Below are positions 1 to 64,000 of a stretch of 64,000 nucleotides of DNA, in pieces. The position numbers and the translations under genes were made by a program. Source of the stretch: a virus (taxonomy: Duplodnaviria > Caudoviricetes). Each line of letters starts with the position of its first letter. Position 1 is the first letter of the stretch. Location of the stretch: positions 160,001 to 224,000 of IMG/VR virus record IMGVR_UViG_3300028591_005215. One strand, 5' to 3'. The notes beneath the pieces were generated by a model that saw nothing but the letters and a program-made list of their open reading frames with translations, ran no database searches and was not told the DNA's origin.

Positions 1-25
1 TTATTCGCAAACTTTTTCGATTAAA

Positions 26-643
26 GTGATGGGGTATATTATAAGGAAAGAGGATTACAAAGTAACAAGAGTGCCATCAAGATTTATTGTTAAGTTTCTT
101 GATTCTGAAGAAACTAAGAAAAATAAAAGAATTACTGATTTCGATTTAAAAACAAATAAGATTGTTAGTGAACTTGAATGCGGTGTTCCTTATGACACAG
201 TAGATATACGCAAAAAACGTGGCTCTGTAATTCTTAAAGAAGAAGAATTGCCTGATAATTGTTGCATTAAAGATGAAGAAGACAAATACCATAATAAATC
301 ACTTGAATATGAAATTACAATACCAAATTGTGAAAGCGGAATAACATTCGCTGTAGAATCAGATATGGTTTTAACGGAAGTTACAACCGAAAACGTATAC
401 GATTTTACAATTTATACAAATAATGAGTTTACTGACTTAGATTTTGATGTATCTTTTTTAAAGGAAGATGAAATTAAAATTAATATAACAAGGGATGATT
501 TATATTCTGATTCTAAAATAATAATTAAAGGGTATGACCCTAATATTATAGTGGATATTACTGAAAATAAAGAATCAGAACTTGACACAACACCTGTTAA
601 CGAAAAAATCATTGTAGATGGTAACGATAAAGATATTGATTGA
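26..643 (+). CDS. hypothetical acidic phage protein
   Basis: 205-aa ORF; no recognisable motif. Confidence 0.6.
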   Translation: MMGYIIRKEDYKVTRVPSRFIVKFLDSEETKKNKRITDFDLKTNKIVSELECGVPYDTVDIRKKRGSVILKEEELPDNCCIKDEEDKYHNKSLEYEITIPNCESGITFAVESDMVLTEVTTENVYDFTIYTNNEFTDLDFDVSFLKEDEIKINITRDDLYSDSKIIIKGYDPNIIVDITENKESELDTTPVNEKIIVDGNDKDID

Positions 644-914
644 TTTAGAAAAAAAATTACTAGATATTGATAATTCAGATTTAAAATACAATCTTGAATT
701 AAATGATTTATTATTACTTAAAAAATACTTAAAAAGCATAGGTGAAATCACTGATTTATTTTTTAATTTGCAAGTAGATTATGCTAATACAATTAAAGAT
801 GAAGAAAATTATGTTGATTTGCTAATTTCTTATCGTGAAAAATTATTAAAAAACAACATAAATTTTGATGTAACTGATGTTAAAGAATTTATTAATAGGA
901 TAAATAGTATCTAA
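618..914 (+). CDS. hypothetical protein
   Basis: 98-aa ORF overlapping the previous gene. Confidence 0.55.
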   Translation: MVTIKILIDLEKKLLDIDNSDLKYNLELNDLLLLKKYLKSIGEITDLFFNLQVDYANTIKDEENYVDLLISYREKLLKNNINFDVTDVKEFINRINSI

Positions 915-1005
915 TCTATTTTTTTTATAATATAATTAAATTTATTGGTTATATCAAATATTTATTATTAAATAATAAAATAATTAAGACAAAATATTTC
1001 AAATT

Positions 1006-4000
1006 ATGGCAGATAATGCAAGGGGTGTACATGTATCGCCTGGCGTTTACTCACGTGAAATTGATATGACTTATGCAGTTAAGAGTCTTGGTATTACGAC
1101 TTTAGGCCTTGCAGGTGAAACCTTAAAAGGTCCTGCTTTTCAGCCAATGTCAATCTCTAACTGGCGTGAATTTGTAAACACATTTGGTGGTACTAGCACT
1201 GAAAAATTTAAAGGTAGCCAATATCCTAAATACGAATTACCATATGTAGCAAAATCTTACCTCACACAGTCTAATCAGCTTGAAGTTGTACGTGTGTTAG
1301 GGCTTAGCGGATATAATGCAGGTCCTGCATGGGTTATTACAGCTAAAATGGAAGGAACACAAGATAGTATGGTAGTTGCTGTGTTACGTTCAAGAGCAGA
1401 TTATCAAAAGTACTATAAATTCAACAGTGCAAATGGTACCTGTACTTGCCCAACTGATTCATATGATAAATTAGTATATCGTGTAGGTGAACTTACTAAA
1501 GATACAGACGCTTGTAAAAAACCTACATTGTACAATAAGAATGCACTTAACTTAGCGCCTTATGTTTCTTTATATTCAACAGGTAACGATTGCTCAGAAT
1601 ATAATTTCTCTGGAAGTGAAGAAACATATAGTATATCTTCTACAAATTTAGGCAGATTTAAAATCCAAGGTGTGACAGGTGAAACAAGTGGGACATCATA
1701 TACAAGCGATGCACCTAATGGTTTTGAATACGCAGTTTCTCTGAATCCTAATGATAAAGAATATATTATTAATGTTTTGGGTACTGACCCAGTAAATGGT
1801 GACGCTCCTATTTATGTGGAAGAATTATATGATGTCGCTTTAGAGCAAGCAATTGCAAATACAGGTAGTACTCACGCAACAGCAATTAATAGTGAATTGA
1901 CTTTCTATCAAGTGCTTTATCCAACAGAATTTTCAAGTATTGAACCTGTTAATGGCTTACTTAGAAAACCAGAAGCTTCTTTGACAAGGAAAGATTTAGG
2001 CTTAAGATATTTGGCTGATAAAGAGGTTGTTGGTAAAGCAGGGTTTACTGCGCACATATTTAATAGTGGTGAAACAATTACTAATGAAGCTGAAAATTTA
2101 GCTGTAGGTAAAATTTATACTGTAGCTCAATACACAGATAATAAAGGCAGTAGGCATTACGTTTATAAACGATATGATTACTATGATAATCCTGAAGATG
2201 GTGGTGACTATGTTGATGTTTTAAAATCACCAGGTATACTTATTAATGGTAATAAAGTTACGACACCAGCTAACGCAAAATACACTTTAGTTAAGAACTT
2301 AGCTGATGATTTGTATTATCGTTTAAATAAGGTAGGTGATGACCTTACATTTGTAAATTGTGACTTAAATAACTATAAATCAGCTTACCGATATTCATCA
2401 ACACCTTGGATTGTATCTAACTTGATGGGTGATTACAATCATATTGAATTGAAGAAATTGTTTAGATTCCATACAATTTCTGATGGTAATATGTCTGTTA
2501 ATGAAGTTAAGGTTTCAATTGAAAACATTAAACCTGATGAAGGTGTGTTTGATGTTGTAGTACGTGATATTAATGACACTGATGAAATTCAAGTTCCACT
2601 TGAAAAATTCTCTCATTGTTCATTAATTCCTGGGTCAAAGAATTATATTTCTTATAAGATTGGCTCATTTGACGGAATGTATGAAAGCAAGTCAAAATAT
2701 ATCACAGTTGAATGCAAGGAAAGTGACGCTGCTGAAAATGCAGTACCTGCAGGTTTCTTAGGCTACCCTTCAGTTCAGTATGGTGGAACACCAATTGTAG
2801 ATGATAGACAGTCAGGTATTACAGCACCTTTTATTAAATATAATACAACTTATGATGAAGATTTAAGAAATAGAAAACAATATTTTGGTTTGTCATCAAG
2901 AGTAGGTGTTGATTTAGATTTATTTAAATTTAAAGGTGTTGCAGCATACATTAACAAACCTTCAATGTTAACACACGGCTTCCACTTGGATTCAAGGCTT
3001 GATTTTGATGCTAACTATAATCCATTGGTTACGGTAGATGGTGAAAAAGGATATATATTCGATGCCGTTTCTAAGGGCACAAGAACATCTACATTAGACG
3101 GTGAACCAATCATTGGTGATGAATACTCAATGTATGGCTCAATTTATGAAAATGTATCATTACGTAAGTTCACTGTTTATTTCTATGGTGGATTTGATGG
3201 TTGGGATGTATTTAGGACATCAAGAAGTAACACTGATGACTTTAAACTCTCTAAGTATTTAGGCAAATATAACAAGACTACAGGTGAAGGTTATTCATTT
3301 GATAGAATTGCTGACCCTGAGTCATTAGGCTTAAATCAGAATGGTCTGACATCTGACTGGTATGCTTATCTTGCAGCTATTAGACAATTCTCTAACCCTG
3401 AATCAGTTGATATTAATGTTTTTGCCACACCAGGTATTGATTATGTAAACAATAAAACTCTTGTAGAAGAAACAATTGATATGCTTGAACAGGAAAGAGC
3501 TGACTCTATCTACGTTGTGACAACACCTGATAAACCATTTGGTGTTGGTGATTATGTAGATGAAATGTTTACACCTGAAGAAGCTGTGTACAATTTGGAA
3601 GAATCGGAAATTACGTCTAACTATACATGTACATATTATCCTTGGGTTAAATATCTTGACCAAGATAATAGCCAGTATATTTATTTGCCACCTACAAAGG
3701 ATGTTGTAAGAAACTTTGCACAAACTGATAATTCTGCTTATCCTTGGTTTGCACCTGCAGGCCTTGAACGTGGCGATGTTAATTGTGTAAAAGCACACTA
3801 TGTTACAAAGTTGGCTGATGAAGATGAGCTTTATGATAATAGAATTAATCCAGTTAAGACATTTGCTACTGACGGTGTTAAGATTTGGGGGCAGAAAAAC
3901 TTACAGGAAACTGATACACAATTGAATCGTATAGCTGTACGTAGATTGCTGCTTCGTATGAGAAAGCTTATTGCAATTGCTTGCAGAAGTTTAATTTTTG

Positions 4001-4236
4001 AACCAAACGATTCTGTTACAAAGAATGCATTCTTATCAACTGTCACACCTATTTTGGATAATATTAGGGCAAATAGAGGTATTTCTGATTATAAAATTGA
4101 AGTAGATTCATCTGAAGAAGCAAAGGAAAGAAGAGAATTACCTGCTAAGATTTATTTTAAACCAATCAACTCATTGGAATATATTCCTATTGACTTTGTT
4201 TTAACCCCTGAAGGCGTTTCATTCGATAATATTTAA
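1006..4236 (+). CDS. contractile tail sheath protein (T4 gp18-like)
   Basis: N-term SPGVYSREID..GLAGETLKGPAFQP; C-term PWFAPAGLERG, LYDNRINPV, IWGQKNLQ, LNRIAVRRLL, LEYIPIDF. Confidence 0.95.
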   Translation: MADNARGVHVSPGVYSREIDMTYAVKSLGITTLGLAGETLKGPAFQPMSISNWREFVNTFGGTSTEKFKGSQYPKYELPYVAKSYLTQSNQLEVVRVLGLSGYNAGPAWVITAKMEGTQDSMVVAVLRSRADYQKYYKFNSANGTCTCPTDSYDKLVYRVGELTKDTDACKKPTLYNKNALNLAPYVSLYSTGNDCSEYNFSGSEETYSISSTNLGRFKIQGVTGETSGTSYTSDAPNGFEYAVSLNPNDKEYIINVLGTDPVNGDAPIYVEELYDVALEQAIANTGSTHATAINSELTFYQVLYPTEFSSIEPVNGLLRKPEASLTRKDLGLRYLADKEVVGKAGFTAHIFNSGETITNEAENLAVGKIYTVAQYTDNKGSRHYVYKRYDYYDNPEDGGDYVDVLKSPGILINGNKVTTPANAKYTLVKNLADDLYYRLNKVGDDLTFVNCDLNNYKSAYRYSSTPWIVSNLMGDYNHIELKKLFRFHTISDGNMSVNEVKVSIENIKPDEGVFDVVVRDINDTDEIQVPLEKFSHCSLIPGSKNYISYKIGSFDGMYESKSKYITVECKESDAAENAVPAGFLGYPSVQYGGTPIVDDRQSGITAPFIKYNTTYDEDLRNRKQYFGLSSRVGVDLDLFKFKGVAAYINKPSMLTHGFHLDSRLDFDANYNPLVTVDGEKGYIFDAVSKGTRTSTLDGEPIIGDEYSMYGSIYENVSLRKFTVYFYGGFDGWDVFRTSRSNTDDFKLSKYLGKYNKTTGEGYSFDRIADPESLGLNQNGLTSDWYAYLAAIRQFSNPESVDINVFATPGIDYVNNKTLVEETIDMLEQERADSIYVVTTPDKPFGVGDYVDEMFTPEEAVYNLEESEITSNYTCTYYPWVKYLDQDNSQYIYLPPTKDVVRNFAQTDNSAYPWFAPAGLERGDVNCVKAHYVTKLADEDELYDNRINPVKTFATDGVKIWGQKNLQETDTQLNRIAVRRLLLRMRKLIAIACRSLIFEPNDSVTKNAFLSTVTPILDNIRANRGISDYKIEVDSSEEAKERRELPAKIYFKPINSLEYIPIDFVLTPEGVSFDNI

Positions 4237-4243
4237 TTAATAT

Positions 4244-4280
4244 AAAAAGAGAATCCTTTGATGGTGGGTTCTCTTTTTTT
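4244..4280 (+). terminator. intrinsic terminator after sheath gene
   Basis: AAAAAGAGAATCC-loop-GGGTTCTCTTTTTTT. Confidence 0.8.
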
Positions 4281-4321
4281 ATTTGTATTATATTTATATA
4301 TAAATTAAACGTTTAATAATT

Positions 4322-4696
4322 ATGAAAAGGAAAAATAGTTATATTCACAAAGTATTAGATGACCTGAATGATACAATGCGTTATCTAAACGAAGACTATA
4401 TATTTAATGAAGGTGATGAAGACCAAATGATGGATGATATGGAAATGAGTCAAGGTATTCAACAGCAAGGAAACCATATGCAGCAGCAAGATGATGGTGA
4501 TAATGCTGAACAAAAAGCAATGCATGTCCATGAAATAATTCAGCATGAACCAATCATTCAGAAAATACGTCAAACTGCAATTGATGGGTTGAGAAAATAT
4601 GCAGAAGACCCAACATCATCAATATATGAATTTTTCAAAAAGGTATTTTTGGAAAGCGATAAAGTATTAACTGATGACGGTTCTAGTAACAAATAA
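4322..4696 (+). CDS. hypothetical protein
   Basis: 124-aa ORF, Q/D-rich middle, preceded by TATTTAT at 4291. Confidence 0.7.
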   Translation: MKRKNSYIHKVLDDLNDTMRYLNEDYIFNEGDEDQMMDDMEMSQGIQQQGNHMQQQDDGDNAEQKAMHVHEIIQHEPIIQKIRQTAIDGLRKYAEDPTSSIYEFFKKVFLESDKVLTDDGSSNK

Positions 4697-4764
4697 TACA
4701 ATTATATTGACTGATGCACAAATCACCAATAACACATAAAAAATAACATTAAAATTATAATATT

Positions 4765-5169
4765 ATGGTAATAAACGAAAACTATTTACATAAAGTAATT
4801 GAAGAAAATATTCAGCAAGTCATCAATGAAAATGATGAAAATGAAGGCTTTAAAGATATGGTTAAAAGTGGGGCTAATGCAGTAAGTGCATTTTTTGGAA
4901 ATGGTCCTGGTAATTCTGAAAGAAGAAGACCTGCGCCAAATGATACTGAATTTCCATATAACCTTAATAAGCGATTTAAAGCTGCTGCGACTAATTTTAA
5001 AGCATCTAATTCATATTATAAAGCCCAAGAACTTATTAACACTTTAATGCCGTTAGCCAAAAGATACGGTGGAAATGCAACACTTTCCCAAGTTATAAGG
5101 TCAGCTCAAAGTATGAAGGGTAATGCCAATAGTAGACGTAGTAGGTCAATTAATAACATTTACAATTAA
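4765..5169 (+). CDS. hypothetical protein with N-terminal RLTESDLH-like tag variant
   Basis: starts MVINENYLHKVIEENIQQVINE. Confidence 0.7.
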   Translation: MVINENYLHKVIEENIQQVINENDENEGFKDMVKSGANAVSAFFGNGPGNSERRRPAPNDTEFPYNLNKRFKAAATNFKASNSYYKAQELINTLMPLAKRYGGNATLSQVIRSAQSMKGNANSRRSRSINNIYN

Positions 5170-5615
5170 CAAATCTTATTAATTAGCCAATTTAACATTA
5201 TAAGGAAAACGTTATGTTTTCTATTTTTTTCCTTAAGGAGTAATTCTTTACATTTGTGAGTTTTTAAAATATGACTCCCATCTAAAGGAATTACTCTTTT
5301 TCTTTCTTGATAGATTCTTGCACATTCAGCCTTGAAATTATTACCATGATTACTAAAATCATTTTTACCAATCATTGACAATTTCAAATGAATCATTTCG
5401 TGTGTAATTATATCAGATAATTCTTCTTTATCCCATAAGAACATGTCACTAACAAATATTTTATATTTGTTTTTTGTTTGTCTTACAAAACCAGCTACAT
5501 TATGTATTGAATGGTCAATGGCAAATGTTATGTTTTTAGTTGGTAATTCATTGTTGAAATAATTGTTATTATTATCCAAATAATAACTTTTAATAATGCT
5601 TTTCGTTAATTTCAT
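5166..5615 (-). CDS. SprT-like zinc metalloprotease
   Basis: DIITHEMIH (HExxH) followed by NHGNNFKAEC (SprT-type HG..F). Confidence 0.75.
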   Translation of the reverse strand: MKLTKSIIKSYYLDNNNNYFNNELPTKNITFAIDHSIHNVAGFVRQTKNKYKIFVSDMFLWDKEELSDIITHEMIHLKLSMIGKNDFSNHGNNFKAECARIYQERKRVIPLDGSHILKTHKCKELLLKEKNRKHNVFLIMLNWLINKIC

Positions 5616-5672
5616 ATTTTTTTATTTTGAATATAACGCTTTGTTTTTAATAAAACAATAGAATTAACATTT

Positions 5673-7535
5673 TTAACGTTCTAAAATCTTGTTAAATACC
5701 ATAACGCCATTTGTAGGGGAAATGTACATTTGGTTAGAATTAATTAATTTATTTATTTCATCATTTTTAAATGGTTTTCTCATTGTTGCAGTTCTTTTAA
5801 TAGAGTTGACATTCATAAACCCAGGAACCCATTTCGTAAATTCAAATCCACTATTCTGTAAGCTTTTTCCATTATTATGGTCAGCGTCCACATAGAATAT
5901 TAATTTTTTAACATTTATAATTTTATTAGCTATTTTAATTTGTTTATAATTTTTTTCAAAAAAATTAAGTAACTTCGATGAGCCACCAACTACATGCGAA
6001 TTTAGAATTGTAGATACCCTTATAACTTCCAACGTATCTAACTTATCAGACCTGCCATAGAAATTACTTCCAAAAGTGTATACCATGACTAAATCGCCTT
6101 TTTTAAAGTTACCGCAATCTTTTTTCAAATAAAGTCCAAGATTTACTTTAGCAGGTCTATATCCATAGAAGCAATTCTTATCCAAGAATGCTTTCAATTC
6201 ATTGTTTGGTACTTCGTGTATTTCACAATTTCTTGCAAATATTTTATTTTCGCATAGATTACAAGCATATCTGATATATGATTTAATGACTTCCCATTTA
6301 CGTTTATAGCCATTTTTTTCTTCAATCATTTCATAATCTTTAATCCAAATGACATTATACCCATCGCTATTATATTTTTTAGTTTCTGAAATAAAAAAAG
6401 ATGGTGATACACCAACCCCTTCTTCATTTTTCTTTCTATAATCATAACTGTTAACGTATATTATTTTTAAATTGCTATCGTTAATAGTAAAAATATCTTG
6501 TAAAGACATATAAGAGGAATCATGTACTATCTTATTAACTTCATAAGTGAATTTAACGTTTAATGATTTGAGGAAATTGTGTATTTCTGAAATATTTTTC
6601 TTGTCTATATTTATAGTTTCATCAATTGATTTAATCAATTCATTTGAATTGTTTATGATTTCTTTGTCATATTTTTCATTTGCAAAATAAAGTAATTTGA
6701 CGCCATTTTTGATGCATTTTTCCAACTTAATTTTATCTCTATTTTGAATTGTTTCCAATGATTCAGAAAATCTGTTTGGTTTGTAATGTTGTTCACCTTG
6801 GCATTCTATTGCTACGTTATAATCAGGTAAATAAAAATCCAATGATTGCTTTTCAAGCCACTTTTCCCTATATTGTGGAATGTATTTAATTGAGTTATCT
6901 GCAAGAATAGATTCCACTATTTTTTCAAGATTGTTTTCATTACATTTAGGGCATCCTTTACCTTGTAAATGATTATGTGGTGTTTGTGAAAAATCTCCGT
7001 GCTTACTGCAAGTTATTATAACATTTGTTGTGTTATTTATGTATTTTACTTTATCATAAGTATATTTTCCATTGTGAACTAATTTAGCTTTAGCTATGAA
7101 ATCTTCAGTGTTTGAAGCAAAATATTTTGAGAGCTTTTCACTTTTGCATTTAGGACATCCACATCCTGAAAGATGATTAGTTGCACTAACATTCCACCAT
7201 CCATGTTCTTTACCATCTGCCCCTAAGCATTTACAATAAACAGGAATGTTTTTAGTTTTAGCATCTATATACTTAAAATCACCATAAGAATATTTTGAAT
7301 TATGCACTTCATTGAACTTTTTAATCAGTTCATCGTTAGTATGCTTCTTTTTATCTGAAAGTTCTATTGGCATATGGTGTGCTAAGTGATGCTTTGGTGT
7401 TTGCTCAACCCTAATTCCATTATACCATAGAACTACAGGTATATTATTCTTAACATAAACAACATCTTTATAGTCAAACACATTTTCGCCCCAAACCTTT
7501 TTAGCTTTATCAATAAATTTTTTTGTCTTATCCAT
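5673..7535 (-). CDS. free-standing (Hef-like) endonuclease: 3 Zn-repeats (first degenerate), Vsr/PD-(D/E)XK domain, degenerate second nuclease-like segment, GNAT-like C-terminal domain
   Basis: CSKHGDFSQTPHNHLQGKGCPKC; SLDFYLPDYNVAIECQGEQHY; KIFARNC...VVGGSSKLL. Start moved from 7565 to ATG 7535 (MDKTKKF), which resembles paralog starts and overlaps the upstream stop. Confidence 0.75.
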   Translation of the reverse strand: MDKTKKFIDKAKKVWGENVFDYKDVVYVKNNIPVVLWYNGIRVEQTPKHHLAHHMPIELSDKKKHTNDELIKKFNEVHNSKYSYGDFKYIDAKTKNIPVYCKCLGADGKEHGWWNVSATNHLSGCGCPKCKSEKLSKYFASNTEDFIAKAKLVHNGKYTYDKVKYINNTTNVIITCSKHGDFSQTPHNHLQGKGCPKCNENNLEKIVESILADNSIKYIPQYREKWLEKQSLDFYLPDYNVAIECQGEQHYKPNRFSESLETIQNRDKIKLEKCIKNGVKLLYFANEKYDKEIINNSNELIKSIDETINIDKKNISEIHNFLKSLNVKFTYEVNKIVHDSSYMSLQDIFTINDSNLKIIYVNSYDYRKKNEEGVGVSPSFFISETKKYNSDGYNVIWIKDYEMIEEKNGYKRKWEVIKSYIRYACNLCENKIFARNCEIHEVPNNELKAFLDKNCFYGYRPAKVNLGLYLKKDCGNFKKGDLVMVYTFGSNFYGRSDKLDTLEVIRVSTILNSHVVGGSSKLLNFFEKNYKQIKIANKIINVKKLIFYVDADHNNGKSLQNSGFEFTKWVPGFMNVNSIKRTATMRKPFKNDEINKLINSNQMYISPTNGVMVFNKILER

Positions 7536-9171
7536 TCCATTCCCAGACTTTACACCCACAGTCATATATTCTATATATTTTTCTTTCTAACATTATTTCA
7601 TGCTCCGATTTATTTTTATCAAAGCCTTCTTTAATTAATTTATCTTTTCTGTATTTAAATCTGTTTTCTCTTTGTCTATTTATAACGTAATAATAATTAG
7701 GACTTGAATTACGTAGAAATTTAAACCCTAAATTATGGTACATACCACCTTTAAACCATCTGTTATCAGAATAGCTTATTATCTTAGATGGGTGATTGTT
7801 TTCTATAAAATACTTAAATAATTTGCTTGCACCGCCTATGACGTTAGTACCTAATTTATTGCAAAATCTAATTAATTCATATTCCCCATCTTTCGGTTTT
7901 AGTCCCAAATTTATTCTTAAAGGACTAAAACACATTAATGAAACAATTTCACCTTTAAAATACAGACCTATGTCAATAGAACTACCAACATTACCCTGTA
8001 TGTGATTATTGTTAAGAAAAATTGCTTTTTCTTTTTTATCAACTTTTTTTAGCTCGCATTTTCTTGCATATATTTTATTGTTGCTTTGTAATAAAATATT
8101 TGAAATTATACTTTTAACTATTGTTTGCTTATTTATCCATTCATCTTCAAATATATGTATTAATCTTACCCCTTTGCTTTCACATTCAATTGTTTTGTTT
8201 AAATGATAAGATTTATCTTTAAATTCTTCAGAATGCCAATGCAAACCATCACACTCAATACCTAAATGTGCTTTAGGGATAAAAATATCAAGTTCATTTT
8301 TGTCATCTAATATGTTCCTATTCGATTGTTCTGCTGATGAATCAATTTTGTGGACAAAAGAAAATAATTCATCTTCAAATTTTGAAATTATTCTACCTTT
8401 GCCACATCTTGGGCATCCATGACCAGATAAATGGTCGTTTGGACATTGTAAAAAATCACCGTGCTTTTTACATGTTATTACGCATAAGTCTTTTGCTGAT
8501 ATATAATTTGTTTTTGAATAGTCATATTTATCACCATGAACAGATTTTGCGAGTTTAATAAATTCTTCTGTTGTATGTTTTTTGTGCCTATTTTTAATAG
8601 AACATTTGGGGCATCCTTGTCCTAATAAATGTTTTGAAGGAGTTTGCCAAAATTCGCCATGTTCAGGACATATTATACAAACTTTCTTATGCATTAACTC
8701 GTAATTTACTTTACTGTAATCATATCTATTATTTGAATGTTTTTTATTAAACAAATCTATCAATTCATTAGTTGTTAATTTTTTACCACTGCACTTAGGA
8801 CATCCTTGCCCATTAAGATGGTTTAATGGTTTTTGGTAAAAAGAGCCATGTGTATTACAAATTATTTCAACGTTAGTATTTGAATTAACATATTCAACTT
8901 TTGAATAATCATATTTATCGCCATGAACAGATTTTGCTTTCTTAATAAATTCTTCAGTGGAAGAACGCTTTTTACTTCCACGTCCTTTATTAGAACACAT
9001 AGGGCATCTATTACCACGAATATGATTAGCAGGTGTTTGCCAAAATTCACCATGTTCTGGACAAACTATACAAACCTTAGTTTGACTATTGACGTAGCAA
9101 ACTTTTGAATAGTCATATTTATTTCCGTGAACAGATTTTGCTTTTTTAATAAATTTATCTAATTTATCCAT
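7528..9171 (-). CDS. free-standing (Hef-like) endonuclease: 4 Zn-repeats, Vsr/PD-(D/E)XK domain, GNAT-like C-terminal domain
   Basis: 4x KYDYSK..Y....KV.I.CxxHGxFxQxPxxHLxGxGCPxC; ELDIFIP..LGIECDGLHWHS; IYARKC..VIGGASKLF..YHNLGF..IYDCG. Confidence 0.8.
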   Translation of the reverse strand: MDKLDKFIKKAKSVHGNKYDYSKVCYVNSQTKVCIVCPEHGEFWQTPANHIRGNRCPMCSNKGRGSKKRSSTEEFIKKAKSVHGDKYDYSKVEYVNSNTNVEIICNTHGSFYQKPLNHLNGQGCPKCSGKKLTTNELIDLFNKKHSNNRYDYSKVNYELMHKKVCIICPEHGEFWQTPSKHLLGQGCPKCSIKNRHKKHTTEEFIKLAKSVHGDKYDYSKTNYISAKDLCVITCKKHGDFLQCPNDHLSGHGCPRCGKGRIISKFEDELFSFVHKIDSSAEQSNRNILDDKNELDIFIPKAHLGIECDGLHWHSEEFKDKSYHLNKTIECESKGVRLIHIFEDEWINKQTIVKSIISNILLQSNNKIYARKCELKKVDKKEKAIFLNNNHIQGNVGSSIDIGLYFKGEIVSLMCFSPLRINLGLKPKDGEYELIRFCNKLGTNVIGGASKLFKYFIENNHPSKIISYSDNRWFKGGMYHNLGFKFLRNSSPNYYYVINRQRENRFKYRKDKLIKEGFDKNKSEHEIMLERKIYRIYDCGCKVWEWNG

Positions 9172-9188
9172 AACTCTTTTTTCTTATG

Positions 9189-9219
9189 CTAATATATAAT
9201 ATTTTATTTAAATAACAAA
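9189..9219 (-). promoter_or_regulatory. Bacteroidota-type promoter for the reverse-strand nuclease cassette
   Basis: minus strand TTTG-N19-TATATTAG, 1 mismatch to TAnnTTTG. Confidence 0.5.
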
Positions 9220-9288
9220 ATATATTATTAAAATTATAAAATATAATATTTATATTATATAAAAATAAATATATTAAATATATAAAAT

Positions 9289-9777
9289 ATGTCAGATTTA
9301 CTTTTGAAGATGCCGCTCAATTATGAGCCATTAAGGAAAAATAGATGGTTATTCAGGTTCCCTGCAGATTTGGGCATTCAAGAGTGGTGGCTTTCAAGTG
9401 CATCACGTCCATCTATCACACAGGATGAAACTCAAATTCCGTTCTTGAACACATCAACTTATGTTGTTGGTAGATATACATGGGAAACAATTCAAGTAAC
9501 ATTACGTGACCCAATTGGGCCAAGTGCTTCACAGGCTATTATGGAATGGGTTCGTTTGCATTCAGAATCAGTTACAGGTAGACAGGGCTACGCAGCTGGC
9601 TATAAACGTGACGTAGAATTGGAAATGCTTGACCCTACAGGTGTTGTTGTGTCTAAGTGGATTCTTAAAAACACAATGTTAACAAATGTGTCATTTGGTG
9701 ATTTGGATTACAGTGTAAGTGACCTTGTTACAATTCAAGCTACATTAAGGTTTGATTATGCTATATTGTGCTACTAA
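9289..9777 (+). CDS. tail tube protein (T4 gp19-like)
   Basis: YEPLRKNRW..SASRPSI..GRYTWETIQVTLRDPI..MEW..YKRDV..LDPTG..FGDLDY..TLRFDYA. Confidence 0.92.
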   Translation: MSDLLLKMPLNYEPLRKNRWLFRFPADLGIQEWWLSSASRPSITQDETQIPFLNTSTYVVGRYTWETIQVTLRDPIGPSASQAIMEWVRLHSESVTGRQGYAAGYKRDVELEMLDPTGVVVSKWILKNTMLTNVSFGDLDYSVSDLVTIQATLRFDYAILCY

Positions 9778-9861
9778 TTGTCTGAAAATCAAGCAGTTAC
9801 AGCGTTTTGTTAAAGTAGCTATGAAAGAAAATAATAAAAAATAAAGAAATAGTAGCAATTT

Positions 9862-9893
9862 CTTGTAAATTAAGATATTTACTTATATATTTG
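9862..9893 (+). promoter_or_regulatory. Bacteroidota-type promoter upstream of the glycosyltransferase
   Basis: CTTG-N20-TATATTTG. Confidence 0.55.
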
Positions 9894-9924
9894 CAAAATA
9901 ATATATAGGCAAATATCTTTTTTT

Positions 9925-11508
9925 ATGGGTTTAAAAAAGCAAAAAATACATTCTGCTGAAACTAGAAGTGTGCAATATAAAAATGATATGAAAGTAGCGT
10001 TATGCTGTATAGGAAGATTAGAAAACAGATATATTAAAGAATATGTTGATTTCTATCTAGACATCGGAGTAGATAAAATATTTTTATATGATAATAACTA
10101 TGATGGAGAAGAATATTTTGAAGATGTAATTAATGAATACATTTCAAATGGTTCTGTAGAAGTAGTCAATTTTAGGAATCAATCTTATTGCCAGTTGAAG
10201 GCTTATCAAGATTGTTATGATAAACATAGTTCTGAATATGATTGGTTTTGTTTTTTTGATATTGACGAATTTATTGCATTTCAAAATGTCAAAACAATAA
10301 AAGAATGGCTATCGTTGCCAATATACAGTGATTATGATATGATTCATATTAATTTTTTAACTTTTAATGATAGTAATCTAATTAAATATGAAAACAAACC
10401 AGTATTAGAAAGATTCACTAATGTGGTTAAGCCGTTGAATTTTTCTAAAAGAAATGGCATCATAGAAAATAATCATATTAAATCTGTTATAAAGGGAAAC
10501 ATTCATGTTGAGTGGAAAGAAACACCACACACACCTTCTAACGAAATAAACTGCTGTGATGGTAATGGGAAGAAATGTGATTCTAGAAAACCATTTGTTC
10601 CTTTTATTTATTCAAATGTTTTGTTAAGGCATTTTCCAACTAAAACGATTGAAGAATACCGAGATATTAAGGTTAAAAGAGGGTATCCTGATGGCAATAA
10701 AAATTTTTTTAAAGAGAATGATTGGGTTAATGAATTTTTTTTATATAATGAAAGGACAAAAGAAAAGATGGATTTTTTAGGCACTAAAGAAAAAAATGAT
10801 ACTGACATATTTATATGCACTCATAAAGATTTTAACAATATACTTAAAAACAAAGCATATAAAGTGATTAACTCAAACGATATTAATGGCGACATTGCCG
10901 ATAACGGGTTAAAGGGAAGCTTTTATTCAGAGATAATGAGTTATTTTCATATAAAAGACAATATTGAGTTGAAAAAATATGTTGGGGTATGTTCGTATAG
11001 GAAATACTTTGAGTTTATGGATGATATACCTAACATGGACGAGGTATTTAAGCAATGTGATGCTATTGCATGTGACCCAATTACATTCAATGGAACTGTT
11101 AGATGGCAGTATGCTTTATGTCATAATGTAGAAGATTTGGATATTGTTGAAGAGATAATTAGAAAAAAATTTCCAATGTATTTTGATTCATTTGAAAATG
11201 TTATGAATGCATCAATGATGTTTCCTTGTAATATGGTGATAATGAAAAAAGAAGATTTTGAAGAATACGTTGATTTTATAAGAAATGTATTGGATGAATA
11301 TATCAAATATGTTGGCATTGACATAGAGAAAAGAATAGAAAATAATAAAGAAAAATATCTTAAAAATTTTAGCCCTAATAACGAAGTTTGGTATCAATAC
11401 AGAATTGGGGGCTATTTGGCTGAAAGATTGACTAACGTTTTTTTACTTAAACATTTTAAAAAAATAAAAACATATAAGATGGTAATAACAGAACAAAAAT
11501 ATGAATAG
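9925..11508 (+). CDS. two-domain glycosyltransferase (GT2_4/GT92-like plus DUF4422-like)
   Basis: ENRYIKEYVDFY..GVDKIFLYDNN and DWFCFFDIDEF (DxD); C-half IFICTHK, YVGVCSYRKYF, FPCNMVIMKK, RIGGYLAERL; true start may be the Met at 9988. Confidence 0.8.
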   Translation: MGLKKQKIHSAETRSVQYKNDMKVALCCIGRLENRYIKEYVDFYLDIGVDKIFLYDNNYDGEEYFEDVINEYISNGSVEVVNFRNQSYCQLKAYQDCYDKHSSEYDWFCFFDIDEFIAFQNVKTIKEWLSLPIYSDYDMIHINFLTFNDSNLIKYENKPVLERFTNVVKPLNFSKRNGIIENNHIKSVIKGNIHVEWKETPHTPSNEINCCDGNGKKCDSRKPFVPFIYSNVLLRHFPTKTIEEYRDIKVKRGYPDGNKNFFKENDWVNEFFLYNERTKEKMDFLGTKEKNDTDIFICTHKDFNNILKNKAYKVINSNDINGDIADNGLKGSFYSEIMSYFHIKDNIELKKYVGVCSYRKYFEFMDDIPNMDEVFKQCDAIACDPITFNGTVRWQYALCHNVEDLDIVEEIIRKKFPMYFDSFENVMNASMMFPCNMVIMKKEDFEEYVDFIRNVLDEYIKYVGIDIEKRIENNKEKYLKNFSPNNEVWYQYRIGGYLAERLTNVFLLKHFKKIKTYKMVITEQKYE

Positions 11509-11959
11509 ATTAATTAGGCTTACTGAACAAGATATTCATGATATAATAATTGAATGCGCAAATAGAATATTAAACGAACAAAGCTCTGTAGAAATTTATT
11601 ATCATGGTGGAAATTTAAAGGAAAATGGTTTTATATGGTTAACACCGCAAGACTATTATGCTAAAGAATATGCTAAAGAAATGGCGAACCCTGCAATATA
11701 TGAATTTAAAATTGATGAAAGTAAAATAAAGCCAATATCAATATTTGATATTGAAAGTATTGTAGGTGCTAATTTTGACCCATATGACCCATCTGAAGAA
11801 GAAATACAATTAGTGGTTAGTGAAGGATATAATGCATATTATTTGGACTATGATTCTTTTAATGCAGAAGGTCTTTGCCTTCTATCAAAAGAGCCGATAG
11901 TTTCAGTAAGGCGATTGACAGAAAAAGAATATAATATGATTGAAGATTGGATTGAATAA
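11501..11959 (+). CDS. putative ADP-ribosyltransferase-fold protein with N-terminal RLTE tag
   Basis: MNRLIRLTEQDIHDIIIECANRILNE, then YYHG..GFIWLT..YAKEYA..IYEFKI..EGYNAY..AEGLCLL. Confidence 0.55.
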   Translation: MNRLIRLTEQDIHDIIIECANRILNEQSSVEIYYHGGNLKENGFIWLTPQDYYAKEYAKEMANPAIYEFKIDESKIKPISIFDIESIVGANFDPYDPSEEEIQLVVSEGYNAYYLDYDSFNAEGLCLLSKEPIVSVRRLTEKEYNMIEDWIE

Positions 11960-11975
11960 AAAAAACAAATAAAGT

Positions 11976-12007
11976 AAAAGGTAAGAGTTTTTCTCTTACC
12001 TTTTTTT
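11976..12007 (+). terminator. intrinsic terminator
   Basis: AAAAGGTAAGAG-TTTTT-CTCTTACCTTTTTTT. Confidence 0.85.
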
Positions 12008-12038
12008 GTTATTTAATATTTATAGTTAAAAAATTAAT

Positions 12039-15000
12039 ATGTCTGACGAAATAAAAAAACAACAGGTAGTTCAATTTCTGAGAAACAATATCCAAAACAA
12101 TAATATACAACCAAATAGGCAAAGTGCAATTGAACTTATTGATAAAATCAGTAATAATCTTGACACTTTAGGGGCAAAAGATGGTGAGCCTGTTATTGTA
12201 AGATATTTAGATGATAACAACGAAATAATTACTTATATGGCAGTAGTTGCAGAACGTAATGGCAAGTTAGTATTATCACATGTAACTAATGATATTGACA
12301 TGAATACAATTATTCAAATAACTGAAAGTTCTATTACAAGTTCTGTTAGTGCTTTATCTGGTGACTTATCATCTATGATTGAACAAACAGCATCATCAAT
12401 TACATCTACAGTAGATGATAAAATTAATGATACAATGTCAGTTGTTAAGCAAACTGCTTCATCAATAACACAATCAGTTATTGATAGCACTAATTTTTCA
12501 ACACAAGAGCAAACGTCTGAGTTAATAAAACAAGAAATTGGCAATGTTTTAAAATCAGTTAAAACTTATTATAAACTAAGTTCAAGTAAGCCTTCAGAAG
12601 TTAATAAAAAAGATGACCCAATAAAATTTGGATGGAGTGAAACTTATATTTTAAAAAGTAGTAAAGAAGATTCACTATATAGTTTCACAAGATATACATA
12701 TGGTGATGGGAGCGTGATACAAACTGAAATATCTGAAACTGCTGCACCTGAAGATGGGGCAACTTACTACACATGGATTCGTTATTCGGAAAGTGGCGCT
12801 ACAAGTACAAGAACTTTTAATGACCCTGTTTACAATGGTAAAGTATTACCATATATAGGTTTTTCGTATAATAATACAGATGAGAACGAAAGTGATGATG
12901 TGTCTGCTTATACGTGGTCACTAATTAAAGGTGAGGATGGCGTACCTGGAGAACCTGGTAAAAATGGTAAAACACTCTACACTTGGATAGCTTATGCAGA
13001 TGAGTTAATTCAAGGAAAAGACTACCCTGAAACAGCTTATCAGCAGCCAAATGAAGATACTAAATACATAGGAATCTGTCCTAACCAAGAGACTGCCACT
13101 GAAGGTTCTGATTGGGAAAAATATACTTGGTCAAGATTCAGGGGTTCTGATGGAATTGCTACTACTTACTACACATGGATTCGTTATTCGGAAAGTGGCG
13201 CTACAAGTACAAGGACTTTTAACGACCCTGTATTTGAAGGAAAAGTGCTGCCTTATATTGGGTTTTCATATAACAATATAGATAAAAATGAAAGTGATGA
13301 AGTATCTGCTTATACGTGGTCACTAATTAAAGGTGAGGATGGTGTACCTGGAGAACCTGGTAAAAATGGTAAAACACTCTACACTTGGATAGCTTATGCT
13401 GACGAGTTAATTGAAGGGAAAGATTACCCATCGTCAGCATATCAACAACCAACAGAAGATACTAAATATATAGGAATATGCCCTAATCAAGAAACACCAA
13501 CTGAGGGAACTGATTGGGAAAAATATACTTGGTCAAGATTCAGGGGTGCTGATGGTGTTGGCTCTACTCTTTATACATGGATTCGTTATTCAGAAAGTGG
13601 CGCTACAAGTACAAGAACTTTTAATGACCCTGTCTATAACGGTAAAGTATTACCATATATAGGTTTTGCATACAACAAAGAAAGTAAGGCTGAAAGTGAA
13701 AATGTTTCGGATTATACTTGGTCTTTAATTAAAGGAGAAAAAGGTGTATCTGGTGATTCATTTTACACGTGGATAGCTTACGCTGATGAATTAATTGATG
13801 GGAAAGATTATCCTGCCATTGCGTATCAGCAGCCAAATAAAGATACTAAGTACATAGGAATATGTCCTAATCAAGAGATTGAAGAAGAAGATTACGATTG
13901 GAAAAAATATACTTGGTCTAAATTTAGAGGTGATGATGGCGTTTCAATAAAAAGCTACACATGGATTCGTTATTCGGAAAGTGGCGCTACAAGTACAAGA
14001 ACTTTTAATGACCCTGTGTTTGAAGGAAAAGTGCTACCTTATATCGGTTTCGCTTATAATAAAGAGAGCGAGATAGAAAGTGAAAATGTTTCAGATTATA
14101 CTTGGTCTTTAATTAAAGGTGAAGATGGTGCACCTGGAGAACCTGGTAAAAATGGCAAAACGCTCTACACGTGGATAGCTTATGCTGATGAACTTAATGA
14201 AACAGATTCTTCTGGCAAAAAATACCCATCATCGGCTTATCAGCAACCAACAGATAAAACAGTGTACATCGGTATACGTCCTAATCAAGAAACGCCAACT
14301 GAGGGAACTGATTGGGAAAAATATACTTGGTCTAGATTCAGAGGTACTGATGGGGTTAGTACAACTTATTATACGTGGGTTCGTTATTCGGAAAGTGGCG
14401 CTACAAGTACGAGGACTTTTAATGACCCTGTTTATAATGGGGAAGTTTTGCCTTATATTGGGTTTGCGTATAATAAAGAAACTGAAAAAGAAAGTGACGA
14501 AGTATCTGCCTACACATGGTCACTAATTAAAGGCAAAGATGGCGTACCTGGAGAACCTGGTAAAAATGGTAAAACACTTTATACTTGGATAGCTTATGCA
14601 GATGTGCTTAACAAAACAGATGCTTCTGGCAAAAAATATCCGTCATCAGCCTATCAACAACCAACAGAAGATACTAAATACATAGGCATATGCCCTAACC
14701 AAGAGACTGCCACTGAAGGGTCTAACTGGGAAAATTACTCATGGTCACGATTCAGAGGTGCTGATGGCGTTGGCACTACCTATTATACGTGGGTTAAATA
14801 TGCTAATGAACTTGATAGTGAAGGGTATGGCGTTAATATAAGTGATGCTAATAAGAATGATGATGGTACATATAAAAAATATATAGGTACTGGTTACAAT
14901 AAAACAAAAGCTGAGAGCGACCCAACATCAACATCTACAGACCCTAAAGAATACACGTGGTCTCCTTATGCGCCAAATGATTCGAATAAGTATGTTATTG

Positions 15001-16937
15001 TACCTAAAGATGCTAATGGACTAAAAGCTATTATTAAAGCTGATGACAATATACATGTAAATATTAATTGCTATGCTGCCAAAGTAGATGCTGAAGGTGT
15101 GCCTGTTACTGTGACTGACGGAAGCATTGTAATGTATTATTGTGATAATATTAACGCAAACTTTAGAGAAATAAAAGTAAATTCTAATAACTTATTTACT
15201 TACACGAATGAAAAATACCAAGAAGGCGTTCATAATTTAGCTGATAATGAAGAGGTTAAAAGTATTATGGTGTCAATTTTTTTGAAAAATAAAGGTACGA
15301 TTTCACAAGATTTCGCACTTGATACAAAGACTATTAATCCTTCTTATACTTCTAATTTTTTAAGAACTGAAACATCATCTGCTGTTACGCAGTCATTAAT
15401 TAATGAATTTGGCGATTTAAGTACATTTAAACAAACAGCTTCAGGATGGACATCTATAGTGCAAAATTTAAGCGGAGACGTATCTACTGTTAAGCAAACA
15501 GCTTCAAGCTTATCTTCCACTGTTCAAAATTTAAGTGGTGATGTATCTACTGTAAAACAGACAAGTTCAGCATTATCTTCTACCGTACAAAATTTAAGTG
15601 GTAATATGTCTTCTATGGAACAGACAGTAAGTGGTATCAATGTAACTGTCGGTAATATTGGACAAAATCAAGAAGTAATGTCGGCTAAGTTTACTGAATT
15701 GGGTGAAAAAATAACAAATGGCGGACTAACTGCTGACACAGTTAATACTAACCCATATAACGATAATGGACCAAGAATTGTGATGGAAGGTGGTGAAATT
15801 GGTATATATCGTGCAGCATCTGCTGCGACACCAAACATACAATTTGGCTATAAAAACACAGACGTTAGTGGCAACCCTTTAAATATGATGGTTCTTTCAT
15901 TTTACGATAATGATGGTAATTTGCTATATGATTTAGGTCCTGGTGGAATTATGTGGGTTCCTGGTGGGGAAAATCAAGAAGAACACTTTACTGATGATGA
16001 GCATAAAATTATGAGGAAATTATTCCAAGGTGGTAGTTTTGATAGTAGGTCTAATTTACTTATGTTAGCTTATGCTGAATATAAACATTTAATAAGTTTG
16101 TCATCATTACCTACTGGTACTAATTTAGGTGAATATGAATATGCTAAAAAATATTATGCTAAAAAAGTGAAAGGTGAATATGTTGATGGTGAATACTCAT
16201 TTGTTGATTCTGACCCATATGCTAATTTAATGGACGGTAAATATGTATGTAAGGTGGACATTGAAAATGATAAAGATTCATCGTTTGCCAATGCAGAAAG
16301 CTATTATGAAACGAGGGAATATATTAATAATACGTCAAATATTTTTGTGATAGCGAATAAAATTAGTGATTTGGAAAACAGTGTTTTTGAAAATTCACTT
16401 GGTGGAGGTACAAAAGGTGATTATTATATACCTTTATTAAAATCAGAAGATAATGTAAAAGGAAAATATACTACAGATAGTCCGTATTATGAATTATGGA
16501 AAATATTTAATAAAGGGGATTATAGTGTTGACAATGGTGATTGGTTCTACCGTAAAGACTTTTTTGTAATGAACACATCGCCTACAACATTCTATCTTGA
16601 TATATCAAAGAAAAATGGGGTAACAAACGTTGGAACTAAATATACGTTTACGTCTGAAAAATGCCCTATTGAATATAAAAATAATACGGAAAATATATTG
16701 AACATTGCTTCTGATAGTATTGGGTATTTATATGACCCTATAATATGCTTTACATATAAAGACATCTTATATGACAATAATACAGAAATAGTTGAAACTT
16801 ATTATGAATTTCATAACTTATCAAGAGTGTATCAAAAATTTGTTGATGGAAACTATAATGAACGTATAGATGATAATAATACACTTTATTCAGACAAGCA
16901 AGCTACTTTTACTGGAGATATAATATACTATGCCTAA
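12039..16937 (+). CDS. tail fibre / receptor-binding protein with collagen-like and YTWIAYAD repeats
   Basis: 5 tandem ~134-aa units with GxxGxPGxPGKNG; 21-aa VSTVKQTASSLSSTVQNLSGD coiled repeats; divergent C-terminus. Confidence 0.75.
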   Translation: MSDEIKKQQVVQFLRNNIQNNNIQPNRQSAIELIDKISNNLDTLGAKDGEPVIVRYLDDNNEIITYMAVVAERNGKLVLSHVTNDIDMNTIIQITESSITSSVSALSGDLSSMIEQTASSITSTVDDKINDTMSVVKQTASSITQSVIDSTNFSTQEQTSELIKQEIGNVLKSVKTYYKLSSSKPSEVNKKDDPIKFGWSETYILKSSKEDSLYSFTRYTYGDGSVIQTEISETAAPEDGATYYTWIRYSESGATSTRTFNDPVYNGKVLPYIGFSYNNTDENESDDVSAYTWSLIKGEDGVPGEPGKNGKTLYTWIAYADELIQGKDYPETAYQQPNEDTKYIGICPNQETATEGSDWEKYTWSRFRGSDGIATTYYTWIRYSESGATSTRTFNDPVFEGKVLPYIGFSYNNIDKNESDEVSAYTWSLIKGEDGVPGEPGKNGKTLYTWIAYADELIEGKDYPSSAYQQPTEDTKYIGICPNQETPTEGTDWEKYTWSRFRGADGVGSTLYTWIRYSESGATSTRTFNDPVYNGKVLPYIGFAYNKESKAESENVSDYTWSLIKGEKGVSGDSFYTWIAYADELIDGKDYPAIAYQQPNKDTKYIGICPNQEIEEEDYDWKKYTWSKFRGDDGVSIKSYTWIRYSESGATSTRTFNDPVFEGKVLPYIGFAYNKESEIESENVSDYTWSLIKGEDGAPGEPGKNGKTLYTWIAYADELNETDSSGKKYPSSAYQQPTDKTVYIGIRPNQETPTEGTDWEKYTWSRFRGTDGVSTTYYTWVRYSESGATSTRTFNDPVYNGEVLPYIGFAYNKETEKESDEVSAYTWSLIKGKDGVPGEPGKNGKTLYTWIAYADVLNKTDASGKKYPSSAYQQPTEDTKYIGICPNQETATEGSNWENYSWSRFRGADGVGTTYYTWVKYANELDSEGYGVNISDANKNDDGTYKKYIGTGYNKTKAESDPTSTSTDPKEYTWSPYAPNDSNKYVIVPKDANGLKAIIKADDNIHVNINCYAAKVDAEGVPVTVTDGSIVMYYCDNINANFREIKVNSNNLFTYTNEKYQEGVHNLADNEEVKSIMVSIFLKNKGTISQDFALDTKTINPSYTSNFLRTETSSAVTQSLINEFGDLSTFKQTASGWTSIVQNLSGDVSTVKQTASSLSSTVQNLSGDVSTVKQTSSALSSTVQNLSGNMSSMEQTVSGINVTVGNIGQNQEVMSAKFTELGEKITNGGLTADTVNTNPYNDNGPRIVMEGGEIGIYRAASAATPNIQFGYKNTDVSGNPLNMMVLSFYDNDGNLLYDLGPGGIMWVPGGENQEEHFTDDEHKIMRKLFQGGSFDSRSNLLMLAYAEYKHLISLSSLPTGTNLGEYEYAKKYYAKKVKGEYVDGEYSFVDSDPYANLMDGKYVCKVDIENDKDSSFANAESYYETREYINNTSNIFVIANKISDLENSVFENSLGGGTKGDYYIPLLKSEDNVKGKYTTDSPYYELWKIFNKGDYSVDNGDWFYRKDFFVMNTSPTTFYLDISKKNGVTNVGTKYTFTSEKCPIEYKNNTENILNIASDSIGYLYDPIICFTYKDILYDNNTEIVETYYEFHNLSRVYQKFVDGNYNERIDDNNTLYSDKQATFTGDIIYYA
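12765..14790 (+). repeat. five in-frame tandem repeats of ~400 bp inside the tail fibre gene
   Basis: TGG(A/G)TTCGTTATTC(G/A)GAAAGTGGCGCTACAAGTAC at 12774, 13176, 13578, 13962 and 14376 (periods 402, 402, 384, 414). Confidence 0.95.
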
Positions 16938-16948
16938 TAAATAAAATT

Positions 16949-16981
16949 AAATCAAGCATTGAAATAATGCTTGATTTTTTT
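16949..16981 (+). terminator. intrinsic terminator
   Basis: AAATCAAGCATT-GAAAT-AATGCTTGATTTTTTT. Confidence 0.8.
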
Positions 16982-16994
16982 ATTTTTTATTAAA

Positions 16995-17102
16995 ATGCTG
17001 GAATTAGCAACTATTGATGAAAGCGATAGTGATTTAACTATGGTCCAGCATAAGACATCAAATGATTATGAAAACATATCTTTTGGATATTTATCTTTAT
17101 GA
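16995..17102 (+). CDS. possible 35-aa small ORF not in the ORF track
   Basis: MLELATIDESDSDLTMVQHKTSNDYENISFGYLSL*; its TGA overlaps the next ATG (ATGA). Confidence 0.3.
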   Translation: MLELATIDESDSDLTMVQHKTSNDYENISFGYLSL

Positions 17103-17644
17103 AACAAGCAATTAAAAAAAATAGGAAAATAGCCAATAAAACAATAGTCAAGAAGAAGAAAAAAATGCAAAGGGATGCTAAAGGTAAAGTAATACGTGAG
17201 CATCCTAAGTTTGGGACAAGTAAAGCAGAACAAAAATTTGCAACTGATTTTCTTGATAAATTAGGTGTTAAATATGTTTGGCAATTTGAAGCAAAGGAAA
17301 TAGGAAGATTTTATGACTTTTATTTACCAAATGATAATATTTTATTAGAATTTGACGGTTCTTATTATCATTCAGACCCAAGAATAGTTGATGAAACTAA
17401 AATGAACCCTATGCAGAAAAAAAATAGAAGGGTTGACGAATATAAAAATAAATGGGCATTACTACATGGTATACCTTTATATAGAATATGGGAAAAGGAT
17501 GTTAATGAAAGACCTGAATTAGTTATGCAACAGCTTAAAGAAGTTCTAAAGATTCAAAACGAAGCTAATACTATTAAGGAAAATAAGAATAAACGCCATA
17601 AAAACAAAATAAAAAATGATAGTGAGCGTAAAGGAAAAAAATGA
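17099..17644 (+). CDS. Vsr/DUF559-like PD-(D/E)XK endonuclease
   Basis: TSKAEQKF..LGVKYVWQF..RFYDFYLP..ILLEFDGSYYH..DEYKNKWA..GIPLYRIWE. Confidence 0.8.
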   Translation: MKQAIKKNRKIANKTIVKKKKKMQRDAKGKVIREHPKFGTSKAEQKFATDFLDKLGVKYVWQFEAKEIGRFYDFYLPNDNILLEFDGSYYHSDPRIVDETKMNPMQKKNRRVDEYKNKWALLHGIPLYRIWEKDVNERPELVMQQLKEVLKIQNEANTIKENKNKRHKNKIKNDSERKGKK

Positions 17645-18119
17645 TGAATTACAAAAAATCATCATGAGTAACATCATAAAAAATCAGTTTTGTTTGTTTA
17701 TAAAAAATAGACAAGTAGGATATACAACTGCTATTAGTAAAATTATTAATGATTTAATAATGTTAAGAAATTATACAGTAGGCATTGTATTACATTCACG
17801 TCATGCTACTATTGAAATGACAGATATGTTGTCAGATTCATGGAAAAATAATTTTATTATAATAAATTCACCTAAAGATTGTTTAGGCAGGAGATTTGAT
17901 TTTGTGTTTTTTGACGAACTTAATTTTATTAAAAATTATAAAGAAATATTCACTGCTTTAAATGTTTATTCACTAAATGAATGTAAAATAGTTTCAAGCA
18001 TTACTTTTGATGATGGAAATAAAATAACTTCACAAGATATTGATAACATATTAATTTATGGTGATGAAATTGGTAATGAATTAATAGAAAGTAATATAAA
18101 AATTGAGTATGAAAGTTAA
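17616..18119 (+). CDS. stand-alone minimal terminase-type ATPase domain protein
   Basis: Walker A-like IKNRQVGYTT, LGRRFDFVFFDELNFI (Walker B), KIVSS (motif III-like); only 167 aa, no nuclease domain. Confidence 0.6.
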   Translation: MIVSVKEKNDELQKIIMSNIIKNQFCLFIKNRQVGYTTAISKIINDLIMLRNYTVGIVLHSRHATIEMTDMLSDSWKNNFIIINSPKDCLGRRFDFVFFDELNFIKNYKEIFTALNVYSLNECKIVSSITFDDGNKITSQDIDNILIYGDEIGNELIESNIKIEYES

Positions 18120-18735
18120 ATTATACATGCCATTTTATGATTATAATGATGGCGATTTTGATACAGACGAAAATTTCTATAAAAATAATGCCGAATATTT
18201 CAATGCAATGCAAAAAAGTGTAGAGCAAACAAGCAGAGCAGTTGAAGCAGGTATGAATAATTATATGAATGGTGGCTCTGTAGGGGGTTATAAATCTTCT
18301 GACGGTCAGACTTATAGGCTTACCAATAAAGCGTCTGTAAGCGAAGATAAAGTGTCTTATGCTGAATGCGATGCAGTACTATATGGCGAAGATGGAAATG
18401 ATAGGAGTGTTGATGATTTCATCACTGATTATGTATCAAAAGATGTTCAGCTATATATATTAAAGTTAGATTTAGACACATCTGATGAAGATTTCGAACA
18501 AGAAATAAATTTGTGGGACATTGAACATAAAAAAATTCAAAATTATACCAAAATAAAGGGTGAAGATTGGGTTTTTGATAATGAACCAAAAAGAAATATT
18601 AAGTTAAAATTCACTAATAATGCTAATGAAGAAAAATTTGCAATTCTTGTTAATTGTAAAATAATGGAAAAACAAAATATGAATATTTATGTAATATTAG
18701 CAGAAGAAATTAATTTGATTGATAAAATACAATAA
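18103..18735 (+). CDS. hypothetical protein
   Basis: 210-aa ORF within an overlapping gene run. Confidence 0.7.
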   Translation: MSMKVKLYMPFYDYNDGDFDTDENFYKNNAEYFNAMQKSVEQTSRAVEAGMNNYMNGGSVGGYKSSDGQTYRLTNKASVSEDKVSYAECDAVLYGEDGNDRSVDDFITDYVSKDVQLYILKLDLDTSDEDFEQEINLWDIEHKKIQNYTKIKGEDWVFDNEPKRNIKLKFTNNANEEKFAILVNCKIMEKQNMNIYVILAEEINLIDKIQ

Positions 18736-18741
18736 TAAGTT

Positions 18742-20010
18742 ATGCCAAGACGTAAAATGTCTGAAGAAGACGAAAAAAATTTGAAATTGTTACAGGCTCA
18801 AAATGAAATGTATGAGCGTACTAAAGAAGAAATTAAACTACGTGGTACTAAAGAAGCCATGCGAAGAACTGAAGAAGCTCAAAAAGATGGCATGAGTCAA
18901 ATCAAAATGCTACTTGATGACAATAATGTAGATGAAAAATTAGAAACTACTAATAGTAATGATGACAATGATGACATATTCGCAATTCTTGAGGAGCATG
19001 CACAAAAAGAAAAAAGTGTTAAAGTGGAGAGTAATAGGGGCTTTGAAGAACCTACGGCAACAGTTATTGAGGAAGTTGTCAAGGAAGATGCAAAACAAAC
19101 TTTACCTGATATAAATTATGGTGATGGCGCTGAAGCTTATGATATTATACCGCTACCAAGTAATGGTGAGTGCTATAAATCAAAAAATTCAAGGATACCT
19201 GTATCATATCTTACTGCGTATGATGAAAATTTAATTACATCACCTAACTTATATCGTGATGGATTAGTAATCGACCTACTTTTGAAAAATAAAGTAAAAG
19301 ATGAATCAATTGATATTGATTCATTAGTAAGTGGTGATGTTGATGCTATCATTTTATTTTTACGAGCAACAAGTTATGGAGTTGATTTCCCTATTTCTGT
19401 TACTGACCCTAAAACAGGTAAAGAAATTGAAACAAGTGTAGATTTAAGCAAGATTAAAACAAAAGAATTTAAGCTTAAAGGAGACGAAAATGGATATTTT
19501 GACTATACATTACCAATTACTAAAAAAGTAGTTAAATTCAAATATCTTACAAGGAAGGAAGAAAAAGATTTAAAAACTTTGAACGACCTTGAAAATAAGT
19601 CCATTGTTGCCATGAACCTTAAAGCTGCTGAAGAAATGATTGGCAATGCGCTTAAAATAGATGATGTGCTTGATATTAAGCAAAAGCAAGCAATTTTTGA
19701 AAACAATAGGAAAATTGAAGATTGGGCTAAAAAAATTGAAGCAAAACGTAAAGTACAATTTAACAAAACTATAACAAATAGATTGGAAATGCAAGTTGTC
19801 TCTATTGATGGTGAAACCGATAGAAAAAAAGTTAGACAATTAATTAACACAATGCCTGCAAATGATTCTTTGCATTTAAGAAGGTATATTATTGAGAATG
19901 AACCTGGCCTTGATTTTGAAATTGAAATTGAACGTCCTGAGTCAATGGGAGGTGGCTCATTTAAAACCTTTCTTGAGTGGACAGATACTGTTTTCCTCAA
20001 TATCGCCTAA
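18742..20010 (+). CDS. tail/baseplate-hub assembly chaperone (T4 gp26-like)
   Basis: IIPLPSNGECY..YLTAYDENLITSPNL..LVSGDVDAIILFLRATSYG..VKFKYLT..DSLHLRRYI; lies just upstream of the tape measure gene. Confidence 0.75.
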   Translation: MPRRKMSEEDEKNLKLLQAQNEMYERTKEEIKLRGTKEAMRRTEEAQKDGMSQIKMLLDDNNVDEKLETTNSNDDNDDIFAILEEHAQKEKSVKVESNRGFEEPTATVIEEVVKEDAKQTLPDINYGDGAEAYDIIPLPSNGECYKSKNSRIPVSYLTAYDENLITSPNLYRDGLVIDLLLKNKVKDESIDIDSLVSGDVDAIILFLRATSYGVDFPISVTDPKTGKEIETSVDLSKIKTKEFKLKGDENGYFDYTLPITKKVVKFKYLTRKEEKDLKTLNDLENKSIVAMNLKAAEEMIGNALKIDDVLDIKQKQAIFENNRKIEDWAKKIEAKRKVQFNKTITNRLEMQVVSIDGETDRKKVRQLINTMPANDSLHLRRYIIENEPGLDFEIEIERPESMGGGSFKTFLEWTDTVFLNIA

Positions 20011-20251
20011 TTATGCACAAAATCTTCTTGATGAACTTTGGGGATGCTTTAAGCATATGCATATGAGGTTTAATGAATTGAAGACTATGCCTACAAGGGA
20101 TAGAAAATATTATATCCATAAGCATAATCGTGAAGTTGAAGAAGAAAACGAACGCTATAAAAAACGTGAAAGGGGTGGTAAATCTACAGATGTAATAGAT
20201 AAATACACTGATATGGAACAGGAAAATTTAAAAAATGCAAGTAAACGATAA
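19991..20251 (+). CDS. gp51-like chaperone extension, probably made by a frameshift from the upstream ORF
   Basis: SPNYAQNLLDELWGCFKH..FNELKTMPTRDRKYYI; +1 frame relative to 18742; no convincing start of its own before the conserved-looking part. Confidence 0.55.
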   Translation, partial: FSSISPNYAQNLLDELWGCFKHMHMRFNELKTMPTRDRKYYIHKHNREVEEENERYKKRERGGKSTDVIDKYTDMEQENLKNASKR

Positions 20252-20284
20252 AAAATGGGAACTATTTAAATAGTTCCCATTTTT
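20251..20284 (+). terminator. perfect 34-bp palindrome / bidirectional terminator
   Basis: AAAAATGGGAACTATTT|AAATAGTTCCCATTTTT. Confidence 0.8.
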
Positions 20285-20353
20285 GTTTTTAATTTGTATA
20301 AAATGCGCTATTTATAGATAATAATAACACGTAAAAATTATAAAAAAGAATAT

Positions 20354-23300
20354 ATGGCAGCACCAGCTATAATTGGATTGATTGGTAAATTTGCTCAAGG
20401 GCTTAATATGGCAGGTAAAGGGCTTAATATGGCAGGTAAAGGTGTTAAAATGGCATCACAATTAGGTAAAGCTATAGGGGGTGTTACAAGTAACATTGCT
20501 AACCAAACTAACAAATGGATGGATTTGCAAGATGTAGCATTCAAGACTGCTCGTACTATGGGCTTAAGTAGGCAAGAAGCCATGAAAATGGACCGACAAC
20601 TCATGCAGCAAATTAAAGAATTTGGGCGTGAGTATGGTGTTACTGCTGAACAAATTGCAAAATATCAAGAAGATTATTCACAAGCTACAGGACGTAATAT
20701 CCAATTAACTAAGGACCAAATAGAGCAAACAATAGCCCTTGGCAATATTACTGATGAAGCAACTGCATCAAGTATAATAGACCAATTTGATACTTTAGGA
20801 ACAGGTGTTGAAGATGCATTAGCATATACTGGACAATTGCAAGAAAGAGCTAAATATTTAGGTCTTAATGCGATTAAAGCGTCTAAAACATTTGCAGATA
20901 ATATTGAATTAGCGTCATCATATTCATTTAAAAATGGCATTGATGGCATCGAAAAAATGGTGTTAAAATCACAGTCGTTAAAAATGAATATGCAAGCAGT
21001 AATGACTGCTTCTGATAAATTTAGCTCTATAGAGGGTGCAATAAAAACATCTGCAAATATACAAATGTTGGGCGGAAGTTTTGCACAACAATTTAGTAAC
21101 CCTATGGGTGCTTTGTATGAATCAATGGCTGACCCAGCTGCTTTCCAAGAAAGACTAATTAAGACTGTTGAAGGCAAGGGCAGATATGACTCTAAAACTG
21201 GACAGGTTACTTTCGACCCTGTAACAATGATGCAGATGAAAGAAATGGCTAACCAGTTAGGTATAGATGTAAAAGAACTAACAAGGGGCGCATCTGCAAC
21301 TGCACAGAATAATGCTATAAATCAAGAACTTAGGGGTAATTGGTCAAAAGACCAACAAACAGCAATACAAGATTTAGCGAGAACTAATTTTGATGAAAAA
21401 ACAGGTAAGCATTTTGTAAAACTTCTTGATAAATTTGGTAATGAAGAAAAAGTAAATGTAGAAGATTTAACAGAAGAACAATTAAAACAAGCCCAAGATA
21501 GCGCATTAACACAAGATAACATGTGGAAAGATGTGCATGCTATTAAGGAAACTATTGTTGGTTCTTCAATGGGTAGAAGTAGACAAAATCGTTCGGCTAA
21601 AGAAAATCTTAATGGGTTTAGGGAATCATCAAAAGGATTCTTTGCACAATTTGAGAACTTTTTTATGCCTACTATTTCAGGTTTATTAAATGGTGGTAAC
21701 GGTGTTTTTGGTGAAACTGTTGCTAAACCATCAATCCCATTTGGTATGAATCCATTTTATAGTGGTGATATTAATGGACCTGATATGGGTGAAAACCATT
21801 TTGCTGAAGGTGGTGTAGTACAGCCTGTACACGCTGCTGAAGGAATGGTTGTACCAGGTGACAGTTATATTGGTGATAAAGTACCAGCGATGCTTAATTC
21901 TAATGAAATGGTAATAAATGAACAACAGCAAAGTGGGCTGTTTAGTTTGTTATCTATGTTAGGAAAAGTTGGTGTTAGGGCTTTTATTGGTAACAAAATA
22001 GGGCAAAAGTTAGGCGTAGGAAACTTAGGGTATCAAGGAATGGCTATGTCAGCACTTAGTGGTGATGATATGACTTCATCAATGATACAGCTTGCCATGT
22101 TCAAGAAAATAGGTGGCTTAGGTAATTTATATGGGCATATAACAAATCCTATGACATACCAAGAAAGTGCTAAAAATCCCATGGGTAATGATATTCCATC
22201 TTTTTGGGATTATTTTGGAATTGATGCTAAAAAAGACAAAAATGGCAGATGGAGAAATTCTAAAGGTAGATTTACCAAATCACCATTTAAACAATTAATG
22301 CCAAAAACATCTAAAGAACTTGCTGAATTTAATAAAAGCATTAACGCTACCTCATTAAAATTTAAAGGCTTAGTAGAAAAAACGAGTAAACTAGGTAATG
22401 TATTTTCTAAGGTAGGGAAATTTGGCGAAAAAATTAGCACAGCAATATTACATTTTGGCAAAAATAGAGCGCTTGACGCAGCTATGCTTGGAATGAAAGC
22501 AAAAGATAAGCTTAATGCTGCTTTTCAAAGCGAATCATTTGGCAAATTTTCAAAGCCTTTTGCTGCTGTTGGTAATTTTGGCAAAAAAGTCGGAAGCAGT
22601 GTAATTAAATTTGGCAAAAATAGAGCGCTTGACGCAGCTATGCTTGGAATGAAAGCAAAAGATAAGCTTAATGCTGTATTGAGAAGCGAAGTAGTTGGTA
22701 AAATTTCAAAGCCTTTTGTTAGTGTTGCTAATTTCAGTAAGAAAACTGGAAACGGAGTTAGTAAAATTGGGAAAGCGTTATATAATGACACTGGCAGATT
22801 AGTAAATAGGGGTAAAGCACTACAAAGGTTAACAAGAATTAAATCAGCAAACAGTATAGGCAATACTGCTGGAAAAATTGCAAAAGAATCTAAGCTTTTA
22901 AAACCTATAGGTAAACTTTTAGGTAGTAGCGGGGGAAAATTAGTTGGTGGTTTAAGTAAAAAAATACCTATTGTAGGTAGCTTAATAACAGCAGGCATGG
23001 CTGTTAGTGATATCATGGATGCTTCAAGCAGATTTGACGCTAAAAAAGCTGATATCGTAAATTCTAATATGTCTGAAAGAGAAAAGAAAGCAGCTATCAA
23101 TGAAGCTACTGATGAAAAACATGGAGAGCAAGGAAAAGCTGTTGGTAGTGCCGTTGGGTCAACTGCTGGCATGGTAATAGGCGGAGCATTAGGTACAGCA
23201 TTAGGCCCAATAGGCTCAGCATTAGGCGCAGCTGCAGGTGGCTTCATCGGTGATAAAATTGGTGGTGCAATTGGAAGCTTAGCAAAACCTTTAAGCAAGA

Positions 23301-23881
23301 TGGCACGTGGATTCGGTGATTTCTTGTTTGGAAGTGATGATGAAAAAACAGCTTCATTTACTGATGAAGAGTTAGCTGACCCACAATTAGCAGAAAAGGC
23401 ATATTCTTCAACAATAAAGATATATGAATTAATGCTTAAGCAAAATGGCGGAGGTGTTATCGGTAAAGCTGGTGAAGCAATAACAAGCGTAGCTACTGCC
23501 CCTTTGCAAATTGCAAGTAGTGTTTTAGGTGGGATAGGTAAAGAAATTAGTGGTCTATTTGGAGCACCTCAGACACCAAAAGTAGAATCATTACCTGTTG
23601 TTGGTCAAAAGCAAACAATTAATGAGAATAGTGCTACAATTAGCACAACACCAATTAACGTAGGACCTCAAGATATTAATCTTAACGTAAGTGGTACTAT
23701 AAAATTAGATTTAGGTGGAAGGCAAGCTGACTTTGATACAAATAAGTTATTTAACAGTCCTGAATTTAAAGCACAATTAGCCGAAATTATTTCAAGGAAA
23801 CTTAATGATATGGGTAATGGTGGAAAATATAACAAAGAAACAAGTGTAAGAAACACACAGAAAATGTATAATAAGATTTAA
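20354..23881 (+). CDS. tape measure protein
   Basis: long helical A/G/K-rich protein after the chaperone; FAEGGVV..GDKVPAMLNSNEMV motif; Gly-rich hydrophobic C-terminal segment. Confidence 0.85.
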   Translation: MAAPAIIGLIGKFAQGLNMAGKGLNMAGKGVKMASQLGKAIGGVTSNIANQTNKWMDLQDVAFKTARTMGLSRQEAMKMDRQLMQQIKEFGREYGVTAEQIAKYQEDYSQATGRNIQLTKDQIEQTIALGNITDEATASSIIDQFDTLGTGVEDALAYTGQLQERAKYLGLNAIKASKTFADNIELASSYSFKNGIDGIEKMVLKSQSLKMNMQAVMTASDKFSSIEGAIKTSANIQMLGGSFAQQFSNPMGALYESMADPAAFQERLIKTVEGKGRYDSKTGQVTFDPVTMMQMKEMANQLGIDVKELTRGASATAQNNAINQELRGNWSKDQQTAIQDLARTNFDEKTGKHFVKLLDKFGNEEKVNVEDLTEEQLKQAQDSALTQDNMWKDVHAIKETIVGSSMGRSRQNRSAKENLNGFRESSKGFFAQFENFFMPTISGLLNGGNGVFGETVAKPSIPFGMNPFYSGDINGPDMGENHFAEGGVVQPVHAAEGMVVPGDSYIGDKVPAMLNSNEMVINEQQQSGLFSLLSMLGKVGVRAFIGNKIGQKLGVGNLGYQGMAMSALSGDDMTSSMIQLAMFKKIGGLGNLYGHITNPMTYQESAKNPMGNDIPSFWDYFGIDAKKDKNGRWRNSKGRFTKSPFKQLMPKTSKELAEFNKSINATSLKFKGLVEKTSKLGNVFSKVGKFGEKISTAILHFGKNRALDAAMLGMKAKDKLNAAFQSESFGKFSKPFAAVGNFGKKVGSSVIKFGKNRALDAAMLGMKAKDKLNAVLRSEVVGKISKPFVSVANFSKKTGNGVSKIGKALYNDTGRLVNRGKALQRLTRIKSANSIGNTAGKIAKESKLLKPIGKLLGSSGGKLVGGLSKKIPIVGSLITAGMAVSDIMDASSRFDAKKADIVNSNMSEREKKAAINEATDEKHGEQGKAVGSAVGSTAGMVIGGALGTALGPIGSALGAAAGGFIGDKIGGAIGSLAKPLSKMARGFGDFLFGSDDEKTASFTDEELADPQLAEKAYSSTIKIYELMLKQNGGGVIGKAGEAITSVATAPLQIASSVLGGIGKEISGLFGAPQTPKVESLPVVGQKQTINENSATISTTPINVGPQDINLNVSGTIKLDLGGRQADFDTNKLFNSPEFKAQLAEIISRKLNDMGNGGKYNKETSVRNTQKMYNKI
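22454..22676 (+). repeat. exact 67-bp direct repeat in the tape measure gene (period 156 bp)
   Basis: TTTGGCAAAAATAGAGCGCTTGACGCAGC...CTTAATGCTG at 22454-22520 and 22610-22676. Confidence 0.95.
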
Positions 23882-23933
23882 TGTTAGTTTCTCTTTATCT
23901 TAGTAATAAAAAATGATATATTTTATATAAAAT

Positions 23934-26900
23934 ATGGCAATAGTTGATAAAATAATAGACGTTTTAGATAGCTTTGTTGTAAGACCTATTGGTGTCTACA
24001 ACAAAGACTATCGTTTCATGGTTGAACATTTGGATAGGAATATAGGTAATCATGAATTAGAATATAGTGACGGATATTCTACTCCAATAGGTCAACTTTC
24101 AAACCCTTATTACAATGCACAAATAGGTAAAACGCCTTGGTTTTTTGCTGATTCAGATAAAGCACAGGTTGCTAATTATTTAGATTATATAGCATTAACA
24201 TATAATTCTACTGATGGTATAACCAGCATTAATGAAAAAGTTAGTTTTCCTACTGACTTGGATTCAATAAAAGTTGGTAAAATAAGTGGTTCTAAATTAA
24301 ATGATGTTTTATCATCTTCTGATGAATATCCATCTGTAAACCCTAATGATGACGTAAAAGATACAAAATTAGGTAAAGAAAGTGGGTATTTTGTAAAGCA
24401 AGCATTGAAGTTGTCTATAAAAGAAAATGACAAACATAATGCTAAAAAGTTCTCCATTTCAAAATCTATGGGTGAATATTTTGGGCTTAATACAGATGCT
24501 TACAATAATGGCATTTTAACAAAATATGTTGCACCTAATGAGAAAACTGGGAGATATGAAGACTTTTCGCCATTAGATAGTAATATTAGTCCTGTATACA
24601 CAACTTCATCTAAGTGGGGTAATTATAAAGGCCTTGGTGTTTATGAAGAATTTTATAAATCTACGCCATCGGTAACTACAATGTCATATATCAATGACAA
24701 TATAGGGAAAAATAAATATAAACCTAATTTACCTGATGAATCTAATAATTTGAATTACTTAGATTCAATGAAAATAGCAGTAGGAAAAAGCACTGATTAT
24801 AATGGTTCTGAAATTAGGTATATTTTTAACACTTTACATACAAGTGATACTGTTTATAATAATGAGGGCCATACTACAGGTAGCCTTATTGGTGGCTTGA
24901 AAGCATATGGAGAACAAGAAGCAGGTTCTACGCATAGTTATAAATTCAAGACATTTAATAGTGGTGTAAATTTTGGTAAATATAGTACATTTGATACTGA
25001 CCCTATTGGTGTTGATGATTTACTAAATAAAACTAACCAAGGTTTTATGAAAGGTAAATATGACACGTTGGTCGCAAGATTTCATACTTCTACTGATTAC
25101 CCTAATGATGATTTAATGTCATCTTCTGTTAGTAAAGCATATGGCATGTCACATGGTAGAAATCTTCTACGAGGGGACGCTAAAAATGGCAAAACCTTTA
25201 CAAGTACTGATGTTGGTAACGGATATGATAACCCATATTGCCGTGTATGGACTTACCACCACCAATACCATAGAATGAAGGATGCTATTAGGCCATTTGC
25301 CACTGATGAACCAGATGGCTCATCACCAATGACACCTAAAGAAATGCAAGATAGGTATAATTTTGGTGCTTTTAGAACAGGTGATTTATATGGCTTAGGA
25401 AGTGGTGGTGAAAGACTTACTAAATATGGAGTGTTGGGCTATAAAACTAACGCTGGACTTGTTAATATAGCACCTAAAAAGGGTGTTGATATTAAGAGCT
25501 GTATGTTTTCAATAGAAAACTTAGCTTGGAAGGGAATGTTTACACCAGGTAGTAAAACTTACGAAACAAATGGCTTGTCAGCAGAACAAAAAGGACCATT
25601 TGGTGGTAGAATAATGTGGTTTCCTCCTTATGACATTAAGTTTAGCGAAAATGTAACAGCTAATTGGGCTAACACAAGTTTCATAGGAAGGGGTGAAGAT
25701 ATATATACTTATACAAATACATCAAGGGATGGGCAATTAAGCTTTAAATTACTTATAGACCATCCTGCTATACTTGATTATTGGAAGCGTAGAAATGAAA
25801 CCGATGGTTCGTCAAACGTTGACGATGTAGATTCACCAGAACAACAGTTATTAAGGTTTTTTGCTGGGTGTGAAATGTTAACATCAAAAACGCAGCCAAT
25901 TGAAACACCACCATCTGTTGCAGTAGATGAGCCTGAACCTGCACCTACAACAAAGGCATTTACTTTCTTTGTTTTCTTCCCTAATGATTATAGTGGGCAA
26001 GATGATAGAGCTAACAATTTAGCAATACCTTACCTTTTAAATGGCGTAGGCACACAATATTATTATAATGCAAATCAAGGGTCTGTTAGGGCTAATCCTG
26101 ATATGTACCCTTGGACAACCACTAAAGGTACTACGATTGGTGGATATGAGGTTAGAAGTAATGGCATTAGTATTGTGACAAACCCTGTTAGTAATGATGG
26201 TAAAACTGGCAATACAAGGTCTTTTGCCACCACAGTGAAACATAATAACAGTAATTATTACTTAGCTAAGCAAATTGGCGATTATAAAGGAAAACGCATA
26301 GAATGGTATTATAGAGTAGATAATAAACGTAGAAATGAAAAATTGGTACTTAATATTGATTATATTGACACAAAAAGCTTTAAGTTAAATAGTGGTGGTA
26401 ATCAAGATTCTATTAGAAAAACTTTTAATATCAGTGATGATATGCCTTTGTATTCGCTGACTGATGTTTATGCTGCTATAACCAATGATTCAGTTGGCTT
26501 AAATACTTTAAATGGATGTTATAACGAAGCAAATGTAAAAAATATAAAAAATATAATTAAAAATTATGGAATAAAGCAAGTTACAGTAAAAGGATGGGCA
26601 TCAAGTCATGGTATAACGCAAAATGTATCAAGAAATAATGATTTGAATAAAAATAGACGTGATACAGTTTTGTCTTGGCTTAAATCTATGCCATCGTTTA
26701 ACACAAATAATATTGATTATAAACCATTAACAGGCGGTGTTGGTCCTGGGCCAACTGCAAGTAATGTTAGTGATTTAAAACCTAAATTGTATAGATGCGC
26801 TGAAGTAACAGTTTATGTTAACACAGAAAAAGTTTCTAACGCTAAGAATACTGTAACAGAAAAGAAAACAAGTACTAACTCAGATGCTTTTGATGCTGCA

Positions 26901-27779
26901 TCAAATACACAAGCATACAATACTAATAATTATGTTAGTGGCACTACGAATGAAACACCTGTTATGAGTACGCTAACACATTGGCCTAAAACTAATTTAC
27001 AGTTTGAAAAAGGTACAACTTTCTTAAATAGTGTTAATACGATAAAAACTAAAGTAAACTCTTTTAAAAGGACGAATGGTGTTAATGACTCAAATACTAA
27101 TGCTATTAATAATAAGACGACAACACAGGCTTCTACAGCAACTGAAGTAGATGTTAAGGCAGGAAAAACTACAAATAAAGGTGCTGAATCAAAAGCTTAT
27201 AATGAACAAATATCGGATAATACCATTAGAAGGTATGATAATGAAGCTGATTTCTTTAAAGGTCTTGAAATGAACGACCCATTTATGAGACAAAAAATTA
27301 GTGAAAAGATAAAATATTTCGACCCTGCATTTCATTCAATCAGTCCTGAAGGATTTAATGCAAGGCTTAATTTCTTACAACAATGTACAAGGCAAGGACC
27401 TACTATAGGTGGTAGCGATTTATCTGATAATATAGGTATTACAGCTAATAACTTATCATTTGGCAGACCACCTGTTTGTATCTTGAGAATTGGTGATTTT
27501 TACTACACTAAAGTCATCATAACATCATTATCAATAGATTATGACCCATTGTTGTGGGATTTAAATTCTGAAGGAATTGGTGTAATGCCTATGATAGCTA
27601 ACGTAAGTATGTCATTCCATTTCATTGGGGGCAGTAACCTTACAGGACCTGTCGAAAGGCTTCAAAATGCATTGTCATTCAACTATTATGCTAATACCGA
27701 GGTATATGATGATAGGGCTGAACAAATTAACTATAATAACCAAGGTGAAATAGATAAATTTAAAACTTTCCCTTATTAA
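23934..27779 (+). CDS. baseplate tail-tube initiator-like protein with an inserted OmpA-like domain
   Basis: FPPYDIKFSENVTANW..IGRGEDIYTYTNTSR and PPVCILRIGDFY..PMIANVSMSFHFIG flank VTVKGWASS..NNDLNKNRRDTVLSWL..RCAEV. Confidence 0.65.
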   Translation: MAIVDKIIDVLDSFVVRPIGVYNKDYRFMVEHLDRNIGNHELEYSDGYSTPIGQLSNPYYNAQIGKTPWFFADSDKAQVANYLDYIALTYNSTDGITSINEKVSFPTDLDSIKVGKISGSKLNDVLSSSDEYPSVNPNDDVKDTKLGKESGYFVKQALKLSIKENDKHNAKKFSISKSMGEYFGLNTDAYNNGILTKYVAPNEKTGRYEDFSPLDSNISPVYTTSSKWGNYKGLGVYEEFYKSTPSVTTMSYINDNIGKNKYKPNLPDESNNLNYLDSMKIAVGKSTDYNGSEIRYIFNTLHTSDTVYNNEGHTTGSLIGGLKAYGEQEAGSTHSYKFKTFNSGVNFGKYSTFDTDPIGVDDLLNKTNQGFMKGKYDTLVARFHTSTDYPNDDLMSSSVSKAYGMSHGRNLLRGDAKNGKTFTSTDVGNGYDNPYCRVWTYHHQYHRMKDAIRPFATDEPDGSSPMTPKEMQDRYNFGAFRTGDLYGLGSGGERLTKYGVLGYKTNAGLVNIAPKKGVDIKSCMFSIENLAWKGMFTPGSKTYETNGLSAEQKGPFGGRIMWFPPYDIKFSENVTANWANTSFIGRGEDIYTYTNTSRDGQLSFKLLIDHPAILDYWKRRNETDGSSNVDDVDSPEQQLLRFFAGCEMLTSKTQPIETPPSVAVDEPEPAPTTKAFTFFVFFPNDYSGQDDRANNLAIPYLLNGVGTQYYYNANQGSVRANPDMYPWTTTKGTTIGGYEVRSNGISIVTNPVSNDGKTGNTRSFATTVKHNNSNYYLAKQIGDYKGKRIEWYYRVDNKRRNEKLVLNIDYIDTKSFKLNSGGNQDSIRKTFNISDDMPLYSLTDVYAAITNDSVGLNTLNGCYNEANVKNIKNIIKNYGIKQVTVKGWASSHGITQNVSRNNDLNKNRRDTVLSWLKSMPSFNTNNIDYKPLTGGVGPGPTASNVSDLKPKLYRCAEVTVYVNTEKVSNAKNTVTEKKTSTNSDAFDAASNTQAYNTNNYVSGTTNETPVMSTLTHWPKTNLQFEKGTTFLNSVNTIKTKVNSFKRTNGVNDSNTNAINNKTTTQASTATEVDVKAGKTTNKGAESKAYNEQISDNTIRRYDNEADFFKGLEMNDPFMRQKISEKIKYFDPAFHSISPEGFNARLNFLQQCTRQGPTIGGSDLSDNIGITANNLSFGRPPVCILRIGDFYYTKVIITSLSIDYDPLLWDLNSEGIGVMPMIANVSMSFHFIGGSNLTGPVERLQNALSFNYYANTEVYDDRAEQINYNNQGEIDKFKTFPY

Positions 27780-27790
27780 ACAATTAAAAA

Positions 27791-28108
27791 ATGAGTTACG
27801 ATAGATATTCAAAATTCAGGTCGAATGGTACAATTAAATTTGTACCATTCATACCTATTAAGGAAAAATCAACTGATTTATATGATTATTATAAAGAGGG
27901 TGAAACACGATTAGATTTACTATCTTATCAATATTATGAAGACCCTAATTATGATTGGCTAATAATGCAAGCCAATCCAGAATATGGTTCTTTAGAATAC
28001 CAAATACCAAATGGTGCAAAACTTAGAATACCTTATCCATTAGATGCTACTTTAATGCAATATAATTCGGATATTGATACTTATAATGTACTTTATGGAG
28101 TAAATTAA
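27791..28108 (+). CDS. baseplate wedge gp53 / tail-X LysM-like protein
   Basis: GETRLDLLSYQYYEDPNYDWLIMQANP..IPNGAKLRIP. Confidence 0.85.
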   Translation: MSYDRYSKFRSNGTIKFVPFIPIKEKSTDLYDYYKEGETRLDLLSYQYYEDPNYDWLIMQANPEYGSLEYQIPNGAKLRIPYPLDATLMQYNSDIDTYNVLYGVN

Positions 28109-28109
28109 T

Positions 28110-31100
28110 ATGGCAGAAGAATACAAAGATAACGAAGAATTAACAACCATTGGTAAAAGAATTAGATATATAGAGCCAAACTATGCAAATTCTATACCAA
28201 TGCAAGGACCAAGGGGGCTGCATAGCTATGAGTTTGAAAATCCTCTTGAAGACTACTGTATTTTTGTTAACTTAAAGGTTGAAGTTAAAGGTAGGGCGAT
28301 TAGAAGTGACTATGTTACTGATAATAAAACCTATTCTTTAAATTATTATAGTGAGCAAGGAAAAGAATCTGTTAGCTTTTTGGAAGGGTCTAAGTATAGT
28401 GGTAAAAGTAATGCAGTAAATGGTAAAGATGTATACTCATTAACAACGAATTATACTAATAGGCTTTATATAAATGATTTGATAAAACGTGATAATAATG
28501 GGGTTGTAAATGAAACAAATGCATCAACCGAAATGTTTGGTATCAATTCAATAGACATACAGTATAATAATTGGATGGTTCCAGAAGTAACTATAAAATT
28601 TACTGATGTCAGGGGTGCATCCTTATTTGCTGTTGAAGAGGCAAGACACCATTTAACAGGTAACAATGATGTTAATGGCTCTATAGACCCTACAGTTGAA
28701 GGTTCGTTTTTTAAATGCTTTTTTACTTTTCCTTATCCTAAATTTACACTATGTGTTAAAGGGTTTTATGGGCAACCTGTTGCCTATGATTTAACATGTT
28801 CTGATTTTAGGGCAAGTTTTAACTCTGAAACTGGTAATTTTGAAGCGACTGCTAAATTTATTGGGTATGCTTTTTCATTTTTAGGTGACGTAATGATGAA
28901 TGCTTTGATGGCAGCGCCTTTCTCCGACTATTTAGGAAAAGATTATTGGGATTCAAAAATTGCAAGTAATGATTTCACAGTTAAAGATGTTAACGGACAG
29001 GATGTCCCAATGATGACATTAGGGGAAATCATAGCAAATGTAGGTTCTGCAATGGAAGAAGCAAGCGGAATGGTTCAGTCAAGTCCAGAAGTACAAGAAT
29101 CTAAAAATCTTGAAAACCAAAATAATCAAATAACAGGGCTAACACAAGCATACCAAACATTTTTGTCAACTTTAAATAGTACAATTGACAAAGCAGTGGG
29201 CGAACATAAAATAGAAAGCGGTGGGTTTAAATTTACAATTAGAGATAAAAATGGTTTATTAGCTTTTATCCCTAATTGCGAAGGTGATGTATTCACTGAT
29301 AAAATTTCACATTGGTATACTGGATGGAGTGAAAACGATGCTATCAAAGACGCATATGAAAGCTTAGCTAGTGCAGCTTCAGGTACATCTTTTGAAGCTT
29401 CAGTTAAAAAATTAGACCCTACTGAAATAAAGCCTATAGCGATTTATACTGGGGCTAAAGGGAATGACTCTTTAGCATATGGCGACAAATTAAATGGGTG
29501 TGAAGGTTTAAAAAATGGCGTCAAATTAAATCAAGAAGTATCTAAAAAATTAACAGTAAATGGTGTAACATTAATTAATAGAGAAGATTTACATTATGCT
29601 TACCTTTTTGTTGATAATAATTTGGATGGTGTCCTAAAAGACGTAAAAGAAGGCATAGATGCTAGCATACAAGAAAATCAAGAAGCTATAAGTGAAGTTG
29701 CAAATAAAGCCATTTCTGAAGCTTTAGGGTTTGCACCAACCATTGAAGCGATGACAAGAATAATAATGGCACATTTTGAAACATTAATGTATATGCTAAC
29801 AAATTGTGCAAGAGATATTGTATCACAAAAAAGAACATTAGGGAGTCTTGGTATAAGTAGAAATCAGTTGGCAGATATTGGAAGAAATGTTTCTGAAACA
29901 GATTTAATTGTCCCACCTTTTCCTAAAGTAACTAAAAACTATTCTGACAATGGCGTTGATAAACAGGAAGAATCTTGGGTAGGTGAATATAGTGGTCAAT
30001 GGACTGAAAAGGACATTGTAAATGGCTTGCTAAATGGCGTGAACGAAATGGCAAAAATTATTTCTGAAGCTAAAAGCAATGACGGTGAAGGTGGTGGCTC
30101 TACAAGGGCAGTTATGAAATTCCCATTAAACCCTCTTGATTTAATTCTTGATAAAAAGCCTTATGGTAGCATAAACTTTAGTGATAGAAGTAGTTTCGCT
30201 GGACATGTTATAGTAAGAATGGCTGAAATCCTTGGACTTGCTGATAGAAAGTTTATTGATGCAGTTGGTGCTGAAAATTTGGGTTATGTTGAAGCTCAGA
30301 ATTTCATTGAATACTTCAAAAATCCACCAAAAGAATTTATAACATGGATTAACAATGCCAATATAGTAACTACAATTGAAAAAATTGGACAATGTGATGA
30401 ATCAGCAACGCCTGTAAGTCAGTACGGTAAAAACAATAAATATGCTTGGGAAAGTAGAAAAACAGGTCCTGATTATAGGAATCATTTAATTAGCTCTTCT
30501 TGGTATTTGACAGAATTCCATAGTAAAAGTGAAACATTTGTACCAATACAAAACACTTCATTTGATAAGATTTCTAATGACTTGGGAACGCCTGTTAATG
30601 GTATTTATACAAAATTAAATAACGCACAAGATTATATTACTACAAAACCAGTGTCTACTGGAGGTGGAAATTCCACAAGTGGCAAGTTAATATGTATAGA
30701 GCCAAATGTTAATAGGTTTTCAACTATAATTAATAACCAATGTACTGATGAAAAATTGTCTAAGTTAAAAGAAATTATGCTTGAAGAAGCATTATTTAAC
30801 TTAGATGGTTATAAAGATTTTTATAGAGAAGATAAATATGTTATAGCAAGCTCTGATGGGAGCGTAAATGAAGAAGATTCAGAAGAAGGTGGAAATGCAA
30901 CACCGAAAGAATTAGTAGCTGAAACTGACGTTGATGATTATTATGAAAAATTCACAAAAAGTGATGTATTTGATAGTGGTGAGGTAAATGCAGATAATTA
31001 TAGGGTTTTATTATTGCCTGGCATTTCCGATGGAAGACATACTGATAAAGTGTCTGTTTTTGGACAAAAAGCTTATTACGATAGGGATATATATGGTAGA

Positions 31101-34100
31101 GCATTTAGTTTTTTAGCTTCCCTCGGTGAATATGTTAAATATGATGAAGTATTTGATAGAATTCAAGACAAGGATAATAGGTTTATCAACGTACCTTATT
31201 GTTCGTTACTAATTATAGGAGCATTATGTAATAACTTTAAAGACCCTTTGGCTGAAAATGTTAATTTTGACATTAATAAATTAAGAAATGATGTAAGAAA
31301 TGATTTAATTTCATTTTTTAGAAAATGGGCTGAAACTGATTTTCAAAAAATAGATTCATATTTGTCTATTAGTGGCGAATTTTATAATTACTTAAGAATT
31401 AATAATAAAGAATTTAACAAAAAATTTATTAACGACAATTCTAATAATTATGGTGCAGCAGAAAATAATAGCAATGGCGTTAAACTATCGTTAAATCCTA
31501 ATTCACATTGCGCTTTAATGATTTCACGTTTAGTGTTAAAACCATATACATTTGTTAAAACATCCCATTATTATGACACTGTAGGTGAATTAGTGAAAAT
31601 AGGCGAAAATGGTGAAGCTAAAGCTTTCTTAAATGGTTTTATTTCTGCATTAAAAGAAAATTATGGTGCAACTGAAGAAGGTACTAATGCTGCTGTTGTG
31701 TCACAAGCCAAAGATTGTGATACAGACCCTGATATTAAATTAGCATTATATCGTTATTTAAAACTTTTGTATGATAAATGGGTTTCTGGCTCCAATTTCG
31801 AAAATGAATTTACAATGAAGAAATTTTTTGGTGAAAACCCTGAAAGTACAAACCAAGATGATAGATATTTTTATTTCATAGATGCCTATTATAATAGAAT
31901 CGGTAATTTAATATTAGTTAATATTGGTGATGTTGTAAATGAATTAATAAACTGTCAAAATCAAGCTGAAAATGGCTATACATTACTTTCTTTTTTAAGT
32001 AGTATGTATTCAGCAAATAAGTGTAATTTTTTGTGTGTCCAAAACTTTATGGATTTATCCAATGAAGACAATATGCGAAAAATGTTCAAACCAGTTTCTA
32101 TGCTTGATATGGATATGCCTGACGTTACACCTAATTTTATAGTAATGTATGCCTATGAAAAATCTTCACATTTGGACATTCAAGGTAGCGGTGGTGATTA
32201 TGATTACCCTGACGATTCATTTAGTATAAAGGCAAAGAAAACAGGCACAGGAGCTGAAGCTGATAAGTGGCCAATGCCTTTAAATTCAGGTGAAGATTGC
32301 GGATATTATATACCTGCATTTGGCGTGTCTTATGGAAAGCAGTATCAAAGTTATTTCCAAAATGTTTCTGTTTCTATGGATAGCCCTATGGTTACTGAGC
32401 AATCTATTAAAGCACAGTTTCAAATAGCTTCACAAAACAATGAATCAGCAAAAAATACTGAAGGAACAGCAACCCGTTCAATGGTGACAATGGGTCAAGA
32501 TTTGTTTACAATCTATTCAAATAACTCTTATACCTGTGAACTTGATATGATGGGTGATGCGTGGGTTCAGCCATTGATGTATTTTGAATTGCTTAATGTG
32601 CCTATGTTTAGGGGAACATATTTAGTGGAAAAAGTTACGCACCATATTGAAGCAGGGCAGATGAAAACACATGTTGTTGGCGTTAGAATGGCTAACACTA
32701 CAACTAAGATTAAAAAAGGATGGTATTGGTTGTCAAACCCAACACAAGATGGTGAAATAAGTGAAGAAGATATGGAGCATCAATTGGCAGATGTATCAAA
32801 TGATTGTGATTATGAATTTTTTCCACTTGGTGGTACTGCATCAATAAATGGTATGCATATTTCAGTAAATGGTGTTTCTGCTATGGTTCACAACGAAGCT
32901 GGAGGTGTAGGTTGGATTAAAAATGGTGGTACTGCTAAAATACTTAATGGTGAAAATATACCTACTATTGGGCCAGGCTTAACATCTAATGTTTGGCCAG
33001 GACTTAGAGAAGGGCAGAAAAAAACAGGTAAAGATATTTTATCACATTATGTTGATGCATTGAAAAATGAAGACAAAGTTGTTAGTGGGATTATAAAAGG
33101 TAAAAAATTGTCACAAGGTGCAATAGATTCCATGTTCCATGCAGTTCATTGGGGTGCTGCGCAAAAATATATTGCAAATTGCACCACATCTGAACAAGTA
33201 GCTAATGCGTGGTTTACTATGCCATTTAATAAATGGAAAAATGCAGAAAGATATGGAAGTGGATGGGCTAAATTATGCGCTGTATGGGGTACAATTGCGT
33301 CAGGGCAAAAGAAGATAACACACACAACGATATCTGGCTTTAATGTATCTGATTTAAAAGGTGCTCAATTTATTGTTGACAAATATTATAACCCACCTGT
33401 TGAATTGGTAAATGCACTGAGCACTACTCCTAAAGCTGTTAATGATAAAACTACTGATAAAAACGGTAAAAATAAAGGTATATGGGATGATTATATATAT
33501 TCTGTTCAGCAGACTGCAATAAATACGCCATCTTGCGGTCTAAACATTCAGACTAAAAAAGAAACACCAAATTCAGGTAGTATTATTTTACAAAATGGTA
33601 CAGGTGGTAGGGACAAATTAGCTGTAGTGTTCGATATTATACTAAGCACTTATTATTCTAACATTCAAGAATTATGGTGGGTAGCAGCAAATGAACATGA
33701 TAATGGTGGACCAATGAGAATTGACCTTGTTCTTGCTAAAAAACCTAATGGAAATTCCATAAAAGTTGGTATGAAAATTAATGGAAGCAACACCCATTTT
33801 AATGGTGTTAATAAAAATACTAATGAAAAATATAGGCGTTCTATAGTTAAATTTTATTCCAAAAATAGTAGGTATAACCCAAAAAATCCTGATAAATGCG
33901 TCTATGGCCGTGTTGTGAAATCAAAGATACCTGTTGAAGATTGGGAAAATCTAAAGCCAACTGCTTGCTCAGACTTGTTAGCAGGTGGTGGTACTGGTGG
34001 CGTTCTTGATGCCAATAAAAGAATTGGTAATTGGGATGTTGGTAAATCTTGCGTTTACGCTAATACACACGCAAGAAACACCCATAACGGCTATCATAAA

Positions 34101-34463
34101 GGACAGTGTGCTTATGCAGTAGAAGTTGCCATTAGCGAAGGTGGGGTATCAAAAATTAAAATTGGTGGTAACGGTCACGCAGATAATTTACATTATGATG
34201 GAATTTTGGAGCAAAAAGGATGGGTAATAGTAGGACAAGGTCATAGTATGTCAGACGTATTACCTCAATTACAAGAAGGTGATACTTGTGTAAGTAATGC
34301 ATTTGACGGTAGAAGCCCTTCTAATGCAAAACATGGCTTCCATTTTTGCATATACACAGGCACTGAATGGGTTTCTGATTATCATCAAGGTTCTGCATTT
34401 AGTCCTTATGGCTCAAAAACAAAAAATTGGTGGATTTATCGTTATTCTGGAAGCGGAATGTAA
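28110..34463 (+). CDS. giant baseplate hub protein with C-terminal lysozyme-like and CHAP/NlpC-like domains
   Basis: FGINSIDI..PEVTIKFTDVRG; SYTCELDMMG..QPLMYFEL..PMFRGTYLVEKVTHHI; GH24-like region ~32850-33300; GQCAYAVEVA..HFCIYTGTEWVSDYHQ. Confidence 0.75.
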   Translation: MAEEYKDNEELTTIGKRIRYIEPNYANSIPMQGPRGLHSYEFENPLEDYCIFVNLKVEVKGRAIRSDYVTDNKTYSLNYYSEQGKESVSFLEGSKYSGKSNAVNGKDVYSLTTNYTNRLYINDLIKRDNNGVVNETNASTEMFGINSIDIQYNNWMVPEVTIKFTDVRGASLFAVEEARHHLTGNNDVNGSIDPTVEGSFFKCFFTFPYPKFTLCVKGFYGQPVAYDLTCSDFRASFNSETGNFEATAKFIGYAFSFLGDVMMNALMAAPFSDYLGKDYWDSKIASNDFTVKDVNGQDVPMMTLGEIIANVGSAMEEASGMVQSSPEVQESKNLENQNNQITGLTQAYQTFLSTLNSTIDKAVGEHKIESGGFKFTIRDKNGLLAFIPNCEGDVFTDKISHWYTGWSENDAIKDAYESLASAASGTSFEASVKKLDPTEIKPIAIYTGAKGNDSLAYGDKLNGCEGLKNGVKLNQEVSKKLTVNGVTLINREDLHYAYLFVDNNLDGVLKDVKEGIDASIQENQEAISEVANKAISEALGFAPTIEAMTRIIMAHFETLMYMLTNCARDIVSQKRTLGSLGISRNQLADIGRNVSETDLIVPPFPKVTKNYSDNGVDKQEESWVGEYSGQWTEKDIVNGLLNGVNEMAKIISEAKSNDGEGGGSTRAVMKFPLNPLDLILDKKPYGSINFSDRSSFAGHVIVRMAEILGLADRKFIDAVGAENLGYVEAQNFIEYFKNPPKEFITWINNANIVTTIEKIGQCDESATPVSQYGKNNKYAWESRKTGPDYRNHLISSSWYLTEFHSKSETFVPIQNTSFDKISNDLGTPVNGIYTKLNNAQDYITTKPVSTGGGNSTSGKLICIEPNVNRFSTIINNQCTDEKLSKLKEIMLEEALFNLDGYKDFYREDKYVIASSDGSVNEEDSEEGGNATPKELVAETDVDDYYEKFTKSDVFDSGEVNADNYRVLLLPGISDGRHTDKVSVFGQKAYYDRDIYGRAFSFLASLGEYVKYDEVFDRIQDKDNRFINVPYCSLLIIGALCNNFKDPLAENVNFDINKLRNDVRNDLISFFRKWAETDFQKIDSYLSISGEFYNYLRINNKEFNKKFINDNSNNYGAAENNSNGVKLSLNPNSHCALMISRLVLKPYTFVKTSHYYDTVGELVKIGENGEAKAFLNGFISALKENYGATEEGTNAAVVSQAKDCDTDPDIKLALYRYLKLLYDKWVSGSNFENEFTMKKFFGENPESTNQDDRYFYFIDAYYNRIGNLILVNIGDVVNELINCQNQAENGYTLLSFLSSMYSANKCNFLCVQNFMDLSNEDNMRKMFKPVSMLDMDMPDVTPNFIVMYAYEKSSHLDIQGSGGDYDYPDDSFSIKAKKTGTGAEADKWPMPLNSGEDCGYYIPAFGVSYGKQYQSYFQNVSVSMDSPMVTEQSIKAQFQIASQNNESAKNTEGTATRSMVTMGQDLFTIYSNNSYTCELDMMGDAWVQPLMYFELLNVPMFRGTYLVEKVTHHIEAGQMKTHVVGVRMANTTTKIKKGWYWLSNPTQDGEISEEDMEHQLADVSNDCDYEFFPLGGTASINGMHISVNGVSAMVHNEAGGVGWIKNGGTAKILNGENIPTIGPGLTSNVWPGLREGQKKTGKDILSHYVDALKNEDKVVSGIIKGKKLSQGAIDSMFHAVHWGAAQKYIANCTTSEQVANAWFTMPFNKWKNAERYGSGWAKLCAVWGTIASGQKKITHTTISGFNVSDLKGAQFIVDKYYNPPVELVNALSTTPKAVNDKTTDKNGKNKGIWDDYIYSVQQTAINTPSCGLNIQTKKETPNSGSIILQNGTGGRDKLAVVFDIILSTYYSNIQELWWVAANEHDNGGPMRIDLVLAKKPNGNSIKVGMKINGSNTHFNGVNKNTNEKYRRSIVKFYSKNSRYNPKNPDKCVYGRVVKSKIPVEDWENLKPTACSDLLAGGGTGGVLDANKRIGNWDVGKSCVYANTHARNTHNGYHKGQCAYAVEVAISEGGVSKIKIGGNGHADNLHYDGILEQKGWVIVGQGHSMSDVLPQLQEGDTCVSNAFDGRSPSNAKHGFHFCIYTGTEWVSDYHQGSAFSPYGSKTKNWWIYRYSGSGM

Positions 34464-34471
34464 TTTATAAT

Positions 34472-34502
34472 TTTGATTTTTAACATTTTTTTTGTATATT
34501 TG
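34472..34502 (+). promoter_or_regulatory. Bacteroidota primary-sigma promoter
   Basis: TTTG(34472)-N19-TATATTTG(34495), exact match to the -33/-7 consensus. Confidence 0.75.
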
Positions 34503-34531
34503 TTATGAACGAACATTTATTATGAATAAAA

Positions 34532-35128
34532 ATGGAAAAATTAGGGTATATCATTTCTGATAGAAAGATAAACAATATTAAAGATTTTGTCGGGTTTACT
34601 GATGACATTTCATCGGTAGATTCGACAAAACCTGTTTTAATAGTTGGTATTAAAAAAGCTAAAGAATATTGTGGTAAAAATTTTAACATATTAAAGAAAA
34701 AAATCGGACATAATATTTCTTGGACGTTTAAAAAAACAGAACGCAGAGATGATTTTGAAAATGATATTAAAATATTCTATAAAATTTGTATTTTAAATAT
34801 ATTAAATAATATTAATTATTATTATATTAATATTATTAAATTAAAATATTCTAGTATAAAAAAAATATATAATATTATATTTTCTAATGAAAAAAAATAT
34901 ATTTATATATGTAATGATATGATTTATTTACTCCATAAAGATATTATTATTGGGCTTTCATTAAGGATGCTACAGTATTGTGGTATTAAACCAAATAAAA
35001 TTATTGACAGAGTAAAATCTAATAAATCAAATAAAATTTACGAAGAAGATAACCCATTTGTAAAAATGATAAAAAGGGAAATCGTGAATAAGGAATACGT
35101 AGTACCGTATTTCATGTCAATAGAATGA
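34532..35128 (+). CDS. hypothetical protein
   Basis: 198-aa very AT-rich ORF after a host-type promoter. Confidence 0.65.
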   Translation: MEKLGYIISDRKINNIKDFVGFTDDISSVDSTKPVLIVGIKKAKEYCGKNFNILKKKIGHNISWTFKKTERRDDFENDIKIFYKICILNILNNINYYYINIIKLKYSSIKKIYNIIFSNEKKYIYICNDMIYLLHKDIIIGLSLRMLQYCGIKPNKIIDRVKSNKSNKIYEEDNPFVKMIKREIVNKEYVVPYFMSIE

Positions 35129-35132
35129 AAAT

Positions 35133-35540
35133 ATGCGAGAAAAAAACATTTTGATAGGTGTTTTTGTGAAAAGAGATAGAATCCTATCATTTATGGAATT
35201 TTTAAAAAACGAATTTAATATTAAATACAAAAAAATCTATGTGCATAAGATAAAAGGAAACGAAATAGAATATTTAGCAACGTTTCCAACGTTTAATAGA
35301 AATTATTTAAAAAAAATAAATAATTCAATTTTATTACACGTAAAAAATGGTTGTTTATTTTCTATTAACGCTTTAAATAAATTAATAGAAAGTAATTCTT
35401 CAAACAAAGATATAGACAATAAAAATATTATAATTGATTGGAACAAATATAAAAACAATCTTATAATTTTAAGCAATAATGTTCTAAACATCAAGAATTT
35501 AAGTAAAATAGAAGATAAAACTTCTTTTTTTATTGATTAA
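35133..35540 (+). CDS. hypothetical protein
   Basis: 135-aa ORF, LFSINALNKLI..IDWNKYKN. Confidence 0.65.
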   Translation: MREKNILIGVFVKRDRILSFMEFLKNEFNIKYKKIYVHKIKGNEIEYLATFPTFNRNYLKKINNSILLHVKNGCLFSINALNKLIESNSSNKDIDNKNIIIDWNKYKNNLIILSNNVLNIKNLSKIEDKTSFFID

Positions 35541-35566
35541 GATATTTATATATAAATTAAAATACA

Positions 35567-35920
35567 ATGGCATTTATTACTAAGCATTCACAAGATAAAA
35601 CACCTCAAAAAATTGAAATAGAAGAGTGTAAAAAAACAGTAGAAGCTGTTGAAGAAGAAGTGTTAGGCGCAGCCATTACTATTAATGATAATAAAAAGAC
35701 TGTAGCTGACGAAAGAAAAAATGCAAAGAAAAAGAAAAATAATGTAAGCGAAAACAAGTCAAATATGAATACATCAGAAAAAATAGCAATGGCGCAAAGC
35801 ATTCTCGGAAATAAAGAAAATAACTTTAAAGTTTTAAAATCAGATAAAGGTCTTATTGAAAGAACTGAAAGTTCAAAAACAATTTTAACAGAAGATAATA
35901 AAGAATTATTGATTGACTAA
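35567..35920 (+). CDS. hypothetical protein
   Basis: 117-aa ORF preceded by TATTTAT at 35543. Confidence 0.7.
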   Translation: MAFITKHSQDKTPQKIEIEECKKTVEAVEEEVLGAAITINDNKKTVADERKNAKKKKNNVSENKSNMNTSEKIAMAQSILGNKENNFKVLKSDKGLIERTESSKTILTEDNKELLID

Positions 35921-35925
35921 TAGAT

Positions 35926-36759
35926 ATGGCTGAAACTAATGTAAAGTTTTTAAAAGAAAACAATTTATATGATGCCCATAAACAGTTTATGAGAATGGTC
36001 GAAGGCTATGGTATCTATAAGCCAATCGAAGAAGATGGTGATGATGAAGATGCCAATGGTGGTGCTGACCCTATGGGTGGTGGTACTGATAATGGCACTA
36101 ATCCTATGGGTGGAGATGATACTATGGGAGTACAAGACCCTATGGGTGGTGCTCCTGATGGTAACGCTACCCCTATGGGTGGTGGTCCTGATAATGGCAC
36201 TGACCCTATGGGTGGAGAGCCTGACCCTTCTTCAATGGATATGGGTTCTGGTCCTATGGATAGTATGCCTGAGCCTTCACCAATGGATATGGACAGTGGA
36301 GAAGGTGATGATGAAGATGTAATTGATGTTGATGACCTCACAAAAGCCCAAGAGAAAACTAATGATAAAGTTAATAGTGTCGGTCGTGACTTAGGAACAG
36401 TTGATAAGCGTATTGAAAAGCTATTAGGCGCTCTTGAAAGTATGCAAAGTACTATTGATAAGAATAACGCACAAATAGAAGACTTGAAAAATGAGTTCCA
36501 AAAACGTAATCCAACACAAACTGAAAAATTAAATCTTCGTTCTTTAGATTCATATCCGTTTAATATAAGGCCAACTGATTATTGGGCAGAAAAGAACGCT
36601 AATAGTAATTATGATGCTTATTCTGATAATAACAAACCAACAACTCAAGAGTATACAATAACAAATGATGATGTTGATTATGTTAATGATGATATTGCTA
36701 AAACATTTAGTATACCAGATGACGATATTCAGGACTTTAATAAAATATTTAACATGTAG
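35926..36759 (+). CDS. acidic low-complexity / coiled-coil protein (possibly head-associated)
   Basis: DPMGG repeats, D/E tracts, coiled segment IEKLLGALESMQSTIDKNNAQIEDLKNE. Confidence 0.7.
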   Translation: MAETNVKFLKENNLYDAHKQFMRMVEGYGIYKPIEEDGDDEDANGGADPMGGGTDNGTNPMGGDDTMGVQDPMGGAPDGNATPMGGGPDNGTDPMGGEPDPSSMDMGSGPMDSMPEPSPMDMDSGEGDDEDVIDVDDLTKAQEKTNDKVNSVGRDLGTVDKRIEKLLGALESMQSTIDKNNAQIEDLKNEFQKRNPTQTEKLNLRSLDSYPFNIRPTDYWAEKNANSNYDAYSDNNKPTTQEYTITNDDVDYVNDDIAKTFSIPDDDIQDFNKIFNM

Positions 36760-36761
36760 CT

Positions 36762-37142
36762 ATGAGTAAGGTTGTTAAACTATCTGAAGAGAAATACAAA
36801 CGTTTAATAGAAAATGATGAATATATAACATATGATGACGATTATTCTTTTGATGAATTTGCAGGACAAGATGAATTTGAAGAATTTATAGCATCATATG
36901 CTCGTCAAAAAGGTATAGATTGTGAGAATGAGGATGGCTTTTTAGTTATTTGCATTGGTGAATATGCAGATGGCAAAGCATATATAGACTATGACAATGA
37001 TTCTAATTCAGCAAATATTTTTAAAGTTGAATTTCAATGCAATTCTATGGAAGAAAATAAAGATGCTATAGAACAAGTTCAAGAACTATTTGCTACCATT
37101 GAAGAGTATAATAATACTCACGGATATGAAGAAATTAAATAA
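36762..37142 (+). CDS. hypothetical acidic protein with tag-like N-terminus
   Basis: starts MSKVVKLSEEKYKRLIENDE. Confidence 0.65.
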   Translation: MSKVVKLSEEKYKRLIENDEYITYDDDYSFDEFAGQDEFEEFIASYARQKGIDCENEDGFLVICIGEYADGKAYIDYDNDSNSANIFKVEFQCNSMEENKDAIEQVQELFATIEEYNNTHGYEEIK

Positions 37143-37272
37143 GTCTATTATTGTTTGAGTATTAAAAAAGTAGCTATATAGAAATTAGACCCAAATAAGT
37201 GAGAAATATAGGTAGAAACAGTTACATTTTTGCTTATGCTGAAATATATTATTAATAATAAACTCTAAAAAT

Positions 37273-38142
37273 ATGGTTGCAGAATATATTATTAGACAAA
37301 TTCTACAGCGATATAAAATGTTGTGTACCAAATATCCGCAGTCGCCATCGTTCATACAAAATACTAAAGGTGACTCTTTTTATTTGATAAGTAATAGAGG
37401 TGAAGGTTTTCAGCCCACACAAATCAGACTATCAAATCATGGCACATATTTAGAGACATGGTGTGATAGAAACGAATTGGGCAATAGTGTAGAAAGGTTG
37501 AACCCTGCTCTCTGTACCAATATCTCTATCGTCTTTGTTGATGAAGGTGAAGATTTGACGAAAGATTGTAAAGGGATGCCAAATTGCGAAGGTTGTGAAA
37601 TAGAGCCATGTAAGCCACAAACGTTTGAGGGACAAGACCAAATAGGTAGACCATTCACCGTGATTCAATATGTATACAGTAGTAAATGTATCAGAAGAAA
37701 ATACATAAACGGCCTAACGAAAGCAATTGCGGAAGCGAGTACAAAAGGAAAATACATAGACCCACTTGCAGACCTTTATAGAGCTGCAAAAGAGAAAGAA
37801 TTTCACTCATCAACGAAATTACAAAATAACAAAGGGCTAAAGCCTGAAAATAGACAATATAAAAGAAATACAAATATGAGTAAAAAACTTATAAGATTAA
37901 CAGAATCAGACCTTCATAAGATTGTGAAAGAGTCCGTGAATAGAGTGATGAAAGAAGGAGTTGAATTTAGTAGTGAAGACCCTCAAGAAGAATGGATGCA
38001 TTATCAAAACAAATTACAACAAGAATTTGATGAACTTGGGTTAATGGTTCTGAACAAAATACCTAGAAACGACCCTGATAGACAAATAATTCAAAGGTAT
38101 ATTAGGATGATTCAAACACATTTACATACTTTAGAAAATTAA
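37273..38142 (+). CDS. hypothetical protein with internal RLTESDLH tag (possible second start at 37876)
   Basis: IRLSNH and Cys-rich N-domain; MSKKLIRLTESDLHKIVKESVNRVMKE from aa 202. Confidence 0.7.
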   Translation: MVAEYIIRQILQRYKMLCTKYPQSPSFIQNTKGDSFYLISNRGEGFQPTQIRLSNHGTYLETWCDRNELGNSVERLNPALCTNISIVFVDEGEDLTKDCKGMPNCEGCEIEPCKPQTFEGQDQIGRPFTVIQYVYSSKCIRRKYINGLTKAIAEASTKGKYIDPLADLYRAAKEKEFHSSTKLQNNKGLKPENRQYKRNTNMSKKLIRLTESDLHKIVKESVNRVMKEGVEFSSEDPQEEWMHYQNKLQQEFDELGLMVLNKIPRNDPDRQIIQRYIRMIQTHLHTLEN

Positions 38143-38326
38143 GCAGCCACAAGCCCAACCTTAATCTCAGACCACTTACAAACGAGTTAAATGGATTTTT
38201 CAAACATATTGGTAAATCTCTCTAATTCGCTCATTTTCTTGTATTCAAACGGCATACAGCATAGTCAATGTATGACTGAAGGTTCTCATCACTTACATCG
38301 TGATAGTAACTGCTAATCATACATGC

Positions 38327-38376
38327 AATTCCTCATTAATTATAAGAATTAAAATATTTATAATTAATGAGGAATT
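38327..38376. repeat. perfect 19-bp inverted repeat (terminator or cruciform) upstream of ssb
   Basis: AATTCCTCATTAATTATAA-N12-TTATAATTAATGAGGAATT followed by a T-tract. Confidence 0.8.
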
Positions 38377-38379
38377 TTT

Positions 38380-38410
38380 TTTGCTTTTAACAAAATTTAA
38401 TATATATTTG
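38380..38410 (+). promoter_or_regulatory. Bacteroidota primary-sigma promoter of the ssb-tdk-recA run
   Basis: TTTG(38380)-N19-TATATTTG(38403). Confidence 0.75.
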
Positions 38411-38466
38411 TATTGTAAAATTTAAGCACATATTGATGTGCATTATTAATATAAACATTAAACATT

Positions 38467-39465
38467 ATGAGTAACAATTTTGGCGTTAATATTGACGCAG
38501 CAGCTGTTATCAGTCAGAACGAGCGGGAAACATATGTACCTGCTAAAAAGAAAACTGAATTTAATCCAAAAAATTATTTGAACGCACGTCTTGGAAAAGG
38601 TGAAACAACAAAGAAATTGAGGATTAGGTTATTACCATTTTCAAAAGAAGGGGGGAGTCCTTTCCAGAAAGTATCAATTCACACAGTTAAAGCAACTAAA
38701 GAAGGTGGGCAAGGGTGGAGAACCTTTGTATGCCCTGTTCATTCACATAAAGGTGATAAATGTCCTTTCTGTGAAACATCTGAACAGGCTAAACAATTGC
38801 GTCTTAAAACAGTAAATGAAGTTGAAAAGAAAAAGTACGGTGATATTGAATTTATGAATCGTGCTAAAGACGCTTGGATTGTTAGATGTATTGAACGTGA
38901 CCATGAAGAAGATGGTGTTAAATTCTGGCTTTTTAATGCTTCACGAAAGAAAGATGGTGTTTATGATAAAATCATCAATCTATTTAATGAAAGATGGGAA
39001 GAAGCAAAAGAAGTTGGTGAACAGTACAACATTTTTGATTTGAATGACGGAAAGGATTTAAACATTACTTTATCTAAAGACCCTAATAATAAAACAGTAA
39101 TACAAATTACTGATGCTAGTAGACCATCACCACTTTCAACTGACTACGACCAAGCACTTTCATGGATTGAAGACCCTAAGAAATGGGATGAAGTTTATAC
39201 AGTCAAACCATATGATTATATGGCTATTGTAGTTCAAGGAGGGTATCCTGTTTTCGATAAGCAAACACAAAAATATGTTGACAAGGAAGAACTTGACAAA
39301 CGTAAGGAAATCGAAAAACAGCAAGAAATTACGGAAAACTATACTGAACAAAAGAAAGATTTTACGCAATTTGTCGAAGATAAAATCGAAACAGCAGAAG
39401 AGCCTGTTAAAACTGTAGGTACAGCTTCTAAAATGTTTGTAGATGAAGAAGATTTGCCTTTCTAA
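38467..39465 (+). CDS. single-stranded DNA-binding protein (T4 gp32-like)
   Basis: IRLLP..PFQKVSIH..CP..GDKCPFCE; GVKFW; IFDLNDGKDLNI; acidic tail ending DEEDLPF. Confidence 0.85.
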   Translation: MSNNFGVNIDAAAVISQNERETYVPAKKKTEFNPKNYLNARLGKGETTKKLRIRLLPFSKEGGSPFQKVSIHTVKATKEGGQGWRTFVCPVHSHKGDKCPFCETSEQAKQLRLKTVNEVEKKKYGDIEFMNRAKDAWIVRCIERDHEEDGVKFWLFNASRKKDGVYDKIINLFNERWEEAKEVGEQYNIFDLNDGKDLNITLSKDPNNKTVIQITDASRPSPLSTDYDQALSWIEDPKKWDEVYTVKPYDYMAIVVQGGYPVFDKQTQKYVDKEELDKRKEIEKQQEITENYTEQKKDFTQFVEDKIETAEEPVKTVGTASKMFVDEEDLPF

Positions 39466-39491
39466 AATAATGATTAAGCATTAGACGGTTA

Positions 39492-40103
39492 ATGGCTAAA
39501 CTAACATTTATGTTCGGTGCTATGAATTCGAGAAAGAGCTTGGATTTGTTAGCAACTGCATATAATTTTGAAGAAAAAAACATACCTTTTATAGCACTCA
39601 AATCATCCCTAGATACAAGGGATGAAGGCGTTATAAGGTCAAGGGCAGGACTTGAAAGAAAATGCACAATTGTGACACCAGATGTCAATATTTATGAAGC
39701 AATTCATCAATATAATAATGTTTTAGCAGTACAAGGTGGTGAAACGTTAAAATGGATATTAGTTGATGAATGCCAATTTCTTACAGAAGAACAAATTGAC
39801 CAATTGTCTGATATTGTGGATTATATGAACATTACCGTGATGTGTTACGGATTGAGGACTGATTTTAAGTCACATTTATTTCCAGCATCTAAAAGACTTT
39901 TTGAAATAGCTGACAATATTGAAGAAATTAAATCATCTTGCGAATGTGGTAAGAAATCTATTATTAATGCAAGATTTGATAATAATAATAATGTTGTTAC
40001 AGAAGGCTCACAAATTCTTGTAGGTGGTAATGATATTTATCAGCCATTGTGTAGAAAATGTTGGAAAGAAAAAATAAGAGAAAGTAAAAAAGTTATGAAA
40101 TAG
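39492..40103 (+). CDS. tdk: thymidine kinase
   Basis: FGAMNSRKS, ILVDECQFL, CYGLRTDF, C-terminal YQPLCRKC. Confidence 0.95.
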   Translation: MAKLTFMFGAMNSRKSLDLLATAYNFEEKNIPFIALKSSLDTRDEGVIRSRAGLERKCTIVTPDVNIYEAIHQYNNVLAVQGGETLKWILVDECQFLTEEQIDQLSDIVDYMNITVMCYGLRTDFKSHLFPASKRLFEIADNIEEIKSSCECGKKSIINARFDNNNNVVTEGSQILVGGNDIYQPLCRKCWKEKIRESKKVMK

Positions 40104-41305
40104 TGGTTAAACAAGCTATAAAAAAGAAGAATTTTGCACGTCCATCAATCGCATCAATTAAGGAAAAGATGGGTCTTAATATTAAGAATGATGACTTAAC
40201 AGTTTCAAGTGCAAATAAACCTATTGAATTTATTACACTACCTGAAGCGTTCGTTAATGCAACTAAATTACCAGGAATTCCTAAAGGTGAATTGTCAATC
40301 GTATATGGGTGGAGTAATACAGGTAAAAGTACATTAATTAACTGTGTTATTGCATCTTGTCAAAAGTCAGGCATTTTGCCTGTTATATTTGATACCGAAT
40401 CACATTTTGATTTTAAATATGCTATTGATTGTGGTATGGAAGCAACACCTGTATATGGCGATGTGGAAGTTGAAGACGTTGATGAAGAAACAGGAGAAGT
40501 AACAGGTACACACACTGAAACACAAATTGTAAACTACGATGGTGATTTTATGTATTTTGACGGTGCTATCCTTTGTGAACTCTATGGTCATAATGATTAT
40601 TCGACAGGTAAAGAAACAAAGGTAAAACGAACAGTACCAGTTCTTGAAGATATTGCATATGCAATTAATAAAATTCTTGATATGCAAGATGCAGGTGAAA
40701 TTCAGCAAGATATTTGCTTCTTATGGGACTCAATTGGTTCAGTAATGTCTTATAAATCATTTGCAAGCAAGGTTGGAAATAATATGTTCGATGCAGGTGC
40801 TATGCAAACTGCATTTAATATGATTACAAATAATCGTATACCACTTTCTAAGAAAGTTAGTTCACCTTATACAAACACAATGTTCTGTGTAAATAAGATT
40901 TGGTTGGACTCTATGTCAGCACCTATGGCAGCACCTTCAATCGAATTGAAGGGTGGTAAGTCTATGTATTTTGCTGCGCACGGATTGATTATACAATTAG
41001 GTGGCGTTGTTAAGGCTTCAATTAAGCATCTTACGGCTACAAGTAAGGGACGTAATTACAATTGGGGTACATTAACTAAGATTAAGGTAATTAAGAATCA
41101 GTTGAGCACACCTTATAATCTAACTTATGAAGGAACAATGATTTGTGTTCACAATGGGTTGATTAGTGAAGACCAACAGGATGCTTATAAAAAGAATTAT
41201 GTGCCTAAGATTATGGCTGAACTTGAAAAGTCAGAAACTGGCCAAGATGTTGTAGTCGATTCAAAAGATATTACTTTTGATGAAAAAGAAGTTGATGAAG
41301 ATTAA
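40103..41305 (+). CDS. RecA/UvsX-family recombinase
   Basis: GIPKGELSIVYGWSNTGKST, VIFDTE, FLWDSIG, LKGGKSMYF, KIKVIKN. Confidence 0.9.
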   Translation: MVKQAIKKKNFARPSIASIKEKMGLNIKNDDLTVSSANKPIEFITLPEAFVNATKLPGIPKGELSIVYGWSNTGKSTLINCVIASCQKSGILPVIFDTESHFDFKYAIDCGMEATPVYGDVEVEDVDEETGEVTGTHTETQIVNYDGDFMYFDGAILCELYGHNDYSTGKETKVKRTVPVLEDIAYAINKILDMQDAGEIQQDICFLWDSIGSVMSYKSFASKVGNNMFDAGAMQTAFNMITNNRIPLSKKVSSPYTNTMFCVNKIWLDSMSAPMAAPSIELKGGKSMYFAAHGLIIQLGGVVKASIKHLTATSKGRNYNWGTLTKIKVIKNQLSTPYNLTYEGTMICVHNGLISEDQQDAYKKNYVPKIMAELEKSETGQDVVVDSKDITFDEKEVDED

Positions 41306-42573
41306 TGGGTAGTAAAAAAACATTAGCAGACTTTGCTAAAGATTTAAAAAATGTTTGGGGAGATAGGTATACTATTTCCCCAAATACTGTTTATGTAAAC
41401 ACACATACTAAATTAAAAATAATATGTAAAAAACATGGCGAATTTGATGCTGAGCCAAATAGTTTATTACATGGACACGGTTGTAAAAAGTGTAGAGCAG
41501 AAACTGTAGGTAAAGATAGAGTTTTAAAAAATGAAGACGTAATCAATAATATAAAAAAAATACATGGTGATAAATATGACTTGTCTAAAATAAACTATGT
41601 GAATGCAAGGACAAAAATTACACCTATTTGTAAAAAACATGGCATGTTTTATATTAGATATTCTGATTTAATGAATGGACATGGTTGCCCTATATGTAGT
41701 AGTAACATTTCTAATCCAGAAAACGAAATATATGAATTTGTCAAGCAATATTTTGATGACGCAATACATAATGATAAAACAATAATAAGCCCTTTAGAAA
41801 TAGATATATTTATACCTTCAATAAATGTTGGGATTGAATACAATGGATTAAGATGGCATTCAGAAGAATTTCAAAAAGATAAAAATTATCATCTCAATAA
41901 ACTTAATAAATGCAACGAAAAAGGCATAAAATTAATACAGATTTTTGAAGATGAATACATTGAAAATAAATCTTTAGTTAAAGAAAAAATATTACATATA
42001 TTAGGTGTAAATAATAACTTGCCAAAAATAATGGGTAGAAAGTGTACAATTAACGAAATTAGCAAAGAAGAAGCGGAAGTATTCTTGACAAAGAATCATA
42101 TACAAGGCTTTGCTAGTTCATCAATTTACCTTGGGTGTTTTTATAATGATTTATTGGTTGGCGTCATGTCTTTTCTAAAAGAAAAAGAAGGTTACTGGAA
42201 CCTTACAAGATTCGCATCTAATAATGAATATATTTGCAATGGTGTAGGTGGTAAATTATTTAAATATTTTACTAAAAAATACGACCCAATAGAAGTTAAA
42301 TCTTTTGCTGATAGAAGATGGACAACTAATCCTGAGGATAATTTATATATAAAATTAAATTTCAAGCTTACAAACATTTTAAGACCAGATTATAGGTATG
42401 TTTTTAGGAAAGAATACGGGTTAAAACGTGTGCATAAATTTAATTTTAGAAAACAACATTTGAACAGGAAATATGGTTTACCATTAACTATGACTGAGTC
42501 AGAAATGACTGAAGCTTTAGGAGCATATAAGATATGGGATTGTGGCTTATTTAAATATGTTTGGAAAAAATAA
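41305..42573 (+). CDS. free-standing (Hef-like) endonuclease: 2 Zn-repeats, Vsr/PD-(D/E)XK domain, GNAT-like domain
   Basis: CKKHG..GHGCKKC / CPIC; LEIDIFIP..GIEYNGLRWHS; MGRKC..GVGGKLF..IWDCG; TAATG-coupled to recA. Confidence 0.8.
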   Translation: MGSKKTLADFAKDLKNVWGDRYTISPNTVYVNTHTKLKIICKKHGEFDAEPNSLLHGHGCKKCRAETVGKDRVLKNEDVINNIKKIHGDKYDLSKINYVNARTKITPICKKHGMFYIRYSDLMNGHGCPICSSNISNPENEIYEFVKQYFDDAIHNDKTIISPLEIDIFIPSINVGIEYNGLRWHSEEFQKDKNYHLNKLNKCNEKGIKLIQIFEDEYIENKSLVKEKILHILGVNNNLPKIMGRKCTINEISKEEAEVFLTKNHIQGFASSSIYLGCFYNDLLVGVMSFLKEKEGYWNLTRFASNNEYICNGVGGKLFKYFTKKYDPIEVKSFADRRWTTNPEDNLYIKLNFKLTNILRPDYRYVFRKEYGLKRVHKFNFRKQHLNRKYGLPLTMTESEMTEALGAYKIWDCGLFKYVWKK

Positions 42574-42633
42574 TGAAAGAAACTTTTCATTCTTTTTTTT
42601 TGCTATAGATATTTATTAATAAAAAATACTAAT

Positions 42634-43308
42634 ATGGCAAAGAAATTAATTAGACTAACTGAAAGTGATTTACATAGAATTATCGAAAACTCAGTAAAAA
42701 GAGTTTTGAAAGAAAGTCAATTGAATGAACTTGATTGGAGGACATACGCAAATGCATCAAGGAAATGGGCTGACCATTTAATGCAGCATCCAGATGACCC
42801 AAGAAGGAAATCTGGCATTGTAGGACATACTGATAGCACAGGTACGCATGATATTACTACTGATAATAGATTGAGGGGATTTAATGATGCTATGAGGAAG
42901 AGCTTTAATGATGAATATGGGTATAATGCGCTTACAAGTGATGAAGTTGAGAAAAATGGTCTTGGCATACGTGACAAAGAAGGGTATTATGAAATGCCTT
43001 TTGAAACTGATAATATAGGTATGCGTGGATATTATGACCACCTATCTACAGAAACAGGTACAAATGCACCTGGTGGTAAACGGCACAAAATTCACAGAAT
43101 GGAAGACCAATTTGACTTACCTAATATATCAAATGGTGAAACATCAAGTGAACCGCATCGTGCATATAATAAAAAAGGCACATGGTCTAAAGAAAGAAGA
43201 TATGATATGAGCCCAGTAGATGATAAATTTGATAGCTACCCTTATATGAGAGCAAGAAATAGAGGTAATAAAGCTATTATGGACTATCAAAAGAATGGAT
43301 GGAAATAA
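42634..43308 (+). CDS. hypothetical protein with N-terminal RLTESDLH tag
   Basis: MAKKLIRLTESDLHRIIENSVKRVLKESQLNE; TATTTAT at 42610. Confidence 0.75.
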   Translation: MAKKLIRLTESDLHRIIENSVKRVLKESQLNELDWRTYANASRKWADHLMQHPDDPRRKSGIVGHTDSTGTHDITTDNRLRGFNDAMRKSFNDEYGYNALTSDEVEKNGLGIRDKEGYYEMPFETDNIGMRGYYDHLSTETGTNAPGGKRHKIHRMEDQFDLPNISNGETSSEPHRAYNKKGTWSKERRYDMSPVDDKFDSYPYMRARNRGNKAIMDYQKNGWK

Positions 43309-43340
43309 AATCTGTTGAATGAAAATATTCATTGGTATAC

Positions 43341-43372
43341 AAATCCAACTCATTTCTGAGTTGGATTTTTTT
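43341..43372 (+). terminator. intrinsic terminator
   Basis: AAATCCAACTCA-TTTC-TGAGTTGGATTTTTTT. Confidence 0.85.
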
Positions 43373-43410
43373 ATTTACCAAAAATATTTATTAGTAATAA
43401 GATTTAAATT

Positions 43411-44568
43411 ATGATTATTACAGATAAAGTAAAAGACTTATTTAAAATCGCCAGAACTTTATGCGGTGCTCCAATCAGAAGTGTCCAGTTAACTGATGAC
43501 CAAATGTGCGACTTGCTAAAAGTTGCTATTGGTGATTATGCTGAAGTTGTGCAAAATTGGGTAATTGAATCGCAATGGATTAATGCCCAAGGTAGTCAAA
43601 TGATGCTTAAAGACCCTTCACAAGCAGCGTATGCCCTTACCATTAGGACGTTAGATTGGTCAAGGGACTATTCGTATTGGTTTTCACGTGAAGTTGGACT
43701 ACAGCAAAGAGGTAATTATGAATTGAAGAAAGATTTCTTTAAAATTGAGGCTGGTAAACAAGTGTATATAATACCTGCAGGACGAGAAATAAATAAAGTA
43801 CTATATATAACACCATCAACAACAAAAGCAGCTCTATATGGAACGTATGGGTCGTTTGATGGAGGTTTTGCTGGTGGCTTTGGACAAGTAGGAGATATTA
43901 ATCACCCAATGGGAATGCTAGGTATGTATGTTGGGTCAGTTTATGATGTTGCATTGCAAGCTGCTGACTTGAAATACAAGAATTCATTAATTAGAGGTGA
44001 TATGGCATACGAAGTTACTGCTGGTCCTAATGGTACACATCTTGTACATTTACTTTCTACACCAGGTAGTAGAAATAGCATGGGCGGAGTTTCTGCTGAT
44101 GATAGTTGGGGATGGAATCAATTCAAAGATTGCTATTGCTGGTATACATACTATGACGTAAGTAATACTGATGAAGAAGGCGCTACACAATGCCTTATTG
44201 ACAATAAGGATGATGTGTTAATAACACCAGACCAAGTCCCTTTGGATGAAATGCAATATGAATTAATGAACAACCCTACGCAACAGATAATTAGGCAATT
44301 GTTTGTTGCTGAATGCATGATAACATTAGGTATTATAAGGGGTACTTACTCAGGTACAGTGAAAATCCCGCAAGCAGAGATGCAGATGGACTATCAGATG
44401 TTACTAGAAATGGGCAAAGCTGAGAAGGAAAGAGTGTTTAATAACTTGAAAGAAAGGTTAAATGAAATGCTTCCTTGGAATCAATTACAGCATCAAGCAG
44501 ACTTAACTGATAATTTAATGAAAGTTTTACAGCAAAAACCAATGCCATTTAATTTTATGGTGAGATAA
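43411..44568 (+). CDS. neck / head-tail adaptor protein (T4 gp13-like)
   Basis: CGAPIRSVQLTDDQM; C-term LGIIRGTYSG..IP..MDYQMLLEMGKAEKE. Confidence 0.8.
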   Translation: MIITDKVKDLFKIARTLCGAPIRSVQLTDDQMCDLLKVAIGDYAEVVQNWVIESQWINAQGSQMMLKDPSQAAYALTIRTLDWSRDYSYWFSREVGLQQRGNYELKKDFFKIEAGKQVYIIPAGREINKVLYITPSTTKAALYGTYGSFDGGFAGGFGQVGDINHPMGMLGMYVGSVYDVALQAADLKYKNSLIRGDMAYEVTAGPNGTHLVHLLSTPGSRNSMGGVSADDSWGWNQFKDCYCWYTYYDVSNTDEEGATQCLIDNKDDVLITPDQVPLDEMQYELMNNPTQQIIRQLFVAECMITLGIIRGTYSGTVKIPQAEMQMDYQMLLEMGKAEKERVFNNLKERLNEMLPWNQLQHQADLTDNLMKVLQQKPMPFNFMVR

Positions 44569-44574
44569 TAATAT

Positions 44575-44612
44575 AAGGGATAATTATTTTGACAAATAGT
44601 TGTCCCTTTTTT
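44575..44612 (+). terminator. intrinsic terminator
   Basis: AAGGGATAATTATTT-loop-AAATAGTTGTCCCTTTTTT. Confidence 0.7.
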
Positions 44613-44660
44613 CTTTTTTATAATATTTATTTATATATTTGCTAAAATGGCATAAAATGT

Positions 44661-46529
44661 ATGGATAAACAAGAGAGATTTATACAACGGGCAAATGTAA
44701 TACATAATAATAAATACGATTACTCAAAAGTAGAGTACAACTCAGCTAAAGAAAAAGTTTGCATTATATGTCCTGAGCATGGCGAATTTTGGCAAACACC
44801 AAAGCAGCATTTGAAGGGACATGGGTGTAAAAAATGTGCTTCAGCTTTATCAAGTAATAAAAGGTCTTCAACGAAAGAAGAATTTATTGAACGAGCAAAA
44901 TTAGTACATGGCGATAAGTATAATTATAGTAACGTTGAATACGTTAATAATTCAACACCAATTTGCATTATATGCCCTGAACATGGTGAATTTTATCAAT
45001 CACCTAAATCACATCTAAATGGGTCTGGATGCCCAAAATGTTTTGATGAAAGAAGACGTTACATAAGGAAATATGATACTAAACTTTTTGTTGAAAAAGC
45101 TAAATTGGCTCACAATGGCAAATACGATTATTCAAAAGTAGATTATAAAGATTCCAGTGCTAAGATTTGTATTATATGTCCTGAACATGGTGAATTTTGG
45201 CAAACACCTGCACATCATTTAAATGGCGAAGGGTGTCCTAAATGCGCTTTATCTGTAAAATCTGAAGAACAACAAATGACTAAGGGCAGCTTTGTTGAAG
45301 CAGCTAATAAAATACATAATAATAAGTATTCATACTATAAATTTATTTACAATGGTGGTAAAGAAAAGTCAACTATAATTTGTCCTGTTCATGGTGAATT
45401 TGAAATGACACCAAATGCACACTTAAGAGGCCAAGGATGCCCTATTTGTGGTATAGAAGCAACTGCTAATAAATTAAGAGGAAATAAAGAAGACTTTATA
45501 AAAAAATCTAAAGAAATACATGGTGATAAGTATGATTACTCAAAAGTTAATTATGTAAATTATAAAACTAAAGTAGAAATTATTTGCAAAAAGCACGGGT
45601 CATTCCTAATTACACCATGTAATCATATTCAAAATCAAGCAGGATGTCCTAAATGCACTCATCAGCAATCTAAATCAGAAAAAGAAATTTATGAATACAT
45701 AAATAATTTAAATGTCTTCTGCGAAGAAGGTGATAGGGGAATTCTTAAAGGGAGAGAAATAGATGTGTTTGCCCCAATATTTCGTGTTGGCATTGAATTT
45801 GATGGACTAAGATGGCATAGTGAATTGTATAGGGATAAATCTTATCACTTAAACAAGACAATTGAATGTGAAAATAAAGGAATAAGATTGATACATATAT
45901 TTGAAGATGAATGGCTAAATAAACGTGATATATGGGAATCAATGCTTAGAAATGTATTTCATAAAATAACAAATAAAATTTACGCTAGAAAATGTACTTT
46001 AAAACTTGTACCTGAACGTGATAAAAAAATATTTTTAAACGGTAATCATATACAGGGCAATGCTAATAGCTCAATTAATTTAGGGTTATATTATAATGAT
46101 GAATTAGTGTCGTTAATGACTTTTGGCAAACCAAGAATAAATATGGGTGGAAAAGATAAAGATGGGTATTGGGAGCTTGTTAGGTTTTGTAATAAAATAA
46201 ATACTTCAGTTGTAGGTGGGGCAAGTAAATTATTTAAGCATTTCGTTAAGAATTATGACCCAATTAATATAGTATCTTATTCTGATAAAAGATGGTCAAC
46301 AGGTGGACTATATGACAAATTAGGGTTTATACATGACCATGATTCAAAGCCAAATTATTATTATGTTATTAATAATGAAAGAAAAAATAGATTTGGGTTT
46401 AGAAAAGATAAATTAATTAAAGAAGGCTTTGATAAAAATAAATCAGAACATGAAATAATGTTAGAAAGAAAAATATATAGAATATATGACTGTGGATGTA
46501 GGTGTCATATATGGAAAAAATGTAAATAG
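44661..46529 (+). CDS. free-standing (Hef-like) endonuclease: 5 Zn-repeats, Vsr/PD-(D/E)XK domain, GNAT-like domain
   Basis: 5x CxxHGxFxxxPxxHLxGxGCPxC; REIDVFAP..GIEFDGLRWHS; IYARKC..VVGGASKLF..YDKLGF..IYDCG. Confidence 0.8.
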   Translation: MDKQERFIQRANVIHNNKYDYSKVEYNSAKEKVCIICPEHGEFWQTPKQHLKGHGCKKCASALSSNKRSSTKEEFIERAKLVHGDKYNYSNVEYVNNSTPICIICPEHGEFYQSPKSHLNGSGCPKCFDERRRYIRKYDTKLFVEKAKLAHNGKYDYSKVDYKDSSAKICIICPEHGEFWQTPAHHLNGEGCPKCALSVKSEEQQMTKGSFVEAANKIHNNKYSYYKFIYNGGKEKSTIICPVHGEFEMTPNAHLRGQGCPICGIEATANKLRGNKEDFIKKSKEIHGDKYDYSKVNYVNYKTKVEIICKKHGSFLITPCNHIQNQAGCPKCTHQQSKSEKEIYEYINNLNVFCEEGDRGILKGREIDVFAPIFRVGIEFDGLRWHSELYRDKSYHLNKTIECENKGIRLIHIFEDEWLNKRDIWESMLRNVFHKITNKIYARKCTLKLVPERDKKIFLNGNHIQGNANSSINLGLYYNDELVSLMTFGKPRINMGGKDKDGYWELVRFCNKINTSVVGGASKLFKHFVKNYDPINIVSYSDKRWSTGGLYDKLGFIHDHDSKPNYYYVINNERKNRFGFRKDKLIKEGFDKNKSEHEIMLERKIYRIYDCGCRCHIWKKCK

Positions 46530-46557
46530 CAGAAATTATAATCTGCTATTTTTTTTT
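46524..46557 (+). terminator. intrinsic terminator
   Basis: AAATAGCAGA-loop-TCTGCTATTTTTTTTT. Confidence 0.7.
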
Positions 46558-46726
46558 ATTTTATTAACATTTTTTATATATTTACAAAAAATTATATAGG
46601 CAATTGCTTCAAGCTTTTTTTGCGTTGAGAAGGGACGAAAATATGTGGACATAGAAATTATCTATTGACACATAAAAGTCGCACAGAAGCGAATTAATAA
46701 AGCTATAAATGAATTAATTAAAGAAG

Positions 46727-47896
46727 ATGGTAAAACAAGTAGTTAAAAGGGTAAGAAAAATAGCTAATGGTATAAATGATGAGAAATTATTATATACATT
46801 ATTAATAGATGGTAATTCACTTTTGAAATCTTCACTTGTTAATAAAGAAATGAATTCAAAAGGGCAAGAATATGGTGCAGTGTGGAATATGTTAAGACGT
46901 ATAGGTGAACTTTTACTTAAAAAGGACTTTAATTATTGCATAGTTGCTTGGGACGGTAATGGTTCTGGCGTGCTTAGATATAAGTATTATCCTCTTTACA
47001 AAGCCAATCGTGATAAGCATTATGATAATTTTGTTGCGCAAACTGATTATGATAAGAAAATAGCTGATTATTGTAGAAAGGTATTGGCTTATCATAAAGG
47101 AAATAAAAAAGAAGTTAAACGTTCTGAAACTGATGATGAATCATTTGAAAGGCAACGAAGTATCATACAAGAAATACTTGACAACCTATATGTGAGACAA
47201 TTTATGTATGATGATGTAGAAGGTGATGATTTAATTGCGTATTATTGTAAAAATAAAAAGCAAAACGAACGAATTGTAATAGTTTCAGAAGATAGGGATA
47301 TTACGCAGCTTATTAATGATGAAATATGCATATGGATTCCATCAATTCATAAATTTATAACGCCCAATAATGACGTAGAAGAATTAGGCTACACTCATGA
47401 AAATGTTGTTTTGAAAAAAATTATTTGTGGTGATGCTTCAGATAATATATATGGCATTAAAGGTGTTGCTGAAAAGGGTTTACTTAAACAATTCCCAGAT
47501 TTAAAAGACAAAAAATGTACTTTAAATGAGATATTAGAGCGTTGCGAAGAAATACAAGGTGAAAGGACTAAAGACAAGAAAAAACCTCTTAAATCGCTTG
47601 AAAACATCCTTAATCGTGTAACAGACGGATGCCAAGGTAAAGATATATTTGAAATAAATGAAAAAATTATAGATTTATCTGTTCCTTTATTAACAGAGGA
47701 AGCTGAAAACGAATTGAAAATTGAATTGTATGCGCCAATAGACCCTGATGATAGGGACATTAAGAATGTTTATAAAATTATATATGATAATGATATGAAA
47801 AGATTACAAAATGAGACGATATTTGGTAATGTTTTTGGACCTTTTGAACGAATTTGTAAGATGGAAAAAAAATATTTTGCAGAAAATCATAAATAA
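46727..47896 (+). CDS. 5'-3' exonuclease / flap endonuclease (T4 RNase H, PolI N-domain family)
   Basis: LLIDGNSL, VAWDG, RYKYYPLYKANR, VEGDDLIA, VSEDRDITQL, GDASDNIYGIKGVAEK. Confidence 0.92.
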   Translation: MVKQVVKRVRKIANGINDEKLLYTLLIDGNSLLKSSLVNKEMNSKGQEYGAVWNMLRRIGELLLKKDFNYCIVAWDGNGSGVLRYKYYPLYKANRDKHYDNFVAQTDYDKKIADYCRKVLAYHKGNKKEVKRSETDDESFERQRSIIQEILDNLYVRQFMYDDVEGDDLIAYYCKNKKQNERIVIVSEDRDITQLINDEICIWIPSIHKFITPNNDVEELGYTHENVVLKKIICGDASDNIYGIKGVAEKGLLKQFPDLKDKKCTLNEILERCEEIQGERTKDKKKPLKSLENILNRVTDGCQGKDIFEINEKIIDLSVPLLTEEAENELKIELYAPIDPDDRDIKNVYKIIYDNDMKRLQNETIFGNVFGPFERICKMEKKYFAENHK

Positions 47897-47897
47897 T

Positions 47898-47928
47898 TTT
47901 GTTTTTAACGTTTTTTAATATATATTTG
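47898..47928 (+). promoter_or_regulatory. Bacteroidota primary-sigma promoter
   Basis: TTTG(47898)-N19-TATATTTG(47921). Confidence 0.75.
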
Positions 47929-47975
47929 CAGCACAATTAAACAAAACATTGTTAAACATTTAATTATTAATTTTT

Positions 47976-48734
47976 ATGACAGAAAAAAATTACAAAGAAG
48001 AGAGATTTGAATTTGCATTGTACGTTAACAACAATTTGATTTGCAAGCGAAATTTTAAAATCAATAATTTCATTCCTCATAGTATGGAATCTTTAGATTT
48101 TAAGGAAACTGTAGACGAAATTGTTGCTACTATTGATGACGATTTGAAGTCTAAGAGTCGTGTGTACACTTGGTACTATGGTGATGTTTCAGGGACATCC
48201 CAAGAACCTCTCGATGAATTTGTAAAGCCAAAGCCTGAACCTTGGGAATGCACTTTTAAATTTGTTATTACTGATAACAAAGTGCCTGTAATTGAAAAAA
48301 TTTGGGATGGCGGTGTTTACCCTAAGACTATTAGAGATAAAGTAGATATCGCAAATAAAGTGGTAAAAATCACAAATAAGGATGGTAGGACTTATACCTA
48401 TGATAAAGAATCATTCTTTGAAAACAATAAGGATAGATTGTCACCAGAATTGTATTGCTTACAGGGTATGATTATGGATAAACAAGATTTACTTATTTAC
48501 ATTACAAAGAAAATTTGCGAAAATTGTTCACCACGTGAAAATGGCTTTAAAACTACAAGCGATTATACGTTTGTTGAACAGTTTGGCAATGATAAGATTA
48601 CCGTTAAAAACGGTGCTAAGTCTAAAGCCAAAAAATATAACTTCAATATTGATACTTACAATAGAAAAGTAGATTCTATTTGGGGTAAGGCAGTGGCTGA
48701 AAAAACTAAAGCATATATTAGTACACTTTATTAA
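47976..48734 (+). CDS. hypothetical protein upstream of the helicase
   Basis: 252-aa ORF, NNNLICKRNF..IWDGGVYP. Confidence 0.75.
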   Translation: MTEKNYKEERFEFALYVNNNLICKRNFKINNFIPHSMESLDFKETVDEIVATIDDDLKSKSRVYTWYYGDVSGTSQEPLDEFVKPKPEPWECTFKFVITDNKVPVIEKIWDGGVYPKTIRDKVDIANKVVKITNKDGRTYTYDKESFFENNKDRLSPELYCLQGMIMDKQDLLIYITKKICENCSPRENGFKTTSDYTFVEQFGNDKITVKNGAKSKAKKYNFNIDTYNRKVDSIWGKAVAEKTKAYISTLY

Positions 48735-48753
48735 TTTTTTACGGAACATATAA

Positions 48754-51261
48754 ATGACAGGACGTAACGAAAAAAAAGACTTAGGTTTTTTAGGTGAAGA
48801 CTTTCAGTATAAATTAGTAAAAGAACTTACTGATGACAAAGAACTTTTCAAAGATTTAAGTAGCGTCATTGACCAGAATATGTTCACTGACCCAAGGTTA
48901 AAAACTTATGTAGGTGTAATGAAGGAACACTATGGAAAGTATGATAGTGTTCCTTCATACGACATTATACAAACGCAATTGTTTGAAAAGTCACATAATG
49001 ACACTGAAAGGGAATTTTATGCTGCTACGGTTGATAAAATCAAGCATACACCTACTGATGGGGCTGAATATATTAGAGATACTGCAATAAAGTTTTTTAA
49101 ACAGCAAAATATAATAAAAACTGCAAATGAAATTTTAAAAATAGCAGGAAACGGTGATACAACCCATTATGATAGATGCGTAGAACTATTAAATAATGCA
49201 TTGAACACAGGTGTTCATAGTGACTTGGGGTCAGGTGTTTTTGATAATGAAGAAGAAACATTATCTGATGATTATCGTATACCAATTCCAACAGGAATCG
49301 AAGGCATTGATGATACACTTGAAGGTGGTGTTGGCAAAGGTGAACTTGGTGTTATTGTAGGCCCAAGCTCTTTTGGTAAATCCCAACCACTTGATGCTAG
49401 AATATTAACTCCAAATGGATATAAACTAATGGGAGAAATGTCTGTTGGTGATTATGTAATAGGTTCTGATGGCAAACCTCATGTTGTAAGTGGTATATAT
49501 CCTCAAGGCAAAAGACCAATATATAAAGTTTCATTTTCAAATGGCACTTCATGCGAATGCGATATAGAACATTTATGGAATGTAAGTTCTCTCTATCAAA
49601 GATGCAGTAAAAAATATGCTCCTGATAATTCATTTAAAACTTTATCTTTAAGAGAAATATTAGAAATAGGACTAATTAAAAAAGGCTCTTCAAGATATAA
49701 CTTCAAAGTTCCTGTGGTTAAACCGATTGAATTTGCCGAACAAGAAACTAAGTTTGACCCATATTTAGTAGGTTATTATATTGGTAATGGTTCTTTTAAA
49801 AGAGTTGAAATAACAGTTGAAAAAAACAATAAAGAATACGTTGAATCAATTTTGAAACCAATTTTAAATGAAGATTTACATATTTTTTATAGAGAAAAAA
49901 GAAACATTTATCAGTTTGATATTACAGGTCAAACAAAAAAGAATTTAAAAGAATGTTTTTCTACAGAATGCAAGACAGATGGTAAATTTATACCTAGAGA
50001 ATATTTGTTTAATTCCATCGAAAAAAGAATTGCTGTTTTACAGGGAATAATGGATTCTGATGGTCACGCAAACAATAATGGCTCTTGTAAATTTTGTAGT
50101 AAGAGTAAACAACTTGCATTAGATGTGCAATTTCTTGTTCGTTCCCTTGGGGGGGTTGCAAGTTTAACAGAATCAAGTCCTTCATATTTTTCTAAAAAAT
50201 ATAATAAGAGAATAAATTGCGGTAAACGTTATAGTGTTACTATAAGTATGTGTGATGACTCAATTCCATTATTTAGAATTGAAAGGAAGCAAACAAGAGT
50301 TAAATATCACACACGTGGGGCTGATGCTTTGTTTATGACAAACGCTGAATATGTTGGAGAAAAAGAAGCACAGTGCATAATGGTAGATTCTGATGAACAT
50401 TTATATGTTACAGAGGATTTCATTGTAACTCATAACACTTCTTTGACAACAGCAATTGCAGGATATGCATCAACGTATCCTTGTGAACAAAACAATTATG
50501 AAGGCTTTAAAGTTCTTCAAATAGTTTTCGAAGATAGAGTAAAACAAATTCAAAGAAAACATTTTGGTAGAATTACAGGTATTGAATCTAAAGATTTGGG
50601 AAAGCCAGAAAACTTAGCAACTGTAAAAGAGCAGCTTGCCCACTATGAAGGTAAAGAAATGATGGAAAATAATTTAAGAATTCTTAGATTACCAAGTGGA
50701 GAAAAAACTGCATGGGATATCGAAAGAATTATTAAAAGATTCATCAACAACGGCTTTAGACCTGATTTGGTTATTGTAGACTATTTTGAATGCCTTGCAC
50801 ATAGGTCAGATTCATCATCTACTGAATGGGAGCAAGAAGGAAAAACTATGCGAAAATTTGAAGCTATGGCAGGCACTCTTAATATAGCTTTTTGGATTCC
50901 ATTGCAAGGAACTAAAGAATCCGTTAATATGGAACTTGTAACTATGGATAAAGCAGGTGGCTCTTTCAAAAAGATTCAAATTGCACATATTGTAATGTCA
51001 ATAGCCCGTTCTAATGAAGATATTGCTGAAAATAAGGCAACTATTGCTATTTTAAAGAATAGAGCAGGCAAAGCAGGCAAAGTGTTCAATAATGTAGAAT
51101 TTAACAATGGTACATGTAGGATTAGTACTGCTAATTGCGATGATGGACTTGACTCAATGTTTGCTTTCGATAAAAAGCAGCAAAAAGACAGAGATAATTT
51201 AGCTGCTGAAATTTTTAAGAAATTTAAAACGGAACATTCGGCAAGAAATGCATCTAAATAG
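48754..51261 (+). CDS. dnaB: replicative DnaB/gp41-family helicase containing an intein (483 aa after splicing)
   Basis: IPTGIEGID..GGVGKGELGVIVGPSSFGK|TSLTT, PDLVIVDY, ILKNRAG. Confidence 0.93.
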   Translation: MTGRNEKKDLGFLGEDFQYKLVKELTDDKELFKDLSSVIDQNMFTDPRLKTYVGVMKEHYGKYDSVPSYDIIQTQLFEKSHNDTEREFYAATVDKIKHTPTDGAEYIRDTAIKFFKQQNIIKTANEILKIAGNGDTTHYDRCVELLNNALNTGVHSDLGSGVFDNEEETLSDDYRIPIPTGIEGIDDTLEGGVGKGELGVIVGPSSFGKSQPLDARILTPNGYKLMGEMSVGDYVIGSDGKPHVVSGIYPQGKRPIYKVSFSNGTSCECDIEHLWNVSSLYQRCSKKYAPDNSFKTLSLREILEIGLIKKGSSRYNFKVPVVKPIEFAEQETKFDPYLVGYYIGNGSFKRVEITVEKNNKEYVESILKPILNEDLHIFYREKRNIYQFDITGQTKKNLKECFSTECKTDGKFIPREYLFNSIEKRIAVLQGIMDSDGHANNNGSCKFCSKSKQLALDVQFLVRSLGGVASLTESSPSYFSKKYNKRINCGKRYSVTISMCDDSIPLFRIERKQTRVKYHTRGADALFMTNAEYVGEKEAQCIMVDSDEHLYVTEDFIVTHNTSLTTAIAGYASTYPCEQNNYEGFKVLQIVFEDRVKQIQRKHFGRITGIESKDLGKPENLATVKEQLAHYEGKEMMENNLRILRLPSGEKTAWDIERIIKRFINNGFRPDLVIVDYFECLAHRSDSSSTEWEQEGKTMRKFEAMAGTLNIAFWIPLQGTKESVNMELVTMDKAGGSFKKIQIAHIVMSIARSNEDIAENKATIAILKNRAGKAGKVFNNVEFNNGTCRISTANCDDGLDSMFAFDKKQQKDRDNLAAEIFKKFKTEHSARNASK
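49381..50436 (+). mobile_element. 352-aa class 3 intein with LAGLIDADG endonuclease, in the helicase Walker A
   Basis: GK|SQPLDARILTPNG...ECDIEHLW...YLVGYYIGNG...LQGIMDSDG...AQCIMVD..YVTEDFIVTHN|T. Confidence 0.93.
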
Positions 51262-51315
51262 TACAAAGTTTATTTTTTTAACGATAAAAAAAAAATAAAA
51301 AAATTTTTTAACGCA

Positions 51316-51357
51316 AAATTGGCTGTTCTAAGGGGATTAGCACAGCCAATTTTTTTT
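51316..51357 (+). terminator. intrinsic terminator
   Basis: AAAATTGGCTGT..CTAA-loop-TTAG..ACAGCCAATTTTTTT. Confidence 0.75.
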
Positions 51358-51474
51358 ATTTAATTTTTTAATTTGAATTTTATGAAATGTGCTTCTATTT
51401 ATTTCTACAACGTTAACGTGATAGAATATACAAGCAAAAAAATAATAAAATAAGAAATATATAAATAAAAAAGC

Positions 51475-51942
51475 ATGAAAGTTTTAAAACGTGATAAAAC
51501 CGTTGAAGAGTTTCAGATTGATAAGGTAGAAAAAGCGATACGTGCAGCTTTTGAATCTTTAAAAAAAACACCTGAATTAGATGCATTGGATTGTATTAAA
51601 TCAATATACAATGAAAATGAAGATATTGTGGTTGATGTTGAAGAAATTCAAGACAATGTGGAACGATGCTTAATGGGTTCAAATCCAGACGTAGCGAAAG
51701 CGTATATTATATATAGATATGAGCATAAAGTAATTAGAGAAAGTCAAAGCAAACTTACTAAGGGTTTACGTAAAAAATTATTGGCTGAAGATGTTCAGAA
51801 TCAGAATGCGAACGTTGATGAATATTCGTTTGGTGGTAGAATAGGTGAAGCAAGTAGATTAGTAACTAAGCAATATGCTCTTGATTATTGTATGTCAAGA
51901 AAATCAAGAAATAATCACCTTAACAATGAAATTTATATCCAT
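51475..51942 (+). CDS. nrdD: anaerobic ribonucleotide reductase NrdD, exon 1 (ATP cone)
   Basis: MKVLKRD ATP cone, NQNANVDE, ends NEIYIH. Confidence 0.9.
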
Positions 51943-53074
51943 AAGCTAAAAATTGTGGCATAAATCAGTAATGATTTATTGAAAACTGCGTGAACACATG
52001 ACTCATGTGGTGTGGGGGTGTACAAATTAAAATATCGTGATATTTATATATGTAAACCTGCTAACGGTATCAGCTAAATAAGGGGAATGAATCAACCACG
52101 AATACGCTGACTAAGAGAACTTACGGTCTATAATATGATAGATAGCAAGCAATACCGTGCTAAACTAAGTTTTTAATAAATTGAGGCATGAATAATTTTT
52201 ATGTATATTTTTGGTTCTATAAAAATACTGACGAAGTATTTTATATAGGAAAAGGTAAAGGAGATAGATTCTTAGAGCGTAAAGCTCATAGAAACGAATA
52301 CTTTAAAAATATATTAAATAAAGAAAGAGATAATGTAGATGTTAAAATATTCAAAAGTAATCTAACAGAAAAAGATGCATTTGAATTAGAAAAAAAACTA
52401 ATTAAAGAATACAAAGAAAAAGGGCAAGCAAAGGCTAATCTTCATGAAGGAGGTTGTGGTGGTAATACTGGTAATTACGATAATCCTGTAAGAAGTAAAA
52501 AGTTAAGTGATTTTGCTAAAAGTAGAGTTGGTAATAAAAACCCTATGTGGGGTAGGACCCATACAGAAGAAGTTAAAAAAAGACTTAGAGAAATTAATAT
52601 AGGTAAAAAATTAACTCAAGAACATAAGGATAAACTTATAAAAGCCAACACTGGCAGAGTAAAAACTAAGTCTGAGATTGAAAAACTAAGATTAGCAAAT
52701 TTAGGTAAAAAACTAAGCAAAGAATCCTACGATAAAATGATGGATAAAGATTGCCCATACCTATATGAAGTATTTTTTAATGGGGAAAAAATATATGAAT
52801 GTTTAGGTCATACTAAGTTGTTTAATTATTGTCGTGATAAGTTTGGCATATCAAGAACAATAATTGAACAAATCATCAAGAAAGAATGGAAGCCTAAATT
52901 TAAAAAACATCAAAAATTATCCAGCCTCAAAATATTAAAAACAGAAAGAAGTGTATCGACTAAAGGCGATGAGTGTAGCCTTGTAGGGTAGAAATGAGTA
53001 CTACTCGAAGTGCGTGGCATCCTAAAGAGGATGGTGAGATAGTCAGTTCAATATAGAAATATATTGAGTAAACG
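51943..53074 (+). mobile_element. group I intron 1 in nrdD (1132 nt)
   Basis: 5' site CCAU| pairs with UUGUGG (U-G wobble); P7 GACUA/UAGUC near the 3' end; terminal G 53074; splicing restores IYIH|DLD. Confidence 0.9.
52188..52991 (+). CDS. intron-encoded GIY-YIG homing endonuclease with NUMOD3-like repeats
   Basis: FYVY..VFYIGKG..R; AFELEKKLI; NLHEGG; NPMWGRTHTEEVKKRL. Confidence 0.88.
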   Translation: MNNFYVYFWFYKNTDEVFYIGKGKGDRFLERKAHRNEYFKNILNKERDNVDVKIFKSNLTEKDAFELEKKLIKEYKEKGQAKANLHEGGCGGNTGNYDNPVRSKKLSDFAKSRVGNKNPMWGRTHTEEVKKRLREINIGKKLTQEHKDKLIKANTGRVKTKSEIEKLRLANLGKKLSKESYDKMMDKDCPYLYEVFFNGEKIYECLGHTKLFNYCRDKFGISRTIIEQIIKKEWKPKFKKHQKLSSLKILKTERSVSTKGDECSLVG

Positions 53075-53866
53075 GATTTAGATTCATATGCAGTAGGTAT
53101 GCATAACTGTCTAAGTATTCCTATTGATGATTTATTAGCCAAAGGCTTCAATACAAGACAGACTGATGTTAGACCTGCTAATTCAATTAACACAGCATTC
53201 CAATTGTTGGCAGTAGTGTTTCAATTACAATCATTGCAACAATTTGGCGGTGTATCATACACACATCTTGATTGGTCTATTGTACCATATGTTAGAAAAT
53301 CATTTACTAAGCATCTACAAAATGGCTTAGTATATGTTGAACGTTTAAGTGAATATAAAGCAAATAGATTTATTAAATGGGTTCAGAACGATAAAGAAAA
53401 TCATCCTGACGGAACAATTCATTTTGATGATGAAGATTTTAAGGTAAAGCATGAAGATGCTTGGGAATATGCAATGGCAATGACTGAAAAAGAATTGTCA
53501 CAAGCAGTTGAAGGTCTTTATCATAATCTCAACACATTGCAGAGCAGAAGTGGAAATCAATTGCCATTCACATCTATCAACTACGGCACTTGTACATTGC
53601 CTGAAGGTAGAATTGTGACAAAAGCTTTATTGGAAGGCTCTATTAAAGGTGTTGGTAAATTCCATAAAACACCAATTTTCCCTTGTGGTATTTTCCAATG
53701 TATGAAAGGTGTTAACAGGAAAGAAGGTGACCCTAACTATGATTTATTTAAATTAGCACTAAAGTCTACTTCGCAAAGACTTTATCCTAATTATGTAAAC
53801 GTAGATTGGTCAGTTAATGAGGGGTATGATAGAAATGACCCAAGAACATATACTGCCACGATGGGT
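53075..53866 (+). CDS. nrdD: NrdD exon 2
   Basis: DLDSYAVGMHNC..QFGGVS..LNTLQSRSGNQLPFTSINYG..TPIFP..RLYPNY..ATMG. Confidence 0.9.
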
Positions 53867-54122
53867 AAGTGTAAACTACAGCTCATCGCAAAAATCTCTT
53901 GAACCACGCTCGTGGGTGTCCAGAAATGGGCTAACGGTTAGGTCTTTTTAAGATAAAGATGAGACCGTGTGAAGATTTATCATGATATTATGATAAATAA
54001 CATGTATCGACTATCCCTGATGAATGTAAGGGAGTAGGGATGGAGATAAGCACCATCCCCAAGCGGGAGACTACGAAAGTAGAAGATATAGTCAGTTCCT
54101 TTGGTGACAAAGGGTTAAAACG
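53867..54122 (+). mobile_element. group I intron 2 in nrdD (256 nt, no ORF)
   Basis: P1 AUGGGU/GCUCAU; GUAUCGACUA at ~54004 and AAGAUAUAGUC at ~54083; terminal G 54122; splicing restores MG|CRT. Confidence 0.9.
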
Positions 54123-55067
54123 TGTAGAACATATAATGGTTTTGATATTAATGGTATGGGTCAAATGAAGGACGGTAGAGGTAACTTAGCACCTGTAACT
54201 ATCATTCTACCTACATTAGCAATGGAAGCAGACTGTAATACTGATAAGTTTATGAAACTTTTGGATAAGAAAATTGGCGAAGCTAAAGATATGCTTATTG
54301 AAAGATATGAACTTATGTGTAGGCAAAATCCAGCATCTGCTAAATTTATGTGGGAAAATAATGTGATGTTTGGTTATGACCCTAAAGAAGGCCCTCGTTC
54401 AGCATTGAAACATGGTACATTAGCAGTGGGCCAAATAGCTTTGGCAGAAACACTTCAGCTTTTAATTGGTAAAGACCATACTACAGATGAAGGTATGGAA
54501 CTTGCTAAGAAGATTGAATCATTGTTTAATAAACGATGCAAAGAATTTAAAGAAAAATATAAACTTAATTTTGGCGTTTATTATACGCCAGCAGAAAATC
54601 TTTGCCACACTGCACTAAATAAATTTAAAGCAAAATATGGTGTTATCAAAAATGTTTCTGATAAGGAATTCTTCACTAATTCAATGCATGTTCCTGTATG
54701 GAAGGAAATGACTCCTTTCGAAAAGATAGACATTGAATCACAGTTAACAAATTATTCAAATGCAGGCTGTATCACTTATGTTGAATTACCTGCTTCAACA
54801 AAGAATAATATAGAAGCTTTGGAAACTATTGTTAATTATGCAATGGATAAAGACATACCTTATTTTGCGATTAATGTACCAAATGATACTTGCAATGATT
54901 GTGGCTATGTAGATGAAATGAATGATACATGCCCTATGTGTGGCGGACACCACATTTCTCACTTAAGACGTGTAACAGGCTATTTAACAGGTGATTATAA
55001 AACAGCCTTCAACGAAGGTAAACAAGATGAAGTAGAACATAGAGTAAAACATATTAAACAATTTTAA
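54123..55067 (+). CDS. nrdD: NrdD exon 3 (spliced product ~734 aa)
   Basis: CRT..GRGN..YYTPAENL..FTNSMHV..CNDCG..CPMCG..RRVTGYL glycyl-radical loop. Confidence 0.92.
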   Translation, partial: CRTYNGFDINGMGQMKDGRGNLAPVTIILPTLAMEADCNTDKFMKLLDKKIGEAKDMLIERYELMCRQNPASAKFMWENNVMFGYDPKEGPRSALKHGTLAVGQIALAETLQLLIGKDHTTDEGMELAKKIESLFNKRCKEFKEKYKLNFGVYYTPAENLCHTALNKFKAKYGVIKNVSDKEFFTNSMHVPVWKEMTPFEKIDIESQLTNYSNAGCITYVELPASTKNNIEALETIVNYAMDKDIPYFAINVPNDTCNDCGYVDEMNDTCPMCGGHHISHLRRVTGYLTGDYKTAFNEGKQDEVEHRVKHIKQF

Positions 55068-55071
55068 AAAA

Positions 55072-55560
55072 ATGAGAATTTGGAGTATTACTTACCCAGA
55101 TGTTAATAATGGATTGGGATGTAGAGCTACTTTATGGTTGGCAGGTTGTTCACATCATTGTGAAGGATGCCAAAATAAAAAAACTTGGGACTTTAAAAGT
55201 GGTAGAGAATTTACTGAAGAAGACAAGAGTAAATTATTTGAGATATTATCTAAACCATATATCAAAGGACTTACATTAAGTGGTGGCGACCCACTTGATT
55301 CCTTTGATGACGTGTTAAATTTAGTTAAGGAAATGAAAGAAAGATTTCCATCTAAAGACGTTTGGTTGTATACAGGTTATACATTAGAAGAGATACAAAA
55401 TTGTAATAAGAAAGAAATTTTACCTTATGTGAATTATTTAGTGGATGGTGAATTCCACATTAAAGAACGTGATATTACATTAAAATTTAAGGGTTCTAAA
55501 AACCAAGTAATATGGGAAAAAGATAACGAAGGAAATTTTATTAAAAGCGAATTAAATTAA
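55072..55560 (+). CDS. nrdG: anaerobic RNR activating radical-SAM protein
   Basis: DVNNGLGCR..GCSHHCEGCQN, GLTLSGGDPL, WLYTGY, LVDGEF, FKGSKNQ. Confidence 0.95.
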   Translation: MRIWSITYPDVNNGLGCRATLWLAGCSHHCEGCQNKKTWDFKSGREFTEEDKSKLFEILSKPYIKGLTLSGGDPLDSFDDVLNLVKEMKERFPSKDVWLYTGYTLEEIQNCNKKEILPYVNYLVDGEFHIKERDITLKFKGSKNQVIWEKDNEGNFIKSELN

Positions 55561-55562
55561 TC

Positions 55563-55591
55563 AAAGGTGAGCAGAAATGCTCACCTTTTTT
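55563..55591 (+). terminator. intrinsic terminator
   Basis: AAAGGTGAGCA-GAAA-TGCTCACCTTTTTT. Confidence 0.9.
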
Positions 55592-55613
55592 CTATTTATA
55601 TAAAAAGTGAAAT

Positions 55614-55940
55614 ATGAAAAAAATATTATTTATTACTTTGTTCGGGTTCTTTATAGGGTGCACTCCTAAAGAAGTCATGACAAATGATATTCCATTCGGA
55701 AGCTCAATGCGAAATGTTGTTGATAACCTTTTCACTGTAGAACAATTTGATTCTATTTGCGTTAGTGATAGTATTCCTTCTGATTTAAGTAAATGGCAAA
55801 AGCTACAGTATAGGGATTTTGAGACAGGTACAGGTACAACTGACTATTTGTTCATTAAACGTATCGGTCAGAATGAGCAAATATATAGGGTATCTAAAAC
55901 ATTAGATAAATATAAAGTTACAAAAAGAGAGGTGAAATAA
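55614..55940 (+). CDS. putative lipoprotein
   Basis: MKKILFITLFGFFIG|C signal peptide II / lipobox. Confidence 0.7.
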   Translation: MKKILFITLFGFFIGCTPKEVMTNDIPFGSSMRNVVDNLFTVEQFDSICVSDSIPSDLSKWQKLQYRDFETGTGTTDYLFIKRIGQNEQIYRVSKTLDKYKVTKREVK

Positions 55941-55948
55941 AAAATATT

Positions 55949-56575
55949 ATGAATTATGGGTTTGTACCATCTAAAATGGATGGAACTGAAAAAAAATTTG
56001 TTACTGTTGAAGGGTTAGATTTACCTGAATCGTATTCTTATGTTAATTTTTTGCCACCTATACTAAACCAAGGCGAAAGGCCTATTTGCGTACCTTGTTC
56101 AATATCAGCACATTTAAATTGGAATAAAAATGTTGATACTGATGGTGATAATAAAAGGGACAATAATGTTAAGTTACTTGATATTTATGCAAGTAGAACT
56201 ACAGGTGGGGATAATGGCATGACATTTAAAGATGCTTTGAAATATATTAAACACAATGGTGTACGTTCTGACGCAGGTGTTTTAAAAATTGATAAATATG
56301 CCTTAGTAGGTGGTGCTTTACAAATTAAACAAGCTTTATTGCTAAATGGACCACTTGTTGGTGCATTACCTGTTTATAGTACAGATAAATATTTCTGGCG
56401 TGATGAAGGATATTCATCTTTTATGGGTGGTCATGCAATATCAATAGTAGGATATGATAAAAATGGGTTGATAATTAGGAACTCTTGGGGTACATCGTTT
56501 GGTGATAATGGTTACACCCATATAAATTGGGATGAATTGAGAACATTTAAAGAAATGTGGACAATTATAGATTAA
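55949..56575 (+). CDS. papain-like (C1) cysteine protease
   Basis: NQG..ICVPCS, GGHAISIVGYD, IIRNSWG..FGDNGY. Confidence 0.9.
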   Translation: MNYGFVPSKMDGTEKKFVTVEGLDLPESYSYVNFLPPILNQGERPICVPCSISAHLNWNKNVDTDGDNKRDNNVKLLDIYASRTTGGDNGMTFKDALKYIKHNGVRSDAGVLKIDKYALVGGALQIKQALLLNGPLVGALPVYSTDKYFWRDEGYSSFMGGHAISIVGYDKNGLIIRNSWGTSFGDNGYTHINWDELRTFKEMWTIID

Positions 56576-56677
56576 GTGAATATTAATGCCTTGGGTATCA
56601 AAATCCAAGGCATTATTGTTTAATAAACACCATAAAATTATATAATTTAGATAATTATAGTTAATAAAAATATTACT

Positions 56678-57067
56678 ATGGCTAAAATTCAATATTTTGG
56701 TATAAAATACCCATTTACAAACAAAGATTTCCAAAAATTCTTTATGGATGTAAATAACGACGAAAAAGATAAAGTCAGAAGCCAAATAATGCACGTAATT
56801 TTTACACCAAAAGGACAAAGACTCCGTGAGCCAGATTTTGGCACTGATTTAATTAGATATATTTTTGAGCCAAACGATAATATAACATGGGATGGTTTAA
56901 AAAACGAAATAACTGATTCAGTACAACGTTATGTAGATAACGTTATTCTAAATGACATACAAGTAGCTAAAAGTGATGACGAAGCTAATGCAGTATATGT
57001 TAGAATAGACTATTCGGTTAAGCAAGGAAATAAATTATCAAAAGATAGTATTGTAACAGAATTATAA
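56678..57067 (+). CDS. baseplate wedge gp25/GPW-like protein
   Basis: GIKYPF..IFTPKGQRLREPDFGTDLIRYIFEP. Confidence 0.92.
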   Translation: MAKIQYFGIKYPFTNKDFQKFFMDVNNDEKDKVRSQIMHVIFTPKGQRLREPDFGTDLIRYIFEPNDNITWDGLKNEITDSVQRYVDNVILNDIQVAKSDDEANAVYVRIDYSVKQGNKLSKDSIVTEL

Positions 57068-59070
57068 TGGACAAAAAAATCAATTATTTAGCAAGGAATT
57101 ATTCTGATTATCGTTCAGAGTTAATAGATTTTAGCAAAAAATATTATCCTGAGTTATCAGACGATTTCAACGATTCGTCTGTTGGCGCTTGGTTTGTTGA
57201 TTTAGTATCATCAGTTGCGGATAATTTGTCGTATCATATAGATAGGATGTATCAAGAGACTAATCCTAATTCTGCAACGTTAAAAAGTTCTATTTTAAAC
57301 AATGCACGTTCTAACGGGTTGAAAATACCAGGTGCTAAAGCAAGTATGTGCGAAATTAGGCTAAGTTGCGTTTTACCTGTTAATGATACACAAGAAAATA
57401 ATCTATCAGCCCCTAATTGGAATTATGCACCTATTGTTAGAAAAAATACAATAGTATCGGCAGGTAATTATCAATTTCATTTGACTGAAGATGTTGATTT
57501 TGCTGAACAATTTAACAGTGAAAGTTTTTCTAACAGGTCTTATGAACCTAATAGGAATTCTAACGGGTCAATTACAAGTTATACTGTTTCTAAAACAACT
57601 ATAGCGGTAAATGGCGTGTCAAGAATTTTTAAAAAAGTTCTTCAATCTACTGATATTAAGCCATTTATGGAAATAGTTTTACCAGATACTAATGTAATGA
57701 ATATAGAATCTATTATATTTAAAGAATCTTCTGATTTTTCTAATGACCCAGATATACAAGAATTTTATTATGACGAAGAACAGTACAAAGTAGATAAAAA
57801 TGCTGCAATGACATATAGGTATTTCGAAACTAATTCTTTGGCTGACCAATGGAGATTTGGTACAGAATCTAATTTCGATAATAATATTATTAAAGATACC
57901 TTAAATCCTGAACTTTATGAAGATTATGCCATAAATGGGGACGATAACAAAATGGTAAGATATTATAAAGGTAAATGGAAACCTGTCACACAAAAATATA
58001 TCACTGAATACACTGACAATGGGTACATTAAAATTATTTTTGGTAGTGGGGTTAATTATGACGAGATACCTGAAGGAAGTAGCAAATATGGTGAATATCG
58101 TGCAAGCAAAATTATAAATAATGATATGTTAGGTGTGCTTCCAAGGCAAGGGTGGACTATGTATGTTTTATATGAAATAGGTGGTGGCTCTGAAACAAAT
58201 TTAGCAGTAGGGGCAATAAATTCCATTTCATTACTTAATGCACAATTTCATAGTGATGGGCTTAGTGATAAAGTAAAAGGAAGTGTATTAACAAGTATGT
58301 CAGTCACAAACATATCCCCATCTGTAGCAGGTAAAGATGCACCTTCAACTGAAGAAATTAAATATTTAACCAAATACAATAATGCTTCACAGGAACGTTG
58401 TGTGACTGTTAAAGATTATAAAACAAGGCTTATGATGATGCCACCTAAATATGGTGCACCTTTTAGGTCATCAGCAATTGAAGAAAACAATAAAATCGTT
58501 ATCAGCTTATTGGGTTTAGATTCAAATGGTAAACTTGATAAATCTTTGCCAGAAGCCTTAGTTAATAATATTATGGAGTATATGTCACATTATAGGACAA
58601 TAAACGATTACATCGAAATTAAAAGTGGTAAAATATACAATTTAGGCTTTTCAGTAGATGTTTTTATTGATAAATCATATAATTCAGCTAATGTCATAGA
58701 GAATATTATTAATAAGATAAAAGATTATATGTCAGTTGAAAAACATGACATGGGTGAAGATATTTTCATTGGCGATTTAGAAAAAGAAATAACACTAATA
58801 GATGGTGTATTAAGCTTGATTTCTTTAAGGGTTTATAACATTTATTCAGACAATAACGGAAATTACAGTACTGATAAAGCGCCTTACCCTTTGTTAGATA
58901 ATAGTAATGATTGTACACCTAATAACTCACCAACATTTATGATTGGAGAAAGCGTATACAAGCCTATTGATTTAGACTCTATTGACAGGGTATTGTATAG
59001 TGATTATAATTCACAATTTGAAATATTAAACCCTACACAGGACATACAAATAAGATGCAAATTAAAATAA
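57067..59070 (+). CDS. baseplate wedge gp6/J-like protein
   Basis: YLARNYSDYRSELI..DFNDSSVG..DNLSYHID..QE; IIFGSG; GKDAPSTEEIK..SQERCVTVKDY. Confidence 0.9.
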   Translation: MDKKINYLARNYSDYRSELIDFSKKYYPELSDDFNDSSVGAWFVDLVSSVADNLSYHIDRMYQETNPNSATLKSSILNNARSNGLKIPGAKASMCEIRLSCVLPVNDTQENNLSAPNWNYAPIVRKNTIVSAGNYQFHLTEDVDFAEQFNSESFSNRSYEPNRNSNGSITSYTVSKTTIAVNGVSRIFKKVLQSTDIKPFMEIVLPDTNVMNIESIIFKESSDFSNDPDIQEFYYDEEQYKVDKNAAMTYRYFETNSLADQWRFGTESNFDNNIIKDTLNPELYEDYAINGDDNKMVRYYKGKWKPVTQKYITEYTDNGYIKIIFGSGVNYDEIPEGSSKYGEYRASKIINNDMLGVLPRQGWTMYVLYEIGGGSETNLAVGAINSISLLNAQFHSDGLSDKVKGSVLTSMSVTNISPSVAGKDAPSTEEIKYLTKYNNASQERCVTVKDYKTRLMMMPPKYGAPFRSSAIEENNKIVISLLGLDSNGKLDKSLPEALVNNIMEYMSHYRTINDYIEIKSGKIYNLGFSVDVFIDKSYNSANVIENIINKIKDYMSVEKHDMGEDIFIGDLEKEITLIDGVLSLISLRVYNIYSDNNGNYSTDKAPYPLLDNSNDCTPNNSPTFMIGESVYKPIDLDSIDRVLYSDYNSQFEILNPTQDIQIRCKLK

Positions 59071-59273
59071 CTATGTGTAAAAACTGTAAACGTATTAGAA
59101 CATATAAAGAACTTAGAACTTCTATAAATAATGGTGAAAAAAAACTTAAATTATCGAAATTTATGAAGATAAGGGTTCTTTTAAAACACATAGCATTTAC
59201 ATTTAAGGAAAATGTTATGTTTGCTTATAATTTATTTCGTTATGATGACTTGAAACAATGGACAAAACTTTAA
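59055..59273 (+). CDS. small hypothetical basic protein
   Basis: 72-aa ORF filling the gap; CKNC near a likely start at MCKNCK. Confidence 0.4.
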   Translation: MQIKITMCKNCKRIRTYKELRTSINNGEKKLKLSKFMKIRVLLKHIAFTFKENVMFAYNLFRYDDLKQWTKL

Positions 59274-62200
59274 GAATAAAAGCGGATATTGGTAAAGATA
59301 AAGTGTTGCATTTAAATATGAAGCAAAATGTTGATTTATTTGAAATATTATCTTTACAATTATCCCAAGAAGATGCTTATAAAATACATTCTGCTAATTA
59401 TGGCGTTATTGTTGGACGAGTATTAGCTAATGATGCATTTGGTATACCAAATGCAAAGGTTTCTGTTTTTATACCATTGACTGACGAAGATTCACTAAAT
59501 AATGATTTAGTGAATCTTTACCCTTATAAGGAGGTTAATGATACTAATAAAAACGGCAAAAGATACAACATACTACCAAATTATTCTGAAAATAAATGCT
59601 ATAGCAAAGTAGGCACTTTTCCTTCAAAAAGGTTGGTGTTAGACAATGATTCTATGTTGGAAGTTTATGACAAATATTATAAATATACAACAACTACAAA
59701 TAAAGCAGGTGATTATATGATTTTTGGTGTACCTACAGGTAGTACACAAATTCATGTGGACATTGACCTTTCTGACATAGGTATCATTTCGCAAAAGCCT
59801 AGAGATTTAATATCTAAAGGATATAGCATAAACCAATTCCAAAGCCCAACAAAGTTTAATGAAAGTAATACTTTAGATGATTTAGCACAGCTTTACAGTC
59901 AAAATGAAACAGTAATGGTTTACCCTTTTTGGGGTGATGAAAATTTCGAACAGATTGCTATTTCAAGGAAGGATGTAAGCATACAATATGAATTTACTAC
60001 ATCTTGTGTGTTTTTAGGGTCAGTTATTACTGACAGTAGGAATAACAACATATCATTTGATTGTGACGTAAGTGAAAATATGGGTGAAATGTCACAATTA
60101 GTGCCAAACGAAGGCACTATAGAAATGATAAGAAAAACACCTTATGGAAATGTAGAAGAATTGGTAATCAAAGGAAACCAACTGATAGATTCAGATGGGA
60201 CGTGGTGCTATCAAATACCTATGAATTTAGACTACGTTGGAATGGATGAAAAAGGCAATATTGTGCCTACCAACGACCCTACTAAAGGAATACCAACAAG
60301 GGCAAGTGTTAGATTTAGATTTTCGTTAACCGAAAATAGTGATAGTACAATATCAAGGCACAAAGCTAAATATTTAGTCCCAAATAACCCTAAAATAAAT
60401 GATGGTGGCCTACGTTCCCCTATTTTGGTTGACGATGATTATGATAATATGTATGAATTTGGTACTAATACACCTGATTCTTGCTTTAGGGATTTATTAT
60501 GGGATTGTGTATATAGTGTCAAGAATTATATACCAAGAACACAAATAAATAATTATTTATCGCAATATTACACAGGTATAAAGGGTGTTAATAAAGAATC
60601 GTCTAGCAGCAAAAACATTTTTCCTTACAATAAGATAAGAACAAAAGTTAATCTTTCTACAAATGAAATATTAAGTAACTTTTGGGATGACTTTTTTAGT
60701 GAAAAAGCAGAAGTAAAACAATTCCAATATGTTTTTTGGGATAGCGCTGTAAATAGAACACAATATCCAGAACTTGACACATATATAGAAAGTGTTCTTG
60801 AAGAAGATGACGCAATATCGTTAGATTTCTATAATGATTGGATAAATGGGTGCTTATATTTTCCATTATGGTATTGGAGGAATAACGCAACTAATTCATT
60901 AAATGGCAATGTTTCCTACATTGATACATTTTGCTCAAGCAGTAAAAGCTATAATAATTTAATTTTAGCTGATACTGGCAATTTGCCAATATGCTTTGAG
61001 GGGTATGGTGGACTTGCATCCGATACGATGTATGTTAAAAATCATTTAATATATGATAATAATAAGAATGCATTAAATGACGCCCCAAGAACTAATGGCA
61101 AATATTCTTTTTTTTATAGAATTTTTAATTATTTTAGAAATTTATATACAACATATTTTGATGACGTTGTATATAGATATGATAAAATAATAAACTATAT
61201 GAAACTGAATAATGGGTTAATTAAAAATGTATTAAATAAAGATGGTATTAACATATATTATTACAATTCATCGCAATATTCAGAAGGTACTTCTAATAAA
61301 ATAATTAGAAGACTATATTCAACTGATATTATCCTATTAGGCAGTTTATCTGATTCTGATATTAATGGAATACCTAAATTTAGTAACATTTACCCTATGT
61401 CATCTTGTAATTTACCGCCTATGGGTACGCATAGTGATGATGAAGGAAATAATAGTGTTACGGGTATGCATTGGGGTACATCTAAAGATGATGAAAATAT
61501 AGACCTTGATGATGAAGGCTATAGAATGAGGAAAGGCTTATTCTTTGGCACAAGAAGAAATTGGTACACTTTTTATGAATATATATGGTTGCTTATTGGT
61601 AGAAAAGAATACAAAAGTATAATTACTGCATATACTAGCCCCAAAACATTTATTAATCTTGAAAGAATTTGCGAACTTGGCGTATCTCTTGATATGCCTA
61701 TAGCAGATAAAAACGGTGATGGACTAATAACTGTAGATGAAATACAAGATAATTATTCAAGGCAAATTTTCTCAACATTAAATTCGAATACACTATTAGT
61801 GTCAGATGATTCTGTTAATAGTATCACAGGATACAATTTTTATAAATTGAAATATCTTTGCCCTTATGATTTTAATGGGTTATTAAAAAACTATAAAGAA
61901 TATTATGCAAATGATTCAGATGCTACTATACCTGAAGAAGAGAATGGTTTTGATGAAGTTGACAATGATTATCTTAAATTCAGGTTTGGTGAAACACCTA
62001 AGTTTTATATAAAAAGGCCTAATGATGAATACTTTTTCCCTTTATATAATAATTCATTTTATTTTTATTTTGGTATTAATGAAGGTAGTACTGCAATAGA
62101 TAAATTTAAACGTGATTATATAGATGAATGCTTAACCGATTCTGATAGTACGTCAAATATGAATGTACAAATAAATTATACTGCATCAACTTATTGTAAT

Positions 62201-62788
62201 GACAATAATGGTGTAGTAACAATAAATTGTACTAATTGTCATAAATTTGAATATACATTTGGTGAAAATGTTGGCGTTAGTAGCGATGATAGTAATATAG
62301 TAACTATTAGTAATTTAGCAAATGGTACGTATCACACCGAAGTAACTGGTTATGATTCTAATGGATATAAAGTCGGCAGCTATGCAAATACAATAAAAGT
62401 TTATCCTACACCTATAAAATTTGAATTAACTTCAACTAATGGTACAACAGAAAGTGAAGATGAAGTAGGTTCTATATTAATTAATTACATAGAACTTTAT
62501 GGGTCTAATCAAAATATCATTGACTTTAATGATAGAAATAATTTTGCAACACTTTCTTCTAATGGTGGGAACGAAACTTATAAAGTTAAAGTTATTTTTT
62601 CAGGAAATTCTGATTATGATGGAAGATTATTTTTTGATAGTAATTTAGGCAAAATATTTTTTGTTTTTGAAACTAAAAACATACCTGCTGGAATTTATAG
62701 TATTACATTGCAAGAATATTGTGGGGAAAGCCCTACAGAAAATAAACTTACACGTAGTATACAAATAAACGATACTGATGGACAATAA
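59258..62788 (+). CDS. large putative virion (baseplate/tail-associated) protein
   Basis: YGVIVGRVLAN..GIPNAKVSVFIP..TNKAGDYMIFGVP (carboxypeptidase-regulatory-like beta fold); follows the baseplate wedge genes. Confidence 0.6.
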   Translation: MDKTLRIKADIGKDKVLHLNMKQNVDLFEILSLQLSQEDAYKIHSANYGVIVGRVLANDAFGIPNAKVSVFIPLTDEDSLNNDLVNLYPYKEVNDTNKNGKRYNILPNYSENKCYSKVGTFPSKRLVLDNDSMLEVYDKYYKYTTTTNKAGDYMIFGVPTGSTQIHVDIDLSDIGIISQKPRDLISKGYSINQFQSPTKFNESNTLDDLAQLYSQNETVMVYPFWGDENFEQIAISRKDVSIQYEFTTSCVFLGSVITDSRNNNISFDCDVSENMGEMSQLVPNEGTIEMIRKTPYGNVEELVIKGNQLIDSDGTWCYQIPMNLDYVGMDEKGNIVPTNDPTKGIPTRASVRFRFSLTENSDSTISRHKAKYLVPNNPKINDGGLRSPILVDDDYDNMYEFGTNTPDSCFRDLLWDCVYSVKNYIPRTQINNYLSQYYTGIKGVNKESSSSKNIFPYNKIRTKVNLSTNEILSNFWDDFFSEKAEVKQFQYVFWDSAVNRTQYPELDTYIESVLEEDDAISLDFYNDWINGCLYFPLWYWRNNATNSLNGNVSYIDTFCSSSKSYNNLILADTGNLPICFEGYGGLASDTMYVKNHLIYDNNKNALNDAPRTNGKYSFFYRIFNYFRNLYTTYFDDVVYRYDKIINYMKLNNGLIKNVLNKDGINIYYYNSSQYSEGTSNKIIRRLYSTDIILLGSLSDSDINGIPKFSNIYPMSSCNLPPMGTHSDDEGNNSVTGMHWGTSKDDENIDLDDEGYRMRKGLFFGTRRNWYTFYEYIWLLIGRKEYKSIITAYTSPKTFINLERICELGVSLDMPIADKNGDGLITVDEIQDNYSRQIFSTLNSNTLLVSDDSVNSITGYNFYKLKYLCPYDFNGLLKNYKEYYANDSDATIPEEENGFDEVDNDYLKFRFGETPKFYIKRPNDEYFFPLYNNSFYFYFGINEGSTAIDKFKRDYIDECLTDSDSTSNMNVQINYTASTYCNDNNGVVTINCTNCHKFEYTFGENVGVSSDDSNIVTISNLANGTYHTEVTGYDSNGYKVGSYANTIKVYPTPIKFELTSTNGTTESEDEVGSILINYIELYGSNQNIIDFNDRNNFATLSSNGGNETYKVKVIFSGNSDYDGRLFFDSNLGKIFFVFETKNIPAGIYSITLQEYCGESPTENKLTRSIQINDTDGQ

Positions 62789-64000
62789 TAAGATATTTTT
62801 ACCTATAAATAATAGCAAAAAATCCAATAATTCATCTTTTTATTTGGATGTAGATTTATTATCCAATAAAAAGATGTTTACTGACAATAATATTGTTGGA
62901 ACGATAAATGCATATGATAGGTATAGGTATGAGAGAAAACAAAGTAATAAAGTAAGACTTACTGTTAATATTAACGCTATATGCAGTAATGTTTTATTTA
63001 ACCCTGTTACTGAAATAATTAGGTATGAGGGTTCTGACAGTGCAACATCTATTAACTACGAAACTATTAAAAATGGGAACATAAAGGATAAAGACGGTAG
63101 TAACCCTATAAAACCTAAAGATGGTGATGATAAATCATTTGAATGGAATTCATATCAAGCAGTGCGTGATACTCAACTATCAAATGGAGATTATGGGTTT
63201 ACTTATCATTGCGGTACTGATATTTTTAATAATCATTTATTCAGGAACAATTCTTTTAACCTTGTATTATATAACGATGATAAAAAGTCTAATATAGATG
63301 AAACATTTAATACAATAGATGATTGGATGCGTAACGAAAAAGGTGAAATTATTAAAAGGGGTTTTATTGCTGAAGAAGATGGTAATATTATATATTCTAT
63401 AACAGGACTTTATATACAAGCAGAACCGCACCTTAAAAATGGGGTTGTTGATTATCATGATATGTACTGCACGTTTAATATTAATATTTTTGCATCAAAA
63501 AATATAAAAAATTCTCCAGAGAATACATTATTTGGCAAATTTTTTATTAGTGATGATGGAAAAAATGAAAAATACGAAGTAGAATATCATTATACTGGTT
63601 TTGAATTAAAAGAAAATAAAGAAACAACTTTATTAATACAAGATGTATATGTAGGCTCTACAACAAGATGGGATAAGTTAAATTTCGGAATGGATGACAA
63701 TTATTCTGACTATGCTTTGTCAGTTAATTCCAGAATTGAAAATATGTATAACAACAAATATCCAGTGTCTTATTATTTAAAAGATTCGTCAGCATATAAG
63801 AAATTTTACAAGCAATCACATCTTTATCAAAAAAACGGCTTTAATAGTTTTGATAACTCATTAAAAAATAACTTATTAGAAGTCAACGGGTGGTTTGGTT
63901 TTAAAAATAAAGGAAAAATTCAATTAAAAAATTGCACTGTATTAAATAGCAGTAAAAAATTACCTATATATAATGTTATTAATAACAAATTGAATGGCGA
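62778..64000 (+). CDS. hypothetical (probably structural) protein, truncated by the window end
   Basis: ATG 62778, MDNNKIFLPINNSKKS..YERKQSNKVRLTVNINAICSNVLFNPVTEI; appears to run off the window, which would explain its absence from the ORF track. Confidence 0.7.
   Translation, partial: MDNNKIFLPINNSKKSNNSSFYLDVDLLSNKKMFTDNNIVGTINAYDRYRYERKQSNKVRLTVNINAICSNVLFNPVTEIIRYEGSDSATSINYETIKNGNIKDKDGSNPIKPKDGDDKSFEWNSYQAVRDTQLSNGDYGFTYHCGTDIFNNHLFRNNSFNLVLYNDDKKSNIDETFNTIDDWMRNEKGEIIKRGFIAEEDGNIIYSITGLYIQAEPHLKNGVVDYHDMYCTFNINIFASKNIKNSPENTLFGKFFISDDGKNEKYEVEYHYTGFELKENKETTLLIQDVYVGSTTRWDKLNFGMDDNYSDYALSVNSRIENMYNNKYPVSYYLKDSSAYKKFYKQSHLYQKNGFNSFDNSLKNNLLEVNGWFGFKNKGKIQLKNCTVLNSSKKLPIYNVINNKLNG

Follow-up and report, generated by a model that had tools for sequence, protein, structure and literature searches.

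Four genes, here called pA to pD, lie in the analysed window, a stretch of 64,000 nucleotides from a 280-kb, T4-like jumbo phage (IMG/VR record IMGVR_UViG_3300028591_005215, positions 160,001 to 224,000). Judged by their sequences, they are copies of a described selfish phage gene type, the Hef-like homing endonuclease. It is very likely that they are free-standing Hef-like (EDxHD) homing endonuclease genes, which on repeated occasions have entered intergenic sites next to conserved genes. Candidate specificity residues in their tandem zinc modules are diverse overall and held at one site, a pattern that fits, without proving, a role in target choice. The relevant features are listed below in window coordinates; module bounds are hmmsearch envelopes turned into these coordinates.

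1006-4236: tail sheath gene
5673-7565, minus strand: pA, composite endonuclease, 630 aa as ORF; 5673..7535, 620 aa, when read from M11 (position 7535), probably the true start rather than 7565
6930..7523, minus strand: pA module array; r1 7371-7523 (degenerate), r2 7134-7334 (8-residue insert), r3 6930-7106
7528..9171, minus strand: pB, 547 aa, putative long-type Hef-like homing endonuclease; 4 zinc modules, EDxHD/Vsr-like nuclease, Mom-like domain
7531..8079 (approximate), minus strand: pB Mom-like GNAT domain, from motifs and paralog tail alignment
8092..8391 (approximate), minus strand: pB nuclease domain, from paralog tail alignment and profile match to I-Bth0305I
8392..9159, minus strand: pB zinc-module array; r1 8983-9159, r2 8779-8955, r3 8590-8769, r4 8392-8568
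9289..9777, plus strand: tail tube gene (phrog_4542, E 4.2e-29)
40103..41305, plus strand: UvsX-like recombinase gene (phrog_97, E 9.2e-16)
41304..43395, plus strand: 2.1-kb insertion with pC and a 224-aa ORF, relative to L003 and L001
41305..42573, plus strand: pC, 422 aa, putative long-type Hef-like homing endonuclease; 2 modules, EDxHD nuclease, Mom-like domain
41326..41709, plus strand: pC module array; r1 41326-41505, r2 41533-41709
42634-43308: 224-aa ORF (orf224), inside the pC-bearing insertion
44661..46529, plus strand: pD, 622 aa, putative long-type Hef-like homing endonuclease; 5 modules, EDxHD nuclease, Mom-like domain
44673..45668, plus strand: pD module array; r1 44673-44849, r2 44877-45053, r3 45081-45257, r4 45285-45461, r5 45489-45668
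about 45669-45965, plus strand: pD nuclease (EDxHD)
about 45978-46526, plus strand: pD Mom-like domain

Family membership and mobility

The proteins match phrog_559 and phrog_3339, both annotated 'homing endonuclease', with E values of 1e-76 to 1e-167 (pB: 4.6e-150 and 2.2e-98, respectively; pD: 2.8e-167 for phrog_559). The family is matched by 3584 proteins at E<=1e-10, and homologues labelled 'homing endonuclease' or 'Hef-like' are present in 1572 phage records. We assign pA to pD to Hef because of these 'Hef-like' annotations and because Hef-type enzymes were placed in the EDxHD family (Taylor et al. 2011). Members are known from T4-related, ViI-like, Campylobacter and jumbo phages, and the prototype of the family is I-Bth0305I (PDB 3r3p).

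Like Hef-type genes, pA to pD are free-standing and adjoin conserved genes, as the original prediction had stated. Tail sheath and tail tube genes enclose pA and pB, the start of pC coincides with the last base of the UvsX-like recombinase gene, and pD is flanked by a 385-aa protein with a weak connector match and by an exonuclease. One of these sites adjoins the tail tube gene, as with F-LimVIII of phage LIMEstone1 (PMC3296691).

Comparison with related phages revealed that these genes come and go. Two relatives, L001 and L003, are 80-86% identical at the nucleotide level and are devoid of window positions 41304-43395, that is, of pC together with orf224 (blastn breakpoints at window 41303/43396 versus L003 7201/7277). 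L003 retains an orthologue of pD at the same site (91.6% identical), and an additional member of the family separates pD from the exonuclease gene there. On the same contig, at locus L013, the order is sheath, o124, tube; pA, pB, SprT and o134 are all missing. Many relatives have a pB orthologue at the corresponding site upstream of the tube gene. Among 80 relatives this site holds at least four different family lineages in some and is empty in others, and pA-type genes are sporadic there too. In 27 of the 80 related loci, a module-bearing gene on the opposite strand has its end within 200 nt of the start of the tube gene, while 33 loci are free of module-bearing ORFs over the 2.5 kb upstream and the 1.5 kb downstream of the tube gene. 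The tail tube gene flanks an insertion hotspot containing pA and pB. We conclude that pA, pB and pC are mobile: they are missing at the same sites in phages about 80-86% identical, with another copy present elsewhere. Since they are present or absent at identical sites in close relatives, the predicted status as free-standing genes of homing-endonuclease type is upheld.

Zinc modules

An HMM made from the modules detects 28 zinc modules in nine paralogous proteins of the genome. In the four window genes it returns the 3, 4, 2 and 5 copies originally counted, and all 14 P-x-x-H-L-x strings listed at that time were found. The module is about 60 aa long, with putative zinc ligands in the spacing C-x2-H-15-C-x2-C. 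In a sample of 492 unique modules, drawn from 120 homologues and the copies of this genome, ligand columns C33, H36, C52 and C55 are conserved to 99-100%. All four predicted ligands occur in 13 of the 14 window modules, and r1 of pA has none. The suspected DUF723-type repeat was recovered by Pfam, which matches the modules to DUF4379 and DUF723, both treble-clef fingers: DUF4379 scores are 43 (pB), 26.9 (pC) and 51 bits (pD) at a gathering cut-off of 24.5, and DUF723 scores 21.1 (pB) and 40.1 bits (pD) at a cut-off of 20.9. The modules of pA reach only 22.2 bits, under the cut-off.

Modelled as a single module, r2 of pD (mean pLDDT 90.7) is predicted to begin with a helix, followed by a hairpin, a short helix and a terminal helix. 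In this model two strands enclose the C-x2-H knuckle, and a helix starts at C-x2-C. Structure comparison of the module model found no solved structure resembling it.

Nuclease and Mom-like domains

The nuclease, predicted to have a restriction-endonuclease-like fold, can be placed more exactly: in pB, pC and pD its sequence assigns it to the EDxHD (Vsr-like) family. I-Bth0305I (3r3p) is the nearest solved sequence (profile E 6e-4). Putative catalytic residues of pC are E139, D167, N180, H185 and D216, the E, D, N, H, D set of the family; the last four align with D196, N208, H213 and D222 of I-Bth0305I. Among 42 homologues E139, D167, H185 and D216 (pC numbering) are invariant and N180 nearly so, and none of the catalytic residues is missing from pB, pC or pD. 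In pB the motifs of this domain read ELDIFIP, GIECDGLHWHSE and IFEDE.

The GNAT-like tail noticed originally does have a GNAT fold and, judged from the model of pC, is a Mom-family GNAT. With the AlphaFold2 model of pC (mean pLDDT 89.6), the top Foldseek match in the PDB is Mu Mom (8bv8; E 1.5e-6), a GNAT-fold adenine N6-methylcarbamoyl modifier, and other GNATs come next. Sequence profiles agree: hhalign against Mu Mom gives E 0.0023, and phrog_1384 ('Mom-like DNA modification protein') matches pD with E 2.3e-8. The motifs in pB are NHIQG, IRF, GGASKLF, YSDNRW and MYHNLGF, and the HKFN motif of the C-terminal extension is common to Mom and these domains. Six residues of Mom have been functionally tested, H48, Y49, R101, S114, D139 and Y149 (PMC7261163). 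Equivalents of four of them, H48, R101, D139 and Y149, are kept in pB, pC and pD (H265, R302, D336 and Y348 in pC) and are invariant in the long type and in 42 homologues. Unlike in Mu Mom, however, Tyr49, the iron and acetyl-CoA residue belonging to its proposed iron triad, is replaced by Ile; Ser114 has an equivalent in pB and pD (GGASKL) but not in pC (GVGGKL). Because of these replacements, and because the divergent Mom-like domain of pA is devoid of His48 and Tyr149 equivalents, it is uncertain whether the domain performs Mom-type chemistry. Our best guess is that it would serve acyl-CoA-dependent DNA modification or recognition at or near the target, possibly as self-protection. Six copies in this genome bear a Mom domain, and three paralogs have none.

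The original description of the four genes needs a correction: pB, pC and pD are of the long type, but pA is a different subtype, with a first module free of zinc ligands, a nuclease of another subfamily and a divergent C-terminal half. Its short-type nuclease motifs are LDFYLP and IECQGEQH, and it also has the long-type nuclease region, in a divergent copy. Besides pA, three paralogs encoded outside the window have a nuclease of this other subfamily (motif IECQGxQH), and in this respect all four differ from the EDxHD family. The composite architecture of pA is kept at about 53% identity in four relatives (L045, L057, L059 and L061).

Variable positions

Next, we examined variability across unique modules (488-492, depending on the analysis). 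The proposed contrast of a conserved scaffold with variable x positions is evident: in 492 modules, entropy peaks at columns 44, 45 and 48 (3.45-3.63 bits, versus 0-1.5 bits at scaffold columns), which are mostly occupied by N, S, K, H, R, D and Q. The variability is not confined to the P-x-x-H-L-x region, however, as columns 24-26, 42, 50 and 56-57 vary as much as the short-helix columns. The top-entropy columns are 44, 45, 48, 50, 57, 26, 25 and 42, so that diversity is greatest at the PxxHLxGxG residues, at the two residues following CxxC and in one loop.

Several comparisons suggest that these residues are conserved among copies that share a genomic site. Within-orthogroup change divided by between-module diversity gives 0.217 at high-entropy columns versus 0.333 at other variable columns (bootstrap 95% CI of the difference 0.067-0.239), the column sets having been picked after the entropy profile was seen. 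Among modules of tube-site endonucleases less than 70% identical, identity is 0.54 at the five columns of the helix region (42, 44, 45, 48 and 50) and 0.26 at other variable columns, the chance level for those columns; these module pairs are non-independent and the column sets were again chosen with the profile in view. When columns are ranked without bias, by how far identity among orthologous modules exceeds that among paralogous ones, the top ten include columns 57, 45, 44, 50, 56, 25, 26, 24 and 48. Saturated positions, with identity of 0.01-0.27 among paralogous modules, reach 0.44-0.76 between orthologous modules at one site. L030, which over its whole length shares only 40% identity with the pB lineage, has the signatures TSKNQ and RNDQH where that lineage has TSKLQ and RNDNH.

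On the other hand, when the closest orthologues are compared in pairs, the candidate specificity positions show about the same rate of change as the rest; between pD and its L003 orthologue, 6 of 50 changed, versus 22 of 236 elsewhere. The 488 modules carry 411 distinct five-residue signatures, and no small alphabet is visible. The proposal that variable residues set specificity is supported in part: they are the most diverse among all modules and yet kept among endonucleases at the same site.

Discussion

Neither the architecture nor the idea of modular recognition is new. CapR/DUF723/DUF4379 finger arrays of T5orf172 homing endonucleases were described as 'beads on a string' with proposed modular target recognition (Barth, Dunham and Seed 2023, PMC10448857), group II intron-borne endonucleases of the type 'CapR-like x3-5 plus EDxHD/Vsr' combine a finger array with EDxHD (NAR 2025, PMC12350094), and the Mom-nuclease fusion of jumbo phages was reported by Iyer et al. 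(2021, PMC7824862). A map of specificity positions is absent from PMC10448857 and PMC12350094. Our arrays resemble those of the first two reports in having tandem zinc modules of about 60 aa, of variable number, N-terminal to the nuclease and from the same Pfam families, and a tblastn search with the pD array extends to a putative ICP1 homing endonuclease. Unlike in the T5orf172 enzymes, the nuclease joined to the fingers is of the Vsr-like kind, and most copies have in addition a Mom domain, which, as in the fusions of Iyer et al., is joined to a nuclease of restriction-endonuclease fold. I-Bth0305I differs in having NUMOD/HTH DNA-binding regions and no Mom domain. Published arrays include cases of recent recombination between repeats, whereas inside this genome we found no recent repeat shuffling, all module pairs being at most 66% (aa) and 70% (nt) identical.

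Engineered zinc-finger nucleases are similar in design only: tandem small zinc modules with variable helix residues and a tethered nuclease of low specificity. We rejected membership among C2H2 zinc-finger nucleases. The Pfam scan of the proteins yielded no C2H2 family, the module is a treble clef of about 60 aa (C-x2-H...C-x2-C) instead of the 28-aa beta-beta-alpha C2H2 finger, and the nuclease is unrelated to FokI.

These genes could instead form a single-chain conflict system resembling restriction-modification, in which the Mom-like domain acylates adenines throughout the DNA of the phage itself, and host DNA or competing-phage DNA that lacks the modification is degraded by the attached nuclease. 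Such a role was proposed for jumbo-phage Mom-nuclease fusions by Iyer, Anantharaman, Krishnan, Burroughs and Aravind (2021; PMC7824862), and it agrees with the invariance of the H48, R101, D139 and Y149 equivalents in 42 homologues and with six Mom-bearing copies in one genome. Moreover, tube-gene 5' ends with and without an adjacent endonuclease show no consistent protective change except one synonymous site, which leaves room for protection by modification. We nevertheless regard it as unlikely, since gain and loss of genes at fixed intergenic positions, as seen when phages of about 80-86% identity are compared, is homing-like, three paralogs here and the intron-borne relatives (PMC12350094) function without Mom, Tyr49 is not conserved, and the length of the finger array implies that its sites are rare, which does not suit restriction across a genome. 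The explanations are compatible with each other; modification of the enzyme's own target alone would fit homing.

The variable positions might also be an unconstrained surface, the array binding non-specifically or via the backbone and the nuclease setting specificity, as in I-Bth0305I, whose specificity is greatest across the central bases at its cleavage site (PMC3239194). The average rate of change in close orthologue pairs and the large number of distinct signatures point in the same direction. This seems quite improbable given that paralog-saturated positions keep an identity of 0.44-0.76 at one site while other variable positions stand at chance, that L030 nearly keeps the pB-lineage signatures despite its overall divergence, and that the composition is rich in hydrogen-bonding side chains. 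That some copies, chiefly pA, have been domesticated as repressors or regulators of adjoining late or replication genes is highly improbable: pB, pC and pD have a complete set of nuclease catalytic residues, and pA-type genes come and go at the tube site as well. There are precedents in CapR, a derivative made of fingers alone that acts as repressor of the ICP1 capsid operon, and in the autorepressing I-TevI (PMC8096241, PMC10448857), and the composite architecture of pA, including the Mom-like half without His48 and Tyr149 equivalents, persists across relatives at about 53% identity.

The finger of CapR, a relative, binds DNA and needs its cysteines to do so (PMC8096241), and by this resemblance DUF723/DUF4379 modules may bind DNA too, although ligand spacing differs (CxxC-24/26-CxC in CapR). 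For Hef-like homing endonucleases as the preferred explanation, we envisage that an N-terminal array of independently folded treble-clef modules would bind a long asymmetric site that a co-infecting relative carries in its endonuclease-free allele. The residues surrounding the zinc site would be the main determinants of which target is chosen: those on the exposed face of the short PxxHL helix (columns 44, 45, 48), in GxG (50), in the first helix turn after CxxC (56, 57) and in the loop (24-26). The Vsr-like domain would then cleave near the bound site, and recombinational repair would copy the gene with its flanks into the cleaved genome. The variable finger residues behave, in their sequence pattern, like target-choosing positions.

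Zinc-module endonuclease genes of the window

Four ORFs of the window encode Hef-like homing endonucleases carrying arrays of a zinc finger module of about 60 residues, with ligands C-x2-H and C-x2-C:

5673-7565, minus strand: pA, ORF with three modules
7528-9171, minus strand: pB, ORF with four modules
41305-42573, plus strand: pC, ORF with two modules
44661-46529, plus strand: pD, ORF with five modules

The match of pA to the N-termini of the other copies begins at codon 11 (position 7535), which is therefore the most likely start of its translation. A module HMM, seeded with 12 modules chosen by regular expression, reproduced the counts of three, four, two and five modules given in the original prediction, and all 14 of the P-x-x-H-L-x strings quoted there were found in the window ORFs. 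Over the whole 279,749-bp genome, in which the window occupies 160001-224000, the HMM search detected nine proteins with 28 modules, among them a 430-aa paralog at genome position 149845-151137. The resemblance of the repeat to DUF723, noted earlier, is confirmed by Pfam: both DUF723 and DUF4379 ("probable treble clef zinc finger") exceed their cut-offs in pB and pD, while DUF4379 passes the cut-off in pC and lies just under it in pA. All four proteins are covered by phrog_559 and phrog_3339 ("homing endonuclease"; E 1e-76 to 1e-167). No NCBIfam family was found for pA, pB, pC or pD, and neither megablast of pD against phage records nor tblastn of its 385-aa neighbour gave a match.

The model of a single module (pLDDT 90.7), whose layout agrees with the pC model, comprises helix 1, a beta-hairpin with the C-x2-H knuckle, the short P-x-x-H-L helix, and the C-x2-C pair starting the final helix. 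The predicted layout is that of a treble clef. Linkers between modules are modelled with lower confidence (pLDDT 70-75 in the pC model), which fits modules folding independently on a flexible chain. Profile and fold searches of the PDB yielded no convincing solved relative of the module: PDB sequences compared with a 136-module profile gave nothing better than E 0.9. The best hits of the single-module fold, at E 0.14 with Foldseek and at Z 4.3 with VIA-align (a trypanosome mitoribosome assembly factor, rmsd 3.2 across 60 residues), were both rejected as relatives.

Nuclease and Mom-like domain

The prototype EDxHD/Vsr-like homing endonuclease, I-Bth0305I (PDB 3r3p), was matched at E 6e-4 by a profile built from pC with 41 homologues. 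Residues D196, N208, H213 and D222 of I-Bth0305I align with D167, N180, H185 and D216 of pC, and pC E139, D167, H185 and D216 are invariant throughout the profile. Hef-type phage endonucleases have already been assigned to the EDxHD family (Taylor et al. 2011).

The C-terminal tail had been described as GNAT-like. In the AlphaFold2 model of pC (mean pLDDT 89.6) a GNAT fold is indeed found, and the assignment can be made more exact: the best PDB fold match of the model is the DNA modifier Mom of phage Mu (8bv8, E 1.5e-6), with many GNATs next, and the C-terminus of pD matches phrog_1384 ("Mom-like DNA modification protein"). Among the Mom residues that have been functionally tested, H48, Y49, R101, S114, D139 and Y149 (PMC7261163), alignment of Mu Mom with the family places H48 at H265, R101 at R302, D139 at D336 and Y149 at Y348 (pC numbering), and the equivalents of these four are invariant in 42 homologues. 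The position of Y49 is Ile in the family, pB and pD keep an equivalent of S114, which pC lacks, and the HKFN motif of the C-terminal extension is common to Mom and the family. From the fold match, the phrog_1384 match and the mapped residues, the tail is therefore assigned to the Mom family, and it looks largely, if not fully, intact. Complex prediction for two copies of the nuclease-Mom region of pC returned a score of 0.00, which we read neither for nor against pairing.

Subtypes and composite genes

Alignment of the nine paralog tails revealed two types. The long type, with motifs IE[YFC][ND]G..WHSE and FEDE and the Mom domain, comprises pB, pC, pD and two paralogs out of the window; the short type, with motifs LDFYLP and IECQGxQH and without the Mom domain, comprises three paralogs out of the window. 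The latter (270-327 aa, modules plus nuclease) lie within 9.4 kb, at 83504-92833 of the genome.

In pA (5673-7535, minus strand), the two types are combined. Three modules are followed by a short-type nuclease (IECQGEQH), a divergent long-type nuclease region without fingers of its own, and a Mom-like domain that has no equivalents of His48 and Tyr149; zinc ligands are absent from module 1. We considered whether the C-terminal half is a decaying remnant. The whole pA frame is kept at about 53% identity in four relatives (L045, L057, L059 and L061), in all of which the gene directly abuts the tube gene with no pB in between. A decaying remnant is ruled out, because the C-terminal half stays an open frame in these relatives; counted in blocks of 100 residues, its identity is 41-62%, dropping to 32-36% in the last block, which is short.

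A related phage locus, L038, offers a second composite. At L038:3-2498 (minus strand), no stop separates a short-type gene from a pB-type gene, both complete and sharing one frame; the resulting ORF of 832 aa encodes seven zinc modules along with two nuclease domains. This fusion is a natural case of array extension by joining of tandem genes, a route by which composites can arise.

Presence and absence at fixed sites

Relatives were found through the UvsX-like protein, and 80 loci through the tail tube protein. Window positions 41304-43395, holding pC and a 224-aa ORF, are represented by 75 nt in L003 and are missing in L001 too, the flanks in both loci being 80-86% identical to the window. 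Conversely, L003:10458-11800 holds an additional family member, a 385-aa ORF between the pD orthologue and an exonuclease gene, where the window has only 150 nt; its modules are 46-50% identical to those of pD.

A hotspot lies just upstream of the tube gene. An opposite-strand module-bearing gene ends within 200 nt of the tube start in 27 of the 80 loci. In 33 loci, ORFs with modules are absent from both the 2.5 kb upstream and the 1.5 kb downstream of the gene. Occupants of the site are of the pB type with its four modules, of the pA type, of a 500-aa lineage with three modules, or of short types. Gene order is sheath, o124, tube in L013, which lies on the same 107-kb contig as L003; in the window it is sheath, o124, o134, a SprT-like gene, pA, pB, tube. 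Such a scattered distribution, faithful to particular sites, is what marks free-standing homing endonuclease genes, and presence and absence at the same sites among relatives bears out the original prediction of such genes beside conserved ones.

Several neighbouring features were also recorded. The 224-aa ORF (42634-43308, plus strand), without Pfam or PHROG match, shares the 2.1-kb insertion with pC and may be cargo of the homing gene. The segment absent between o124 and tube in L013 includes, besides pA and pB, a 134-aa ORF and a minus-strand SprT-like metalloprotease gene (Pfam E 4e-11), both within 4765-5615. Across 39427-48000, nucleotide identity to L003 is 86% over the 385-aa gene and pD, 80% over tk-uvsX and 75% over the exonuclease gene; the higher identity of the first segment would be consistent with pD having spread along with its flank. 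Just 3' of tube, a 527-aa protein (9925-11508, plus strand) has glycosyltransferase family 92/2 and DUF4422 matches, and only part of it adjoins the tube gene in relatives. An 835-aa DnaB-like helicase ORF (48754-51261, plus strand) has "terminase large subunit" PHROG matches at residues 200-570, between the helicase matches, which suggests an intein or other insert.

A comparison for fixed differences between tube genes with and without a neighbouring endonuclease brought out a single synonymous site, too little to name the pB target. Tube position 48 is G in 89% of alleles beside a pB-type endonuclease versus 18% of empty alleles, the other base being A. Across the tube genes of L012-L091, diversity in the first 60 nt (window 9289-9348) is 0.112 in endonuclease-bearing versus 0.216 in empty alleles, and in alleles beside a pB-type gene this stretch is less diverse than the rest of the gene. 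The low 5' diversity is suggestive of co-conversion, confounded by relatedness of the alleles.

Variable residues and specificity

In 492 unique modules, zinc ligands and aromatic core are nearly invariant, and columns 44, 45 and 48 of the module alignment are the most variable (3.45-3.63 bits), followed by 57, 26, 50, 25 and 42. Helix geometry would put columns 44, 45 and 48 together on a single face of the short helix, opposite the conserved H46 and L47.

Comparison of identity among related copies bears on the earlier proposal that these residues read DNA. Over 15 orthogroups, change among close relatives was divided by the diversity of all modules; the quotient is 0.217 for the hypervariable columns and 0.333 for the remaining variable ones (difference: bootstrap 95% CI 0.067-0.239). 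In tube-site endonucleases, modules less than 70% identical retain 54% identity at columns 42, 44, 45, 48 and 50 (chance about 14%) and 26%, the chance level, at other variable columns; the compared pairs are related to one another, hence not independent, and some column sets were picked after inspection of the entropy profile. When all columns were ranked without prior choice by orthologous minus paralogous identity, 57, 45, 44, 50, 56, 25, 26, 24 and 48 fell in the top ten. The copy in L030 is only 40% identical to the pB lineage, yet its two modules nearest the nuclease keep the signatures TSKNQ and RNDQH beside TSKLQ and RNDNH; at this identity, L030 was rejected as a pB-type gene that had recently lost one repeat. 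The pattern is that expected of specificity-determining positions, and these columns are plausible candidates. Diversity overall and retention among same-site copies would fit the proposal; in very close pairs, the candidate positions change at an average rate.

Repeat shuffling, also proposed earlier, is not visible as a recent process in this genome, because no module pair exceeds 66% amino acid or 70% nucleotide identity and modules do not cluster by protein, 24 of 28 having their nearest neighbour in a different protein. Comparison of all 28 modules thus revealed no recent exchange. Module number varies from two to seven among homologues about 50-70% identical outside the array. Among 488 modules there are 411 distinct five-residue signatures, and no small alphabet like that of TALE RVDs is apparent.

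Discussion

Much of this architecture has precedents. In T5orf172 homing endonucleases, Barth, Dunham and Seed (2023) called the repeated CapR/DUF723/DUF4379 fingers "beads on a string"; they suggested that target recognition is modular, and they documented inter-repeat recombination. The partner of the finger array is T5orf172 in their system, whereas it is EDxHD/Vsr-like in pB, pC and pD. For CapR, DNA binding and cysteine dependence were shown experimentally. A 2025 paper (PMC12350094) reported an EDxHD/Vsr domain preceded by "three to five ~60aa domains" of such fingers, and thousands of relatives that had gone unannotated. Iyer et al. (2021) described jumbo-phage fusions of Mom domains with nucleases of the restriction-endonuclease fold, and read them as modification plus restriction. 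The original prediction was right on gene identity and plausible as to the variable positions; elements of this kind have been described before, and a recognition code is best regarded as hypothetical. In its fullest form, each 60-aa finger would read its own short sub-site through columns 24-26, 44, 45, 48, 50, 56 and 57, arrays of two to seven would be re-writable like C2H2 or TALE arrays, and the Mom-like domain would mark the enzyme's own target and spare the carrier, making a single-chain "cut-and-modify" selfish element; we consider this reading as a whole improbable.

What is added here is a map of the positions in the CapR/DUF723/DUF4379 finger that may determine specificity, together with natural material for testing them: different arrays at one site, endonuclease-free alleles, a seven-module in-frame fusion, and copies with and without the Mom-like domain. 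Nine further members, four of them in the window, are added to a very large, poorly characterised branch of homing endonucleases that shapes phage genome mosaicism. Should the fingers turn out to be modular, DNA targeting would gain a new protein scaffold; should the Mom-like domain modify DNA, this would be the first homing endonuclease chemically protecting its carrier.
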